Shown in pieces: positions 1 to 53,112 of a stretch of DNA of 53,112 nucleotides; position 1 is the stretch's first letter; every line of letters starts with the position of its first letter. The notes below the pieces were generated by a model. That model made no database searches and had not been told where the DNA came from. It saw only the letters and a list, made by a program, of their open reading frames with translations. The position numbers were made by a program, and so were the translations under genes. Location: contig MCFE01000610.1 of assembly GCA_002104905.1 (NCBI GenBank), positions 1 through 53,112 on the forward strand. The letters run 5' to 3'. The DNA is from Basidiobolus meristosporus CBS 931.73 (Eukaryota > Fungi > Basidiobolomycota).

Positions 1-842
1 CTTAGCAATAGTCAAGAGAGCACCAACATACTGTATGAAGCAGAGTCTTATGTATATCCTATAGCTACCTGAAGTGGGAATACAAAGCAATTCATGTGTT
101 GGAATTGCTATGAGTACCAAGAAATAATGCTTGTTGCTTGGCTGATGTCATGTTTATGCTTAGTGAGCTGAATAGTGAAAGCATCTCCGAAAGACTGCTG
201 GAGTACTGTACAAAGCCTGCCAATCTCTCAGTATATTGAGACTTCAGCCATACCTGTGAAGGAAGAGCTGGGGATAGCAGTGAGTATTTCTGCTGAGAAT
301 GCTGAAAAGATAATGGTTCTTTGAAACCTTATGGACTTCTATACACCAGAGATATGATGGTTGAAGTGTCAGTCAGTGATCAGAGTGTAAGTAATGATGT
401 GATAGATACTCCAGCATGAGTGTATTTATCTACCATAGCCGTCATGGTTAGATACACTCCACAAAGCTCAGAGGGTAAAAAATCTTATCCTGTTTTGAGG
501 CAGACGATTTTGAACCAGAATCCTCGTATGAAAGGCTTATCTACGCATCAACGGGGCATCAACGGGGCATCATCTTTCAGCACCACTATCAGTCATATGC
601 CTAACGGTAAGACTATAGAGATTTCAATGAGTTATTTCACTCTACAATTATATGCATGCATTCAATCAAAGCAACTATGCCATTTGTTTACGTATCGAAA
701 TCCAAGCCACACACACTATAGCAAGTCATACACACGATAAAGTTGTATATTATTCCCCTTCATTATCTTAGTAACTCTGCTTATCCCCTTATGGCTCTAC
801 ACAATCTTCTTTAATATTCGATTCAACGGTGAAGTACTCACA

Positions 843-1100
843 ATACGACTCAATACCGTTCTCTCCTCCTTAAACATGGTACTGCCAACCTGCGTATCAA
901 CCTTGGCTCATGGCAACACATGACTGCCGGGCCATTGGATACCGTAAGCATAACTCCCGGACCACCCGGCACCTCCGCCAAAGCAATCCTGTACCTTTCT
1001 GTGCAAGATTGCAACAGGAAAAGGACCAGGTTTGCTGCGATTACCTCGAAACTACGGAAAAGAAGTGACCGTTGGAGCAGTGAGAGTCTCTGCTAACCAG
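843..1100 (+). pseudogene. Family C pseudogene (deletion across the intron; ATG>ATA)
   Basis: Aligns to exon 1 and exon 2 of 6199-6625 with the intervening segment missing. Start and stop codons are mutated. Confidence 0.75.
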
Positions 1101-1225
1101 CATTCTCAATAAGAGTCATAATCACATGGCCATTCACTATCAATAGATAAAATGCAACGGTACTTTATTCAAGCACACAGACAAGCTATGTTGTTGGAGT
1201 GAATGAAAACCTTGATTGTTATTAT

Positions 1226-1675
1226 TTAGCAATCCCAGTCGCATCCACCATACCCTCCATATCCCCCGTAGCGTCCATATCCCCACCGACCTCCATAACC
1301 ACCGTAGCGACCGTAACCTCCTCGTCCCCAGTATCTGCCCCTCCGCCGCCCATATCCACCGTATCTCCCCCATAGCTGGGCCTCTTCAGGATTGCCCTCC
1401 TCTTCCTCGACTCCTTGGTCGGCGCCTTGCTTGCTCGAGATAGTCTGATCAAACGTATTCCTCGACATCTGGCCGAGAATGCCATCGATGTAGTGTCGAA
1501 TATTCTGCGCATCCTCTTCCCTGTTGGACGAGAACTTCTTCACCATTTGACCGCTTTGCGGGTTCTTATCGGAGATGGATGCGCTCGCTACATTTGTGCT
1601 TGACACATCTACGGGACTTCCAAAGGCACTAACGACCATTAGTAGAGCACAGGCTGCGGTAAGTTGTTTGTACAT
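1226..1675 (-). CDS. Secreted Gly/Tyr/Arg-rich peptide precursor, family A copy 1 (149 aa)
   Basis: ATG at 1675 (MYKQLTAACALLMVVSAFG, signal-peptide-like), acidic pro-region, then WGRYGGYG...GGCDWDC-stop. TATA box ~40 bp upstream and AATAAA on the minus strand at ~1165. The ORF track start at 1696 is an upstream TTG. Intact paralogs are conserved. Confidence 0.9.
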   Translation of the reverse strand: MYKQLTAACALLMVVSAFGSPVDVSSTNVASASISDKNPQSGQMVKKFSSNREEDAQNIRHYIDGILGQMSRNTFDQTISSKQGADQGVEEEEGNPEEAQLWGRYGGYGRRRGRYWGRGGYGRYGGYGGRWGYGRYGGYGGYGGCDWDC

Positions 1676-1713
1676 TGTGAATGTTGAATACTCCAATAAA
1701 GCTCAGCACCAGC

Positions 1714-1722
1714 CTTTATATA
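1714..1722 (-). promoter_or_regulatory. TATA box of family A gene (TATATAAAG); equivalents at ~5108-5116, 7859-7867 and 7886-7894
   Basis: Consensus TATA element ~40 bp upstream of the ATG, conserved in all intact A copies. Confidence 0.65.
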
Positions 1723-1894
1723 CAGATACAAGATCGAGGTTGATTGATATCGCATCTAGGAAGCTTCGCGGAATCGATGGGTTTCGGACGAACGATATAT
1801 TATATTTTGCATCTATTCTACAGGCATTAGGAAGATACAATAAGAGCTTCTAGAGTAGTGTTATCATGCGAAAAAAAATGACTACTAACAGTAC

Positions 1895-1984
1895 ACCATT
1901 AAAAGGTAAAAATTGACAGCATTGAAGGTAAAACTTGACCGCATTTAAAGGTAAAGATTGGCACCATTTATGAAGATAATTGAC
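1895..1984. repeat. Imperfect 22-23 bp tandem repeat x4
   Basis: accattaaaaggtaaaaattgac / agcattgaaggtaaaacttgac / cgcatttaaaggtaaagattggc / accatttatgaagataattgac. Confidence 0.7.
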
Positions 1985-2139
1985 AGCCAAACTGCAATAA
2001 GACTTATCTTTGCCTAGACATCCACCTTATCCATACACATATCCGACTTTCTCTCCATGCTGCAGCTTGGTAAACATCACTGATTAATTACGATGAGCAA
2101 TGTCATTATGATGTTTATTAAACGTAAGGATGTAGTGCA

Positions 2140-2559
2140 TTAGCAACCCCAGTCGCATCCACCATAGCCACCATATCCCCCGTAGCGCCCATATCCCCAT
2201 CGGCCTCCGTAGCCACCATAGCGACCGTAACGTCCTCGTCCCCAGTATCTGCTTCCCCATCTTCCATAGCCACCATACCTACCCCAAAGCTCGGCCTCTT
2301 CTGAGTCAGTGTCTTCACTTGTAGGAGACGCTTGTTCATCTGCCAACCCACCGCCTGACATTTGGCCGAATATGTCGTCAAGAATGGCGCGAGCATCTTC
2401 GTCTTTTGTGGACTGGAATCGTGTTATCATTTTGCCGCTTTGTGGGTCCCGGATGGAGATGGAAGCACTTGCTACATTGGTTGCTTCTGGCTGCACAGGG
2501 GTTGCCACCGCATATGAGGCAATTAGGAGAGCAAAGGTGACGGAGAAGTGCTTGTACAT
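2140..2559 (-). CDS. Secreted Gly/Tyr/Arg-rich peptide precursor, divergent family B copy (139 aa)
   Basis: ATG at 2559 (MYKHFSVTFALLIASYAVA), TATATATA at 2596-2603. The 48-aa C-terminal peptide is 43/48 identical to copy A1 while the signal and pro-regions are diverged. Confidence 0.9.
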   Translation of the reverse strand: MYKHFSVTFALLIASYAVATPVQPEATNVASASISIRDPQSGKMITRFQSTKDEDARAILDDIFGQMSGGGLADEQASPTSEDTDSEEAELWGRYGGYGRWGSRYWGRGRYGRYGGYGGRWGYGRYGGYGGYGGCDWGC

Positions 2560-4240
2560 TGTGAATCTGAATGAAGCACTTGAGCTGATTATGAGTATAT
2601 ATACCCGCACAGCAGAAGCTGATGATGGAGCTTATTAAAGACACTCAACTTTACCTCTGCCTTCAGTGGGAAGCGCTGCGGGTGATCCATTTGGCTGTTC
2701 AATAGAAGCTGTTTAGTGGCTCTTCATTCAATCAAACACGCATAACACAACAAAAAGCTTAAAAAGATCATTTGTTTAGCAGATATGTTACAGGTTAGCC
2801 ACCTCCATATTAACCATATGCTAATATTGATTGTGTGAACTTCCAGTTGCAGTCATCTCCATGTACCAATGTATCCTGTCACTGTAGCGTCATTATCCCT
2901 TTCTGTTGATGCCATAGATTCCTTTATATCTTCATATTTACTGAAGAATGGCATGATTGATGACATCTCTTGAGCCAACTCCAGCATTTATTCCCAGTCG
3001 GTTACACATACGGTTAACCTGCCGCAGTAAATCCTGAAGAATATACTTGGTCGGTGTATGGTAAGCGGAATTAGTAAGCTCCAAGTTAGGCTGCAATAAT
3101 ATAAAAATTAGTGTACTTATCGAATATATTCTCAGTGCATATAGCTTGTTGTAAGTTCATGCTAGCTGATATTGGAAGGGGCTGCGGTTCAAGCACTGAG
3201 AACTAGCTGCGATCATTATTACTAAATGACAACCATTGATTGCGTCAAGTATTCCATTTTCATTCTTAGTTGTACAGTATCTGTTGCAAATATCTTCAAA
3301 TATTGGGATATTGTGGAGAATATAGGGCACTTGATATTGTGGACAATATAGGGTACTTGATAGTACAACACTGATTTAGAAGTGTCTAAAATGAGGAAAG
3401 CAGAGGCCTATTGTACCTGGGCAGCCTGTAAGCAATTATCAATCATCAATTACATAGAGAACTTAGTAAGTTTGTTTATCTATCATAGCCATCATGGTTA
3501 TTGAACAAACGCTCAAAAGATACTCTCCACAAAGCTCAGATGGTCATAAGATCTTATCCGTGCTGTGGGGCAGACGAGAGGTTGAATCAGAATCCTCGTA
3601 TGGAAGGCGGTGAGGGACAGCCGTGGCAGGGAGTGATGGAGGTTCCATAGGACGTAATCCCCGTCTGTCATCGCGTATCTCCCCGGTTTTGTCCTCACGT
3701 CTTTAGCAAAGTCTTCGAGCACCCCGACCTTGTGGAACCTTTCACTAAGCAACGATACTTGTATTTCACTTGGGATAAATACCTAAGTAGGTAAAGCCTT
3801 TCACCTTATCCACACATCAACCGGGCGTGTATTTCACCACCACTATCAGTAATGGAAAGGCTATAAAGATTCGTGTTTTGAATAGATTTCCACAAGAGCC
3901 AGTGAGTTCTTTCACTCTACGAATATATATGCATGCATTCGATCCGGTTTTATACTTACAGCGAATAGAAATTCAAGCCACGCACACTAAAACAAGCTAC
4001 TCATACTATAAAATTGTAGCGCCCGTACTTCACTTGACTTAAGCCTTATTATGTTACTAGTAGCAAGGAACGGGCTCGCTTGGCTAGAAACTGAAGTGAG
4101 GGTAATACACCCAGGAGTGATCAAATATTCCCCTTCATTGCCATGGTAACTCTGCCCATCTCTCCTTGCCTACCGTCCCTATCCCCTTAAAGCTCTATAC
4201 AGTCCTCTTCAGTATCCAATTCAGTGGTGAAACACACACA

Positions 4241-4503
4241 ATGCGATTCAATACCCTTCTCTGCTCCTTAACCGTGTCAACATCAGCTCATGTCAACACG
4301 TGACCTGCGAACCGGTAGATATCACAAGCATCACTTCCGGTCCACCCGGCACCTCCGCCAAAGTAATCCTGTACCCTTCCCTGCAAGATTGCAACCGTAA
4401 AAGGAACACGACTGCTACGATTACCTCTAAACAACTCGAGATATACATCGCGAAGTACGGAAAAGAAGTGACCGTTGGAGCAGTGAGAGTCTCTGCCAAC
4501 TAG
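4241..4503 (+). pseudogene. Family C pseudogene (deletion across the intron, frameshift)
   Basis: MRFNTLLCSLTVSTSAHVNT-stop. The exon-2 homologue (ORF 4300-4503) is out of frame. Confidence 0.75.
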
Positions 4504-4628
4504 CATTCTCAATAAGAGTCATAATCACATGGCCATTCACTATCAATAGATAAAATGCAACGGTACTTTATTCAAGCACATAGGCAAGTTGTATTGTTGG
4601 AGTGGATGAAAGCCTTGATTCTTATTAT

Positions 4629-5069
4629 TCAGCAACCCCAGTCGCATCCACCATACCCTCCATATCCCCCGTAGCGTCCATATCCCCATCGACCTCCATA
4701 ACCACCGTAGCGTCCTCGTCCCCAGTATCTGCCCCTCCGCCGCCCATATCCGCCGTATCTCCCCCATAGCTGGGCCTCTTCAGGATTGCCGTCCTCTTCC
4801 TCGACATCTTGGTCGGCGTCTTGCTTATCCGAGAGGGTCTGATCGAACGTATTTCTTGACATCTGGCCGAGAATGCCATCGATGTAGTGTCGAATATTCT
4901 GCGCATCCTCTTCCTTGTTGGACGAGAACCTCTTCACCACTTGGCCACTTTGTGGATCCCTATCGGAGATGGATGCGCTCGCTACATTTGTGCTTGACAC
5001 ATCCACGGGACTTCCAAAGGCACTGACGACCATTAATAGAGCACAAGCTGCGGTAAGTTGTTTGTACAT
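4629..5069 (-). CDS. Secreted Gly/Tyr/Arg-rich peptide precursor, family A copy 2 (146 aa)
   Basis: Intact paralog of 1226-1675 with an in-frame 9-bp loss in the repeat domain (45-aa peptide). TATA box at ~5108-5116. Confidence 0.9.
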   Translation of the reverse strand: MYKQLTAACALLMVVSAFGSPVDVSSTNVASASISDRDPQSGQVVKRFSSNKEEDAQNIRHYIDGILGQMSRNTFDQTLSDKQDADQDVEEEDGNPEEAQLWGRYGGYGRRRGRYWGRGRYGGYGGRWGYGRYGGYGGYGGCDWGC

Positions 5070-5429
5070 TGTGAATGTTGAATACTCCAATAAAGCTCAG
5101 CACCAGTCTTTATATACAGATACAAGATGGAGGTTGATTGATATCGCATCTAGGAAGCTTCAGTCAAATGATGTAGTATATTTCGGAGGCAACCACCGCA
5201 GCCAAAGTACAAACACTCGATTTCTGTTAACAACAACACTAGTCGTGGTATAGAGATTTCTATACTATGTTATATGAAAGTGGCAAGTATTTATCTCGTA
5301 AACGGAAATGAGTTGATAAACAGCGAGAGCCTCAAAAGAGTGCCTCAAAAATTGTCATATATTTTGCATGATTTAGAGTTGCGGATGATCGCAATATTCG
5401 TAGTAAGCTTAACAGCATGGTGTATTAAA

Positions 5430-5636
5430 TTAGCATCCCAAACAAGCCCTCTAAGTTCCCAGCGACCATCATGGTCCCCGAAGTGACCATAACGTCCTCG
5501 TCACCTGTTCACTCTGGTGCGAGCGTCTTCTTCGTACACACCGTTTCCGGGCTTTGGAGAAGAGGTGGACACACTTGCCACAATGGCTGTACCGGAATTT
5601 AAAAAGCATTAAAACGATGGAAAAGTACTTGCGCAA
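5430..5636 (-). pseudogene. Decayed family B precursor
   Basis: Minus strand reads LRKYFSIVLMLF (cf. MYKHFSVTFALL), then after a frameshift IVASVSTSSPKPG..EEDAR..stop-RGRYGH..GRW. Start codon lost, internal deletions. Confidence 0.7.
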
Positions 5637-6198
5637 GGTGAAGACCAAAGGATAAACGGAGCCTCCTCTTGTGTATCCTTAACGTTGTCAATCCTATACC
5701 ACCATTTGTCGTTCATCATCAAAAGGCATCACCACCACCTGCCTTCCTTCATCAGGAGACGAATGAGTGGGCTACCTATGTGTAACACTCAAAATTCCCT
5801 CGAACAAACTAAGAATGCACTCAATATTTATAGCCTCAGTGTAACAGAAACTACAACACTTTGTTTACGCCTAGATCGCACTCACCGTATTCTACGTAAG
5901 TCTCGCTATGATACTAATGGAAGTGAGCAGGCAAAGCATCCGCGCCACATATGCAGGCCAACATTAGTCATCCTGGTGTTATTGAACAATACAAGGATCA
6001 GCAGTTTCTCCTAAAAAAGAAGTGCTTAGCCCAAAGGCAATTTGGAGTGAATGCGATACTACGGTATATAGTATAAAATATTCCGCTTCATCATAATGGT
6101 AGCTCAGCCTGTCTCTCCTTACAAGCCCAGCTAATTCCCTATAAAATCGCTTGTAATGCTTACCTTATTCATCAGGCATACACACAAAAGCACTCACA

Positions 6199-6625
6199 AT
6201 GCGATTCAATACCGTTTTCTGCTCCTTAGCCATGGCACTGCTAGCCTGCACAACAACTTCAGCACAATCCTCTAGAGCGTTACTAAGTATGTAATCAGTA
6301 TATAACTCAACTAGCCGCAACCAGTGAGCCTTACTAACCAAATACTTACAATGTAGAATTGGTGAATACTCCTGAAGATACCGCACAACAACTACCATTC
6401 TCAGCTGGCTCATGCCAACGCGTGACCTTTGGACCGGTGGATACTGCCAGCATCACCCCCGAATCACCCAGTACCTCTGCCCAAGCCATCTTGTATCCTT
6501 CTCTGCAAGATTGTAACAATCGCAGGAACAGGATTGCTGCTATAACATCCAATCAACTCGAGGTACATATCGCTAAGAATGGAAAAGAAGTGACTGTTGG
6601 AGCAGTAAGAGTATCTGTCAGCTAG
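6199..6625 (+). CDS. Small secreted two-Cys protein, family C, spliced (exons 6199-6286 and 6357-6625; 118 aa)
   Basis: Exon 1 encodes MRFNTVFCSLAMALLACTTTSAQSSRALL (signal-peptide-like). A phase-1, 70-nt intron joins in frame to ORF 6359-6625. TATAAAA at 6140-6146. Confidence 0.85.
6287..6356 (+). other. Spliceosomal intron, 70 nt
   Basis: GTATGT donor, TACTAAC branch point at 6332-6338, TAG acceptor. Its removal keeps the reading frame. A second copy lies at 9044-9113. Confidence 0.85.
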
Positions 6626-6967
6626 CATCCTCAATAAACCGCATTGTTTAGCCAAGAGTTATAAAGAATGCATCACATTAAATATACACAGCCAGAATGA
6701 AAGAGCAACTGTAACAGACTAGTGAACGGAAGCCTAGAATATGCCTACACATCATTATGATTATCCAGCAAAAGGTGAATGGAGTGTATCCACCGTAGCG
6801 ATACTAGTAGCAAGGAACGGGCTCTCTTGGCTAGAAACTGAAGTAAGGGTGATACTCCCCTTCATTGCCATGGTAACTCCGCCTGTCTCTCCTTACCAAC
6901 CGTGCTTATACCCTTATAGCTCTATACAATCCTCTTCAATATTCAATTGAACGGTGAAACACACACA

Positions 6968-7245
6968 ATGCGATTCAATACCGTTCTCTGCTCCTTAACC
7001 GTGGCACTGCTAACCCGCATACCAACCTCGGCTCATGTCATCACGTGACCTGCTGACTGGTAGATACCGCAAGCATTACTTCCGGACCGCCCAGCACCTT
7101 CGCCAAAGCGATCCCGTACACTTCTCTGCAAGATTGCAACAGGAAAAGGAACTGGATTGCAACAATTACCTCCAAGCAACTCGAGATACACATCGCGAAG
7201 AACGGAAAAGTGACCTTTGGAGCAGTGAGGGCCTCTGCCAGCTAG
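6968..7245 (+). pseudogene. Family C pseudogene (same deletion, extra stop)
   Basis: MRFNTVLCSLTVALLTRIPTSAHVIT-stop. The exon-2 homologue is out of frame and has an internal TGA. Confidence 0.75.
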
Positions 7246-7370
7246 CACTTTAAATAAGCGTCATAATCACATGACCATTCACTACCAATCAATAAAATGC
7301 AACGGTACTTTATTCAAGCACACAGACAAGTGGTGTTGTTGGAGTGAATGAAAGCCTTGATTCTTACTAT

Positions 7371-7820
7371 TCAGCAACCCCAGTCGCATCCACCATACCC
7401 TCCATATCCCCCGTAGCGTCCATATCTCCACCGACCTCCATAACCACCGTAGCGACCGTAACCTCCTCGTCCCCAGTATCTGCCCCTTCGCCGCCCATAT
7501 CCCCCGTATCTCCCCCATAGCTCGGCCTCTTCAGGATCGCCCTCCTCTTCCTCGACATCTTGGTCGGCGTCTTGCTTATCCGAGAGAGTCTGATCGAACA
7601 TATTCCTTGACATCTGGCCGAGAATGCCATCAATATAGTGCCGAATATTCTGCGCATCCTCTTCCTTGTTTGACGAGAACCTCTTCACCACTTGGCCGCT
7701 TTGTGGGTTCCTATCGGAGATGGATGCGCTCGCCATATTTGTGCTTGACACATCCACGGGACTTCCAAAGGCACTGACGGCCATTAGTAAAGCACAAGCT
7801 GCGGTAAGTTGTTTGAACAT
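7371..7820 (-). CDS. Secreted Gly/Tyr/Arg-rich peptide precursor, family A copy 3 (149 aa)
   Basis: Intact ORF MFKQLTAAC...GGCDWGC with the same architecture. The TATA segment upstream is duplicated. Confidence 0.9.
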   Translation of the reverse strand: MFKQLTAACALLMAVSAFGSPVDVSSTNMASASISDRNPQSGQVVKRFSSNKEEDAQNIRHYIDGILGQMSRNMFDQTLSDKQDADQDVEEEEGDPEEAELWGRYGGYGRRRGRYWGRGGYGRYGGYGGRWRYGRYGGYGGYGGCDWGC

Positions 7821-8207
7821 GGTGAATGTTTAATATTCCAATAAAGCTCAGCACCAGCCTTTATATACAGATACAAGATCGAGGTCTTTATATACAGATA
7901 CAAGATGGAGGTTGATTGATATCGCATCTAGGAAGCTTCAGTCAAATAATGTAGTCTATTTCGGAGGCAACCACCGCAGCCAAAGTAAAAACACTCGATT
8001 TCCGTCAACAACAATACTAGTCGTGGTATAGAGATTTCTATACTATGATAAATGAAAGTGGCAAGTATTTCTCTCATAAACGGAAATGGGTAGAAAACCA
8101 GTGAGAGCCTCAAAAGAGAGCCTCAAAAATTGGCATTTATTTCGCATGATTTAGAGTTGTGGATGATCGCAATATTGGTATTAAGCTTAACAGCATGGTG
8201 TATTAAA

Positions 8208-8393
8208 TTAGCATCCCAAGCAAGCCCTCCAAGTTCCCAGCGACCATAACGTCCTCGTCACCTGTTCACTCTGGTGCGAGCGTCTTCTTCCTACACACCG
8301 TTTCCGGGCTTTGGAGAAGAGATGGACACACTTGCCACAATGGCTGTACCGGAATTTAAAAAGCATTAAAACGATGGAAAAGTGCTTGCACAT
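8208..8393 (-). pseudogene. Decayed family B precursor (duplicate of 5430-5636)
   Basis: MCKHFSIVLMLF start, frameshifted body, ends ..CLGC-stop. Near-identical to 5430-5636 within the 2.75-kb duplication. Confidence 0.7.
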
Positions 8394-8955
8394 GGTGAAG
8401 ACCAAAGGATAAACGGAGCCTCCTCTTGTGTATCCTTAACGTTGTCAATCCTATACCACCATTTGTCGTTCATCATCAAAAGGCATCACCACCACCTGCC
8501 TTCCTTCATCAGGAGACGAATGAGTGGGCTACCTATGTGTAACACTCAAAATTCCCTCGAACAAACTAAGAATGCACTCAATATTTATAGCCTCAGTGTA
8601 ACAGAAACTGCAACACTTTGTTTACGCCTAGATCGCACTCAACGTATTCCACGTAAGTCTCGCTATGATACTAATGGAAGTGAGCAGGCAAAGCATCCGC
8701 GCCACATATGCAGGCCAACACTAGTCATCCTGGTGTTATTGAACAATACAAGGATCAGCAGTTTCCCCTAAAAAAGAGGTGCTTAGCCCAAAGGCAATTT
8801 GGAGTGAATGCGATACTACGGTATATAGTATAAAATATTCCGCTTCATCATCATGGTAGCTCAGCCTGTCTCTCCTTACAAGCCGGGCTAATTCCCTATA
8901 AAATCGCTTGTAATGCTTACCTTATTCATCAGGCATACACACAAAAGCACTCACA

Positions 8956-9368
8956 ATGCGATTCAATACCGTTTTCTGCTCCTTAGCCATGGCACTGCTA
9001 GCCTGCACGTCAACTTCAGCACAATACTCCAGTGCGCTACTAAGTATGCCATCAGTATATAACTCAACTAGCCACAACCAGTGAGGCTTACTAACCAAAT
9101 ACTTACAATGTAGAATTGGTGAATACTCCTGAAGATACCGCACAGCAACTACCATTCTCAGCTGGCTCATGCCAACGCGTGACCTACTGCCAGCATCACC
9201 CCGGAATCACCTAGCACCTGCGCCCAAGCAATCCTGTATCCTTCTCTGCAAGATTGTAACAATCGCAGGAACAGGATTGCTGCTATAACATCCAATCAAC
9301 TCGAGGTACATATCGCGAAGAACGGAAAAGAAGTGACTGTTGGAGCAGTAAGAATATCTGTTAACTAA
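8956..9368 (+). pseudogene. Family C copy with intact intron but a 14-nt frameshifting deletion
   Basis: Intron at 9044-9113. TTTGGACCGGTGGA is missing after GTGACC (~9184), giving an early TAG. Confidence 0.8.
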
Positions 9369-9489
9369 TGCTCAATAAACCGCATTGTTTAGCCAAGAGA
9401 TACACATAATGCTCAAGCGTACAGACTGGTGAACGAAAACCTGGAATATGCCTACACATCACTCTGATTATCCAGCAAAAGGTGAATGG

Positions 9490-9712
9490 AGTGTATCCAC
9501 CATAGCCTCCATATACACCATAGCAACCATAACGTCCTTGTCCTCTGTATCTCCCCCGCCCACCGTCTATATCTACCCCATAGCTTCAGGATTGCTCTCC
9601 TCTTCTTTGAATCCTTGGTGGACACCTTATTTGCCCGAGAGTCTAACGAAACGTATAGAATGTCTTTGATATAGTGCCGAATGTTCTGCGCATCCTCTTC
9701 CTTCCTCAACAA
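9490..9712 (-). pseudogene. 5'-truncated, frameshifted family A precursor
   Basis: EEDAQNIRHYIKDIL..KLWGRY, then after a frameshift GRYRGQGRYGCYGVYGGYGGY. No signal peptide and no CDWxC end. Confidence 0.75.
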
Positions 9713-10459
9713 CCCGCATCCCGTTATATAGCACTGGTTAATTACCCCACATTAGCTCGATTCTTCTCTATAACGCAAACTCATAAATCCCTCTTTGTGA
9801 TAATATTGACTCTACAAGATGTTTATTCACTTGCCATAACCATCTTCTAAGCTTAGGATGCGCTAGTTTTAGGTTCAAACACAGCGGCTATCAAGGCTTC
9901 ACAAGCAGGCGTTCGTTTAGATTCCTACGCATAACTGGCTCTCCTTTAAACTTTACCATTACCTCGTCATTGTCCATTGTTAGCTCCTGCAACCCATGCG
10001 TCACTGAGAATACCTCGCACATGACGCTCTATGGATACGGTCCTGGTCTTGCACCATGGTTTGCACAATAGTATCAGGCCATTGTCCTTTTATAGTCCAA
10101 TATGATCAAATGATGACTTGAACAATGTTCCTTTGTTAGAACTGGATTTCTACCATTGTTTATATGGATTGGGGAATGGGAACTGAGTCACCGCTCTGTT
10201 AGAGAGGGGCTTACTTGCTATTACGGTGAGTTGAACGTAAATTGGGAATATTTAATGGGGCATTAGCTTATATATATGACTAATTGATATGAGTCAAATG
10301 ATGTAGTACATTCCGGAAACAACCGCCGCAGTTCACTCGCTCATGGAAATAAACCACCATGCAATCAAGCAAAGAGATTTCAATATTAAATCAAGTTGAG
10401 CAAAGGATATTTGGATTGAATGCAATACTATGGTATATCGTACAAAACTCATCACTGCC

Positions 10460-10625
10460 CGAGAGAATCTGATCAAATGTATCCCTTGAAGGATGTTTGC
10501 TCAGTGGGTCCTTAGCAGAGCGCAAGCTACGGGGAGTTGTCCACGCATTGTGAATATTTATTGCTCGCTTTTTCCTCTTGTATTAGATGGCGGTTAATTG
10601 ACATCGCATCTAGGAAGCTTTACAG
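10460..10625 (-). pseudogene. Heavily decayed family A 5'/promoter relic
   Basis: Similarity to the family A 5' end and upstream region (gagagaatctgatcaaatgtat; agagcgcaagctacggggagttg; ttgacatcgcatctaggaagctt). Confidence 0.5.
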
Positions 10626-11428
10626 AACTGATGAGTCTCATCAACACTGCATGTCGCATTCAAACACCAAATGTCTGTCTGTCTTCATTTGAAATGAATA
10701 TTAGAGGGAAAGTGCATTGTATGAATGCGGATCAATCAACATTTAGCATGACGCTTATATTTACAACTAAGCCATTATCAAGTCTCGTATAACTGGCTTC
10801 CCCTCAAATTTGCCACTGCAACCATGAGGCGAGCATTGTTGTTCTGCAGTAAATGCCACGCTACGATCAGTGTGCAAGATTAGAACTGGATGTTGATAAG
10901 GCGCTAGCAAGGCTAGGAGGCTATCACATTTAGGTACTCAGACCAGTTAACAGCCCCAACTATACGGAATGGCATTTATTTAGTTTGAATTGGCGACGGA
11001 TGCGCTTGCTTCATATATGCTCAACATATTAGTTTATGCATTGCGGATATTGAATGCTGCTTGGTAAACCTGGAGCTCAAACAATATCCGCCTCTCCCTT
11101 TCTCGCCATATCCTTCTTGGAGTTCTGTTCCTTAGGAGCCAACATCTTCACAGGTGCAACTATATCCACAATGTCCTCTATTGCTTCAAGTCCTTGTGCC
11201 CAATAAATACTCCCCCTTCTTGCTTCTTCTTTCCTGATGTATTTGGGCTTTTTTTTGCTAAAGTAGAGCAAATGCGGTTCTACAGAGCAAAATCGTAGAA
11301 TGTTGTAGTGTCTTTGTTGCTTTGACACAGTGATATGTGATGTACTTGGCATCACACTCATATGAACTATTTAAACAAGACCCGCTGTTTCTTTAGGTCA
11401 CATACACACCACTGTTTGCAACATATCC

Positions 11429-12430
11429 ATGCCCACAACTCCACTTTCCTCCGAGATATCTAAGCTGCTTATTGCACTACAGAATGTCTCTGATAGGGAT
11501 CAGCTATTTGAGCTCCTCCGCGTCTTCCTTGGCCTCCTTTTACGTGAAAAAGGCTTTGTGGATATTATACTGCGGGATTGTTTTCTGTCAGCTTTGCTAT
11601 CTGATGGGATCCGGAAAGATGGTGATATATCTACACCACCCCCAACTACACGATCTCTTATGAAAGGCAAAGAACCTTTGCTAACATCACCCTCATCACC
11701 AGTACCTTGTACTCAACCTCTCCCCTTCCAAGCCAATTCCTCCCTAGCACATTGTGCCCAAGCACTCCCCTCCCAAGCCAACTCCCCGCTGTTCCATCAT
11801 ACTCAAGCTCCCCCCTCCCAAGCTAATTCCTTGCTTGAACATCGTACTCAAGCTGCCCCCTCCCAAGCCAATTCCTTGCCGTCAAATAATTGTCAGGTAA
11901 AATGTGGTGCTAATCACTTCCTTCAGAAGTTGGCAGCAACAATCAAGCTTCATCAGGACTCTCCAAAGGATCTGAATCTAATTGCAGATCTTGATCCTTC
12001 CAAGCATTTTCAAGAAATACTCAATAGCCGACCTGCTTTGCCAGTGGTCCAGATTTCCAGGCTGAGCAATTCTGTGGAGCAGCTGAACGGTCTTGGAGAA
12101 CTGGCCCTAATTCTGTCTAACATCCGCCTTTATCGGCTTGGAAGTATTTATGTTGACTTTTGTAGGGGTCAAATTGCTGATAACCCAAGTTGGAGACGTT
12201 TGACCCGTATTGGTATTACCAGAAAGCTCCGCTCAGCCTTACGCGTGCAAGCCGCTGCATGCCATCAGCCACTTAACTACTCAGCTGTAAAGGCAAACCT
12301 AGAGAGAGGAGCATCTCTATATTGTCTTGCCAGCTTCTTGGGTCTTTTGGTTTTACAGTATACTGATACAGTAACCGCAAGAAGAATTAGCGAGCTGTCT
12401 CCTGGATGCTGGGAGCTGGTGATTCAGTAG
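11429..12430 (+). CDS. Hypothetical protein (333 aa) with a Pro/Ser/Gln repeat linker; possibly transposon-associated
   Basis: 1-kb uninterrupted ATG-to-stop ORF in otherwise stop-riddled DNA. No family recognised. Confidence 0.55.
   Translation: MPTTPLSSEISKLLIALQNVSDRDQLFELLRVFLGLLLREKGFVDIILRDCFLSALLSDGIRKDGDISTPPPTTRSLMKGKEPLLTSPSSPVPCTQPLPFQANSSLAHCAQALPSQANSPLFHHTQAPPSQANSLLEHRTQAAPSQANSLPSNNCQVKCGANHFLQKLAATIKLHQDSPKDLNLIADLDPSKHFQEILNSRPALPVVQISRLSNSVEQLNGLGELALILSNIRLYRLGSIYVDFCRGQIADNPSWRRLTRIGITRKLRSALRVQAAACHQPLNYSAVKANLERGASLYCLASFLGLLVLQYTDTVTARRISELSPGCWELVIQ
11711..11880 (+). repeat. In-frame 45-bp coding minisatellite (~3.7 units; QxxPSQANSxLxHxT)
   Basis: QPLPFQANSSLAHCA / QALPSQANSPLFHHT / QAPPSQANSLLEHRT / QAAPSQANSL. 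Confidence 0.85.
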
Positions 12431-12966
12431 CTAGTTGACAACCCTGACACAAGGGGCTGTTTTGGTGAAAATGAGCAATATGAGCATCTTAACACTTGGC
12501 AGCTCTTTGTTTTTGAGAACTACTATCTATTATAGCTTTATTCAATAAATACCGTCAAGTGCTCTATGCAGCATATTGTCAGAACCAACCACACTAACAT
12601 CACGGAATACAGGCCAAGTACCATAGCTTTGCACTTATCATGCAAGATTACACATATATTAGTTTGTTTTAGAGTAAAATGCCGCCACTATTGACAAATA
12701 TTTTATATCCCTGTAAGTCTTGCCTCTGTAGATAAAGCCTCTATACTCTATGTATTATACAATTGCATGCGGACTTCTGTATGTTCTTAGTCCCTAATAA
12801 AAAACTAAACAAAATGCTAGCATAATGCCATCATAATATCCGCTGAATTCCAAATTAATCAAAACTGACAGTTATTGATATCTCATGTACTAGCTATTGA
12901 GCAGACTAGCAAGCATATTTTCCAGAAGGAGACTAGGCCAACTAACATCTATGCCAAGTTTGGTAG

Positions 12967-14114
12967 CTAGCTGATAACTATGTTGACCAAAAATTGTAAC
13001 ATAATATTTGAACATGAAACACTGTGTGAATACCAGCAGAATACAAGCTGAAAATCAGATGAATTCCTAGTTTGTGATCTTTCATAGGGAGTATTGAGGT
13101 TTAGATAATAATAATGCATGTGAGTTATGGAGCAAGTTCCTTGGATCTTACACATTTGGCAGCAATACAGCCCATTGTGCCCACAATATCCAGCTATCTT
13201 GCTGATGGCCATGGTATCTCCAAAGCAGATAACAATGTGTGCATTGACTTGATGACCATTTACTAGAATTCCACTGGATAGCTTGCATCCTATTGTGGTG
13301 AAGTTCTGACAAGTTGAGTGCCTTGCAATGGTGGCATTCTCATCAGTGAGTGCCATCAACTGTGTGCACATGCTGGTATCAGGAGGATCTTTAGATCATA
13401 TGTTGACAGGTGCATTACAGTTGTCCATCTGTACCAGGCACATGGTAAGTTGCATCCCAAAATGATTTTAGCTAGAAGTAGTAGTAAATCCTCAAAGCCC
13501 CCATTACTCATATTGGGGGAAATGTGCCACCTCTCTAGCATTTATATCACTTCATTCACCAGTAAATGGATTAATGGGGTCACTTGGCTCCATTGAGTAT
13601 ACTCTGCATTTTGTTCAATGGCTGTTTTCTCAACACATATTGGGCTCTTACCAGTCTCATGCAGGGTAAAGTTGTGAGGAGAAGTGGGCTTAGAATATAT
13701 CAGAGAGCCATCTTCAGAGCTATCACCATATGGGCCATATTTGGAAGGCTAAGGTGAGCTGGAAGGTTGCACAGACTTGCCTGACTTATTTTTGGCAAAT
13801 TGGCACAAGCAGCCAGATGCTGTAATAGAAGTATGAAGAGGCTGGCAAGACATTTTAGGTGATATAGTGACTGATGAATGTTTATACATGGCTTGTATGG
13901 AAAAACACTGGCAGTGATCTTGGTAATATTTCCTGTGCTGTCTATGTGCCCCATGGCTGAGGGGCTTATTGTAATAACCACACAGTCTTTTTTTGCTGCT
14001 CTTATGGTGTTTTATCAGAGTAATCTTGTCCATGAGCCAAGTGGCTTGATATTTGACAATGTATTGCTGTTGTATCACTTTCTTGTCAATATTCATGAAA
14101 GTCAGGACAGTCAT
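12967..14114 (-). mobile_element. Decayed CACTA/EnSpm (Tnp2-like) DNA transposase relic
   Basis: GDTMAISKIAGYCGHNGLYCCQMCKIQG matches the GD-x-PA..GHNG..C-x-x-C..G block typical of fungal CACTA-like transposases. Upstream frameshifted pieces (PLLLTTLPCMR; LLVNEVI*MLER) fit the preceding motifs. Motif recall only, no search run; no TIRs found. Confidence 0.55.
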
Positions 14115-15349
14115 ATATGTGAGATATTGAATCTACATCAATGTAAGATTAAACCATGACTCACAATGCTAATCATTATCAATAAAGTTGTGGCACCACA
14201 TACTCACATATATGTAGTACTATATCCTCTTTGGTTTGACTTGCATCATATTATGCAGAAAAAAAAATAACCCAACTTTGACTGGTCCCCAACCAACCAC
14301 AGTGCAGACAGCAGCATAAGAATGGTTGGACAACAGCTTGCTGCAATATTTAGTGCAGCAAGTGGAGCCGCATCCAAAAAAATCTGCATTGAAAGTGTAC
14401 TCACTGAAGATGATGATACAGACTCCTCAGCCTCTCAGTCAACTAGGCAGTTGGAAATATCTGGGGAGCCACAAGCTGACTATAAAGCTTAGGCAGATGG
14501 GAGTGTTGCAAATGGAGTATCACTGGTAGAAGACTGGCAATTGATCATTGTGACTACAGCAGCACTGGTACTTGCAAGTATATTATCAGCCCATATCGAA
14601 GCATTGAGAGGCACTTGTGGCAAGTGGCTAATAGAATAGATGCAAGGGCCCAGAGAAATCAGGAAACAGTTCAGGGACAGGATGAGTGGATACTGGGTGT
14701 AGAGCAATCAATATCCCAGGTAGAGAATGCTGCATTGTTGCCGCAAAGAAGGAACTTAAGCAGCTGTATGATATAGATCAGAATCAAGCTATTTCTTGAA
14801 ATAGCAGCAGTGGAATATCATTCAATTTCTAATGCACAACAACAGTGCCTAAAGATAAGGCCCACAGAAAAGCCTTTCTTAGCATGGGAGGGAGAGACTG
14901 TGAGAAACATACCAAAGATTCAATATCAAAAAACATTGAAGAGCCATCATACCGTTGAATGCAATGATAATGAGTGGGCAAATATTCAAGAGGCTATTAA
15001 AAATACTGCATACACTCATCTAAAGGCTGGCATACCTGAGGTTTTCAGGAACTATAGGACAGGCAGAGAGCACTTGACCTTCCCCATGAGCATTGTCCTG
15101 GATTCAAATAAGCAAATAGATCTTGGGGCAGCACTGAGATGCTAAGAAGATATCTAAAGAATAGTAGAAACTATCCAGGGCAGAAGAACAATGGTGCCAT
15201 GGCTAAAAAACAGCAACTTCCTCATGAGCCCATTGTAAGTAGGACTGAAAGCCTGAAACAAATGGTAAAAAAGTGTCAAGTTGCTAGAACAGTGCTGTTA
15301 AGGGGAAAATAGGCAGAAACAAATGCACCAATGCAGTACTTATCAAGGA

Positions 15350-15850
15350 AATAGCATAGTACACTACAGAAAGCACTCAGTCAAAGTAGTAGCAAAGAAC
15401 CTGGCAGTGGTGCAGCAAAAGAGAAAGGGAGAGTAAAGAAGTTCTACCCAAGCCAGCAGCCAAGAAGTGTGAGAAACAATCTGCAGTTCTCACCAATTGA
15501 CAACAACAACTTAGAACAGTCTGAATCTTGGAGTAGCCAAGAATAATTAGCAACAAGATAACAGCTGTTTTAACAAGAGCTGAAAGCACAGCCAGTTGAA
15601 CTACTCTCCAGTGAGGTAGATGTGCTTGTAGAGAAAGGCAATTTGTCTACCATAGCTTTCACAACCTCCACAGCCTCAGTTATATTCACAGTGGAGATCC
15701 TACTGGCAAGCAAAGCAACAATGTGAGGAAGTCTGAGGATTATTTCAATGCCTACAGTGGAATTTGGAACACAAATACACACACCAGGATGTTGCAGCAT
15801 TTCTTCAATAGCAGCAAGGATGAAAGTACACATGTATATTACAAGGAATT
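15350..15850 (+). repeat. Diverged dispersed repeat, inverted partner of 19385-19870
   Basis: The reverse complement aligns along ~500 bp (e.g. tgctgcaacatcctggtgtg / tgctgcaacaccctggtgtg; ctgttctaagttg / ctgttctaagctg). Confidence 0.8.
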
Positions 15851-16914
15851 TTTACAAAGACTGGCAGTACGGTGCTGAACTTTCTATAGCTGGCTGAAGA
15901 CCAGAATGTTTGAAAACCAGTGAACAAACAATGGCATAAAGCCATAGGGTACCTGTCAAAGTCATGGCCAAAGGGTGTCAAGGCAGAAACCCTTATGAAA
16001 TGGAGTACTTTAATGGAGGTATTTGCTGTATGTGAGGTAAGGCTTAATGTTAGTGCTGGGTATAGGCACTTGTATAGGCCAGAACCATATCAAGAAGCTC
16101 AAAGTTGGAATTCATCTGTTTCTTAGCTGGTAATCAGCTGGCATTATATTTACATATTGCTGGTATTTTGCCAGTATATCCCCTTCAAATCCTCAATTGG
16201 AATTTTTGAGCTGGATAGCAGGCAGCTGATTACCAAGTTTGGTGTGAATGCTAGTTGGCATAGTCATCACCTGGAGAATATGTCTGCATATCTGCCTGAT
16301 AGCTAGTACCTGATGTGTTGAGAGTGGCCATTTTTGAAAAACTTAGAATTCAGCTGATATTATGATGATGTTCAGCTGGCCTTTTGTTAACTTTTCTTCT
16401 TAAGCAGTATAATCTACAACTTAGCTACATCAGACAATTCAACAGAGATAAACTAATTTGTATGCATAAAAAGTAAGTGGACTGGTGGACTTTGTAATCA
16501 AGGAGTGTGAAGTGAGGCAATAGCCAATCAATGTACACAAACAGACAAAATGATTGAGTGTCTGGGATCAGAAAGTGAGAGAAATGGCAAGGAACTAATT
16601 GAAAGCCACTTGTGAACCAATGAAATAAAAATATTTAGCTAAGCTTTTTGTGCAATGTGAAGTGCAATATTATTTGCACAGTTTTTGCATGGTGTCCTGA
16701 CAGCATCAGTACCTCTTGGTCACAGGATATAAATCTTGAGATGGCCTTCTGATGAGATCATCACAATTTATATCATAGTGCTTAGCATCTATAAGTGAGA
16801 ATTGCCAGAGATTAGGATGTACTTCACAGGTACTTTTAAGCATCCATTTTAGACTTGTTCTGATGGATAATGCCACACCATATGATACCATAGGCTGCCA
16901 ATGGCACACAGCAG

Positions 16915-17490
16915 ACCTAAATCTGGCCACAGACTGTAAAATATAACTGTACATATTCATACAAGGTAGCCTCTGTGCTTCACCCATTGTTTTAGAGAAA
17001 ATCTACTTTTTGACCTTTTTTTAGGGATGAAATTGTGCAAGATGTCCACAAGTGAGATAGAAATGAAGGCATGCATCTGATATTCAATACCCATGGAACT
17101 CTAACTCTAACTTTAGGGGGTTTAAGCATGCCATAAAAATGGATGGCACTATCTTAGTCCACTGGTACCATCTGGCACTTTAAAGGCTTCAGATTAAATT
17201 TACCTTAAGGATAATATTCAAGTATAGTACTGGATAGTACCAGTGGACCAAGATAGAGCTATCCATTTTTATAACATGCTTAAACTCCATGCAGCAAGAA
17301 TTAGAGTTCTATGAGTATCAAATGCTTGCCTTCATTTCTTTTGCACTTCTGAGCACCATGAATAACATTGACCCCAAAAAATGGTCAAAAGATGAACTTT
17401 CTGCAGCACAATAGGTGTAACACATGGGCTGCTATTTGTAAAGATGTGCAATTCTAACTCACAATCTATGGCAAAGTTTAGGATTGATTC
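16915..17490. repeat. Imperfect ~570-bp palindrome (foldback/MITE-like) centred at ~17202
   Basis: Inner arms 17120-17179 and 17226-17285 match as reverse complements at about 85%. Symmetry continues outward, decaying, to ~16915 and ~17490. Confidence 0.8.
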
Positions 17491-19384
17491 ATGTCTTTGG
17501 CACATGGTGGCACTATTTGACACTATCACACAGAGCAATATTGTTCACATCAATCAAACAGCAATTTACACAAAAACATACAGCTCAGTTATTGATTGCC
17601 ATTTTCACTTTGAGCATCCACTAGCAGCTGTCAGAGAAAAAAATTGCCCACCTGACCAAAACAACGTTGTTATTCAACGCTATTAGATCAGTGATCATTG
17701 CTATTTTGGTGCCAGCATCAGCTGGCTGCAGCTAGGCAGTTACATTGCTTACATTACTATGGCATCACTGCAATATGAGCTAATAGCTCATATACTTATC
17801 ACCATTTTTGTTACAGCTGGTTACATTGCTCACATGGCTATCACATTATGATCTGAAGCTATTAGCTTGATTGTTCATTAACATTTGTGGTGTTGGCATT
17901 AACTGGCGGCAGTTAGATAAGTCCATTTTTCACATGACTTCAGCAAGATAACAATCTAAAACTACTGCCTCTGTTATCTATTTTCATACTTGGTGTGAGC
18001 ATTCACTGGCTGCCACCAGGCTTTACATTGCTCATATGACCAGAGAAACAGTATATTATGGGACAATTAGATCAAGAAATATCTTGCCATTTTTGGTGAG
18101 AGCATCCACTAGCTGCTGCCAGACAAATCTACCAATCACATGGCTCAATCAGCAAAATATTCCAAAATTTGCATATCAGTTTTATAGAGGACTTGTTCCA
18201 TTGTACCCTGGCAGTGTGCGTGGCATGACACATGGTCTAAAAGAATAACTGGGTGCATTATTATAATAATTAATAGGCAAAATCATTCTTGGACAATATT
18301 GCACTATGTGGGACAATCATGCACATAATGCAACAATCTGACACAATAAGGATGGCATGGATGATTACACTAGTCCATAATAGCCATCCCACATTTGCAA
18401 TCCAATACCACCATGATAGCAGGTATAAGAAGGTATATGGATATATTTCTTTTGAAATAATTAGGAATCCACCTGATTATTAATGTATTGTGAACTAGTA
18501 CTTAGTTGAAAAGTGTACTTCAGATTGTTCACTTAGGAATTAGTTTATAATGTATATGCTAATTATTCAGAATTAATGAAGTACAAAATCTTAAGAAAAT
18601 TTGAAACTTGTCCAAATGAGCTGATACTTGGCACATGTACTCCTGAGAACCTCCAATAATGACCAAATTGCTATATTTACGTAGTCCTGCAATAAGTATA
18701 ATACTGTGTTGCAACTCAATAAAGTAGCAAGCAATTAACAGGTAAACCTTCTAATTCTCCAATTCACTTCCAATATATCTATCTAATATTTCAACAGTTT
18801 CTGCAGCATAAAAGGAAATATATGCATATCACACTATAAACCATACTGATACTTAACACTTTGGTTACCCTCATTCTAATTGGATGAAGTGTCAAAGTAG
18901 GATTGGCTTAAAAGTATCATAAAGCTTTAAGCCCCCAATTGGTCTAATGGCAAATATGCAGGCTACCTGATCTGCTGTCAAATATCCCATCTCTCCTATT
19001 AAGCAAACAATTCATAGAACCTAATGATTGGACCAGATGTGATGGTTGCATGTGAATAGTTAGGCAGATGCAAAACAGACCAAATAGCCGCACTGGTGTT
19101 GCAGATGATGTAGTAATATGCCAGGTGTGTATTTTTAGGGGTAAGTTTCAGGTGTGAGACTACTAAGATATTACTCTTATCTACACCCTATAGACAATGT
19201 GAAGATCATGTATAATGGCCTTAACAAAATCTTAATCCCATGACCAGGAGGTATTGATGCCATCAGGGCACTGTGCCAAAAATGTTGGAAATAGGTTGCA
19301 CCTCAAATTGTGCAAAACAATTAGTCAAATTTTCTCATTTCTACAGTTCCTAACTTACTTTTGATTGGTTCTTTGTCATTTGTA

Positions 19385-19870
19385 TCACTTTCTACAATAC
19401 TTCCTTGCAATATGCAAGTGTATTGCTGTCATTACTGCTTTTGAAAAGGTGCTGCAACACCCTGGTGTGCTTATTGGAGATCCAAAACTCCACTCTAGGT
19501 GTTGCAATAATCCTCATACTCCTTCAAGCTTGTGCTTTTCTTACAGTGAGATATTCACTCTATGTACAACCAAGGCAGTAGTAAATAAACTGCCTTTGTC
19601 TGCAAGCTCATCTACTTAGCTGCAGTGTAGGTCAACTGGCTGCAATTTAAGCTCTTGGGAAAGAAGCTGTTATCTTGTTGAAGATTCTTCTTGGCTATTA
19701 CAGTATTCACACTGTTCTAAGCTGACATCATTAATTTGTAAGAGCTGCAGCTTATTTCTCACATGTCTCTGCCACTGGCTTGGGTGGACTTTTTTTCCTT
19801 TCCCTTTCTCCTTCATTGTACTACTGTCAGGTCTTCACTGCTACTTCCGCTGAGTGCATCTTGTATTGTA
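19385..19870 (-). repeat. Diverged dispersed repeat, inverted partner of 15350-15850
   Basis: Same alignment. It ends immediately before the first satellite monomers. Confidence 0.8.
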
Positions 19871-19879
19871 CTACATTTT

Positions 19880-22800
19880 TCCACAGACATGTAACTGAAT
19901 TTCAGCATGTGAATCTTCTTTCTCACAGCAGCCACTGGTTGCTCACTGGCATGTGACTGACAACCATGTTGCTAATTTTTAATTTGACAGCAGCCACTTG
20001 TTGCCTGTGGACATGTGACCAACAAACATGATTCTAATTTAATGTAACAGCAGCTACTTGTTGCTCACAGACATGTGACTAAAAACATACACATTAATGA
20101 TCAGGCTAACAGCAGCTACCAAATGCCCACAAATATGTGACTGAATGTCAGAATGCCAAATTCCTTACTGACATGTGACTGAATTCCAGCATGCCAATTT
20201 TCTTTCTAACGGCTGCCACTGGTTGCTCACAGGCATGTGACTGACAATCATAATGCTAATTTTTAATCTGACAGCAGCTACTGGTTGCTTACAGACATGT
20301 GACTTAAAATCATTATGCTAAATTTAATCTGACAGCAGCCACTTGTTGCCCACAGACATGTGACTAAAAACCATCAGAATATTGATCAGGCTGACAGCAG
20401 CCACCGGTTGCCCACAGACATGTGACTAAATTTCAGCATGCTAATTTTCTTTCCAACAGCAGCCACTGGTTGCCCACAGACATGTGACTGAATTTCAGCA
20501 TGCTAATATTCTTTCTGAGAGCAGCCACTGGTTGCCCACAGACATGTTACTGAATTTCAGCTTGCCAGTTTTCTTACTGACAGCAGCCACTGGTTGCCCA
20601 CAGACATGTGACTGAATTTCAGCTTTCCAGTTTTCTTACTGACAGCAGCCACTGGTTGCCCTGAGACATGTGACTGAATTTTGGCTTGCCAGTTTTTACT
20701 GACAGCAGCCACTGGTTGCCCACAGACATGTGACTGAATTTCAGCATGCTAATTTTCTTTGCAACAGCAGCCACTGGTTGCCCACAGACATGTGACTGAA
20801 TTTTGGTCTGCCAGTTTTGTCACTAACAACAGCCGCTAGTTGCCCTGAGACATGTGACTGAATTTCAGCATGCTAATTTTCTCTGTGATAGCAGCCACTG
20901 GTTGCCCACATACATGTGATTGAATTTCAGCTTGCCAGGTTTTACTGACAGCAGCCACCGGTTGCCCACAGACATGTGACTGAATTTCAGCATGCTAATT
21001 TTCTTACTGACAGCAGCCACTGGTTGCCCACAGACATGTGACTGAATTTCAGCATGCTAACTTTCTTTCTGAGAGCAGCCACTGGTTGCCCACAGACATG
21101 TGATTGAATTTCAACTTGCCAGTTTTCTTACTGACAGCAGCCACTGGTTGCCCACAGACATGTGACTGAATTTCAGCATGCTAATTTTCTTTCTGACAGC
21201 AGCCACTGGTTGCGCACAGACATGTGACTGAATTTCAGCATGCTAATTTTCTTTATGAGAGCAGCCACTGGTTGCCCACAGACATGTGACTGAATTTCTG
21301 CTTGCCAGTTTTCTTACTGACGGCAGCCACTGGTTGCCCACAGACATGTGACTGAATTTCAGCTTGCCAGTTTTCTTACTGACAGCAGCCACTGGTTGCC
21401 CACAGACATGTGACTGAATTTCAGCATGCTAATTTTCTTTCTGAGAGCATCCACTGCTGGCCACAGACATGTGACTGAACTTCAGCTTTCCAGTTTTCTT
21501 ACTGACAGCAGCCACTGGTTGCCCTGAGACATGTGACTGAATTTTGGCTTGCCAGTTTCTACTGACAGCAGCCACTGGTTGCCCACAGACATGTGACTGA
21601 ATTTCAGCATGCTGATTTTCTTTGCGACAGCAGCCACTGGTTGCCCACAGACATGTGACTGAATTTTGGTCTGCCAGTTTTGTCACTAACAACAGCCGCT
21701 GGTTGCCCTGAGACATGTGACTGAATTTCAGCATGCTAATTTTGTCTGTGATAGCAGCCACTGGTTGCCCACATACATGTGATTGAATTTCAACTTGCCA
21801 GGTTTTACTGACAGCAGCCACCGGTTGCCCACAGACATGTGACTGAATTTCAGCATGCTAACTTTCTTTCTGAGAGCAACCACTGGTTGCCCACAGACAT
21901 GTGACTGAATTTCAGCTTGCCAGTTTTCTTACTGACAGCAGCCACTGGTTGCCCACATTCATGTGACTGAATTTCAGCATGCTAATTCTCTTTATGAGAG
22001 CAGCCACTGGTTGCCCACAGACATGTGACTGAATTTCAGCATGATAATTTGTCTTACTGACAGCAGCCACTGGTTGCCCACAGACATGTGATTTCAGCAT
22101 GCTAACTTTCTTTCTGAGAGTAGCCACTGGTTGCCCACAGTCATGTGACTGAACTTCAGCATGCTAATTTTCTTTCTGAGAGCAGCCACTGGTTGCCCAC
22201 AGACATGTTACTGAATTTCAGCTTGCCAGTTTTCTTACTGACAGCAGCCACTTGTTGCCCACAGACATGTGACTACAAGCCATCAGAATATTGATCATAC
22301 TGACAGCAGCCACTGGTTGCCCACAGACATGTGACTGAATTTCAGCATGCTAATTTTCTTTCCGACAGCAGCCACTGGTTGCCCACAGACATGTGACTGA
22401 ATTTCAGCATGCTAATATTCTATCTGAGAGCAGCCACTGGTTGCCCACAGACATATTACTGAATTTCAGCTTGCCAGTTTTCTTACTGACAGCAGCCACT
22501 GGTTGCCCACAGACATGTGACTGAATTTCAGCTTTCCAGTTTTCCTACTGACAGCAGCCACTGGTTGCCCTGAGACATGTGACTGAATTTTGGCTTGCCA
22601 GTTTTTACTGACAGCAGCCACTGGTTGCCCACAGACATGTGACTGAATTTCAGCATGCTAATTTTCTTTGCGACAGCAGCCACTGGTTGCCCACAGACAT
22701 GTGACTGAATTTTGGTCAGCCAGTTTTGTCACTAACAACAGCCGCTGGTTGCCCTGAGACATGTGACTGAATTTCAGCATGCTAATTTTCTCTGTGATAG

Positions 22801-25800
22801 CAGCCACTGGTTGCCCACATACATGTGATTGAATTTCAGCTTGCCAGGTTTTACTGACAGCAGCCACCGGTTGCCCACAGACATGAGACTGAATTTCAGC
22901 ATGCTAATTTTCTTACTGACAGCAGCCACTGGTTGCCCACAGACATGTGATTGAATTTCAGCATGCTAATATTCTATCTGAGAGCAGCCACTGGTTGCCC
23001 ACAGACATGTTACTGAATTTCAGCTTGCCAGTTTTCTTACTGACAGCAGCCACTGGTTGCCCACAGACATGTGACTGAATTTCAGCATGCTAATATTCTA
23101 TCTGAGAGCAGCCACTGATGCCCACAGACATGTTACTGAATTTCAGCTTGCCAGTTTTCTTACTGAAAGCAGCCACTGGTTGCCCACAGTCATGTGACTG
23201 AATTTCAGCATGCTAATTTTCTTTATGAGAGCAGCCACTGGTTGCCCACAGACATGTGACTGAATTTCAGCTTGCCAGTTTTCTTACCAACAGCAGCCAC
23301 TGGTTGCCCACAGGCATGTGACTGAATTTCAGCATGCTAATTTTCTTTATGAGAGCAGCCACTGGTTGCCCACAGACATGTGACTGAATTTCAGCTTGCC
23401 AGTTTTCTTACCGACAGCAGCCACTGGTTGCCCACAGGCATGTGACTGAATTTCAGCATGCTAATTTTCTTACTGTCAGCAGCCACTGGTTGCCCACATA
23501 CATGTGACTGAATTTCTGCTTGCCAGTTTTCTTACTGACAGCAGCCACTGGTTGCCCACAGGCATGTGACTGAATTACAGCATGCTAATTTTCTTTGCGA
23601 CAGCAGCCACTGGTTGCCCACAGACATGTGACTGAATTTCTGCTTGCCAGTTTTCTTACTGACAGCAGCCACTCGTTGCCCACAGGCATGTGACTGAATT
23701 TCAGCATGCTAATTTTCTTTCTGAGAGCATCCACTGGTTGCCCACAGACATGTGACTGAATTTCTGCTTTCCAGTTTTCTTACTGACAGCAGCCACTGGT
23801 TGCCCTGAGACAGGTGACTGAATTTTGGCTTGCCAGTTTTTACTGACAGCAGCCACTGGTTGCCCACAGACATGTGACTGAATTTCAGCATGCTAATTTT
23901 CTTTGCAACAGCAGCCACTGGTTGCCCACAGACATGTGACTGAATTTTGGTCTGCCAGTTTTGTCACTAACAACAGCCGCTGGTTGCACTGAGACATGTG
24001 ACTGAATTTCAGCATGCTAAATTTCTCTGTCATAGCAGCCACTGGTTGCGTACATACATGTGATTGTATTTCAGCTTGCCAGGTTTTACTGACAGCAGCC
24101 ACCGGTTGCCCACCAACATGTGACTGAATTTCAGCATGCTAATTTTCTTACTGACAGCAGCCACTGGTTGCCCACAGACATGTGACTGAATTTCAGCTTG
24201 CCAGTTTTCTTACCGACAGCAGCCACTGGTTGCCCACAGTCATGTGACCAAATTTCAGCTTGTTTTCTTACTGACAGCAGCCACTGGTTGCCCTGAGACA
24301 GGTGACTGAATTTTGGCTTGCCAGTTTTTACTGACAGCAGCCACTGGTTGCCCACAGACATGTGACTGAATTTCAGCATGCTAATTTTCTTTATGAGAGC
24401 AGCCACTGGTTGCCCACAGACATGTGACTGAATTTCAGCATGATAATTTGTCTTACTGATAGCAGCCACTGGTTGCCCACAGACATGTGACTGAATTTCG
24501 GCTTGCCAGTTTTTACTGACAGCAGCCACTGGTTGCCCACAGACATGTGACTGAATTTCAGCATGCTAATATTCTATCTGAGAGCAGCCACTGGTTGCCC
24601 GCAGACATGTGACTGAAATTCAGCATGCTAATTTTCTTACTGACAGCAGCCACTGGTTGCCCACAGACATGTGACTGAATTTCAGCTTGCCAGTTTTTAC
24701 TGACAGCAGCCACTGGTTGCCCACAGACATGTGACTGAATTTCCGCATGCTAATTTTCTTTCTGAGGGCAGCCACTGGTTGCCCGCAGACATGTGACTGA
24801 AATTCAGCATGCTAATTTTCTTACTGACAGCAGCCACTGGTTGCCCACAGACATGTGACTGAATTTCAGCTTGCCAGTTTTTACTGACAGCAGCCACTGG
24901 TTGCCCACAGACATGTGACTGAATTTCCGCATGCTAATTTTCTTTCTGAGGGCAGCCACTGGTTGCCCACAGACATGTGACTGAATTTCAGCATGCTAAC
25001 TTTCTTTCTGAGAGCAGCCACTGGTTGCCCACAGACATGTGACTGAATTTCAGCTTGCCAGTTTTCTTACTGACAGCAGCCACTGGTTGCCCACAGACAT
25101 GTGACTGAATTTCAGGATGCTAACTTTCTTTCTGAGAGCAGCCACTGGTTGCCCACAGACATGTGACTGAATTTCAGCTTGCCAGTTTTCTCACTGACAG
25201 CAGCCACTGGTTGCCCACAGACATGTGACTGAACTTCAGCATGCTAATTTTCTTTCTGAGAGCAGCCACTGGTTGCCCACAGACATGTTACTGAATTTCA
25301 GCTTGCCAGTTTTCTTACTGACAGCAGCCACTTGTTGCCCACAGACATGTGACTAAAAACCATCAGAATATTGATCAGGCTGACAGCAGCCACCGGTTGC
25401 CCACAGACATGTGACTGAATTTCAGCATGCTAATTTTCTTTCCGACAGCAGCCACTGGTTGCCCACAGACATGTGACTGAATTTCAGCATGCTAATATTC
25501 TTTCTGAGAGCAGCCACTGGTTGCCCACAGACATGTTACTAAATTTCAGCTTGACAGTTTTCTTACTGACAGCAGCCACTGGTTGCCCACAGACATGTGA
25601 CTGAATTTCAGCTTTCCAGTTTTCTTACTGACAGCAGCCACTGGTTGACATGAGACATGTGACTGAATTTTGGCTTGCCAGTTTTTATTGACAGCAGCCA
25701 CTGGTTGCCCACAGACATGTGACTGAATTTTGGTCTGCCAGTTTTGTCACTAACAACAGCTGCTGGTTGCCCTGAGACATGTGGCTGAATTTCAGCATGC

Positions 25801-28450
25801 TAATTTTCTCTGTGATAGCAGCCACTGGTTGCCCACATACATGTGATTGAATTTCAGCTTGCCAGGTTTTACTGACAGCAGCCACCGGTTGCGCACAGAC
25901 ATGTGACTGAATTTCAGCATGCTAATTTTCTTACTGACAGCAGCCACTGGTTGCCCACAGACATGTGACTGAATTTTAGCATGCTAACTTTCTTTCTGAG
26001 AGCAGCCACTGGTTGCCCACAGACATGTGACTGAATTTCAGCTTTCCAGTTTTCTTACTGACAGCAGCCACTGGTTGCCCTGAGAAATGTGACTGAATTT
26101 TGGCTTGCCAGTTTTTACTGACAGCAGCCACTGGTTGCCCACAGACATGTGACTGAATTTTGGTCTGCCAGTTTTGTCACTAACAACAGCCGCTGGTTGC
26201 CCTGAGACATGTGACTGAATTTCAGCATGCTAACTTTCTCTGTGATAGCAGCCTCTGGTTGCCCACATACATGTGATTGAATTTCAGCTTGCCAGGTTTT
26301 ACTGACAGCAGCCACCGGTTGCCCACAGACATGTGACTGAATTTCAGCATGCTAATTTTCTTACTGACAGCAGCCACTGGTTGCCCACAGACATGTGATT
26401 TCAGCATGCTAACTTTCTTTCTGAGAGCAGCCACTGGTTGCCCACAGACCTGTGACTGAATTTCAGCTTGCCAGTTTTCTTACTGACAGCAGCCACTTGT
26501 TGCCCACAGTCATGTGACTGAATTTCAGCATGCTAATTTTCTTTATGAGAGCAGCCACTGGTTGCCCACAGACATGTGACTGAATTTCAGCATGATAATT
26601 TGTCTTACTGACAGCAGCCACTGGTTGCCCACAGACATGTGATTTCAGCATGCTAACTTTCTTTCTGAGAGCAGCCACTGGTTGCCCACAGACCTGTGAC
26701 TGAATTTCAGCTTGCCAGTTTTCTTACTGACAGCAGCCACTGGTTGCCCACATTCATGTGACTGAATTTCAGCATGCTAATTTTCTTTATGAGAGCAGCC
26801 ACTGGTTGCCTACAGACATGTGACTGAATTTCAGCATGATAATTTGTCTTACTGACAGCAGCCACTGGTTGCCCACAGACATGTGATTTCAGCATGCTAA
26901 CATTCTTTCTGAGAGCAGCCACTGGTTGCCCACAGACCTGGGACTGAATTTCAGCTTGCCAGTTTTCTTACTGACAGCAGCCACTGGTTGCCCACAGTCA
27001 TGTGACTGAATTTCAGCTTGCTAATTTTCTTTCTGACAGCAGCCACTGGTTGCCCATAGATATGTGATTGAATTTCAGCTTGCCTGTTTTCTTACTGACA
27101 GCAGCCACTATTTGCTCACAGACATGTGACTGAATTTCAGCATGCTAATTTTCTTTCTGATAGCTGCCACTTGTAACCACAGACATGTAACTCAGCTTCA
27201 GCATGCAAAATTTCTTACCAACAGCAGCCTCTTGTTGCCTATAGACATGTGACTGATATTTATAGTGCTAATCTTCTCTCTGACTGCAGTCACCAGTTGT
27301 ACACAGTCATGTAACTAAAAACAATGCATTAATTTTCAGTTCTGACAGCAACCTCAGGATGCCCTTAGACCTGTGATTGAATTTAGCCACCAGTTGCCAA
27401 TAGACATGTGGCCAAAATCATTTTTTTAATTTTCTCACTGTGTACTCTAATGTCAGCCCCTGATTGCCTACAGACATGTGATAACAATCATATAGTTATT
27501 TATCTGTTTTTGACTCTGACAGCAGCCACTGGATATCCACTAAGATGTTGCTGAAACTTAAGATTCTAATTTTGTACAGTCAGTAGCCACTAGTTTTACA
27601 CAGAAATATGACTGAAATTCACCATGCAATCTTTTTTCTGACAGCTGCCATTGGTTGCAAACAAACATGCAACTCAGATCATTTAGTTGAGCCTCTTGCC
27701 GCAGAATCCAACAGCAGCCACTGAATGCCCACAGACATGTCATCAAAAATATTTAGAGAATCTTCTCACTCTTGTCTATAATGGCAGCCACCGGTTACCC
27801 AGAGACATGTTACCAAAAGTATCTTGTTATTTTTCAAATTTGACTGCAGCCATTGGCTGCCTACAGACCAGTGAATGAAATTTACTGTGCTAATTTTAAC
27901 CATGAGAAGCTACTGGTTGTCCAAAAACACATGACCCAAATAAAATAAGTCAAATCTCAAGTCTAAAAGCTGCCGCTTGGTGACCACAGACATGTGACTG
28001 AAATCTAATGTGCCAATTTTCTCATTGAAAGTAGTCACTGGTTGTCCACAGGAAGCCCACAGACCTGCAACTCACATTCACTGTGCTAAGTTTACATCTG
28101 AAAGCAGCTACAGATATAGTACTAACATACAATGAGTTAATCTTCAAATCTGACATCTTCCACTGCCTGCCAGGAACCTATGACAGAACACCTTTAAGTC
28201 AATTTTACAATCAGACAGCTGCTATAGGTAGCATACAAATGTGGGACTGAAAAATTAAGTTAATTTTCTATCCAACAACAGCTACTGGATCCCAGCAGAT
28301 ATGTGACCTATATTTGACAAACAAATTTTAATCTGATGCCAGCTACTGGAATCCTTCAGCTGTATGCCAAAAAATTATCATATAATTTACACAAACAATG
28401 TGAAGCCACCGGATATTTACAGTATCATGTGTCTGCCCACTCTTAGATGA
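19880..28450 (+). repeat. Satellite array I, 60-62 bp monomer (homogeneous ~20340-27150, about 110 monomers; degenerate flanks)
   Basis: Tandem CTGACAGCAGCCACTGGTTGCCCACAGACATGTGACTGAATTTCAGC plus a variable linker (atgctaattttc.., ttgccagttttc..). Measured periods are 60-62 bp. Confidence 0.97.
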
Positions 28451-30725
28451 CTAAAAACTTTGCAAATACCTATGAAACTCAGAATAGGGACTTGGTCCTC
28501 ACAGAGATATCACTGAAACTCTCAATGCTAAGTATTGTTAAATGCTGGCAGCCTTGGAGTACCAATAGTCTTAAGATTTAGTATTGCAGCCCTTACTTTT
28601 TTGCTGACTGACTGTTACTTAAAATTAATAATGCATGTAAGAGCACCTACTAGAAAGCCCTACAGCATATACAAATTGCCATGTTAATCTTCTTTTCAAA
28701 CTGAGTGCAGCCACCTGGTACAGTCATATGACTAGAATTGAGAACTCCAATTTTTCAAGCTGAAGGTATACACTGGATGCCTATAGTTATGTGGTTGAAA
28801 TTGCAACACTAGCTTCTCTGAGACTGAGAGCATTCTCCAGATGCCCACAAACATGAGGTCCAGAAGAATACAGCACATTTGCTAACAAAATCAGAGTCAC
28901 CAACAGATGCCCTCAGAGTATATTTTGAGTATTCTGGAACATGAACACCTCACAAGGTAGGATTGTAATTGTGAAGCTCTTTATTCTAACACAATGTGAG
29001 CAGTTACTATATGCCTGCTGACAGGAACTTTGAAATGACCTGAGTAGCTGTTGTTTACAAACTTTTGGTAGCTATCTGATGCTCCCAAAATATTGGCTTG
29101 GTATTGAACAAACTATGAGTATAATATCACATAAACAAGTACTGAGTGCCCATAGGCCTTTTCTTGTTAGTCCTGTATGTGATTGAATAGCCCAAAGAGT
29201 GCTTCCAGATTTCATGTTACATTGATGCTGTATACTTTGTAAGTGGCTGCTTAGTACTGGATGCCCAAAGGCCTTTACTTGTTAGCCTGTAACTCAAATA
29301 ACATCCACAGTGCCAACAGCCAATGGATTTGTAGAAAAGTGTGTATAGAGGTTGTTGAAACCTCTTTTTGTGACAAACTATGAGCAGCCACAAGATGCCA
29401 ACATATGTGATGATTAAAATCTGTAAAGCTTGAAATTACAACTGTGTTTCCAAAACCCTGAATATGAGACATACTTAGACATGTGAGCAGTCACAGAATA
29501 CCATACAGGAGATGTCCAGGTATGGAACAACTGTTTTGTGATATATATCACAAACACTGTGCACTCATGTAGCTGATACCTGGAATATCAGCATCTCATA
29601 TGTTTCAATAATGTTTGCACTGGTTGAGTTGCCCAAAAAGTGCATCTAGATTTTGTGTTACATTGGTGCTGTATACTTTGTAAGTAGCTACTCAGTGTCT
29701 ATGGTAAATATGTGCTTGGCAAACTGTGTGCAGCCAAGCAACTTTTACACAATAAATCATAAAAACTCCATAACTCAATAGCCTACTAGTGTAAACTGCC
29801 AATGGGTGCCTGCAGGGTTGCGGCTGATATAACAAAAGCTGTGTCTCCTGAGCAATAGTAAGCAGTCAATGCATGTTTGCCAGGTAGATGCCAAAAGTTG
29901 CAACATCCGTATTGGACAATATGGCATGTAGACTCTAGCTGCCCACAAAATGCTTTCTGATTATATAACAATAATGCTACATAGCAAATGAACACCTACA
30001 AGATGATATCAGTTTCTAGTTAATAGCATAACCTGCAAATGCAGTTACTTGTCAATAGCTAACAGATACTCCCAGGGGAATTGCTGAAAATCAATTGGCT
30101 GTGTACGTTTCTGAATGCTAAGCAAATCTTGTATTTACACAAAGTGGATTTGTAATGGCCTATGTATTTCCTGATAGCCCTTCAGGTTGGAATATGTATA
30201 CTGAATATGGTCCTGCCAAGTTCCCACAGATTACTTGCCTGTTTCCCTACAGCTTAGATACATTCTATTAGGCAAGTGGCTGCTAGCAAGCTGAATCAAT
30301 ACAAGCCCCACAACTGCTTTGTAGTCTGATAAGCAGTGAGCAGCCACTGAACTCTTATGGGGTATTGGTTGACACTCCCATATACTGTCAATGTTGAAAG
30401 CCATAGATGCTATGTAAGAGCAGAATATAAGTGCAATTGCTTGATGATTCTAAGTTCTTTTCACAGTTACATAACTGGATTACATCCCTAAATGTAAGTA
30501 GCCACTGTATTTCTACACAATCAGTTCTAAAATTGCACTGGCCATGTTACTTGATCTATTGTACACAGCTACCAGGCACCCACTGAAGCGTTTTGAAATT
30601 GTTTCACTTTGTACTCTAACCTATTTCCTGTACTGCCTCTGCTGCCTGCAAAGTGTGTATCTACCCAACTATCAAGCACTGGAACACTACAGGGTGTAAG
30701 CAAGGATTGAGTTCAATTTATTGAT

Positions 30726-31410
30726 GTATTCATTTTCAATAACAGTAATAGGATGGAGCATAATTAAGGCTTGGCAAAATGCCAGGTTGCTTAGGGATAA
30801 ACTGTGAGCAGTATGACAAATGTGGACTAATAGGGGTCATTTATGTGATATAGAAAATATGATTTCCCACAACAGACAAAAGTAGCATAATACTCAGATT
30901 ACAAAGAACAGCCATTGACCAAAAAGCAAGTGACGCTAGCAAGTAGAGCCAATACAAGCCCCATAATTGCTTGTATTCACTTGCACTTACAGTAATAGGA
31001 TGGTGCACAATTAGGGCTTGGCAAAATGCCTGGTTGCTTGGGGATAAACTGTGAGTGGTATGACAAATGGGGGCTAATAGGGGTCATGACAGTGATATAG
31101 AAAATATGATTTCCCACACCAGACAAATGCAGCATAATACTCAGATCACAAAGAACAGCCATAGACCAAAAAGCAAGTGGCTGCTAGCAAGTAGAGCCAA
31201 TACAAGCCCCATAATTGCTTGTATTCACTTGCACTTACAGTAATAGGATGGTGCACAATTAGGGCTTGGCAAAATGCCAGGCTGCTTGGGGATAAACTGT
31301 GATTGGTATAACAAATATGGGTTGATAGGGGTGATTAGAGTACTATTGACAATTTGATTGCCCACACTAGACAAAAGTGGCATAACACTCAGATTACAAA
31401 GAGCAGCTAT
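30726..31410. repeat. Tandem repeat, 247-248 bp unit x ~2.8
   Basis: Units start gtattca at 30726, 30973 and 31221. A partial older copy lies at ~30270-30325. Confidence 0.9.
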
Positions 31411-34400
31411 TGCTCAGCTTTTTAAATCTATAAGACTACTTGCAGGTACAAAGCTGAGTAGATGCAAAATGAACACTATATCAATACCATCTTGAAGTAG
31501 GATGCTTTGCACTGGTTCTAAGCCTAATGTAGTCCTATGTTCCACAAAATATTACTTTCAATGTGGCTCAATGAGTATTTCAGTCAGCATAACCTCAATT
31601 GTAAATTATGCATACTGTATGAATCCTGCTCCTGAGGCTGTTGTGACTAGAGGATAATCTCAAAATGTGTCTTGTACTACATTTACAATTGGGAATTATT
31701 AGTGGTGGATCATATTTTCCAACTCCTGCACTTTTCTGGCAATGTTTTAGCAAGTGAAGTACCTGGCCACTCCATTATTTAGTACTGCCTCATTTTCTCC
31801 TTGACATAATAACTTGAACATTTCATAATTCTCTTAACCAATCAAACATAGCTGTAAGTGAGTAAATATTACCCACTCAATTTCCTAGACCTGGAAGGTA
31901 TCTGATTGCATCCAATGCTGCTGCACACTTCTGTAGGGAGCTAATTGAATGTTCTACATCCTAACTGACCTACCTATGTCAATTTTTTCTTGCGTAAATA
32001 ACTCAATTATTTGCATTAAGCTGTGTTATTCATCAACAACAAGTATTGCATACATTGCTGATCTTCATTAACAGAATCAGGATTATTAAGAGCTTTCTAA
32101 AATGTCTGTACCAGAATGCAGATTGCCATAATTGCTTGAATAGCGTTGGAGATCCCTTGCACTATTAGCAGGGATGGCCTCTTCCAGAAGAGTTGCACTC
32201 AAAGCAAATTAGATCCTTATGCAAGCCAATATTTTAGTTCAGCAATTTCTGATACACCAGCTTAGACAACTCTTGCATTTGTTGCTGTGTAAGACTTCTC
32301 AAATGAAGCAACTCAGTGAAAATGTTTCTTTTCATTAAAAGCCATGCCATTGCTTTCAATAAACTTTAAGCATATGGGTATCCTAGATCTTGTGAGCCAT
32401 AGATTTACCCTAGCATTCCAGAAACATACACTGTAATAGTCATACTTAGTCTTTGGAAGCTGTATTGTAAACATCATATCTTGTCAATAAATGCAAAGTA
32501 TTTGGTCACAGCTTATGTTGCTATCTTTATGTCTTCTCTTATATGCCTAGAGCCTACATGGTCCTTTCTATCTCATCTCATAGCCATGTACCTGCATTAT
32601 TCAGGTGATCACCCATAATACAAGTTAATATATCATCCATGGGTCCACTCTGCTATTATCAGCAACTAGAATACTAAAGGCTGACAGGGACTCTGATCCT
32701 CTGTTAAATATTCCTTTCAATATTGGACTGACTACCTGATATGAGGCTGTTCTCTTAGCTTCCTTAATATGAAAAGACATGGATTCTAATAGGCTTTGAT
32801 TGATATGATTTGGCATGTATATAAATGCTTGGTTGATGAAGATTCACAGAATACCAGCCAAGGGACAATGCGTGTTGCCAATCCTATATGTTTCTGCATA
32901 TGGTAGTCCCTTTGTTATTACATTACATTTTGACTTTTGCATCCACTTTGATGATACATAGTTGATGTTTGTACTTTGCGGATAGGCACACAGCACACTA
33001 AGTGCCTCAGCTGTTTTTGTAGTAGTAGCATTGAGCCTTCAGTGCTCATTTTACTTTGCTAACCCTGCATTGGTGGTATGACCCTATGTTCTATCCAGTT
33101 TGGTGGGTTCTTAAGGGTAGGCTATGAAAGACACTACTTTGGACTTGATAGTTACTTCCAAACCTGAAAGTCACTGAGGAGCATTGGAAACAAAATCACT
33201 TCTAAAACAAAATATACTAATGATTTTAACTGCATAAATGACACCCTTGTCCCTTGTAGTTTCTTTATTCTCATTGATACTGCCTGCAGTAAAGCATCTT
33301 GCCTCACAGGTTCTTAGCAATCACTTGTTTTCTGAGAATATCTTTCTCTAACCTTTGGGTACCCACTTCCCTACTAGGACATATTGTTAGCAAGAGAGAT
33401 AAATACACAGCTGCTCTATGCCTTTATCAGGATTCAGGATATGTACTATTTATAGGTGATTGTGTGATATGCACACTGAATTTTGTTTTTCAACTTGAAG
33501 TGACATGATTATTATTGGTCAATTTGCTAAACTATAGGCCCTACAGGATTCTTTATATTTTGAGTAGGGTCCTGCTGCAATTTGGTAATAGATGGACTCA
33601 CTGGCATACTAAGGCATCATGTCAACTGTTGAGGCTGAAGCATTGAGTCCAATAAACATGAATGTTAAAAAGAGTTTGTTTATGCAAAGTGCTTGATTTG
33701 ATTAAAAATATTCACACTATCAACAGGAAAGCCATTCTATAGATTATACCTTCTATGGGCATAGATACTGAGTTTGCAATCAGATTGCTGCAAAATAGGT
33801 ATTCAGTGAACACTCTTCACAAATATGGCTTCAAGCACTAATTTCTGAATACTCAGCAAAGAGCTTCATACTTGGCTTGGTGTGATTTGAATCACTCTCA
33901 TTGGCCTGTATCTTAGCCTAAATAGCTTTATGAAGCGCAATAAATGCATTTGTTTTTGTCCAATAACCTGAGCACATGATGGTAGTAGTTTTCAACAGTT
34001 GCATACACACTATGAGCTTACAGGACCTTTCATACTGTGACATTGTGTAACTTGTTGATAAAAGCCAATAGTGTCTTCATGGCCGCTGGCCAATACCTAC
34101 TATTTTATAGCTCTAATCCTCCACATCACTATGCACAGATCAGTAGCCTGGCCATCAAGCTTGCCTTTGGGTTGTTAGCATCACCTATAAACTTTCCAAG
34201 TGCATTTATTTATGCTTGCCAATGCTTATTAGTGTACAATTGAAGGTATCTGTAATCCTCAGCAGATACAGAGCGTAGTCTCAGAGCAAAGCTAATCTCC
34301 CAAGATATCCATTTTCTGTATTATCCATAACTGGTCATGTAGTAAGCTCAGGAGACTTAGTTGCTCATAGATATGATGTCTCACTTAGCAACTCACTAAT

Positions 34401-35012
34401 GCCACTTGGCAGCTGACTAATAATTCAAAGCTCTATGTTCCATCATTTGTATGTTGTTGATGTTACACTAAGCTTGATGCTGACTCCTGTGAATTTATTC
34501 TCTTGGGAAAGATCTTAATAGTGAGTCTTTTGAAGATAGTTATGACTGCCAACCATCCAATCCTTACCAAAAATACTGAAGCATCCCACCGGCAGTCTTA
34601 TTTTGAATATTAGGTGCAAAGTATTGGGTGTAGCCTTTTATATATTAAATATTCTTCAAGGTTTGTTTTAAAAGTATAACTAATGCTATCTATAATGAGT
34701 GGGTAGCTTCAGCAATCTTAAGCCTCTGGTTGTCAGGTTAAGGAGTTGTTATTGTTTTATCTTATATCCTTCTCCATTATGGAGTCTTGAAATACCCAAA
34801 TAAGTCTTATCAAATTTAAGTCCTCTGCCAATAAATGTTCAGCATCCAGCAGTGCATAAAATACCATGGATGGTGCAATTCAATAGGCAGACATATATTA
34901 GCAGCTGGACTCCAAAGATATTGCATGTTAACATGAAAATGCTGTAACAATTAATACTCTCTGAATACCATTGTGTCATCATGCTCATCACAAAACTTTG
35001 CAAAGACTATTT

Positions 35013-35371
35013 TGATCTACCACTTGAATATTTAAGTTAGAGCAGTTTTTAGCCAAATCAGCTAGCATTAATTTAAGCCTATCAGTATATTGGTGTTATC
35101 TATCAAGCCAGTAGTATTGGTCAGCAGATGAGTCAGCAGATCCTTATCAGACTGAAATAGATTTACTAGGTAAGATCCAATTGGGTAATAATGATGCAAT
35201 CAGACAAGTCATCAGCTTCCATCTATATTAGGAAATAAATTAGTCAGCATTTGATCTGGCAAGATGTATATAAGGAGCTATTGGAACCTCAAAAATGAGC
35301 TCAAGTCTTATGTACAACTTACTAGGTATACTCTCTATTTCTCCACAAATCTTATATCAAGATTTGCAACA
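35013..35371 (+). repeat. 5' LTR of element 1 (~359 bp, TG...CA)
   Basis: Aligns with 37971-38332 and is followed by the PBS-like sequence. Confidence 0.8.
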
Positions 35372-37970
35372 ATGGTAGCAGCAATTTAACAGAAATCTCC
35401 CTCCTAAAGAAAGAAAGAGCCCCCCTCAAGATGTTAGAAAATCAAGAATGGATGAATGATATGCAACAAATCTTGGCCCAACAGCATCAGCTACTCTGGA
35501 TCCTTAGCAAGAAGCAACAAGATATGACTACCTTGACTCAGAGCCCGCAAAATCCTGTCAAGAGCAACCCCAGTGTGAAGGATAACCAGTACTATAATAT
35601 AGTCAATGAAAACCAGGGAACTTGGTTATTCCAGACTGAAGAAGTTTTTAGGCTAAAGGAAATGATCAAGGAAGCAACTTGCCTTATGCAACCTCTTGCT
35701 TAGTAAATGCATTATTACTGTGGTACCACAAAAAGATCAGGTCTCCAACATAATGGGATGCTCTACAATCTCTGCCTAGGATGAGCTTGTTTTGGATATT
35801 CAGGATGCTTTTGAATCCTTACACCAGCTAACACACACAAGAAGGAGGTTAAAGATATGCATACATAAAGGAATGGTACAAGAATACATGTATGAGAATA
35901 GATGTCTATTTGGACAAGTCAATACAATGGACCCACTGGATCAAGTTTAACACTCCATTGATGTGTACAATGAAAGAATTTGCAAGGTAGCAAATTATAA
36001 AAGACCTCAGACTATTGAAGAAGCCATAGCAATATGACTTAAAAGCTGGAATCAACTTGGAGCCCACCAAAGCAACATCAATCTCAACTGCTGAAGGGAA
36101 CTCTTTTGTAATCAACCATATTATTCAGCCAGTGAGAATAAATATGAACAACTATGAAGAAGACTCACAGGCCTAAACATTTGTGAGCTGCAAGTTTAAC
36201 GTTGTACTTGGGAAAATATGGCCATTCTGTTGTAGCTCATTGAACAACTGGATAATTTGTGCCACCTACAGCAAGAAGGACAACAAGACCTATGAGCTCT
36301 TACTTGTCACACTTGACTTGAACTTGTTCAACTCCAGTATTTGTAAAACAAGTGAGCTTTGCTAGGTGCAGCACTGTAAAGCTCTCAGGAAAGGTACCCA
36401 GATGTTCCTCATGGAGGCTTTACAAGAGAACTCCTCTACCACTGTTCTCCAGAAGGTCCACACTGTTTGGAAGGAATATTACAATGTGTTTCTAGAAGAA
36501 CTCAAAAGCCTATCATCAGTCAGAGATGTGAATCATGCCATTGACACAGGAGATAGCCCTCCTTTGAACAGGACTCCTCTCAGACTGAGTCCATTGGAAG
36601 AGACAAAAGAAAATAGGTTTGTTATTGGAGAAAGGAAGTATTGGACCCAGCAAGTCACCTTGGGCAGCACCAGTGCTTTTTGTGAGAGTGAAGAATATAA
36701 CAGGTATACTGCGCATTGACTACAAAGCCCTTAACTCAGTTACTGCAAGGAGTAAGTACTCTATACCTTGGATTGATGAGCTCTTGGCCAACTCAATGGA
36801 GCCACCCTTTGCAGCAAGATTGACCTCATGTTAGGAAACAACCAAATCAAGGTGCGCCAAACAACATCCTAAAGAAAGCATTCAGGACCAGATATGACAT
36901 TAGAAATACTTAGACATAAATTTTGGCTACACCAATGCCCCTGCAACATTCATGGCCTTGATGCAAACAAATCTTCCAGGAGCACTTGGACAGGTTTGTG
37001 GTAATCCACCTATATTACATAATGACATACAGCAAGTGAGAAGAAGACCACTTGGTGCTCATTGGGAATATCTTGAAGAAGCTAAGAGATCAAGCTATAT
37101 GACAAGCAAGCAAAGTGTGAGTTCTTCAAGGAGCACATTGAATATCTCGGACACATGGTGACTAACACATTAGCAACTATAGATCTATAAAAAGTTGAAG
37201 TCATCATGATTCTGAAGCAGCCTCACAGCATATCAGAACTCAGATCATTCCTTGGAATGGTTTGCTACTGGTGGAGATCTGTCAAGTCCTTTGCAAGTAG
37301 TGCAGCCCCTTTGACAGATATCCTTAAGAAAAACAGCACCTACAAGTGGGACATTGCCCATGCAACTGCCTTGCACATGCTAAAGAATAAACTTGCTAAG
37401 CTGGCAAGCTTAACAATATCTGACTTCAGCCAAGAGTTACTCTGTGCACACATGCTTCAGACTATGCAAATGGTGAAGTACTATGCCAAGAGCATGAGGG
37501 AAAAGAATACCCAGTTACTCTCAAGTCAAAGAAACTGAACTCAGCAGAACAAAACTATGCAGTGCATAAGGAAGAGATGCTTGTTGTGCTACACTGCCTG
37601 AAGACCAGGAGATGCAACATTACAGGAGTCCAGAGCACTGTGAAGACTGATCATGTCTTACTCAAGAATATATTTCCTCAAATGGTACTATGAAGAAAAA
37701 TGGCAAGTTGTAGTGACTACACTCAGCAATCTACATATTTCAACAATTGCCATTTTACTTAGTTTATGGATCTGAACCAAAGGTTCCAGAACATCTCACA
37801 CAAAGAAAGCTTAGTAAAGCCATACAGGATGTACTCAGTCAGTCAAGTAGACACCAACAACTGGAATAACCACATCATGAGGCAAAGGTCAAATTATTGC
37901 TAGGTTCAGAAAAGATGAAGAAGAGATTTGATAAAACTATATAACCGGAGCCATCAACAGTTGGGAACTA

Positions 37971-38332
37971 TGTCTACCACTTAAGTACTCAAGTTAGCTC
38001 AGCTTTTAGTCAAATCAATTAGCTTTATTATTAGCCAATTGGTATATTAGTATTATCTGCCAGACCAGTAGTATTAATCAGTGGGTCAATCAGCAGATCC
38101 TTATCAGACTGAACCAGATGTATTAAATAAGGTCTATTTGAGTGATAATGATACAATCAAATGAGTCATCAGCCACAACCTACATTAGGAAATTCAAACA
38201 GTCAGCAATTGATATGGCAAATATACTCAAGGAGCTGTTGAACCCTCCACAAAAATAAGTTCAAGTTTTAGTGAAAATAATATTTAGTAAACTCTCTAAT
38301 CTTCCACAACTTTTATACCAAGCCTTGTAACA
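37971..38332 (+). repeat. 3' LTR of element 1 (~362 bp, TG...CA)
   Basis: tgtctaccac...ttgtaaca; aligns with the 5' LTR (e.g. cagcagatccttatcagactgaa). Confidence 0.8.
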
Positions 38333-39299
38333 AGGCCATATTTTGCAGATTTCCATACGGGAAATGGTCTTGGAATACTCAAATGATTGAGTTGAGATTG
38401 AATGAGTATTGCCTTACATATATAACTACATATGTTGCACAAAGATTTCAAATTGATAATGAAGTATTAAACATCTAAGGGCCCAATTCCAACACCTACT
38501 ACTGGCAATACCTGCACCACTGAAGCTCCAATCAGTATACTATGCTTAGGCTGGTGCTTCCAATAGATTCACAGACTTTAGCACTAGTAATGACAGTAGC
38601 TTGAGTTCAGAATGAGATACCACTTGCAAAGTAGGTTGATAGAAAGTGTATGCTAGGCATGTATATAAGTTTCACAATATGTACTATGTGGGCAGAAAGA
38701 CATTGCACAATTAGAATATACCATAGATTGCAAATCATCACACTGCATTGTATGGCAATGCAGTCCTTGTATTTCACTCCCTACAATGGAGAAGATCAAG
38801 GTCAACAATATTATCTTCCATATGGCATAGATGAAAGAATTGGTGACACCTAGCAGGTTGCAGCCTGAGATAGGCCTACTGTACTCATTTGGCACTCTAC
38901 ATGTGGTCATCTTGAAGTCTCATCATTCACAAAGTGCAACCTTAGCTTTTCTCTTTTGTTTAGTGCAACACAATAGCCACTTGGTGCGTTGCAATTGAAG
39001 TACTCTCAGGGAGTACAGTTACCTCCTGGTTCAATGATTATACAGTGTGCCATAACATTAGTGGCATTTCAACACAGATATTTTGACTCTGTTTACCATA
39101 ATATGCAATAGCTAACACACTAATGAGCACATTAGCAAGTAGCACACAATCAGCCACCATCCCTAGGGTCATGCAAAAGCTTTTGAAGTAAAGCTGTATA
39201 GTTGTATTGCCATACTAATTCATATTTTGGGAGGGAATGGTGAAAAGGGTGGGTCTTATACAACATATTACTAACTGCCTTAAGCCTTCTTGAATTAAA

Positions 39300-42200
39300 G
39301 TATGTATATTACTGTTGCAAGTCCTTCAATAAGAGTTGTAGAGGAATAGGGGGTTTAGATAGAATTCTATTCAAAAATCCTGAACTGATCTTTGTTGAGG
39401 TTCCAGCATCTGCTTCTATACACTTTGCCAGCTCAACTGTTGACCAATGGTACTTCCTGATATAGGTTATGGAAGATGACTCATTGTTTGCATCATTGTC
39501 ACCCAAATAAATCTTTATGATTCAGCATTGTCAGTAAGTCTTTCAAGCTTAAGTCTGTGTCTATAAGTTAGATTTTCTGGGATATTTCCTTGTTTGTCTA
39601 TTTGATGGTCAGTTGCAAATTGACATTCTCATGATCTTGAGTGGTCCAGTCTATTGTGGCTCAAACTTGTTCTGAATATTGTTTCTTAGCAATACAAAGT
39701 TCCCAACTCCCAAAGCCTCTGGTGATTAGTCTTATCAAATCTCTCCCTAATGTTTTCTGCATTTTTAGAGACATTGGCCTGTGTCTCCTGATGTTTTGTT
39801 CCAATTATATGTGTCTACTAGGCAGACCAAGCTCACTCTACAAGTTGTAAGTGTGAGATCTCCTGCAATCCATGATTCACATCCATACACTAAGTAAAAT
39901 GTCAATAGTTGGGATGTGTTATCATCTTAACTTTGCAGGCAAACATTGCTTGGACAATACCTTTGTCCCATTTGCTTACAGCTCCATTTTTGTACTTGGT
40001 CAGTATTTTTCCACAAAATCCATTAAACCACTCAGTGTATGTATTAGTTCTGGAGTAATATTCAAAAGTTTTCAAAAGTTTGATCTGCAGCATTTCATGT
40101 TAGGCTTTCTATGATTCTGCAACAATATATGCTTGTCTATCAGTTGAGATTCACTCAGTGCATCCAAGCTTCATCAGGATCTGATAATAAATGAAACTTT
40201 CAACTTCTTATTCATTGGCTATTTGGTGGCATGGTCAATAGGCATTAGAATCTCCTAATTGCATTTTCTAGTAATGGGCAGTCATCCAATAAAGTTGATA
40301 CCCCAAGCAACATTGGAGCATTAGGCAATAGGGCTTTCACCATTGATTTGGTTTAGTGTCTTATCCTGTACTACATATTTGTTAGCTTCATCCTGGATAA
40401 TTTTCTTGATATGTTCATCCACCTGATCAGGATTGGCTTTGTCTTCCAAGTGCCTTGGTAATAGGCTGGGCCAATCTGATTCATTAATCAGATAGAGCTG
40501 CACAACTTGTTCTAGTCTTGATAAGGCCTCAGTAGTAGTGATATTTTTCCCAGGGAAGAAGACTATCTCCAGGTCAAATTGTTGAATGTAGTCACCCCAT
40601 CTTGCTGTTTGTATGGATGGTACCCTCTGTATAAATGTACTTGAGTCAGGGGTGATCAGTCCCCACAGTGCACTTGACTCTTTCAATGTAGCTTGCCATG
40701 TCTTTAGGCAGAATATCATGGCAAGCATCTCCTGCTCATCCACTGGATAGTTTTGTTACACCTAGTTCAGTTTCTTGGACTCAAAAGCAACCAGGTATCC
40801 CTTTCTCTCATGCACTTGGCTCAGGACTGTGCCAAATGCATAATCTGAGGCTTCTATGCAGCAATTGAGCTCTTTGTGAAAATTACATAATCATGAGCTT
40901 GGCAGCTTACAAAGGTTATTGGTGAGCATCTGTAAAGCAGTATCACAGGCAATACCCCACTAGGAGGTGTATTTTGTGAGGATATGAGTCAAAGGTGCTG
41001 TAATACATGCAAAAGACTTAACAAATCTACAGTAAAACAAAACTATTACAAGAAATGATCTGAGCTCTGAAATGCTATGAGGCTGCTTTGCAATCTTAAT
41101 AACTGCCACTTTCTTGTGGTTCTGTGTCACTGCCTTGCTAGTCATTATGTATCTCAGATACTCAACATGTTCCATGAAGAACTCACACTTTGCTGGCCTA
41201 GCACAAGGCTAATTTTGCTGAACATGGTGGCTCCATTGAGTTGGTCCAAGGCTCATCAATCTGTTATATAAAGTACTTATTCCTCACAGTAACTGAGCCA
41301 AGAGCTCTGTAGTCAGTGCACATCCTAAGTATTCTATCCTTTTTTTTCACAAAAAGCACTAGCGCTCCCCAAGGTGACTTGCTGGGCCTGATGTATTCTT
41401 GTTCCAATAGTTGATCAATATACCTCTTCATCTCTTCCAAACCCAGTGGACATATCCTCTAAGGTGCCTTTCCCACTGGGGGCTATATCCTGTGTCAATA
41501 GCATGATCCACATCCTTGACTGTTGATATGCTTTAAAGTTAATCAGGGAACATATCTGAATACACCTTTGAAAGAGTTTGGATTTTCTGGGGAACTGGGG
41601 AAGAGGAATAAGCATCTAACACCACCATGAGAAACATTTGTGTATCTTTCCTAAGTGCTCTACAGTACTGAATATTTCTAATTTCACTTGTGCCCAATAC
41701 ACCGGTGCTGACCAAGTTGAACTCCAGTATGGCAGGTAGTGGGTCATAGGTCAGGTTGCCTTTTTGGCTCTGATTGGCATGGGTGCTGCAATTGATTGAT
41801 GGAATATGTTCAAATAGCCATGTTTTTCCAAGTACTAGCTCATACTTGCAGTTTCCATATGATCAGCTGTTGTGACTGAAGTTAATTTGTCAGATCCAAA
41901 TTTGATTCCTGCTTTCCAGGTAAAATGCTCTGACATTTACATGTGTGATGCCCTTGAGTCATTCATGATTTTAACAAGTACTCCATTGCTTACTTCATAC
42001 TAGTATAACAGTTTCTCTGAGCCTGAAGTCATCTGGGATAAGTATTCTTCTGTCATATAAAAGGTGAGTTCTGAGTCTTCTTCAAGTTCATCTTTCACTT
42101 TACTCTATTCTTGGCGTCAGTATGCTCAAAGATTCCAATGGTAATATTGCAAGATGGTCCCATCCAGGTGGCAATTGAAACCTAGTCCTTTCTTCTTGCA

Positions 42201-43339
42201 TTCTTGTGGGCTAGGATTCTTCTGCATAGGGCCTGTTTTCATTGGCACTGCTTCTGACTGTCTTCTTTCATAGTAGTTTTAGCTTATCTGATTAGTAAGT
42301 GTTTTCCAACTCTAAACATAGCTGATCCACAGCTGATGGCAGACTTGGTGGCTTCTTCAATAGCTTGAGGTCTCTGATAATTTTCTCCCTTATGACTTTT
42401 TTCTTCCAGCCCATCAGTGAAGTATTCAACTTGATAAAGGGGGTCTATTCTTTCAGTCTGTTCAAGTAAATGTATACATCATGAATGTATTCCTGTACCA
42501 TTGCTTTCTGTCAGAGTGGTTTCAGCTTCCTTCCTAGCAATGTCTACTGATATGGAGGCTCAAAAGTATCCTAAATTTCTGATGCAAAATCATACTAGGC
42601 AGATATAGCTGAGCATCCCATCATATTGGCTGATCTAATCTTGTTGGGATGCCATTATAGATACATTTGTCAACTAAGTGGCTGCATATTGCAGCTTACT
42701 TTCTGGCGCAATTCATTCAGCCTCAAAAGCTTGCTAGTTTAAAAGAGCCAAGTTCTTATGTTTTCATTGACTCAACCATGGTACTGGTTGACCTTCACAC
42801 TAAAGTTGCTTCGGAAAGTGTTTTGTCATGGTAGTCATTCCTAGTTCCAGCTGCCTGAGGATCTAGAGTAACTGCTGGTGTTGGGCTGAGATTTGCTGTG
42901 TAGCACTCTTAATTTTCTGACATCTCAGGAGAGGCTTCTCTATTTTCAGCTGGGAGGTTGCTGGTTGCTGCTGATACCAATGTTACAAGTATTGAAATAA
43001 GAGTTGTTGAAGAAGAGGGAGTTTGGCTATTATTATACTTGCTGAAGCTTCAGCTCATCTTTATTAAGGTCCCAGCAGCTCTTTAAATAAATTTTGCCAC
43101 TACAATTTATCTATAATTCTATTTCCTGATGTAGTATGTGGCTGATGACTTATTTGATTGCATCATCATCACATAGTTATATCATATCTAATATATAAAT
43201 TTCCATCTGATGAGAATCTTCTGATTCACCTGCTGACTGATATTACTGATTTGATAGAGAATATTGATTTGACAATTGGTTAAACATAAAACTAGTTGTT
43301 GTGACTAAAAACATGTCAAACTTGCGCATTCTGGTGTCA
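39300..43339 (-). mobile_element. Decayed Ty3/gypsy element 2, same LTR family (RT core deleted, no 3' LTR seen)
   Basis: 5' LTR 43339-42981, PBS-like TGGTATCAG at 42979-42971, RT start ([24 protein letters not shown]), RNase H (ORF 40321-40743), integrase pieces and a GPY/F-like module (~39600-39700). The left end is approximate. Confidence 0.88.
42981..43339 (-). repeat. 5' LTR of element 2 (~359 bp)
   Basis: The reverse complement aligns with the element 1 LTRs; it starts TG and ends ttgtaaca. Confidence 0.75.
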
Positions 43340-43399
43340 GATTATAGCATTACCAATCAGGTATAGGCCTGTAAAAAGGCTTCAATACTTTAACTGCTA

Positions 43400-46300
43400 A
43401 ATCTGCATAATGGTTTTGAGTCACATGCCTGTAGGCAAACAGTGATTGCGGACATCCTGATAATTCATGTGGTGGCTTTTAGTTACATGGCTGTGAGCAA
43501 CCAGTGGTTGCGGTCAAAAAGAAAATTGGTGTGCTGTCATTCAGTCACATATCTGTGGGCAATTGTTAGCTGCTGTCAGCCTGATCATGAATTTGATTGC
43601 TTTTGGTCACATGCCTGTGGGCAACCAGTAGCTGCTGACAAAATGCAAATTGGCAAGCTCAAATCAGTCACATGTCTGTGGGCAAAAAGTAGCTGCTATC
43701 AGCCTAATTATAGCAAAATGGTTTTTAGTCACATGTTTGTGGGCATGAAGTGGCTGCTGACAGCCTGATTATAGCGTTATGGTTTTGAGTCACATTTCTG
43801 TGGGCAACAAGTGGCTGCTGTCAGCCTAATTATAGGGTATTGGTTTTTAGTCACATGTCTGTGAGCAACATGTGGCTGCTGTCAGCCTGATTCTAGCATG
43901 ATGGTTTTTAGTCACATGTCTGTGGGCAACCAGTAGCTGCTGTCAGCCATATTTTAGCGTAATGGTTTTAAGTCACATGTCTGTGGGCAACAAGTGGCTG
44001 CTGTCAGCCTGATTCTAGCGTGATGGTTTTTAGTCACATGTCTGAGGGCAACCAGTGGCTGCTGTCAGCCTGATTTTAACATGAGGGTTTATGTCACATT
44101 TCTATGGTCAACAAGTGGCTGCTGTCAGCCTAAATATAGCATGATGCTTTTAAGTCACATGTCTGTGGGCAACCAGTGGCTGCTGTCAGCCTGATTCTAG
44201 CGTAATGGTTTAGTCACATGTCTGAGGGCAACCAGTGGCTGCTGTCAGCCTGATTTTAACGTGATGGTTTAGGTCACATGTCTGTGGGCAACCAGTGGCT
44301 GCTGTCAGCCTAATTCTAACGTGATGGTTTTTAGTCACATGTCTGTGGGCAACCAGTGGCTGCTGTCTGCCTGATTCTAACGTAATGGTTTAGCCACATG
44401 TCGGTGGGCAACAAGTGGCTGCTGTCAGCCTAAGTATAGCATAAGGGGTTTTAAGTCACATGTTTGTGGATAACAAGTGGCTGCTGTCAGCCTGCTTCTA
44501 GCGTAATGGTTTTAGTCATATGTCTGAGGGCAACCAGTGGCTGCTGTCAGCCTAAATATAGCATGATGGTTTCAAGTCACATGTCTGAGGGCAACATTTG
44601 GCTGCTGTCAGACTGATTCTAGCGTGATGGTTTTTAGTCACATGTCTGAGGGCAACCAGTGGCTGCTGTCAGCCTGTTTTTAACGTGATGGTTTAGGTCA
44701 CATGTCTGTGGGCAACAAGTGGCTGCTGTCAGCCTAAATATAGCATGATGGTTTTAAGTCACATGTCTGTGGGCAACCAGTGGCTGCTGTCAGCCATATT
44801 TTAGCGTAATGGTTCTAAGTCACATGTCTGGGGCAACATTTGGCTGCTGTCAGCCTGATTCTAGCGTGATGGTTTTTAGTCACATGTCTGAGGGCAACTA
44901 GTGGCTGCTGTCAGCCTGATTTTAACGTGAGGGTTTATGTCACAAATTTGCATGCAGAAATTCAGTCACATGTCTGTGGGCAACCAGTGGCTGCTGTCAG
45001 CCTAATTAAAGCGTAATAGTTTTTAGTCACATGTCTGTGGGCAACAAGTGGCTGCTGTCAGCCTGATTCTAGCGTGATGGTTTTTAGTCACATGTCTGAG
45101 GTCAACAAGTGGCTGCTGTCAGCCTAAATATAGCATGATGGTTTTAAGTCACATGTCTGTGGGCAACCAGTGGCTGCTGTCAGCCTGATTCTAGCGTAAT
45201 GGTTTAGTCACATGTCTGAGGGCAACCAGTGGCTGCTGTCAGCCTGATTTTAACATGATGGTTTATGTCACAAATTTGCATGCAGAAATTCAGTCACATG
45301 TCTGTGGGCAACAAGTGGCTGCTGACAGCCATATTTTAGGGTATTGGTTTTTAGTCACATGTCTGTGGGCAACATGTGGCTGCTGCCAGCGTGATTCTAG
45401 CATGATGGTTTTTAGTCACATGTCTGAGGGCAACCAGTGGCTGCTGTCAGCCTGATTTTAACGTGAGGGTTTATGTCACAAATTTGCATGCAGAAATTCA
45501 GTCACATGTCTGGGGGCAACCAGTGGCTGCTGTCAGCCTAATTATAGCGTAATAGTTTTTAGTCACATGTCTGTGGGCAATAAGTGGCTGCTGTCAGCCT
45601 GATTCTAGCATGATGGTTTTTAGTCACATGTCTGAGGGCAACCAGTGGCTGCTGTCAGCCTGATTTTAACGTGAGGGTTTATGTCACATTTCTGTGGTCA
45701 ACAAGTGGCTGCTGTCAGTAAGAAAACTGGCAAGCTGAAATTCAGTAACATGTCTGTGGGCAACCAGTGGCTGCTGTCAGCCTGATTCTAGCGTAATGGT
45801 TTAGTCACATGTCTGAGGGCAACCAGTGGCTGCTGTCAGCCTGATTTTAACGAGAGGGTTTATGTCACAAATTTGCATGCAGAAATTCAGTCACATGTCT
45901 GTGGGCAACAAGCGGCTGCTGTCAGCCATATTTTAGGGTATTGGTTTTTAGTCACATGTCTGTGGGCAACATGTGGCTGCTGCCAGCGTGATTCTAGCAT
46001 GATGGTTTTTAGTCACATGTCTGAGGGCAACCAGTGGCTGCTGTCAGCCTGATTTTAACGTGAGGGTTTATGTCACAAATTTGCATGCAGAAATTCAGTC
46101 ACATGTCTGTGGGCAACCAGTGGCTGCTGTCAGCCTAATTATAGCGTAATAGTTTTTAGTCACATGTCTGTGGGCAATAAGTGGCTGCTGTCAGCCTGAT
46201 TCTAACGTGATGGTTTTTAGTCACATGTCTGAGGGCAACCAGTGGCTGCTGTCAGCCTGATTTTAACGTGAGGGTTTATGTCACATTACTGTGGTCAACA

Positions 46301-49300
46301 AGTGGCTGCTGTCAGCCTAAATATAGCATGATGCTTTTAAGTCACATGTCTGTGGGCAACCAGTGGCTGCTGTCAGCCTGATTTTAACGTGAGGGTTTAC
46401 ATCACAAATTTGCATGCAGAAATTCAGTCACATGTCTGTGGGCAACCAGTGGCTGCTGTCAGCCTAATTATAGCGTAATAGTTTTTAGTCACATATCTGA
46501 GGTCAACAAGTGGCTGCTGTCAGCCTAAATATAGCATAATGGTTTTAAGTCACATGTCTGTGGGCAACCAGTGGCTGCTGTCAGCCTGATTCTAGCGTAA
46601 TGGTTTAGTCACATGTCTGAGGGCAACCAGTGGCTGCTGTCAGCCTGATTTTAACGTGAGGGTTTATGTCACAAATTTGCATGCAGAAATTCAGTCACAT
46701 GTCTGTGGGCAACAAGTGGCTGCTGTCAGCCATATTTTAGGGTATTGGTTTTTAGTCACATGTCTGTGGGCAACATGTGGCTGCTGTCAGCATGATTCTA
46801 GCGTGATGGTTTTTAGTCACATGTCTGAGGGCAACCAGTGGCAGCTGTCAGCCTGATTTTAACGTGAGGGTTTATGTCACATTTCTGTTGTCAACAAGTG
46901 GCTGATGTCAGCCTAAATATAGCATGATGCTTTTAAGTCACATGTCTGTGGGCAACCAGTGGCTGCTGTCAGCCTGATTCTAGCGTAATGGTTTTAGTCA
47001 TTTGTCTGAGGGCAACATTTGGCTGCTGTCAGCCTGTTTTTAACGTGATGGTTTAGGTCACATGTCTGTGGGCAACCAGTGGCTGCTGTCAGCCTGATTT
47101 TAACGTGATGGTTTAGGTCACATGTCTGTGGGCAACCAGTGGCTGCTGTCAGCCTAATTCTAGCGTGATGGTTTTGAGTCACATGTCTGTGGGCAACCAG
47201 TGGCTGCTGTCTGCCTGATTCTAACGTAATGGTTTAGCCACATGTTGGTGGGCAACAAGTGGCTGCTGTCAGCCTAAGTATAGCATAAGGGGTTTTAAGT
47301 CACATGTTTGTGGATAACAAGTGGCTGCTGTCAGCCTGCATCTAGCTTAATGGTTTTAGTCATTTGTCTGAGGGCAACATTTGGCTGCTGTCAGCCTGTT
47401 TTTAACGTGATGGTTTAGGTCACATGTCTGTGGGCAACAAGTGGCTGCTGTCAGCCTAAATATAGCATGATGGTTTTAAGTCACATGTCTGTGGGCAACC
47501 AGTGGCTGCTGTCAGCCTGATTCTAGCGTGATGGTTTTTAGTCACATGTCTGAGGTCAACAAGTGGCTGCTGTCAGCCTAAATATAGCATGATGGTTTTA
47601 AGTCACATGTCTGTGGGCAACCAGTGGCTGCTGTCAGGCTGATTCTAGCGTAATGGTTTAGTCACATGTCTGAGGGCAACCAGTGGCTGCTGTCAGCCAG
47701 ATTTTAACGTGAGGGTTTATGTCACAAATTTGCATGCAGAAATTCAGTCACATGTCTGTGGGCAACCAGTGGCTGCTGTCAGCCTAATTATAGCGTAATA
47801 GATTTTAGTCACATGTCTGTGGGCAACAAGTGGCTGATGTCAGCCTAAATATAGCATGATGCTTTTAAGTCACATGTCTGTGGGCAACCAGTGGCTGCTG
47901 TCAGCCTGATTCTAGCGTAATGGTTTAGTCACATGTCTGTGGGCAACCAGTGGCTGCTGTCAGCCATATTTTACCGTAATGGTTTTAAGTCACATGTCTG
48001 GGGCAACATTTGGCTGCTGTCAGCCTGATTCTATATGTCACAAATTTGCATGCAGAAATTCAGTCACATGTCTGGGGGCAACCAGTGGCTGCTGTCAGCC
48101 TAATTATAGCGTAATAGTTTTTAGTCACATGTCTGTGGGCAATAAGTGGCTGCTGTCAGCCATATTTTACCGTAATGGTTTTAAGTCACATGTCTGGGGC
48201 AACATTTGGCTGCTGTCAGCCTGATTCTAGTGTAATAGTTTTTAGTCACATGTCTGTGGGCAATAAGTGGCTGCTGTCAGCCTGATTCTAGCGTGATGGT
48301 TTTTCGTCACATGTCTGAGGGCAACCAGTGGCTGCTGTCAGCCTGATTCTAGTGTAATGGTTTAGTCACATGTCTGAGGGCAACCAGTGGCTGCTGTCAG
48401 CCTAAGTATAGCATAAGGGGTTTTAAGTCACATGTTTGTGGATTACAAGTGGCTGCTGTCAGCCTGCTTCTAGCTTAATGGTTTTAGTCATATGTCTGCG
48501 GGCAACATTTGGCTGCTGTCAGCCTGTTTTTAACGTGATGGTTTAGGTCACATGTCTGTGGGCAACAAGTGGCTGCTGTCAGCCTAAATATAGCATGATG
48601 GTTTTAAGTCACATGTCTGTGGGCAACCAGTGGCTGCTGTCAGCCTGATTCTAGCGTAATGGTTTAGTCACATGTCTGTGGGCAACCTGTGGCTGCTGTC
48701 AGCCATATTTTACCGTAATGGTTTTAAGTCACATGTCTGTGGGCAACATTTGGCTGCTGTCAGCCTAATTATAGCGTAATAGTTTTTAGTCACATGTCTG
48801 TGGGCAACAAGTGGCTGCGGTCAGCCTGATTCTAGCGTGATGGTTTTTCGTCACCTGTCTGAGGTCAACAAGTGGCTGCTGTCAGCCTAAATATAGCATG
48901 ATGGTTTTAAGTCACATGTCTGTGGGCAACCAGTGGCTGCTGTCAGCCTGATTCTAGCGTAATGGTTTAGTCACATGTCTGAGGGCAACCAGTGGCTGCT
49001 GTCAGCCTGATTTTAACGTGAGGGTTTATGTCACAAATTTGCATGCAGAAATTCAGTCACATGTTTGTGGGTAACAAGTGGCTGCTGTCAGCCATATTTT
49101 AGGGTATTTGTTTTTAGTCACATGCCTGTGGGCAACATGTGGCTGCTGTCAGCGTGATTCTAGCGTGATGGTTTTTAGTCACGTGTCTGAGGGCAACCAG
49201 TGGCTGCTGTCAGCCTGATTTTAACCTGAGGGTTTATGTCATAAATTTGCATGCAGAAATTCAGTCACATGTCTGTGGGCAACCAGTGGCTGCTGTCAGC

Positions 49301-52300
49301 CTAATTATAGCTTAATAGTTTTTAGTCACATGTCTGTGGGCAATAAGTGGCTGCTGTCAGCCTGATTCTAGCATGATGGTTTTTAGTCACATGTCTGAGG
49401 TCAACAAGTGGCTGCTGTCAGCCTAAATATAGCATGATGGTTTTAAGTCACATGTCTGTGGGCAACCAGTGGCTGCTGTCAGGCTGATTCTAGCGTAATG
49501 GTTTAGTCACATGTCTGAGGGCAACCAGTGGCTGCTGTCAGCCAGATTTTAACGTGAGGGTTTATGTCACAAATTTGCCTTCAGAAATTCAGTCACATGT
49601 CTGTGGGCAACAAGTGGCTGCTGTCAGCCTGATTCTAGCGTAATGGTTTAGTCACATATCTGAGGGCAACCAGTGGCTGCTCTCAGCCTGATTTTAACGT
49701 GAGGGTTTATGTCACAAATTTGCATGCAGAAATTCAGTCACATGTCTGTGGGCAACCAGTGGCTGCTGTCAGCCTAATTATAGCGTAATAGTTTTTAGTC
49801 ACATGTCTGTGGGCAACAAGTGGCTGCTGTCAGCCTGATTCTAGCGTGATGGTTTTTAGTCACGTGTCTGAGGGCAAGCAGTGGCTGCTGTCAGCCTGAT
49901 TTTAACCTGAGGGTTTATGTCACAAATTTGCATGCAGAAATTCAGTCACATGTCTGTGGGCAACCAGTGGCTGCTGTCAGCCATATTTTAGGGTATTTGT
50001 TTTTAGTCACATGCCTGTGGGCAACATGTGGCTGCTGTCAGCGTGATTCTAGCGTGATGGTTTTTAGTCACGTGTCTGAGGGCAACCAGTGGCTGCTGTC
50101 AGCCTGATTTTAACCTGAGGGTTTATGTCACAAATTTGCATGCAGAAATTCAGTCACATGTCTGTGGGCAACCAGTGGCTGCTGTCAGCCTAATTATAGC
50201 TTAATAGTTTTTAGTCACATGTCTGTGGACAATAAGTGGCTGCTGTCAGCCTGATTCTAGCATGATGGTTTTTAGTCACATGTCTGAGGTCAACAAGTGG
50301 CTGCTGTCAGCCTAAATATAGCATGATGGTTTTAAGTCACATGTCTGTGGGCAACCAGTGGCTGCTGTCAGGCTGATTCTAGCGTAATAGTTTAGTCACA
50401 TGTCTGAGGGCAACCAGTGGCTGCTGTCAGCCAGATTTTAACGTGAGGGTTTATGTCACAAATTTGCCTTCAGAAATTCATCACATGTCTGTGGGCAACA
50501 AGTGGCTGCTGTCAGCCATATTTTAGGGTATTGGTTTTTAGTCACATGTCTGTGGGCAACATGTGGCTGCTGTCAGCGTGATTCTAGCGTGATGGTTTTT
50601 AGTCACATGTCTGAGGGCAACCAGTGGCTGCTGTCAGCCTGATTTTAACGTGAGGGTTTATGTCACAAATTTACATGCAGAAATTTAGTCACATGTCTCT
50701 GGGCAACAAGTGGCTGCTGTCAGCCATATTTTAGCGTAATGGTTTTAAGTCACATGTCTGTGGGCAACAAGTGGGTGCTGTCAGCCTGATTCTAGCGTGA
50801 TGGTTTTTAGTCACATGTCTGTGGTCAACAAGTGGCTGCTGTCAGCCTAAATATAGCATGATAGTTTTAAGTCACATGTCTGTGGGCAACTAGTGGCTGC
50901 TGTCAGCCTGATTCTAGCGTAATGGTTTAGTCACATGTCTGAGGGCAACCAGTGGCTGCTGTCAGCCTGATTTTTACGCGATGGTTTAGGTCACATGTCT
51001 GTGGGCAACAAGTGGCTGCTGTCAGCCTAACCCTAAGTCACATGTTTGTGGGCAACAAGTGGCTGCTGTCAGCCTAATTATAGGGTATTGGTTTTTAGTC
51101 ACATGTCTGTGAGCAACATGTGGCTGCTGTCAGCCTGATTCTAGCATGATGGTTTTTAGTCACATGTCTGTGGGCAACCAGTAGCTGCTGTCAGCCATAT
51201 TTTAGCGTAATGGTTTTAAGTCACATGTCTGTGGGCAACAAGTGGCTGCTGTCAGCCTGATGCTAGCGTGATGGTTTTTAGTCACATGTCTGAGGGCAAC
51301 CAGTGGCTGCTGTCAGCCTGATTTTAACATGAGGGTTTATGTCACATTTCTATGGTCAACAAGTGGCTGCTGTCAGCCTAAATATAGCATGATGCTTTTA
51401 AGTCACATGTCTGTGGGCAACCAGTGGCTGCTGTCAGCCTGATTCTAGCGTAATGGTTTAGTCACATGTCTGAGGGCAACCAGTGGCTGCTGTCAGCCTG
51501 ATTTTAACGTGATGGTTTAGGACACATGTCTGTGGGCAACCAGTGGCTGCTGTCAGCCTGATTTTAACCTGAGGGTTTATGTCACAAATTTGCATGCAGA
51601 AATTCAGTCACATGTCTGTGGGCAACCAGTGGCTGCTGTCAGCCTAATTATAGCGTAATAGTTTTTAGTCACATGTCTGTGGGCAATAAGTGGCTGCTGT
51701 CAGCCTGATTTTAACGTGAGGGTTTATGTCACATTTCTGTGGTCAACAAGTGGCTGCTAAGTATAGCATAAGGGGTTTTAAGTCACATGTTTGTGGATAA
51801 CATGTGGCTGCTGTCAGCCTGCTTCTAGCGTAATGGTTTTAGTCATTTGTCTGAGGGCAACATTTGGCTGCTGTCAGCCTGTTTTTAACGTGATGGTTTA
51901 GGTCACATGTCTGTGGGCAACCAGTGGCTGCTGTCAGCCTGATTTTAACGTGATGGTTTAGGTCACATGTCTGTGAGCAACCAGTGGCTGCTGTCAGCCT
52001 AATTCTAGCGTGATGGTTTTGAGTCACATGTCTGTGGGCAACCAGTGGCTGCTGTCTGCCTGATTCTAACGTAATGGTTTAGCCACATGTTGGTGGGCAA
52101 CAAGTGGCTGCTGTCAGCCTAAGTATAGCATAAGGGGTTTTAAGTCACATGTTTGTGGATAACAAGTGGCTGCTGTCAGCCTGCATCTAGCTTAATGGTT
52201 TTAGTCATTTGTCTGAGGGCAACATTTGGCTGCTGTCAGCCTGTTTTTAACGTGATGGTTTAGGTCACATGTCTGTGGGCAACAAGTGGCTGCTGTTAGC

Positions 52301-53112
52301 CTAAATATAGCATGATGGTTTTAAGTCACATGTCTGTGGGCAACCAGTGGCTGCTGTCAGCCTGATTCTAGCGTGATGGTTTTTAGTCACATGTCTGAGG
52401 GAACCAGTGGATGCTGTCAGCCTGATTTTAACGTGAGGGTTTATGTCACAAATTTGCATGCAGAAATTCAGTCACAAGTCTGTGGGCAACCAGTGGCTGC
52501 TGTCAGCCTAATTATAGCGTAATAGTTTTTAGTCACATGTCTGTGGGCAATAAGTGGCTGCTGTCAGCCTGATTCTAGCATGATGGTTTTTAGTCACATG
52601 TCTGAGGTCAACAAGTGGCTGCTGTCAGCCTAAATATAGCATGATGGTTTTAATTCACATGTCTGTGGGCAACCAGTGGCTGCTGTCAGCCTGATTCTAG
52701 CGTAATGGTTTAGACACATGTCTGAGGGCAACCAGTGGCTGCTGTCAGCCTGATTTTAACGTGAGGGTTTATGTCACAAATTTGCATGCAGAAATTCAGT
52801 CACATGTCTGTGGGCAACAAGTGGCTGCTGTCAGCCATATTTTAGGGTATTGGTTTTTGGTCACATGTCTGTGGGCAACATGTGACTGCTGTCAGCGTGA
52901 TTCTAGTGTGATTGTTTTTAGTCACATGTCTGAGGGCAACCAGTGGCTGCTGACAGCCTGATTTTAACGTGAGGGTTTATGTCACATTTCTGTTGTCAAC
53001 AAGTGGCTGATGTCAGCCTAAATATAGCATGATGCTTTTAAGTCACATGTCTGTGGGCAACCAGTGGCTGCTGTCAGCCTGATTCTAGCGTAATGGATTA
53101 GTCACATGTCTG
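43400..53112 (-). repeat. Satellite array II, ~59-62 bp monomer, inverted relative to array I, about 155-160 monomers, runs off the window end
   Basis: GTCACATGTCTGTGGGCAACCAGTGGCTGCTGTCAGC (reverse complement of the array I core) plus a 22-25 bp linker family (ctgattctagcgtgatggttttta and variants). Confidence 0.97.

Follow-up and report, generated by a model that had tools for sequence, protein, structure and literature searches.

A conserved glycine-rich cationic tail in an amplified family of putatively secreted Basidiobolus proteins

What is encoded by an array of short, repeat-rich reading frames in a fungal genome, and which part of the product does selection preserve? We analyzed positions 1-53,112 of contig MCFE01000610.1 of Basidiobolus meristosporus CBS 931.73, a 53,112-nucleotide stretch referred to here as the window. 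ORF translations reveal four intact, intronless family genes in the window, all on the minus strand (Table 1), whose proteins share one domain order: a hydrophobic N-terminus forming a putative signal peptide, an acidic region (the N-module), and, beyond an invariant Leu|Trp junction, a tail of 45 to 48 amino acids (aa) ending in C-D-W-x-C. The residues before the junction are EEAQL in A1 and A2 and EEAEL in B and A3, followed by WGRYGG. The Gly/Tyr/Arg/Trp tail of A1 (48 aa) ends in CDWDC and that of B (48 aa) in CDWGC; a 3-aa deletion within the repeat leaves A2 with 45 aa. The first-pass annotation of this DNA had described four intact genes, each with a signal peptide, an acidic region, EEA(Q/E)L, and a Trp-initiated peptide, and had noted that the A1 peptide uses six residue types and is identical to that of B at 43 of 48 positions. 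All of this is seen in the translations, and both counts are exact (A1: 21 G, 10 Y, 9 R, 4 W, 2 D, and 2 C).

Table 1. Features of the family array in the window (positions are those of the window)
Feature	Position	Strand	Details
Gene A1	1226-1675	-	149 aa from first ATG; ORF and translation
A1 parts	signal peptide 1619-1675; acidic N-module 1373-1618; tail 1229-1372; stop 1226-1228	-	
Gene B	2140-2559	-	139 aa; ORF and translation
B parts	signal peptide 2503-2559; acidic N-module 2287-2502; tail 2143-2286; stop 2140-2142	-	
Gene A2	4629-5069	-	146 aa; A-type cluster member
A2 parts	signal peptide 5013-5069; N-module 4767-5012; tail 4632-4766; stop 4629-4631	-	
Gene A3	7371-7820	-	149 aa; A-type cluster member
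A3 parts	signal peptide 7764-7820; N-module 7518-7763; tail (48 aa) 7374-7517; stop 7371-7373	-	
Decayed fifth copy (pseudogene fragment)	about 9506-9701	-	blastn, 70% identity to A1, mid-gene
TATA box TATATAAAGG	1713-1722	-	47 nt upstream of A1 start codon; sequence
AATAAA poly(A)-type signal	1164-1169	-	57 nt downstream of A1 stop; kept across A-type copies
Second small secreted-protein gene, short copy	843-1092	+	convergent to A1; blastn map, ORFs
Second small secreted-protein gene, further short copies	4286-4503; 6968-7245		blastn map, ORFs
Second small secreted-protein gene, long copies	6199-6625; 8956-9367		blastn map, ORFs

The reading frame of the fifth copy is broken (ORF 9452-9712). 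Upstream alignment shows that B-type genes carry an equivalent TATATA element and share an ATTCACA-ATG start context with the A-type genes, apart from which the flanks of the two types cannot be aligned; in B-type copies, a separate AATAAA lies about 20 nt beyond the stop. A second small secreted-protein gene, which is spliced and for which a Pfam search with the second-exon ORF alone gave no match, is co-duplicated context of the tail genes. The gene array adjoins satellite DNA.

The B. meristosporus genome holds at least 39 distinct family proteins (28 A-type and 11 B-type, the latter a cluster represented by the protein of gene B), encoded in diverged multigene blocks on at least 10 contigs, with many copies frameshifted or truncated. 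Blocks on other contigs are 92 to 96% identical to the block in the window; A1-type coding sequences outside this contig show 98 to 99% identity, versus about 95 to 96% for the enclosing blocks.

The A1 and B proteins are 56% identical overall by BLASTP (60% in a MAFFT alignment); 5 of the 48 tail residues distinguish the two, and the tail coding sequences show 5.0 nonsynonymous and 16.0 synonymous differences. Across 23 intact copies, drawn from the window and six other contigs (seven loci), variable sites in the tail fall at codon positions 3, 1, and 2 in the ratio 24:10:3. Pooled Nei-Gojobori comparisons of A with B, in which pairs are nonindependent, give pN 0.040 and pS 0.43 for the tail, pN 0.32 with saturated pS for the N-module, and an omega of about 0.5 for the signal peptide; by frame, the pooled pN/pS is 0.13 in frame 0, 0.29 in one antisense frame, and 0.97 to 13 in the other four. 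Coding behavior is seen in frame 0 alone. The strongest purifying selection falls on the tail, as the first-pass annotation had proposed and as the domain-wise comparison bears out. The genes are real and maintained by selection, in a pattern far beyond chance. The A and B types do exchange sequence by gene conversion or crossover (as in the chimera L005 7298-7717), but such exchange cannot alone account for the conservation of the tail, because synonymous divergence there is high between the subfamilies.

The acidic front half has homologues of its own. Three B. ranarum proteins match the N-module, reach as far as the junction, and have no tail, which is a new observation; of the B. ranarum proteins, P0049 matches A1 at 5e-18 and B at 5e-14 by BLASTP, and P0044 appears at an E value of 1.1e-7 in a profile search with the N-module, which at E up to 0.001 returned nothing but Basidiobolus proteins and one weak partial match to a 1,806-aa protein (P0046). 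Along with the signal peptide, the motifs NVASxSxS, P-x-x-G, KF-S, EDA, and I-x-x-M-S are common to A, B, and B. ranarum in the alignment, which places the tail-bearing proteins in a Basidiobolus family of secreted acidic N-modules. The tail-less homologues indicate that the front half is probably an older secreted module that stands alone in B. ranarum, with the tail either added later or lost in that species; they offer a tractable case of the gain or loss of a peptide module on an existing secreted protein. The “pro-region” of the first-pass annotation holds as an acidic segment ahead of the peptide but not as a mere spacer, given these stand-alone secreted homologues.

Its view of an expanded fungal family outside any characterized one also agrees with our searches: BLASTP places the proteins in a fungus, the copy number is as given above, and Pfam, NCBIfam, and PDB profile searches, the N-module profile included, matched no characterized family (in Pfam and NCBIfam, nothing above threshold for the four window proteins and the B. 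ranarum homologues). The full protein found no relative outside Basidiobolus, a tail-only word search was blank, and the ESM Atlas gave no usable match for tail or N-module, with low-complexity filters and length windows limiting these searches; no metagenome contig matched the ...GYGGCDWGC-stop end when it was written as a degenerate DNA pattern. Paper searches on glycine-rich, secreted, or antimicrobial peptides of Basidiobolus turned up no account of the family, which has so far been found in Basidiobolus alone. Two candidate assignments were rejected: the plant glycine-rich protein family Pfam PF07172 (GRP), whose best scores of 10.7 to 14.1 bits (E 0.077 to 0.85, in two of the four proteins) lie below the gathering threshold of 30 bits, and “rSAM-associated Gly-rich repeat protein,” an automatic UniRef name on two members to which no NCBIfam family corresponds at E up to 1 (tested with A1, B, and two proteins bearing the name).

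The tail is built of three Trp-initiated Gly/Tyr/Arg segments and a C-x3-C end, with YGGYG occurring four times in each 48-aa tail. Tails have masses of 5.1 to 5.5 kDa, 9 to 10 Tyr, 8 to 10 Arg, 4 to 5 Trp, no Asn or Lys, a Gly content of about 44% (21 of 48 residues), and a pI of 9.9 to 10.2. Their net charge of +7 to +9 faces -7 to -12 in the N-module, in keeping with the first-pass proposal that the acidic part offsets the cationic peptide. Because the tail-less B. ranarum homologues carry an overall charge of only 0 to -3, the extra acidity of the N-module goes with the tail. An AlphaFold model built from a 17-row alignment has a pLDDT of 46, with a single internal helix (residues 54 to 83) besides that of the signal peptide (residues 4 to 15); the tail is predicted to be intrinsically disordered and the N-module mostly so, with one predicted helix. 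The model is unfit for fold comparison, because matches at this pLDDT are meaningless.

In an alignment of 16 tail-bearing proteins, the junction Leu never varies and the Trp almost never does, and EEAxL|W contains no Lys, Arg, or dibasic site. The sole dibasic run (RRR) is internal to A-type tails, and B-type tails have RWGS in its place; lacking a conserved dibasic site, the family cannot depend on Kex2-type processing as a general mechanism. A glycosylphosphatidylinositol anchor and C-terminal amidation are ruled out by sequence, as the C-terminus is not hydrophobic and the final residue is Cys. No fungal secretory protease is known to cut after Glu-Ala-Gln/Glu-Leu.

The reading that we prefer, with a probability of roughly 0.55, is that of a charge-masked secreted precursor that releases a glycine-rich cationic peptide. 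The exported protein would consist of two modules, an acidic one of 72 to 82 aa after the signal peptide and the cationic tail; the first would neutralize the second and escort it along the secretory pathway, and once outside the cell the tail would be released or exposed, most simply through cleavage of the Leu|Trp junction by a protease other than Kex2. From sequence, we infer secretion, cleavage, a disulfide, and activity of the freed 5.1- to 5.5-kDa peptide as a glycine-rich cationic peptide. Tentatively, and by analogy, it may be antimicrobial or competitive in the gut and dung habitat, a role toward which we lean slightly over that of adhesive or wall material. Many antimicrobial peptide families show the reverse pattern, with a conserved propiece and a variable mature peptide. 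A search for RNA runs over positions 1000 to 6999 of the window listed none. The occurrence of the N-module without a tail in B. ranarum speaks against a precursor, as the module could have its own function and the whole protein could act uncut.

Anionic propieces cancel the charge of cationic C-terminal peptides in other precursors, such as those of mammalian alpha-defensins, which likewise place an anionic segment of roughly offsetting charge after the signal peptide; the sequences are unrelated, with neither the defensin fold nor its six-Cys pattern here, and the anionic part of the Basidiobolus protein is an older independent module. Kex2-processed repeat proteins and dikaritin RiPP precursors hold several cores between Lys-Arg or Arg-Arg sites and belong to enzyme clusters. 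They resemble the Basidiobolus proteins as small secreted fungal precursors that release a short peptide in the secretory pathway (a step proposed here), but the latter have a single tail, a junction with no dibasic site, and no tailoring genes in the neighborhood.

Nematode NLP and caenacin (CNC) peptides come almost immediately after the signal peptide and are released at basic sites. The Basidiobolus family departs from this plan, with its acidic module before a single tail, its Leu|Trp junction, its C-x3-C end, and its occurrence in a fungus, and has no detectable homology to these peptides (full protein, tail word search, and Atlas, within the same filter and length limits). The likeness lies in clustered, multicopy genes for secreted products with YGGYG-type Gly/Tyr repeats plus Arg and Trp: such repeats characterize the nlp-29 cluster, whose role is antimicrobial and of which NLP-31 is antifungal (PMC11112505), and are found here in a peptide predicted to be secreted. 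In composition, the tail falls within the linear glycine-rich cationic antimicrobial peptides, with 21 Gly in 48 residues, a charge of +7 to +9, three segments, and pLDDT below 50; the arthropod members are unstructured and built of repeats (PMC5031766). The arthropod and plant peptides armadillidin, acanthoscurrin, ctenidin, serrulin, and shepherin share with it a Gly content near 44%, a pI of about 10, few residue types, short repeats, and no stable fold; the partners of Gly are Tyr, Trp, and Arg in Basidiobolus versus Phe, His, and Asn, or His, elsewhere, and the Cys pair, precursor architecture, and kingdom differ. For fungi, we found no account of a family of ribosomal, linear cationic peptides rich in Gly, Tyr, and Arg. 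If antimicrobial, the tail would represent a new class of fungal host-defense-like peptides, arisen independently of those of nematodes and arthropods, and a clean natural case of an acidic carrier masking a cationic peptide.

The alternative that survives best, although we consider it unlikely, is that the tail is structural or adhesive material, in which Tyr, Arg, and Trp serve as stickers and Gly as spacers, coacervating alone or with polyanions. Cross-links could form through Tyr (as DOPA or dityrosine) and the two Cys, at the adhesive capilliconidial tip or in the thick wall of the spore, and gene amplification would serve bulk production. Asn and Lys are common in Mfp-3-type proteins and are missing from the tail, no adhesive shows sequence homology to it, and a glue needs no exact positional conservation. 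The N-module and Cys loop also set the protein apart from Mfp-3 and tick cement, and neither the window nor the inspected flanks hold a tyrosinase, laccase, peroxidase, or other modifying enzyme gene. On the other side stand the predicted disorder, the high copy number of a near-invariant product, and the size and composition shared with mussel Mfp-3, a cationic, Tyr/DOPA-rich, Trp-bearing peptide of about 6 kDa (PMC12721214), and with tick cement, both encoded by many gene variants; tick glycine-rich proteins double as cements and antimicrobials (PMC11772090), and the capilliconidium beak of Basidiobolaceae is coated with adhesive material (PMC13370150). Near-perfect tail conservation and dosage amplification fit bulk material equally well. 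As a glue or wall matrix, the tail would give early-diverging fungi their first coacervate-type adhesive of defined sequence; living among dense gut bacteria and making adhesive spores, Basidiobolus yields a testable molecule under the antimicrobial and adhesive readings alike.

Less probable still is a more specific version, in which repeat expansion would have added a recent, lineage-specific tail to the acidic C-terminal end of an older secreted Basidiobolus protein, making one chain a self-neutralized polyanion-polycation precursor whose tail, once released, would phase-separate and cross-link into a capilliconidial glue or spore-wall matrix. If true, this would be a convergent fungal counterpart of the coacervate adhesives of mussels and sandcastle worms. 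We regard as similarly improbable an uncut bipartite secreted protein, whose N-module does the same job as in B. ranarum and whose tail is an anchoring or multimerizing appendage that might bind wall polysaccharides, nucleic acids, or anionic surfaces. The N-module is indeed a self-standing conserved unit, its motifs are kept among A, B, and B. ranarum, and no processing site is recognizable at the junction; against this, the N-module evolves at a far higher rate than the tail (pN 0.32 versus 0.04), and the invariant Leu|Trp boundary and matched charges resemble precursor design.

That the tail is a signaling or mimic peptide directed at an animal host or vector is very improbable. Basidiobolus does pass through insects and the guts of herptiles, and each 48-aa tail carries YGGYG four times, but the likeness to invertebrate neuropeptide-like peptides is compositional only: the tail word search and Atlas, under the filter and length limits given above, were blank, and the length, Arg/Trp content, and Cys loop are unlike those of NLPs. 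The nematode peptides NLP-27 and NLP-29, with their YGGYG-type repeat, do act on neurons (PMC11112505). Nonfunctional ORFs, opened by chance in segmentally duplicated low-complexity DNA, are scarcely credible: such repeats can hold several frames open, many copies are broken, and satellite DNA adjoins the array, but frame-specific purifying selection extends over about 0.4 to 0.7 synonymous changes per site, A1-type coding sequence is better conserved than its enclosing blocks on other contigs, both subfamilies retain the promoter and start context, and a second species has homologues.

Several public gene models of the family are in the wrong frame and need correction. The exact A1 protein is missing from the public collection, where the model at the A1 locus (P0009) represents another frame, and the acidic “GDT...VATVVMEV” frame used by several models is ruled out by a pN/pS of about 1 or higher.

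Exactly four intact copies of the peptide gene lie in the window, all on the minus strand, as established by a six-frame ORF list and a motif scan. The N-terminus of each protein is hydrophobic (Kyte-Doolittle maximum, 2.2-2.6) and carries small residues at -3/-1 of its predicted end (...SAFG before S or ...AVA before T), from which we infer a signal peptide. There follow an acidic region of 72-82 aa (the N-module), a junction, either EEAQL (A1 and A2) or EEAEL (B and A3), and a Gly/Tyr/Arg/Trp tail of 45-48 aa that begins with Trp and terminates in C-D-W-G/D-C. This is the gene layout proposed by the first-pass annotation, whose figures for the tail are also exact: the A1 tail comprises 21 G, 10 Y, 9 R, 4 W, 2 D, and 2 C, and the A1 and B tails, given as identical at 43/48 residues, differ at 5 of 48. 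Whole-protein identity between A1 and B is 56% by BLASTP and 60% in a MAFFT alignment.

Coordinates of the peptide genes, their broken copies and homologues, and neighboring features (loci L001-L006, B. meristosporus; L007 and L008, B. ranarum)
Feature	Locus	Coordinates	Strand	Remarks
A1	window	1226-1675	minus	ORF from first ATG
B	window	2140-2559	minus	ORF from first ATG
A2	window	4629-5069	minus	ORF from first ATG
A3	window	7371-7820	minus	ORF from first ATG
Decayed fifth copy	window	near 9506-9701		
Second small secreted-protein gene (predicted)	window	843-1092, 4286-4503, 6199-6625, 6968-7245, 8956-9367	plus	
333-aa ORF	window	11429-12430	plus	
140-aa ORF	window	40321-40743	minus	
Satellite array	window	20170-27316		about 116 copies
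Satellite array	window	43666-53112		about 150 copies
5'-truncated copies	L001	12001-12150, 17788-17965		
5'-truncated copy	L002	7184-7361		
5'-truncated copy	L003	7021-7209		
5'-truncated copy	L005	12049-12237		
5'-truncated copy	L006	12817-12994		
Intact A-type ORF, TATA-box segment missing	L003	2190-2639		
A/B chimera	L005	7298-7717		
Tail-less homologues P0044, P0049	L007, L008	3185-3532, 6946-7305		
Tail-less homologue P0048				B. ranarum
Sulfotransferase gene	L007	265-1679		PF13469

Several frames stay open in the low-complexity DNA of these loci, and public collections lack the exact A1 protein. Several public models, among them P0009 (K493DRAFT_320099, partial) for A1, instead shift into the +1 frame, giving an acidic "GDT...VATVVMEV" protein; for A1 and several paralogues (P0006-P0013), that frame is reached through tiny introns. 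When A- and B-type tails are compared in each frame, frame 0 emerges as the coding frame (pS, 0.42; pN, 0.054): pN/pS is 0.29 in one antisense frame and ranges from 0.97 to 13 in the other four, and variable sites at codon positions 3:1:2 number 24:10:3. The +1 reading is thus without coding constraint and can be rejected, meaning that several public gene models of this family read the wrong frame. The intact ORFs need no intron. Although the flanks of the two subfamilies cannot otherwise be aligned, both have a TATA box ~35-47 nt upstream, a common ATTCACA-ATG start context, and an AATAAA past the stop.

Within the tail, three Gly/Tyr/Arg segments, each opening with Trp and 14-15 residues long, precede a C-x3-C end, and the motif YGGYG occurs four times. 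Length variants arise by deletion of repeat units (3 aa in A2; 6 aa in the L001 copy at 16090). AlphaFold2 (17-row alignment; mean pLDDT, 46) predicts a disordered tail and two helices, one in the signal peptide (residues 4-15) and one internal (residues 54-83). Selection was estimated by domain from Nei-Gojobori counts pooled across every A-versus-B pair; these pairs are non-independent. Omega is about 0.5 for the signal peptide (pN, 0.34; pS, 0.52) and about 0.06 for the tail (pN, 0.040; pS, 0.43); for the acidic module (pN, 0.32), it is not estimable because pS is saturated (0.74). The tail is the most constrained part within subfamilies too (omega, 0.08-0.12), which supports the earlier proposal that selection acts on the peptide, with the proviso that the pairs are non-independent and that A/B recombination occurs. 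Tail dS (0.64) is lower than that of the saturated N-module, which may reflect older conversion.

By sequence, the family appears to belong to no known family. Pfam returned nothing above threshold (best, a plant GRP at 14 bits versus a cut-off of 30), and NCBIfam, PDB sequence, and Atlas searches, a search with the tail alone, and a metagenome DNA pattern search gave no match. No family match supports two automatic UniRef names, "RSAM-associated Gly-rich repeat protein" and "RxLR effector protein"; the latter is attached to the B. ranarum protein P0048, without Pfam support.

A profile of the signal peptide and acidic region, searched against 1.84 billion representative proteins as the first-pass annotation had suggested, found significant full-length matches exclusively among Basidiobolus proteins, including B. 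ranarum P0044 (E 1.1e-7). The tenth and weakest match, P0046 (1,806 aa; E 5e-5), covers profile positions 20-42 only, in nine short stretches. A follow-up search added two more B. ranarum homologues, P0048 and P0049 (the latter with BLASTP E values of 5e-18 against A1 and 5e-14 against B). The B. ranarum proteins align over the entire N-module, invariant motifs included, and their acidic last stretch ends where the junction lies in B. meristosporus; in no frame of their contigs is there a Gly/Tyr coding sequence 3' of them. Because these tail-less homologues end at the junction, the front half reads as an older, self-standing secreted module. The acidic piece does precede a cationic tail, as a pro-region would, but it is more than a pro-piece, being homologous to stand-alone proteins. 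In this two-species comparison, made without an outgroup, the tail would have been either gained on the B. meristosporus branch or lost from these B. ranarum genes. Net charge is 0 to -3 in the tail-less proteins, -7 to -12 in tail-bearing N-modules, and +7 to +9 in the tail, a pattern that fits charge compensation having evolved together with the tail. At L007, the upstream neighbor of the tail-less homologue is a sulfotransferase gene.

The family is as expanded as had been supposed: exact look-up finds 28 A-type and 11 B-type distinct proteins on at least 10 contigs, all from B. meristosporus CBS 931.73. The window and six further loci together hold 23 intact genes, along with many 5'-truncated and frameshifted copies (the latter being P0002 and P0006-P0013). 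Blocks on other contigs share 92-96% identity with the first 9 kb of the window, intergenic DNA included, which rules out assembly duplicates and marks them, on sequence grounds, as diverged segmental duplicates or homeologues. The 5'-truncated copies, which begin MANADQGVEEEE... and lack a signal peptide, are likely pseudogenes; some, annotated as genes of 49-62 aa, keep an open frame up to CDWGC, and others carry premature stops. One L005 gene joins a B-type signal peptide and N-module to a tail and 3' flank of the A type, the tail being 95% identical to A1 at the DNA level; this chimera is indicative of A/B crossover or gene conversion. One A-type gene at L003 lacks the upstream TATA-box segment found in other copies and may be silent despite its open frame.

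Most economically, the protein would be a secreted precursor whose acidic carrier masks a cationic, disordered, aromatic-rich tail until this is released or unmasked outside the cell. We infer the invariant Leu-Trp boundary as the candidate cleavage site, although it fits no known fungal protease specificity. Kex2 is rejected as a conserved processing route, since the internal RRR of A-type tails is RWGS in the B type. By architecture, the family falls outside the NLP/CNC peptides, Kex2-processed repeat proteins, and dikaritin precursors; its resemblance to glycine-rich cationic peptide precursors with anionic pro-pieces would be functional.

Two roles for the tail are not separated by the data. 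A slight edge goes to an antimicrobial or competitive peptide, given the Arg/Trp richness, the gut habitat, the clustered multi-copy genes, and precedents by analogy: nematode YGGYG peptides have antifungal activity (PMC11112505), and glycine-rich cationic antimicrobial peptides are unstructured (PMC5031766). Alternatively, the tail could be adhesive or wall material, resembling mussel Mfp-3 in size and chemistry (PMC12721214); tick glycine-rich proteins serve as cement (PMC11772090), the capilliconidial beak bears adhesive material (PMC13370150), and amplified dosage of an almost invariant product would suit this role as well.

A second, predicted small secreted-protein gene has been duplicated along with the peptide genes. 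In it, a short intron separates a signal-peptide exon from an exon ending ...KNGKEVTVGAVRVSVS (the second exon has no Pfam match), and several copies are decayed. In the window and the six other loci, nearly all A-type genes are followed, 125-140 nt beyond the stop, by a short version of it in convergent orientation. The only long window ORF outside the array encodes 333 aa, matches no Pfam family, and repeats the motif "P-S-Q-A-N-S"; the 140-aa ORF, with no significant Pfam match, is by eye a putative retroelement fragment. A 61-62 nt satellite forms two large arrays, inverted relative to each other, that show higher-order periods of 121-208, and the contig end falls inside the second array; the peptide-gene block thus sits in a repeat-rich region. 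For most related arrays on other loci, a contig end is no more than a few kb away.

Follow-up and report, generated by a model that had tools for sequence, protein, structure and literature searches.

The 53,112-nt window analysed here, the whole of contig MCFE01000610.1 (assembly GCA_002104905.1, Basidiobolus meristosporus CBS 931.73), contains two long arrays of what appears to be an ordinary satellite family with a constrained box, embedded in CpG-depleted, retrotransposon-rich DNA. The anatomy of the arrays, the homology of their monomers, the differential conservation along the monomer, the amplification in blocks and the sequence context are direct observations. They are probably best explained by a single satellite family that arose from an ancestral array with mixed linkers and in which variants of a 37-bp core have rarely spread.

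Array I is located at 19880-28855 on the forward strand and has ~136 monomers of 62 bp. Array II is located at 43399-53112 on the reverse strand and has ~153 monomers of 61 bp as well as 19 units of 86 bp, and it continues up to the contig end at 53112. The monomers were counted with nhmmer; the arrays are oppositely oriented and convergent, and lie 15 kb apart. TRF recovers array I at 20170-27316 (period 62, 116 copies, 83% matches) and array II at 43666-53112 (period 61, ~150 copies, with higher-order periods of 121, 147, 181, 208 and 416 bp). An earlier sequence-only reading had placed two arrays of about 270 monomers in this region, and the two programs agree with it, giving ~270-290 monomers for both arrays together. 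In each monomer the 37-bp core common to both arrays, CTGACAGCAGCCACTKGTTGCCCACAGACATGTGACT, precedes a linker that is 20-26 nt long, in most cases 22-25. The short monomers are repeated head to tail over long distances, and there is homogenisation specific to each array as well as amplification of higher-order units and blocks, all of them features of satellite DNA.

The organization of the arrays varies along their length. The left edge of array I (19880-20390, forward strand) begins abruptly within a core at 19880 and holds ~8 older monomers, identified from a reading of the sequence and a table of edge monomers. The linkers in this edge are mixed and include type I, an old type II that ends in ...GATCAGG, and intermediate forms at 20206-20328. 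The body of array I (20391-27316, forward strand) is composed of ~111 monomers of 62 bp, each with the 37-bp core and a type-I linker, and the type-I linker classes B, A, F, I and L occur there in irregular multi-monomer blocks. An exact consensus monomer is found, for example, at 20699-20760. The decayed right flank (27317-28855, forward strand) has degenerate monomers with rising divergence and weakening nhmmer E-values; the core is still recognisable (0.5-0.8) and the linker mostly is not (best-linker 0.3-0.7). Array II has older monomers at its inner edge (43399-43702, reverse strand), where type-I-like and old type-II-like linkers alternate and give rise to a 124-bp dimer period, detected by TRF at 43475-43705. 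Its body (43703-53112, reverse strand) contains ~127 monomers of 59-62 bp with the core and a type-II linker of class C, D, E, G, H, J, K, M or O, together with the 19 units of 86 bp. A map of the linker classes demonstrates that multi-monomer blocks are repeated, for example BBAAFBIBFBBAB and CDHOKCGHH.

The 19 units of 86 bp, all of which were listed, carry remnants of type-I linkers within array II. The unit at 44915-45000 on the reverse strand is an example. Each combines, in this order, a core, 20 nt from a type-I linker, the final 6 nt of a core (GTGACA) and a type-II linker of the H class, and is a type I-type II dimer from which 38 bp have been deleted. These units bear on the proposal that linker length is constrained, which is not supported, as units of 86 bp (8.2 helical turns) have been freely amplified in array II. 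The related suggestion that a period of ~61 bp places the cores six turns apart is not supported either, as 61-62 bp corresponds to 5.8-5.9 turns and monomer length varies between 57 and 63 bp.

The linkers fall into a small number of recurring classes, ~4-5 in array I and 6-9 in array II, and the earlier observation of several recurring variants in each array is therefore confirmed. The two linker families had also been described as not aligning with each other. This is true of the main consensus forms, but the type-I and type-II linkers are joined through intermediate linkers, with scores of 0.68 or more at each step, where the null reaches at most 0.62. Both families have thus diverged from a single ancestral linker. 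A close association between core haplotype and linker class (Cramer's V 0.63-0.67) indicates that monomers have been copied whole and not assembled from modules, and the picture of interchangeable, non-homologous linkers is not supported. Nor does the linker behave as a free spacer, since some of its positions are conserved in their own right, a GCTA block is shared, and A/T runs are kept at 0.95-0.99.

The core is more strongly conserved than the linker. The mean column entropy is 0.45 bits for the core and 0.78 bits for the linker in array I, and 0.28 and 0.64 bits in array II (Mann-Whitney p ~1e-4). The contrast is unaltered when CpG-variable columns are excluded; the core still has about half the entropy of the linker, and the equal entropy that the sequence-only reading had named as evidence against a constrained core was not found. 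The minor base makes up 6-8% of a core column and 17-19% of a linker column. Between the consensus sequences of the two arrays, 1 of 37 core positions and 13 of 24 linker positions differ (Fisher p = 4e-6). Mean core identity is 0.889 between the arrays and 0.90 within them, whereas the linkers are 0.73-0.76 identical within arrays and have a similarity of 0.36 between them, a value at the level of shuffled sequence (0.33 +/- 0.08). Even the old, degenerate edge monomers retain this difference (core 0.79, linker 0.64), with the linker score taken as the best of many comparisons. The core can be regarded as a box that is conserved across otherwise divergent monomer types. It had been called nearly invariant, and here only part of the claim stands: one 37-bp core is common to both arrays, but the exact shared 37-mer is present in just 23 of 132 cores in array I and 17 of 131 in array II (13-17%), and there are 75 and 60 distinct cores, respectively.

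The data support a non-neutral process that would hold the core constant, because core identity between the arrays equals that within them while the linkers are near saturation. For all events on a minimum spanning tree the core/linker ratio is 0.55-0.71. For the most recent edges of the tree the ratio is 1.25 in array I and 0.77 in array II, neither of which is significant, and for rare variants in array I it is 1.04. Recent mutations are not depleted in the core, and therefore the constraint would work on which variants spread. There is no sign of classical purifying selection acting on single monomers. The functional constraint proposed earlier is upheld in so far as the core is constant beyond neutral expectation and the contrast persists without CpG columns, but it is not accompanied by a shortage of new core mutations. 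A constraint at the level of spread would fit selection for protein binding and, equally, biased homogenisation.

According to the explanation that we favour, one satellite family of 61-62 bp would form the two opposed arrays, with the whole monomer homologous across them and each array overwritten by its own subfamily. An older arrangement may have mixed or alternated both linker types, and its traces would be the array edges and the 86-bp units. Multi-monomer blocks would later have been amplified, through unequal exchange or segmental duplication, until array I was filled with type-I and array II with type-II monomers. Mutation rates would be similar in core and linker, but variants of the 37-bp segment would seldom spread, and therefore the core would stay alike in both arrays. 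The AT-rich remainder of 22-26 bp would drift and be homogenised just locally. It is quite possible, at slightly less than an even chance, that a sequence-specific chromatin protein lands on the 37-bp segment, and arrays that lose this site would then be disfavoured.

Biased homogenisation without any host function is a rather unlikely explanation. It assumes that recombination or gene conversion begins preferentially in the GC-richer, partly palindromic core and proceeds in short tracts. Cores would then be homogenised both within and between arrays, and linkers would escape and diverge array by array. The finding that new mutations are equal in core and linker and that only their spread differs is consistent with this, as is the equality of core identity between and within arrays, which is expected if cores are exchanged. 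Conserved motifs have been proposed to promote the rearrangement of satellites in nematodes (PMC3694981). However, the tie between core haplotypes and linker classes leaves little sign of a separate exchange of cores, the arrays are 15 kb apart in opposite orientation, and the decayed edge monomers, which are no longer homogenised, still keep the core above the linker. It is very improbable that mutational heterogeneity by itself produced the contrast, that is, that a linker with A/T runs and one CpG simply mutates faster than the core. The linker is indeed AT-rich and the site of length variation, the sole CpG of the consensus belongs to the type-II linker, where some copies have TpG instead, and C>T is the most frequent change in array II. 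Against this, the newest differences between nearest relatives are equally dense in core and linker (the ratios for the most recent edges given above), and the contrast does not depend on CpG columns.

A mobile-element origin is also improbable. In that case the monomer would derive from a terminal or internal repeat of a transposon and the core would be the present or past binding site of a transposase, which may have been domesticated. The arrays do lie amid transposon debris. A degenerate pol fragment of an LTR retrotransposon with many stops is located at 35034-37730 on the forward strand and has ~70% identity (self-BLAST) to a second degenerate copy of the same family at 40578-43323 on the reverse strand, which stops 76 bp short of the inner edge of array II. 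The two copies between the arrays are gypsy-type and inverted relative to each other. An RNase H domain was detected in the first copy at 37424-37690 (Pfam RT_RNaseH, E = 1.3e-18) by using stop-to-stop pieces, as the short retroelement ORFs alone gave no Pfam match, and a weak RT_RNaseH match is found at 40324-40755 (E = 0.002). Core-like pieces of 44 nt (60-82% alike) are repeated beyond the arrays at 17596-18127, and the CENP-B box and pogo provide a precedent (PMC3694981). However, outside the arrays and the decayed flank there is no significant match to the monomer in the window (E >= 0.08), and no transposase gene was seen in the window. A 248-bp tandem at 30725-31412 (248 = 4 x 62) was considered as a decayed tetramer of the satellite and was set aside, as it gave no significant match. 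A true repeat-spacer system, in which a fixed repeat alternates with acquired, interchangeable spacers, is hardly conceivable here. The likeness noted in the sequence-only reading is superficial and is limited to an arrangement in which conserved and variable segments of set length follow one another. The linkers belong to a few recurrent, mutually homologous classes that are linked to core variants, identical cores are a small minority, and the contig, which bears spliced genes and LTR retrotransposons, is from a eukaryote. The identical repeats and unique, unrelated spacers of a CRISPR-like array are not found.

Both arrays and the transposon debris are included in a CpG-depleted domain at 12500-53112, in which CpG o/e is 0.05-0.21 and TpG and CpA are in excess. 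The gene-bearing part of the contig, 1-12500, has a CpG o/e of 0.69. This is the kind of sequence context that would be expected of heterochromatin. Because the satellite lies in such CpG-depleted (methylation-type), retrotransposon-rich DNA beside a gene cluster, it is a candidate pericentromeric or centromeric repeat, a role that is possible but on balance unlikely. The more specific proposal, in which a kinetochore or heterochromatin protein would recognise the 37-bp segment in a sequence-specific way and the 61-bp satellite would be the centromeric DNA of Basidiobolus, is improbable. We know of no satellite-based, sequence-marked centromere described in early-diverging fungi, and a literature search gave no counter-example.

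The octamer GTCACATG within the core is exact in 69% of monomers in array I and 78% in array II, and it has zero occurrences beyond the arrays in the window; matches to such short motifs are leads and not tests. The CDEI element (RTCACRTG) of budding-yeast point centromeres is bound by Cbf1. The octamer, which is of the CDEI or E-box type, fits this consensus, but an 8-bp match is weak evidence, and the looser form RTCACRTG is not confined to the arrays: besides 104 copies in array I and 127 in array II, there are 7 in the 19.9 kb that precede array I (1-19879). The satellite also differs from a point centromere in having neither a CDEIII-type element with its CCG core (TCCGAA, 0 in the arrays) nor a single-copy CDEI-II-III layout. 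If the centromeric reading were true, the CDEI-type octamer would hint that centromere binding of the bHLH/Cbf1 type predates the point centromeres of budding yeast. The core contains TGACAG and an imperfect dyad, GCAGCCA-N-TGGTTGC, as well. A cruciform or hairpin reading was dropped because monomers, dimers and the isolated core, folded as single strands, did no better than shuffled sequence (z -0.1 to -1.4).

The closest known system is that of the 19-bp-box repeats in Meloidogyne. In these nematodes, tandem repeats associated with CenH3 share a conserved 19-bp box in monomers of 45-83 bp, with units of 61 and 84 bp in M. hapla (Despot-Slade et al. 2021, PMC8097292). The Meloidogyne box is GC-rich, fully conserved, conserved across species and forms a stable dyad, and it was located under CenH3 chromatin by ChIP and immuno-FISH (PMC8097292). 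The Basidiobolus satellite is similar in its short units (61-62 and 86 bp), in having repeat families of low similarity with one conserved box in common, and in the presence of monomeric and mosaic arrays, often at scaffold ends. It differs in that the segment is 37 bp long, ~90% conserved, has no significant fold and belongs to a fungus. A CENP-B box is present in primate alpha satellite, and motifs resembling it have been reported in nematode satellites (Mestrovic et al. 2013, PMC3694981). Here too a short motif, which in those satellites is protein-binding or promotes rearrangement, is kept in fast-evolving monomers, simple and higher-order arrays occur together, and conserved motifs are found at monomer junctions. 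However, the monomer is 61 bp rather than 171 bp and the CENP-B box pattern TTCG-N4-A-N2-CGGG has 0 matches in both arrays. The mosaic centromeres of Mucor circinelloides have a 41-bp centromere-specific motif (Navarro-Mendoza et al. 2019, bioRxiv 10.1101/706580). In Mucor each centromere has a single copy of the motif, within a core of ~1 kb, whereas the Basidiobolus segment occurs in hundreds of tandem copies.

The pattern of a conserved box is known from other satellites but is undescribed in this species, and a literature search found no description of Basidiobolus centromeres or satellites. To our knowledge, few sequenced fungi have long satellites with short units. The 37-bp segment could serve as a defined probe in FISH, in ChIP of CenH3 or kinetochore proteins and in DNA pull-downs. 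Should it prove to be neither centromeric nor bound by a protein, the satellite would simply be another ordinary one. The arrays also provide a clean small case for telling selection from biased homogenisation in satellite evolution, because the input of mutations is uniform and their spread is not.

No coding function and no known RNA function was found for the satellite unit. Only 4 ORFs of at least 75 aa touch the arrays (81-132 aa), one of which begins just before array II. The ORFs within the arrays gave no Pfam or homologue signal, and there are no Rfam families or tRNAs in the arrays. The 132-aa ORF, which runs through array I, was used as the query of a protein word search and returned 22 candidates, none of which scored, in a collection that hardly covers Basidiobolus and in which ORFs of satellites appear not to be annotated. 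Metagenome collections, which likewise hardly cover Basidiobolus, were scanned with a 32-nt core pattern (0 matches) and with the core end, a gap of 18-32 nt and the core start, which gave 1 match that was judged to be due to chance. This lone match to the gapped pattern lies on a GC-rich, non-repetitive, bacterial-looking contig.

Profile searches and Tandem Repeats Finder both recovered the core and linker anatomy described in the sequence-only reading, where it had been placed and in about the claimed number of copies. The window covers the entire contig MCFE01000610.1 (GCA_002104905.1, 53,112 bp). Array I, on the plus strand, has a 62-bp period (116 copies, 83% matches at 20170-27316 by Tandem Repeats Finder), and the profile search found 136 monomers from 19880 to ~28270, with decayed copies traceable to ~28855. 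Array II has a 61-bp period from 43666 to the contig end, on which Tandem Repeats Finder superimposes periods of 121, 147, 181, 208 and 416 bp, and 153 minus-strand monomers were found by profile at 43399-53112. Written core first, the array I monomer is CTGACAGCAGCCACTGGTTGCCCACAGACATGTGACT then GAATTTCAGCATGCTAATTTTCTT(T/A). Array II shares this 37-mer, position 16 being T or G, and AAAAACCATCACGCTAGAATCAGG follows it. An assembly artefact of inverted duplication was rejected for the array pair because subfamily and block structure differ. The left end of array I is abrupt and lies within a core, at 19880. A repeat of ~470-480 bp is present as an inverted pair at 15357-15848 and 19401-19873 (72% identity); the second copy stops 7 bp short of this start and is possibly a transposon end that truncated array I.

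The core is more conserved than the linker in both arrays. Mean column entropy for core and linker is 0.45 and 0.78 bits in array I and 0.28 and 0.64 bits in array II (p ~1e-4), the minor-base fraction per column is 0.079 and 0.186 (array I) and 0.061 and 0.167 (array II), and mean identity within arrays is 0.90 and 0.76 (array I) and 0.905 and 0.725 (array II). Core entropy stays below linker entropy, by the same difference, when CpG-variable columns are dropped, thus the test by which the sequence-only reading could have been refuted does not refute it. When the two array consensuses are compared, the core has 1 mismatch in 37 positions and the linker 13 in 24 (Fisher p = 4e-6). Cores from different arrays are as alike (identity 0.889) as cores from one array, and the linker score between arrays (0.36) is not distinguishable from that of shuffled linkers (0.33 +/- 0.08). 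Decayed edge monomers keep the core at 0.79 versus 0.64 for the linker, the linker score being the best of many. To call the core nearly invariant was nevertheless an overstatement, as the exact shared 37-mer occurs in 23 of 132 monomers in array I and 17 of 131 in array II, and the core comes in 75 and 60 different sequences, respectively. Some linker positions are conserved as well, with a GCTA block and A/T runs at 0.95-0.99.

Why is one part of the monomer kept and the other not? Array monomers are copies of one another, therefore a minimum spanning tree of the monomers was used to count changes, so that each amplified variant is counted once. Per-site events on this tree, core relative to linker, are 0.69-0.71 in array I and 0.55 in array II. 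On edges between nearest relatives (at most 3 bases different) the ratio is 1.25 in array I and 0.77 in array II, and neither differs from 1. The corresponding ratios are 1.04 and 0.56 for variants below 5% frequency and 3.1 and 0.86 for singletons. Mutation input along the monomer is therefore roughly uniform. Common variants (at least 5%) are 3-4 times as dense in the linker as in the core, and the difference lies in which variants spread. Unequal mutation rates of core and linker are contradicted by the nearest-relative ratios and are very improbable as an explanation. The 37-bp segment is kept constant by a non-neutral process acting on the spread of variants. The most likely reading, held tentatively, is that the segment is a putative binding site of a sequence-specific chromatin protein. 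The main rival is homogenisation biased towards the core without any host function, which is unlikely. A transposon origin of the satellite is a weaker rival and improbable. Two stop-ridden LTR-retrotransposon pol copies, ~70% identical to each other, lie between the arrays at 35034-37730 (+) and, inverted relative to it, at 40578-43323 (-), the latter ending 76 bp from array II. One of them has an RT_RNaseH domain (E = 1.3e-18).

The putative binding site includes GTCACATG, which matches the CDEI / E-box pattern RTCACRTG; exact copies are carried by 69% of the monomers in array I and 78% of those in array II. Within the window the exact octamer is confined to the arrays, and the looser RTCACRTG occurs 7 times in 1-19879. 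The core also includes TGACAG, part of the near-palindrome CTGACAG, and the imperfect dyad GCAGCCA-N-TGGTTGC. Single-strand folding of monomers, dimers and the core alone is no more stable than that of shuffles (z -0.1 to -1.4), thus a hairpin or cruciform role is unsupported. Pattern searches of both arrays found neither a CENP-B box nor a CDEIII-type core. Scans of the arrays also gave no Rfam family, tRNA or protein signal. A centromeric or pericentromeric role of the satellite is plausible from the sequence context, with rather low confidence.

It had been proposed that the period phases the cores about six helical turns apart, but no evidence of a selected core-to-core phase was seen. At 10.5 bp per turn, the 61-62 bp period amounts to 5.8-5.9 turns. 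Monomer lengths of 57-63 bp are frequent, and units of 86 bp (8.2 turns) have been amplified 19 times. A constant monomer length is the outcome expected from copying alone.

The linkers had been taken as interchangeable; several observations show instead that they are related and not independent modules. The main linkers of array I (type I) and array II (type II) align weakly (10-14/25, p 0.02-0.7), but intermediate linkers chain one to the other with every step at least 0.68, whereas 3000 shuffles reached 0.62 at most. The intermediates that matter most are at 20206-20328, in the left edge of array I, which is a mixture of type-I, intermediate and old type-II (ending GATCAGG) linkers. The inner edge of array II has a 124-bp dimer period, with type-I-like linkers alternating with old type-II-like ones. 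The 86-bp units of array II are alike in 19/19 cases, with the core, 20 nt of type-I linker, 6 nt from the end of a core and a type-II linker; each is a type I-type II dimer minus 38 bp. Core variants are tightly tied to linker classes (Cramer's V 0.63 and 0.67, p <1e-20), and the copying unit is the whole monomer. Multi-monomer blocks of linker classes recur, which is ordinary block amplification. Both arrays are a single satellite family. The ancestral arrays probably had the two linker forms mixed, and later block amplification filled each array with one form. A 47-bp monomer in array II (51026-51072, -) has its linker replaced by TAGGGTTAGG, which places a telomere-type TTAGGGTTAGG after the core; this post-core match is the single one in the window, with 0.01 expected by chance. 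The neighbouring linkers of the J class contain CCCTAA, therefore a small deletion or inversion and the addition of telomere repeats are equally likely.

The closest precedent for this satellite is the CenH3-bound repeats of Meloidogyne, with monomers of 45-83 bp that are 56-73% alike and share a fully conserved 19-bp box; those of M. hapla have 61- and 84-bp units (PMC8097292). Related cases are nematode satellites whose monomer junctions carry conserved motifs, some of them CENP-B-box-like (PMC3694981), and a 41-bp centromere motif in Mucor (10.1101/706580). No description of Basidiobolus satellites or centromeres was found in the literature. The scanned sequence collections, of which the DNA ones hardly cover fungi, were blank for the satellite, which says little about relatives.

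The arrays lie in a domain, from ~12.5 kb to the contig end, where CpG is nearly lacking (observed/expected 0.05-0.21; 0.69 in the part with genes) and TpG/CpA are overrepresented, a signature of long-term cytosine methylation. Between the arrays there is a 248-bp tandem repeat (30725-31412, 2.8 copies, 88% matches); it was considered as a satellite relative, since 248 = 4 x 62, and rejected as monomer profiles gave no significant similarity. Upstream of array I, 16916-17482 (~570 bp) is a decayed palindrome with 69% identity to its own reverse complement. A 44-nt piece (minus strand, CTGACAGCTGCTAGTGGATGCTC...) is present in three copies at 17596-18127, spaced 282 and 206 bp apart. It resembles the first 24 nt of the core (19-20 of 24-26), with E-values of only 0.08-0.2 against the satellite profile, and is possibly either an older relic of the satellite or a source element for it. 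A 333-aa ATG ORF at 11429-12430 (+), with no Pfam match, sits at the border of the CpG-normal and CpG-depleted parts. It has an internal 15-aa repeat rich in proline, serine and glutamine (...PSQANS...), with tandem 45/90-bp repeats at 11709-11876. The left 12.5 kb has small genes. At 1226-9700 several paralogous minus-strand ORFs of 149-156 aa, with 18-bp Gly/Tyr-coding repeats, sit within 2.7-kb and 1-kb segmental duplications of 86-89% identity.
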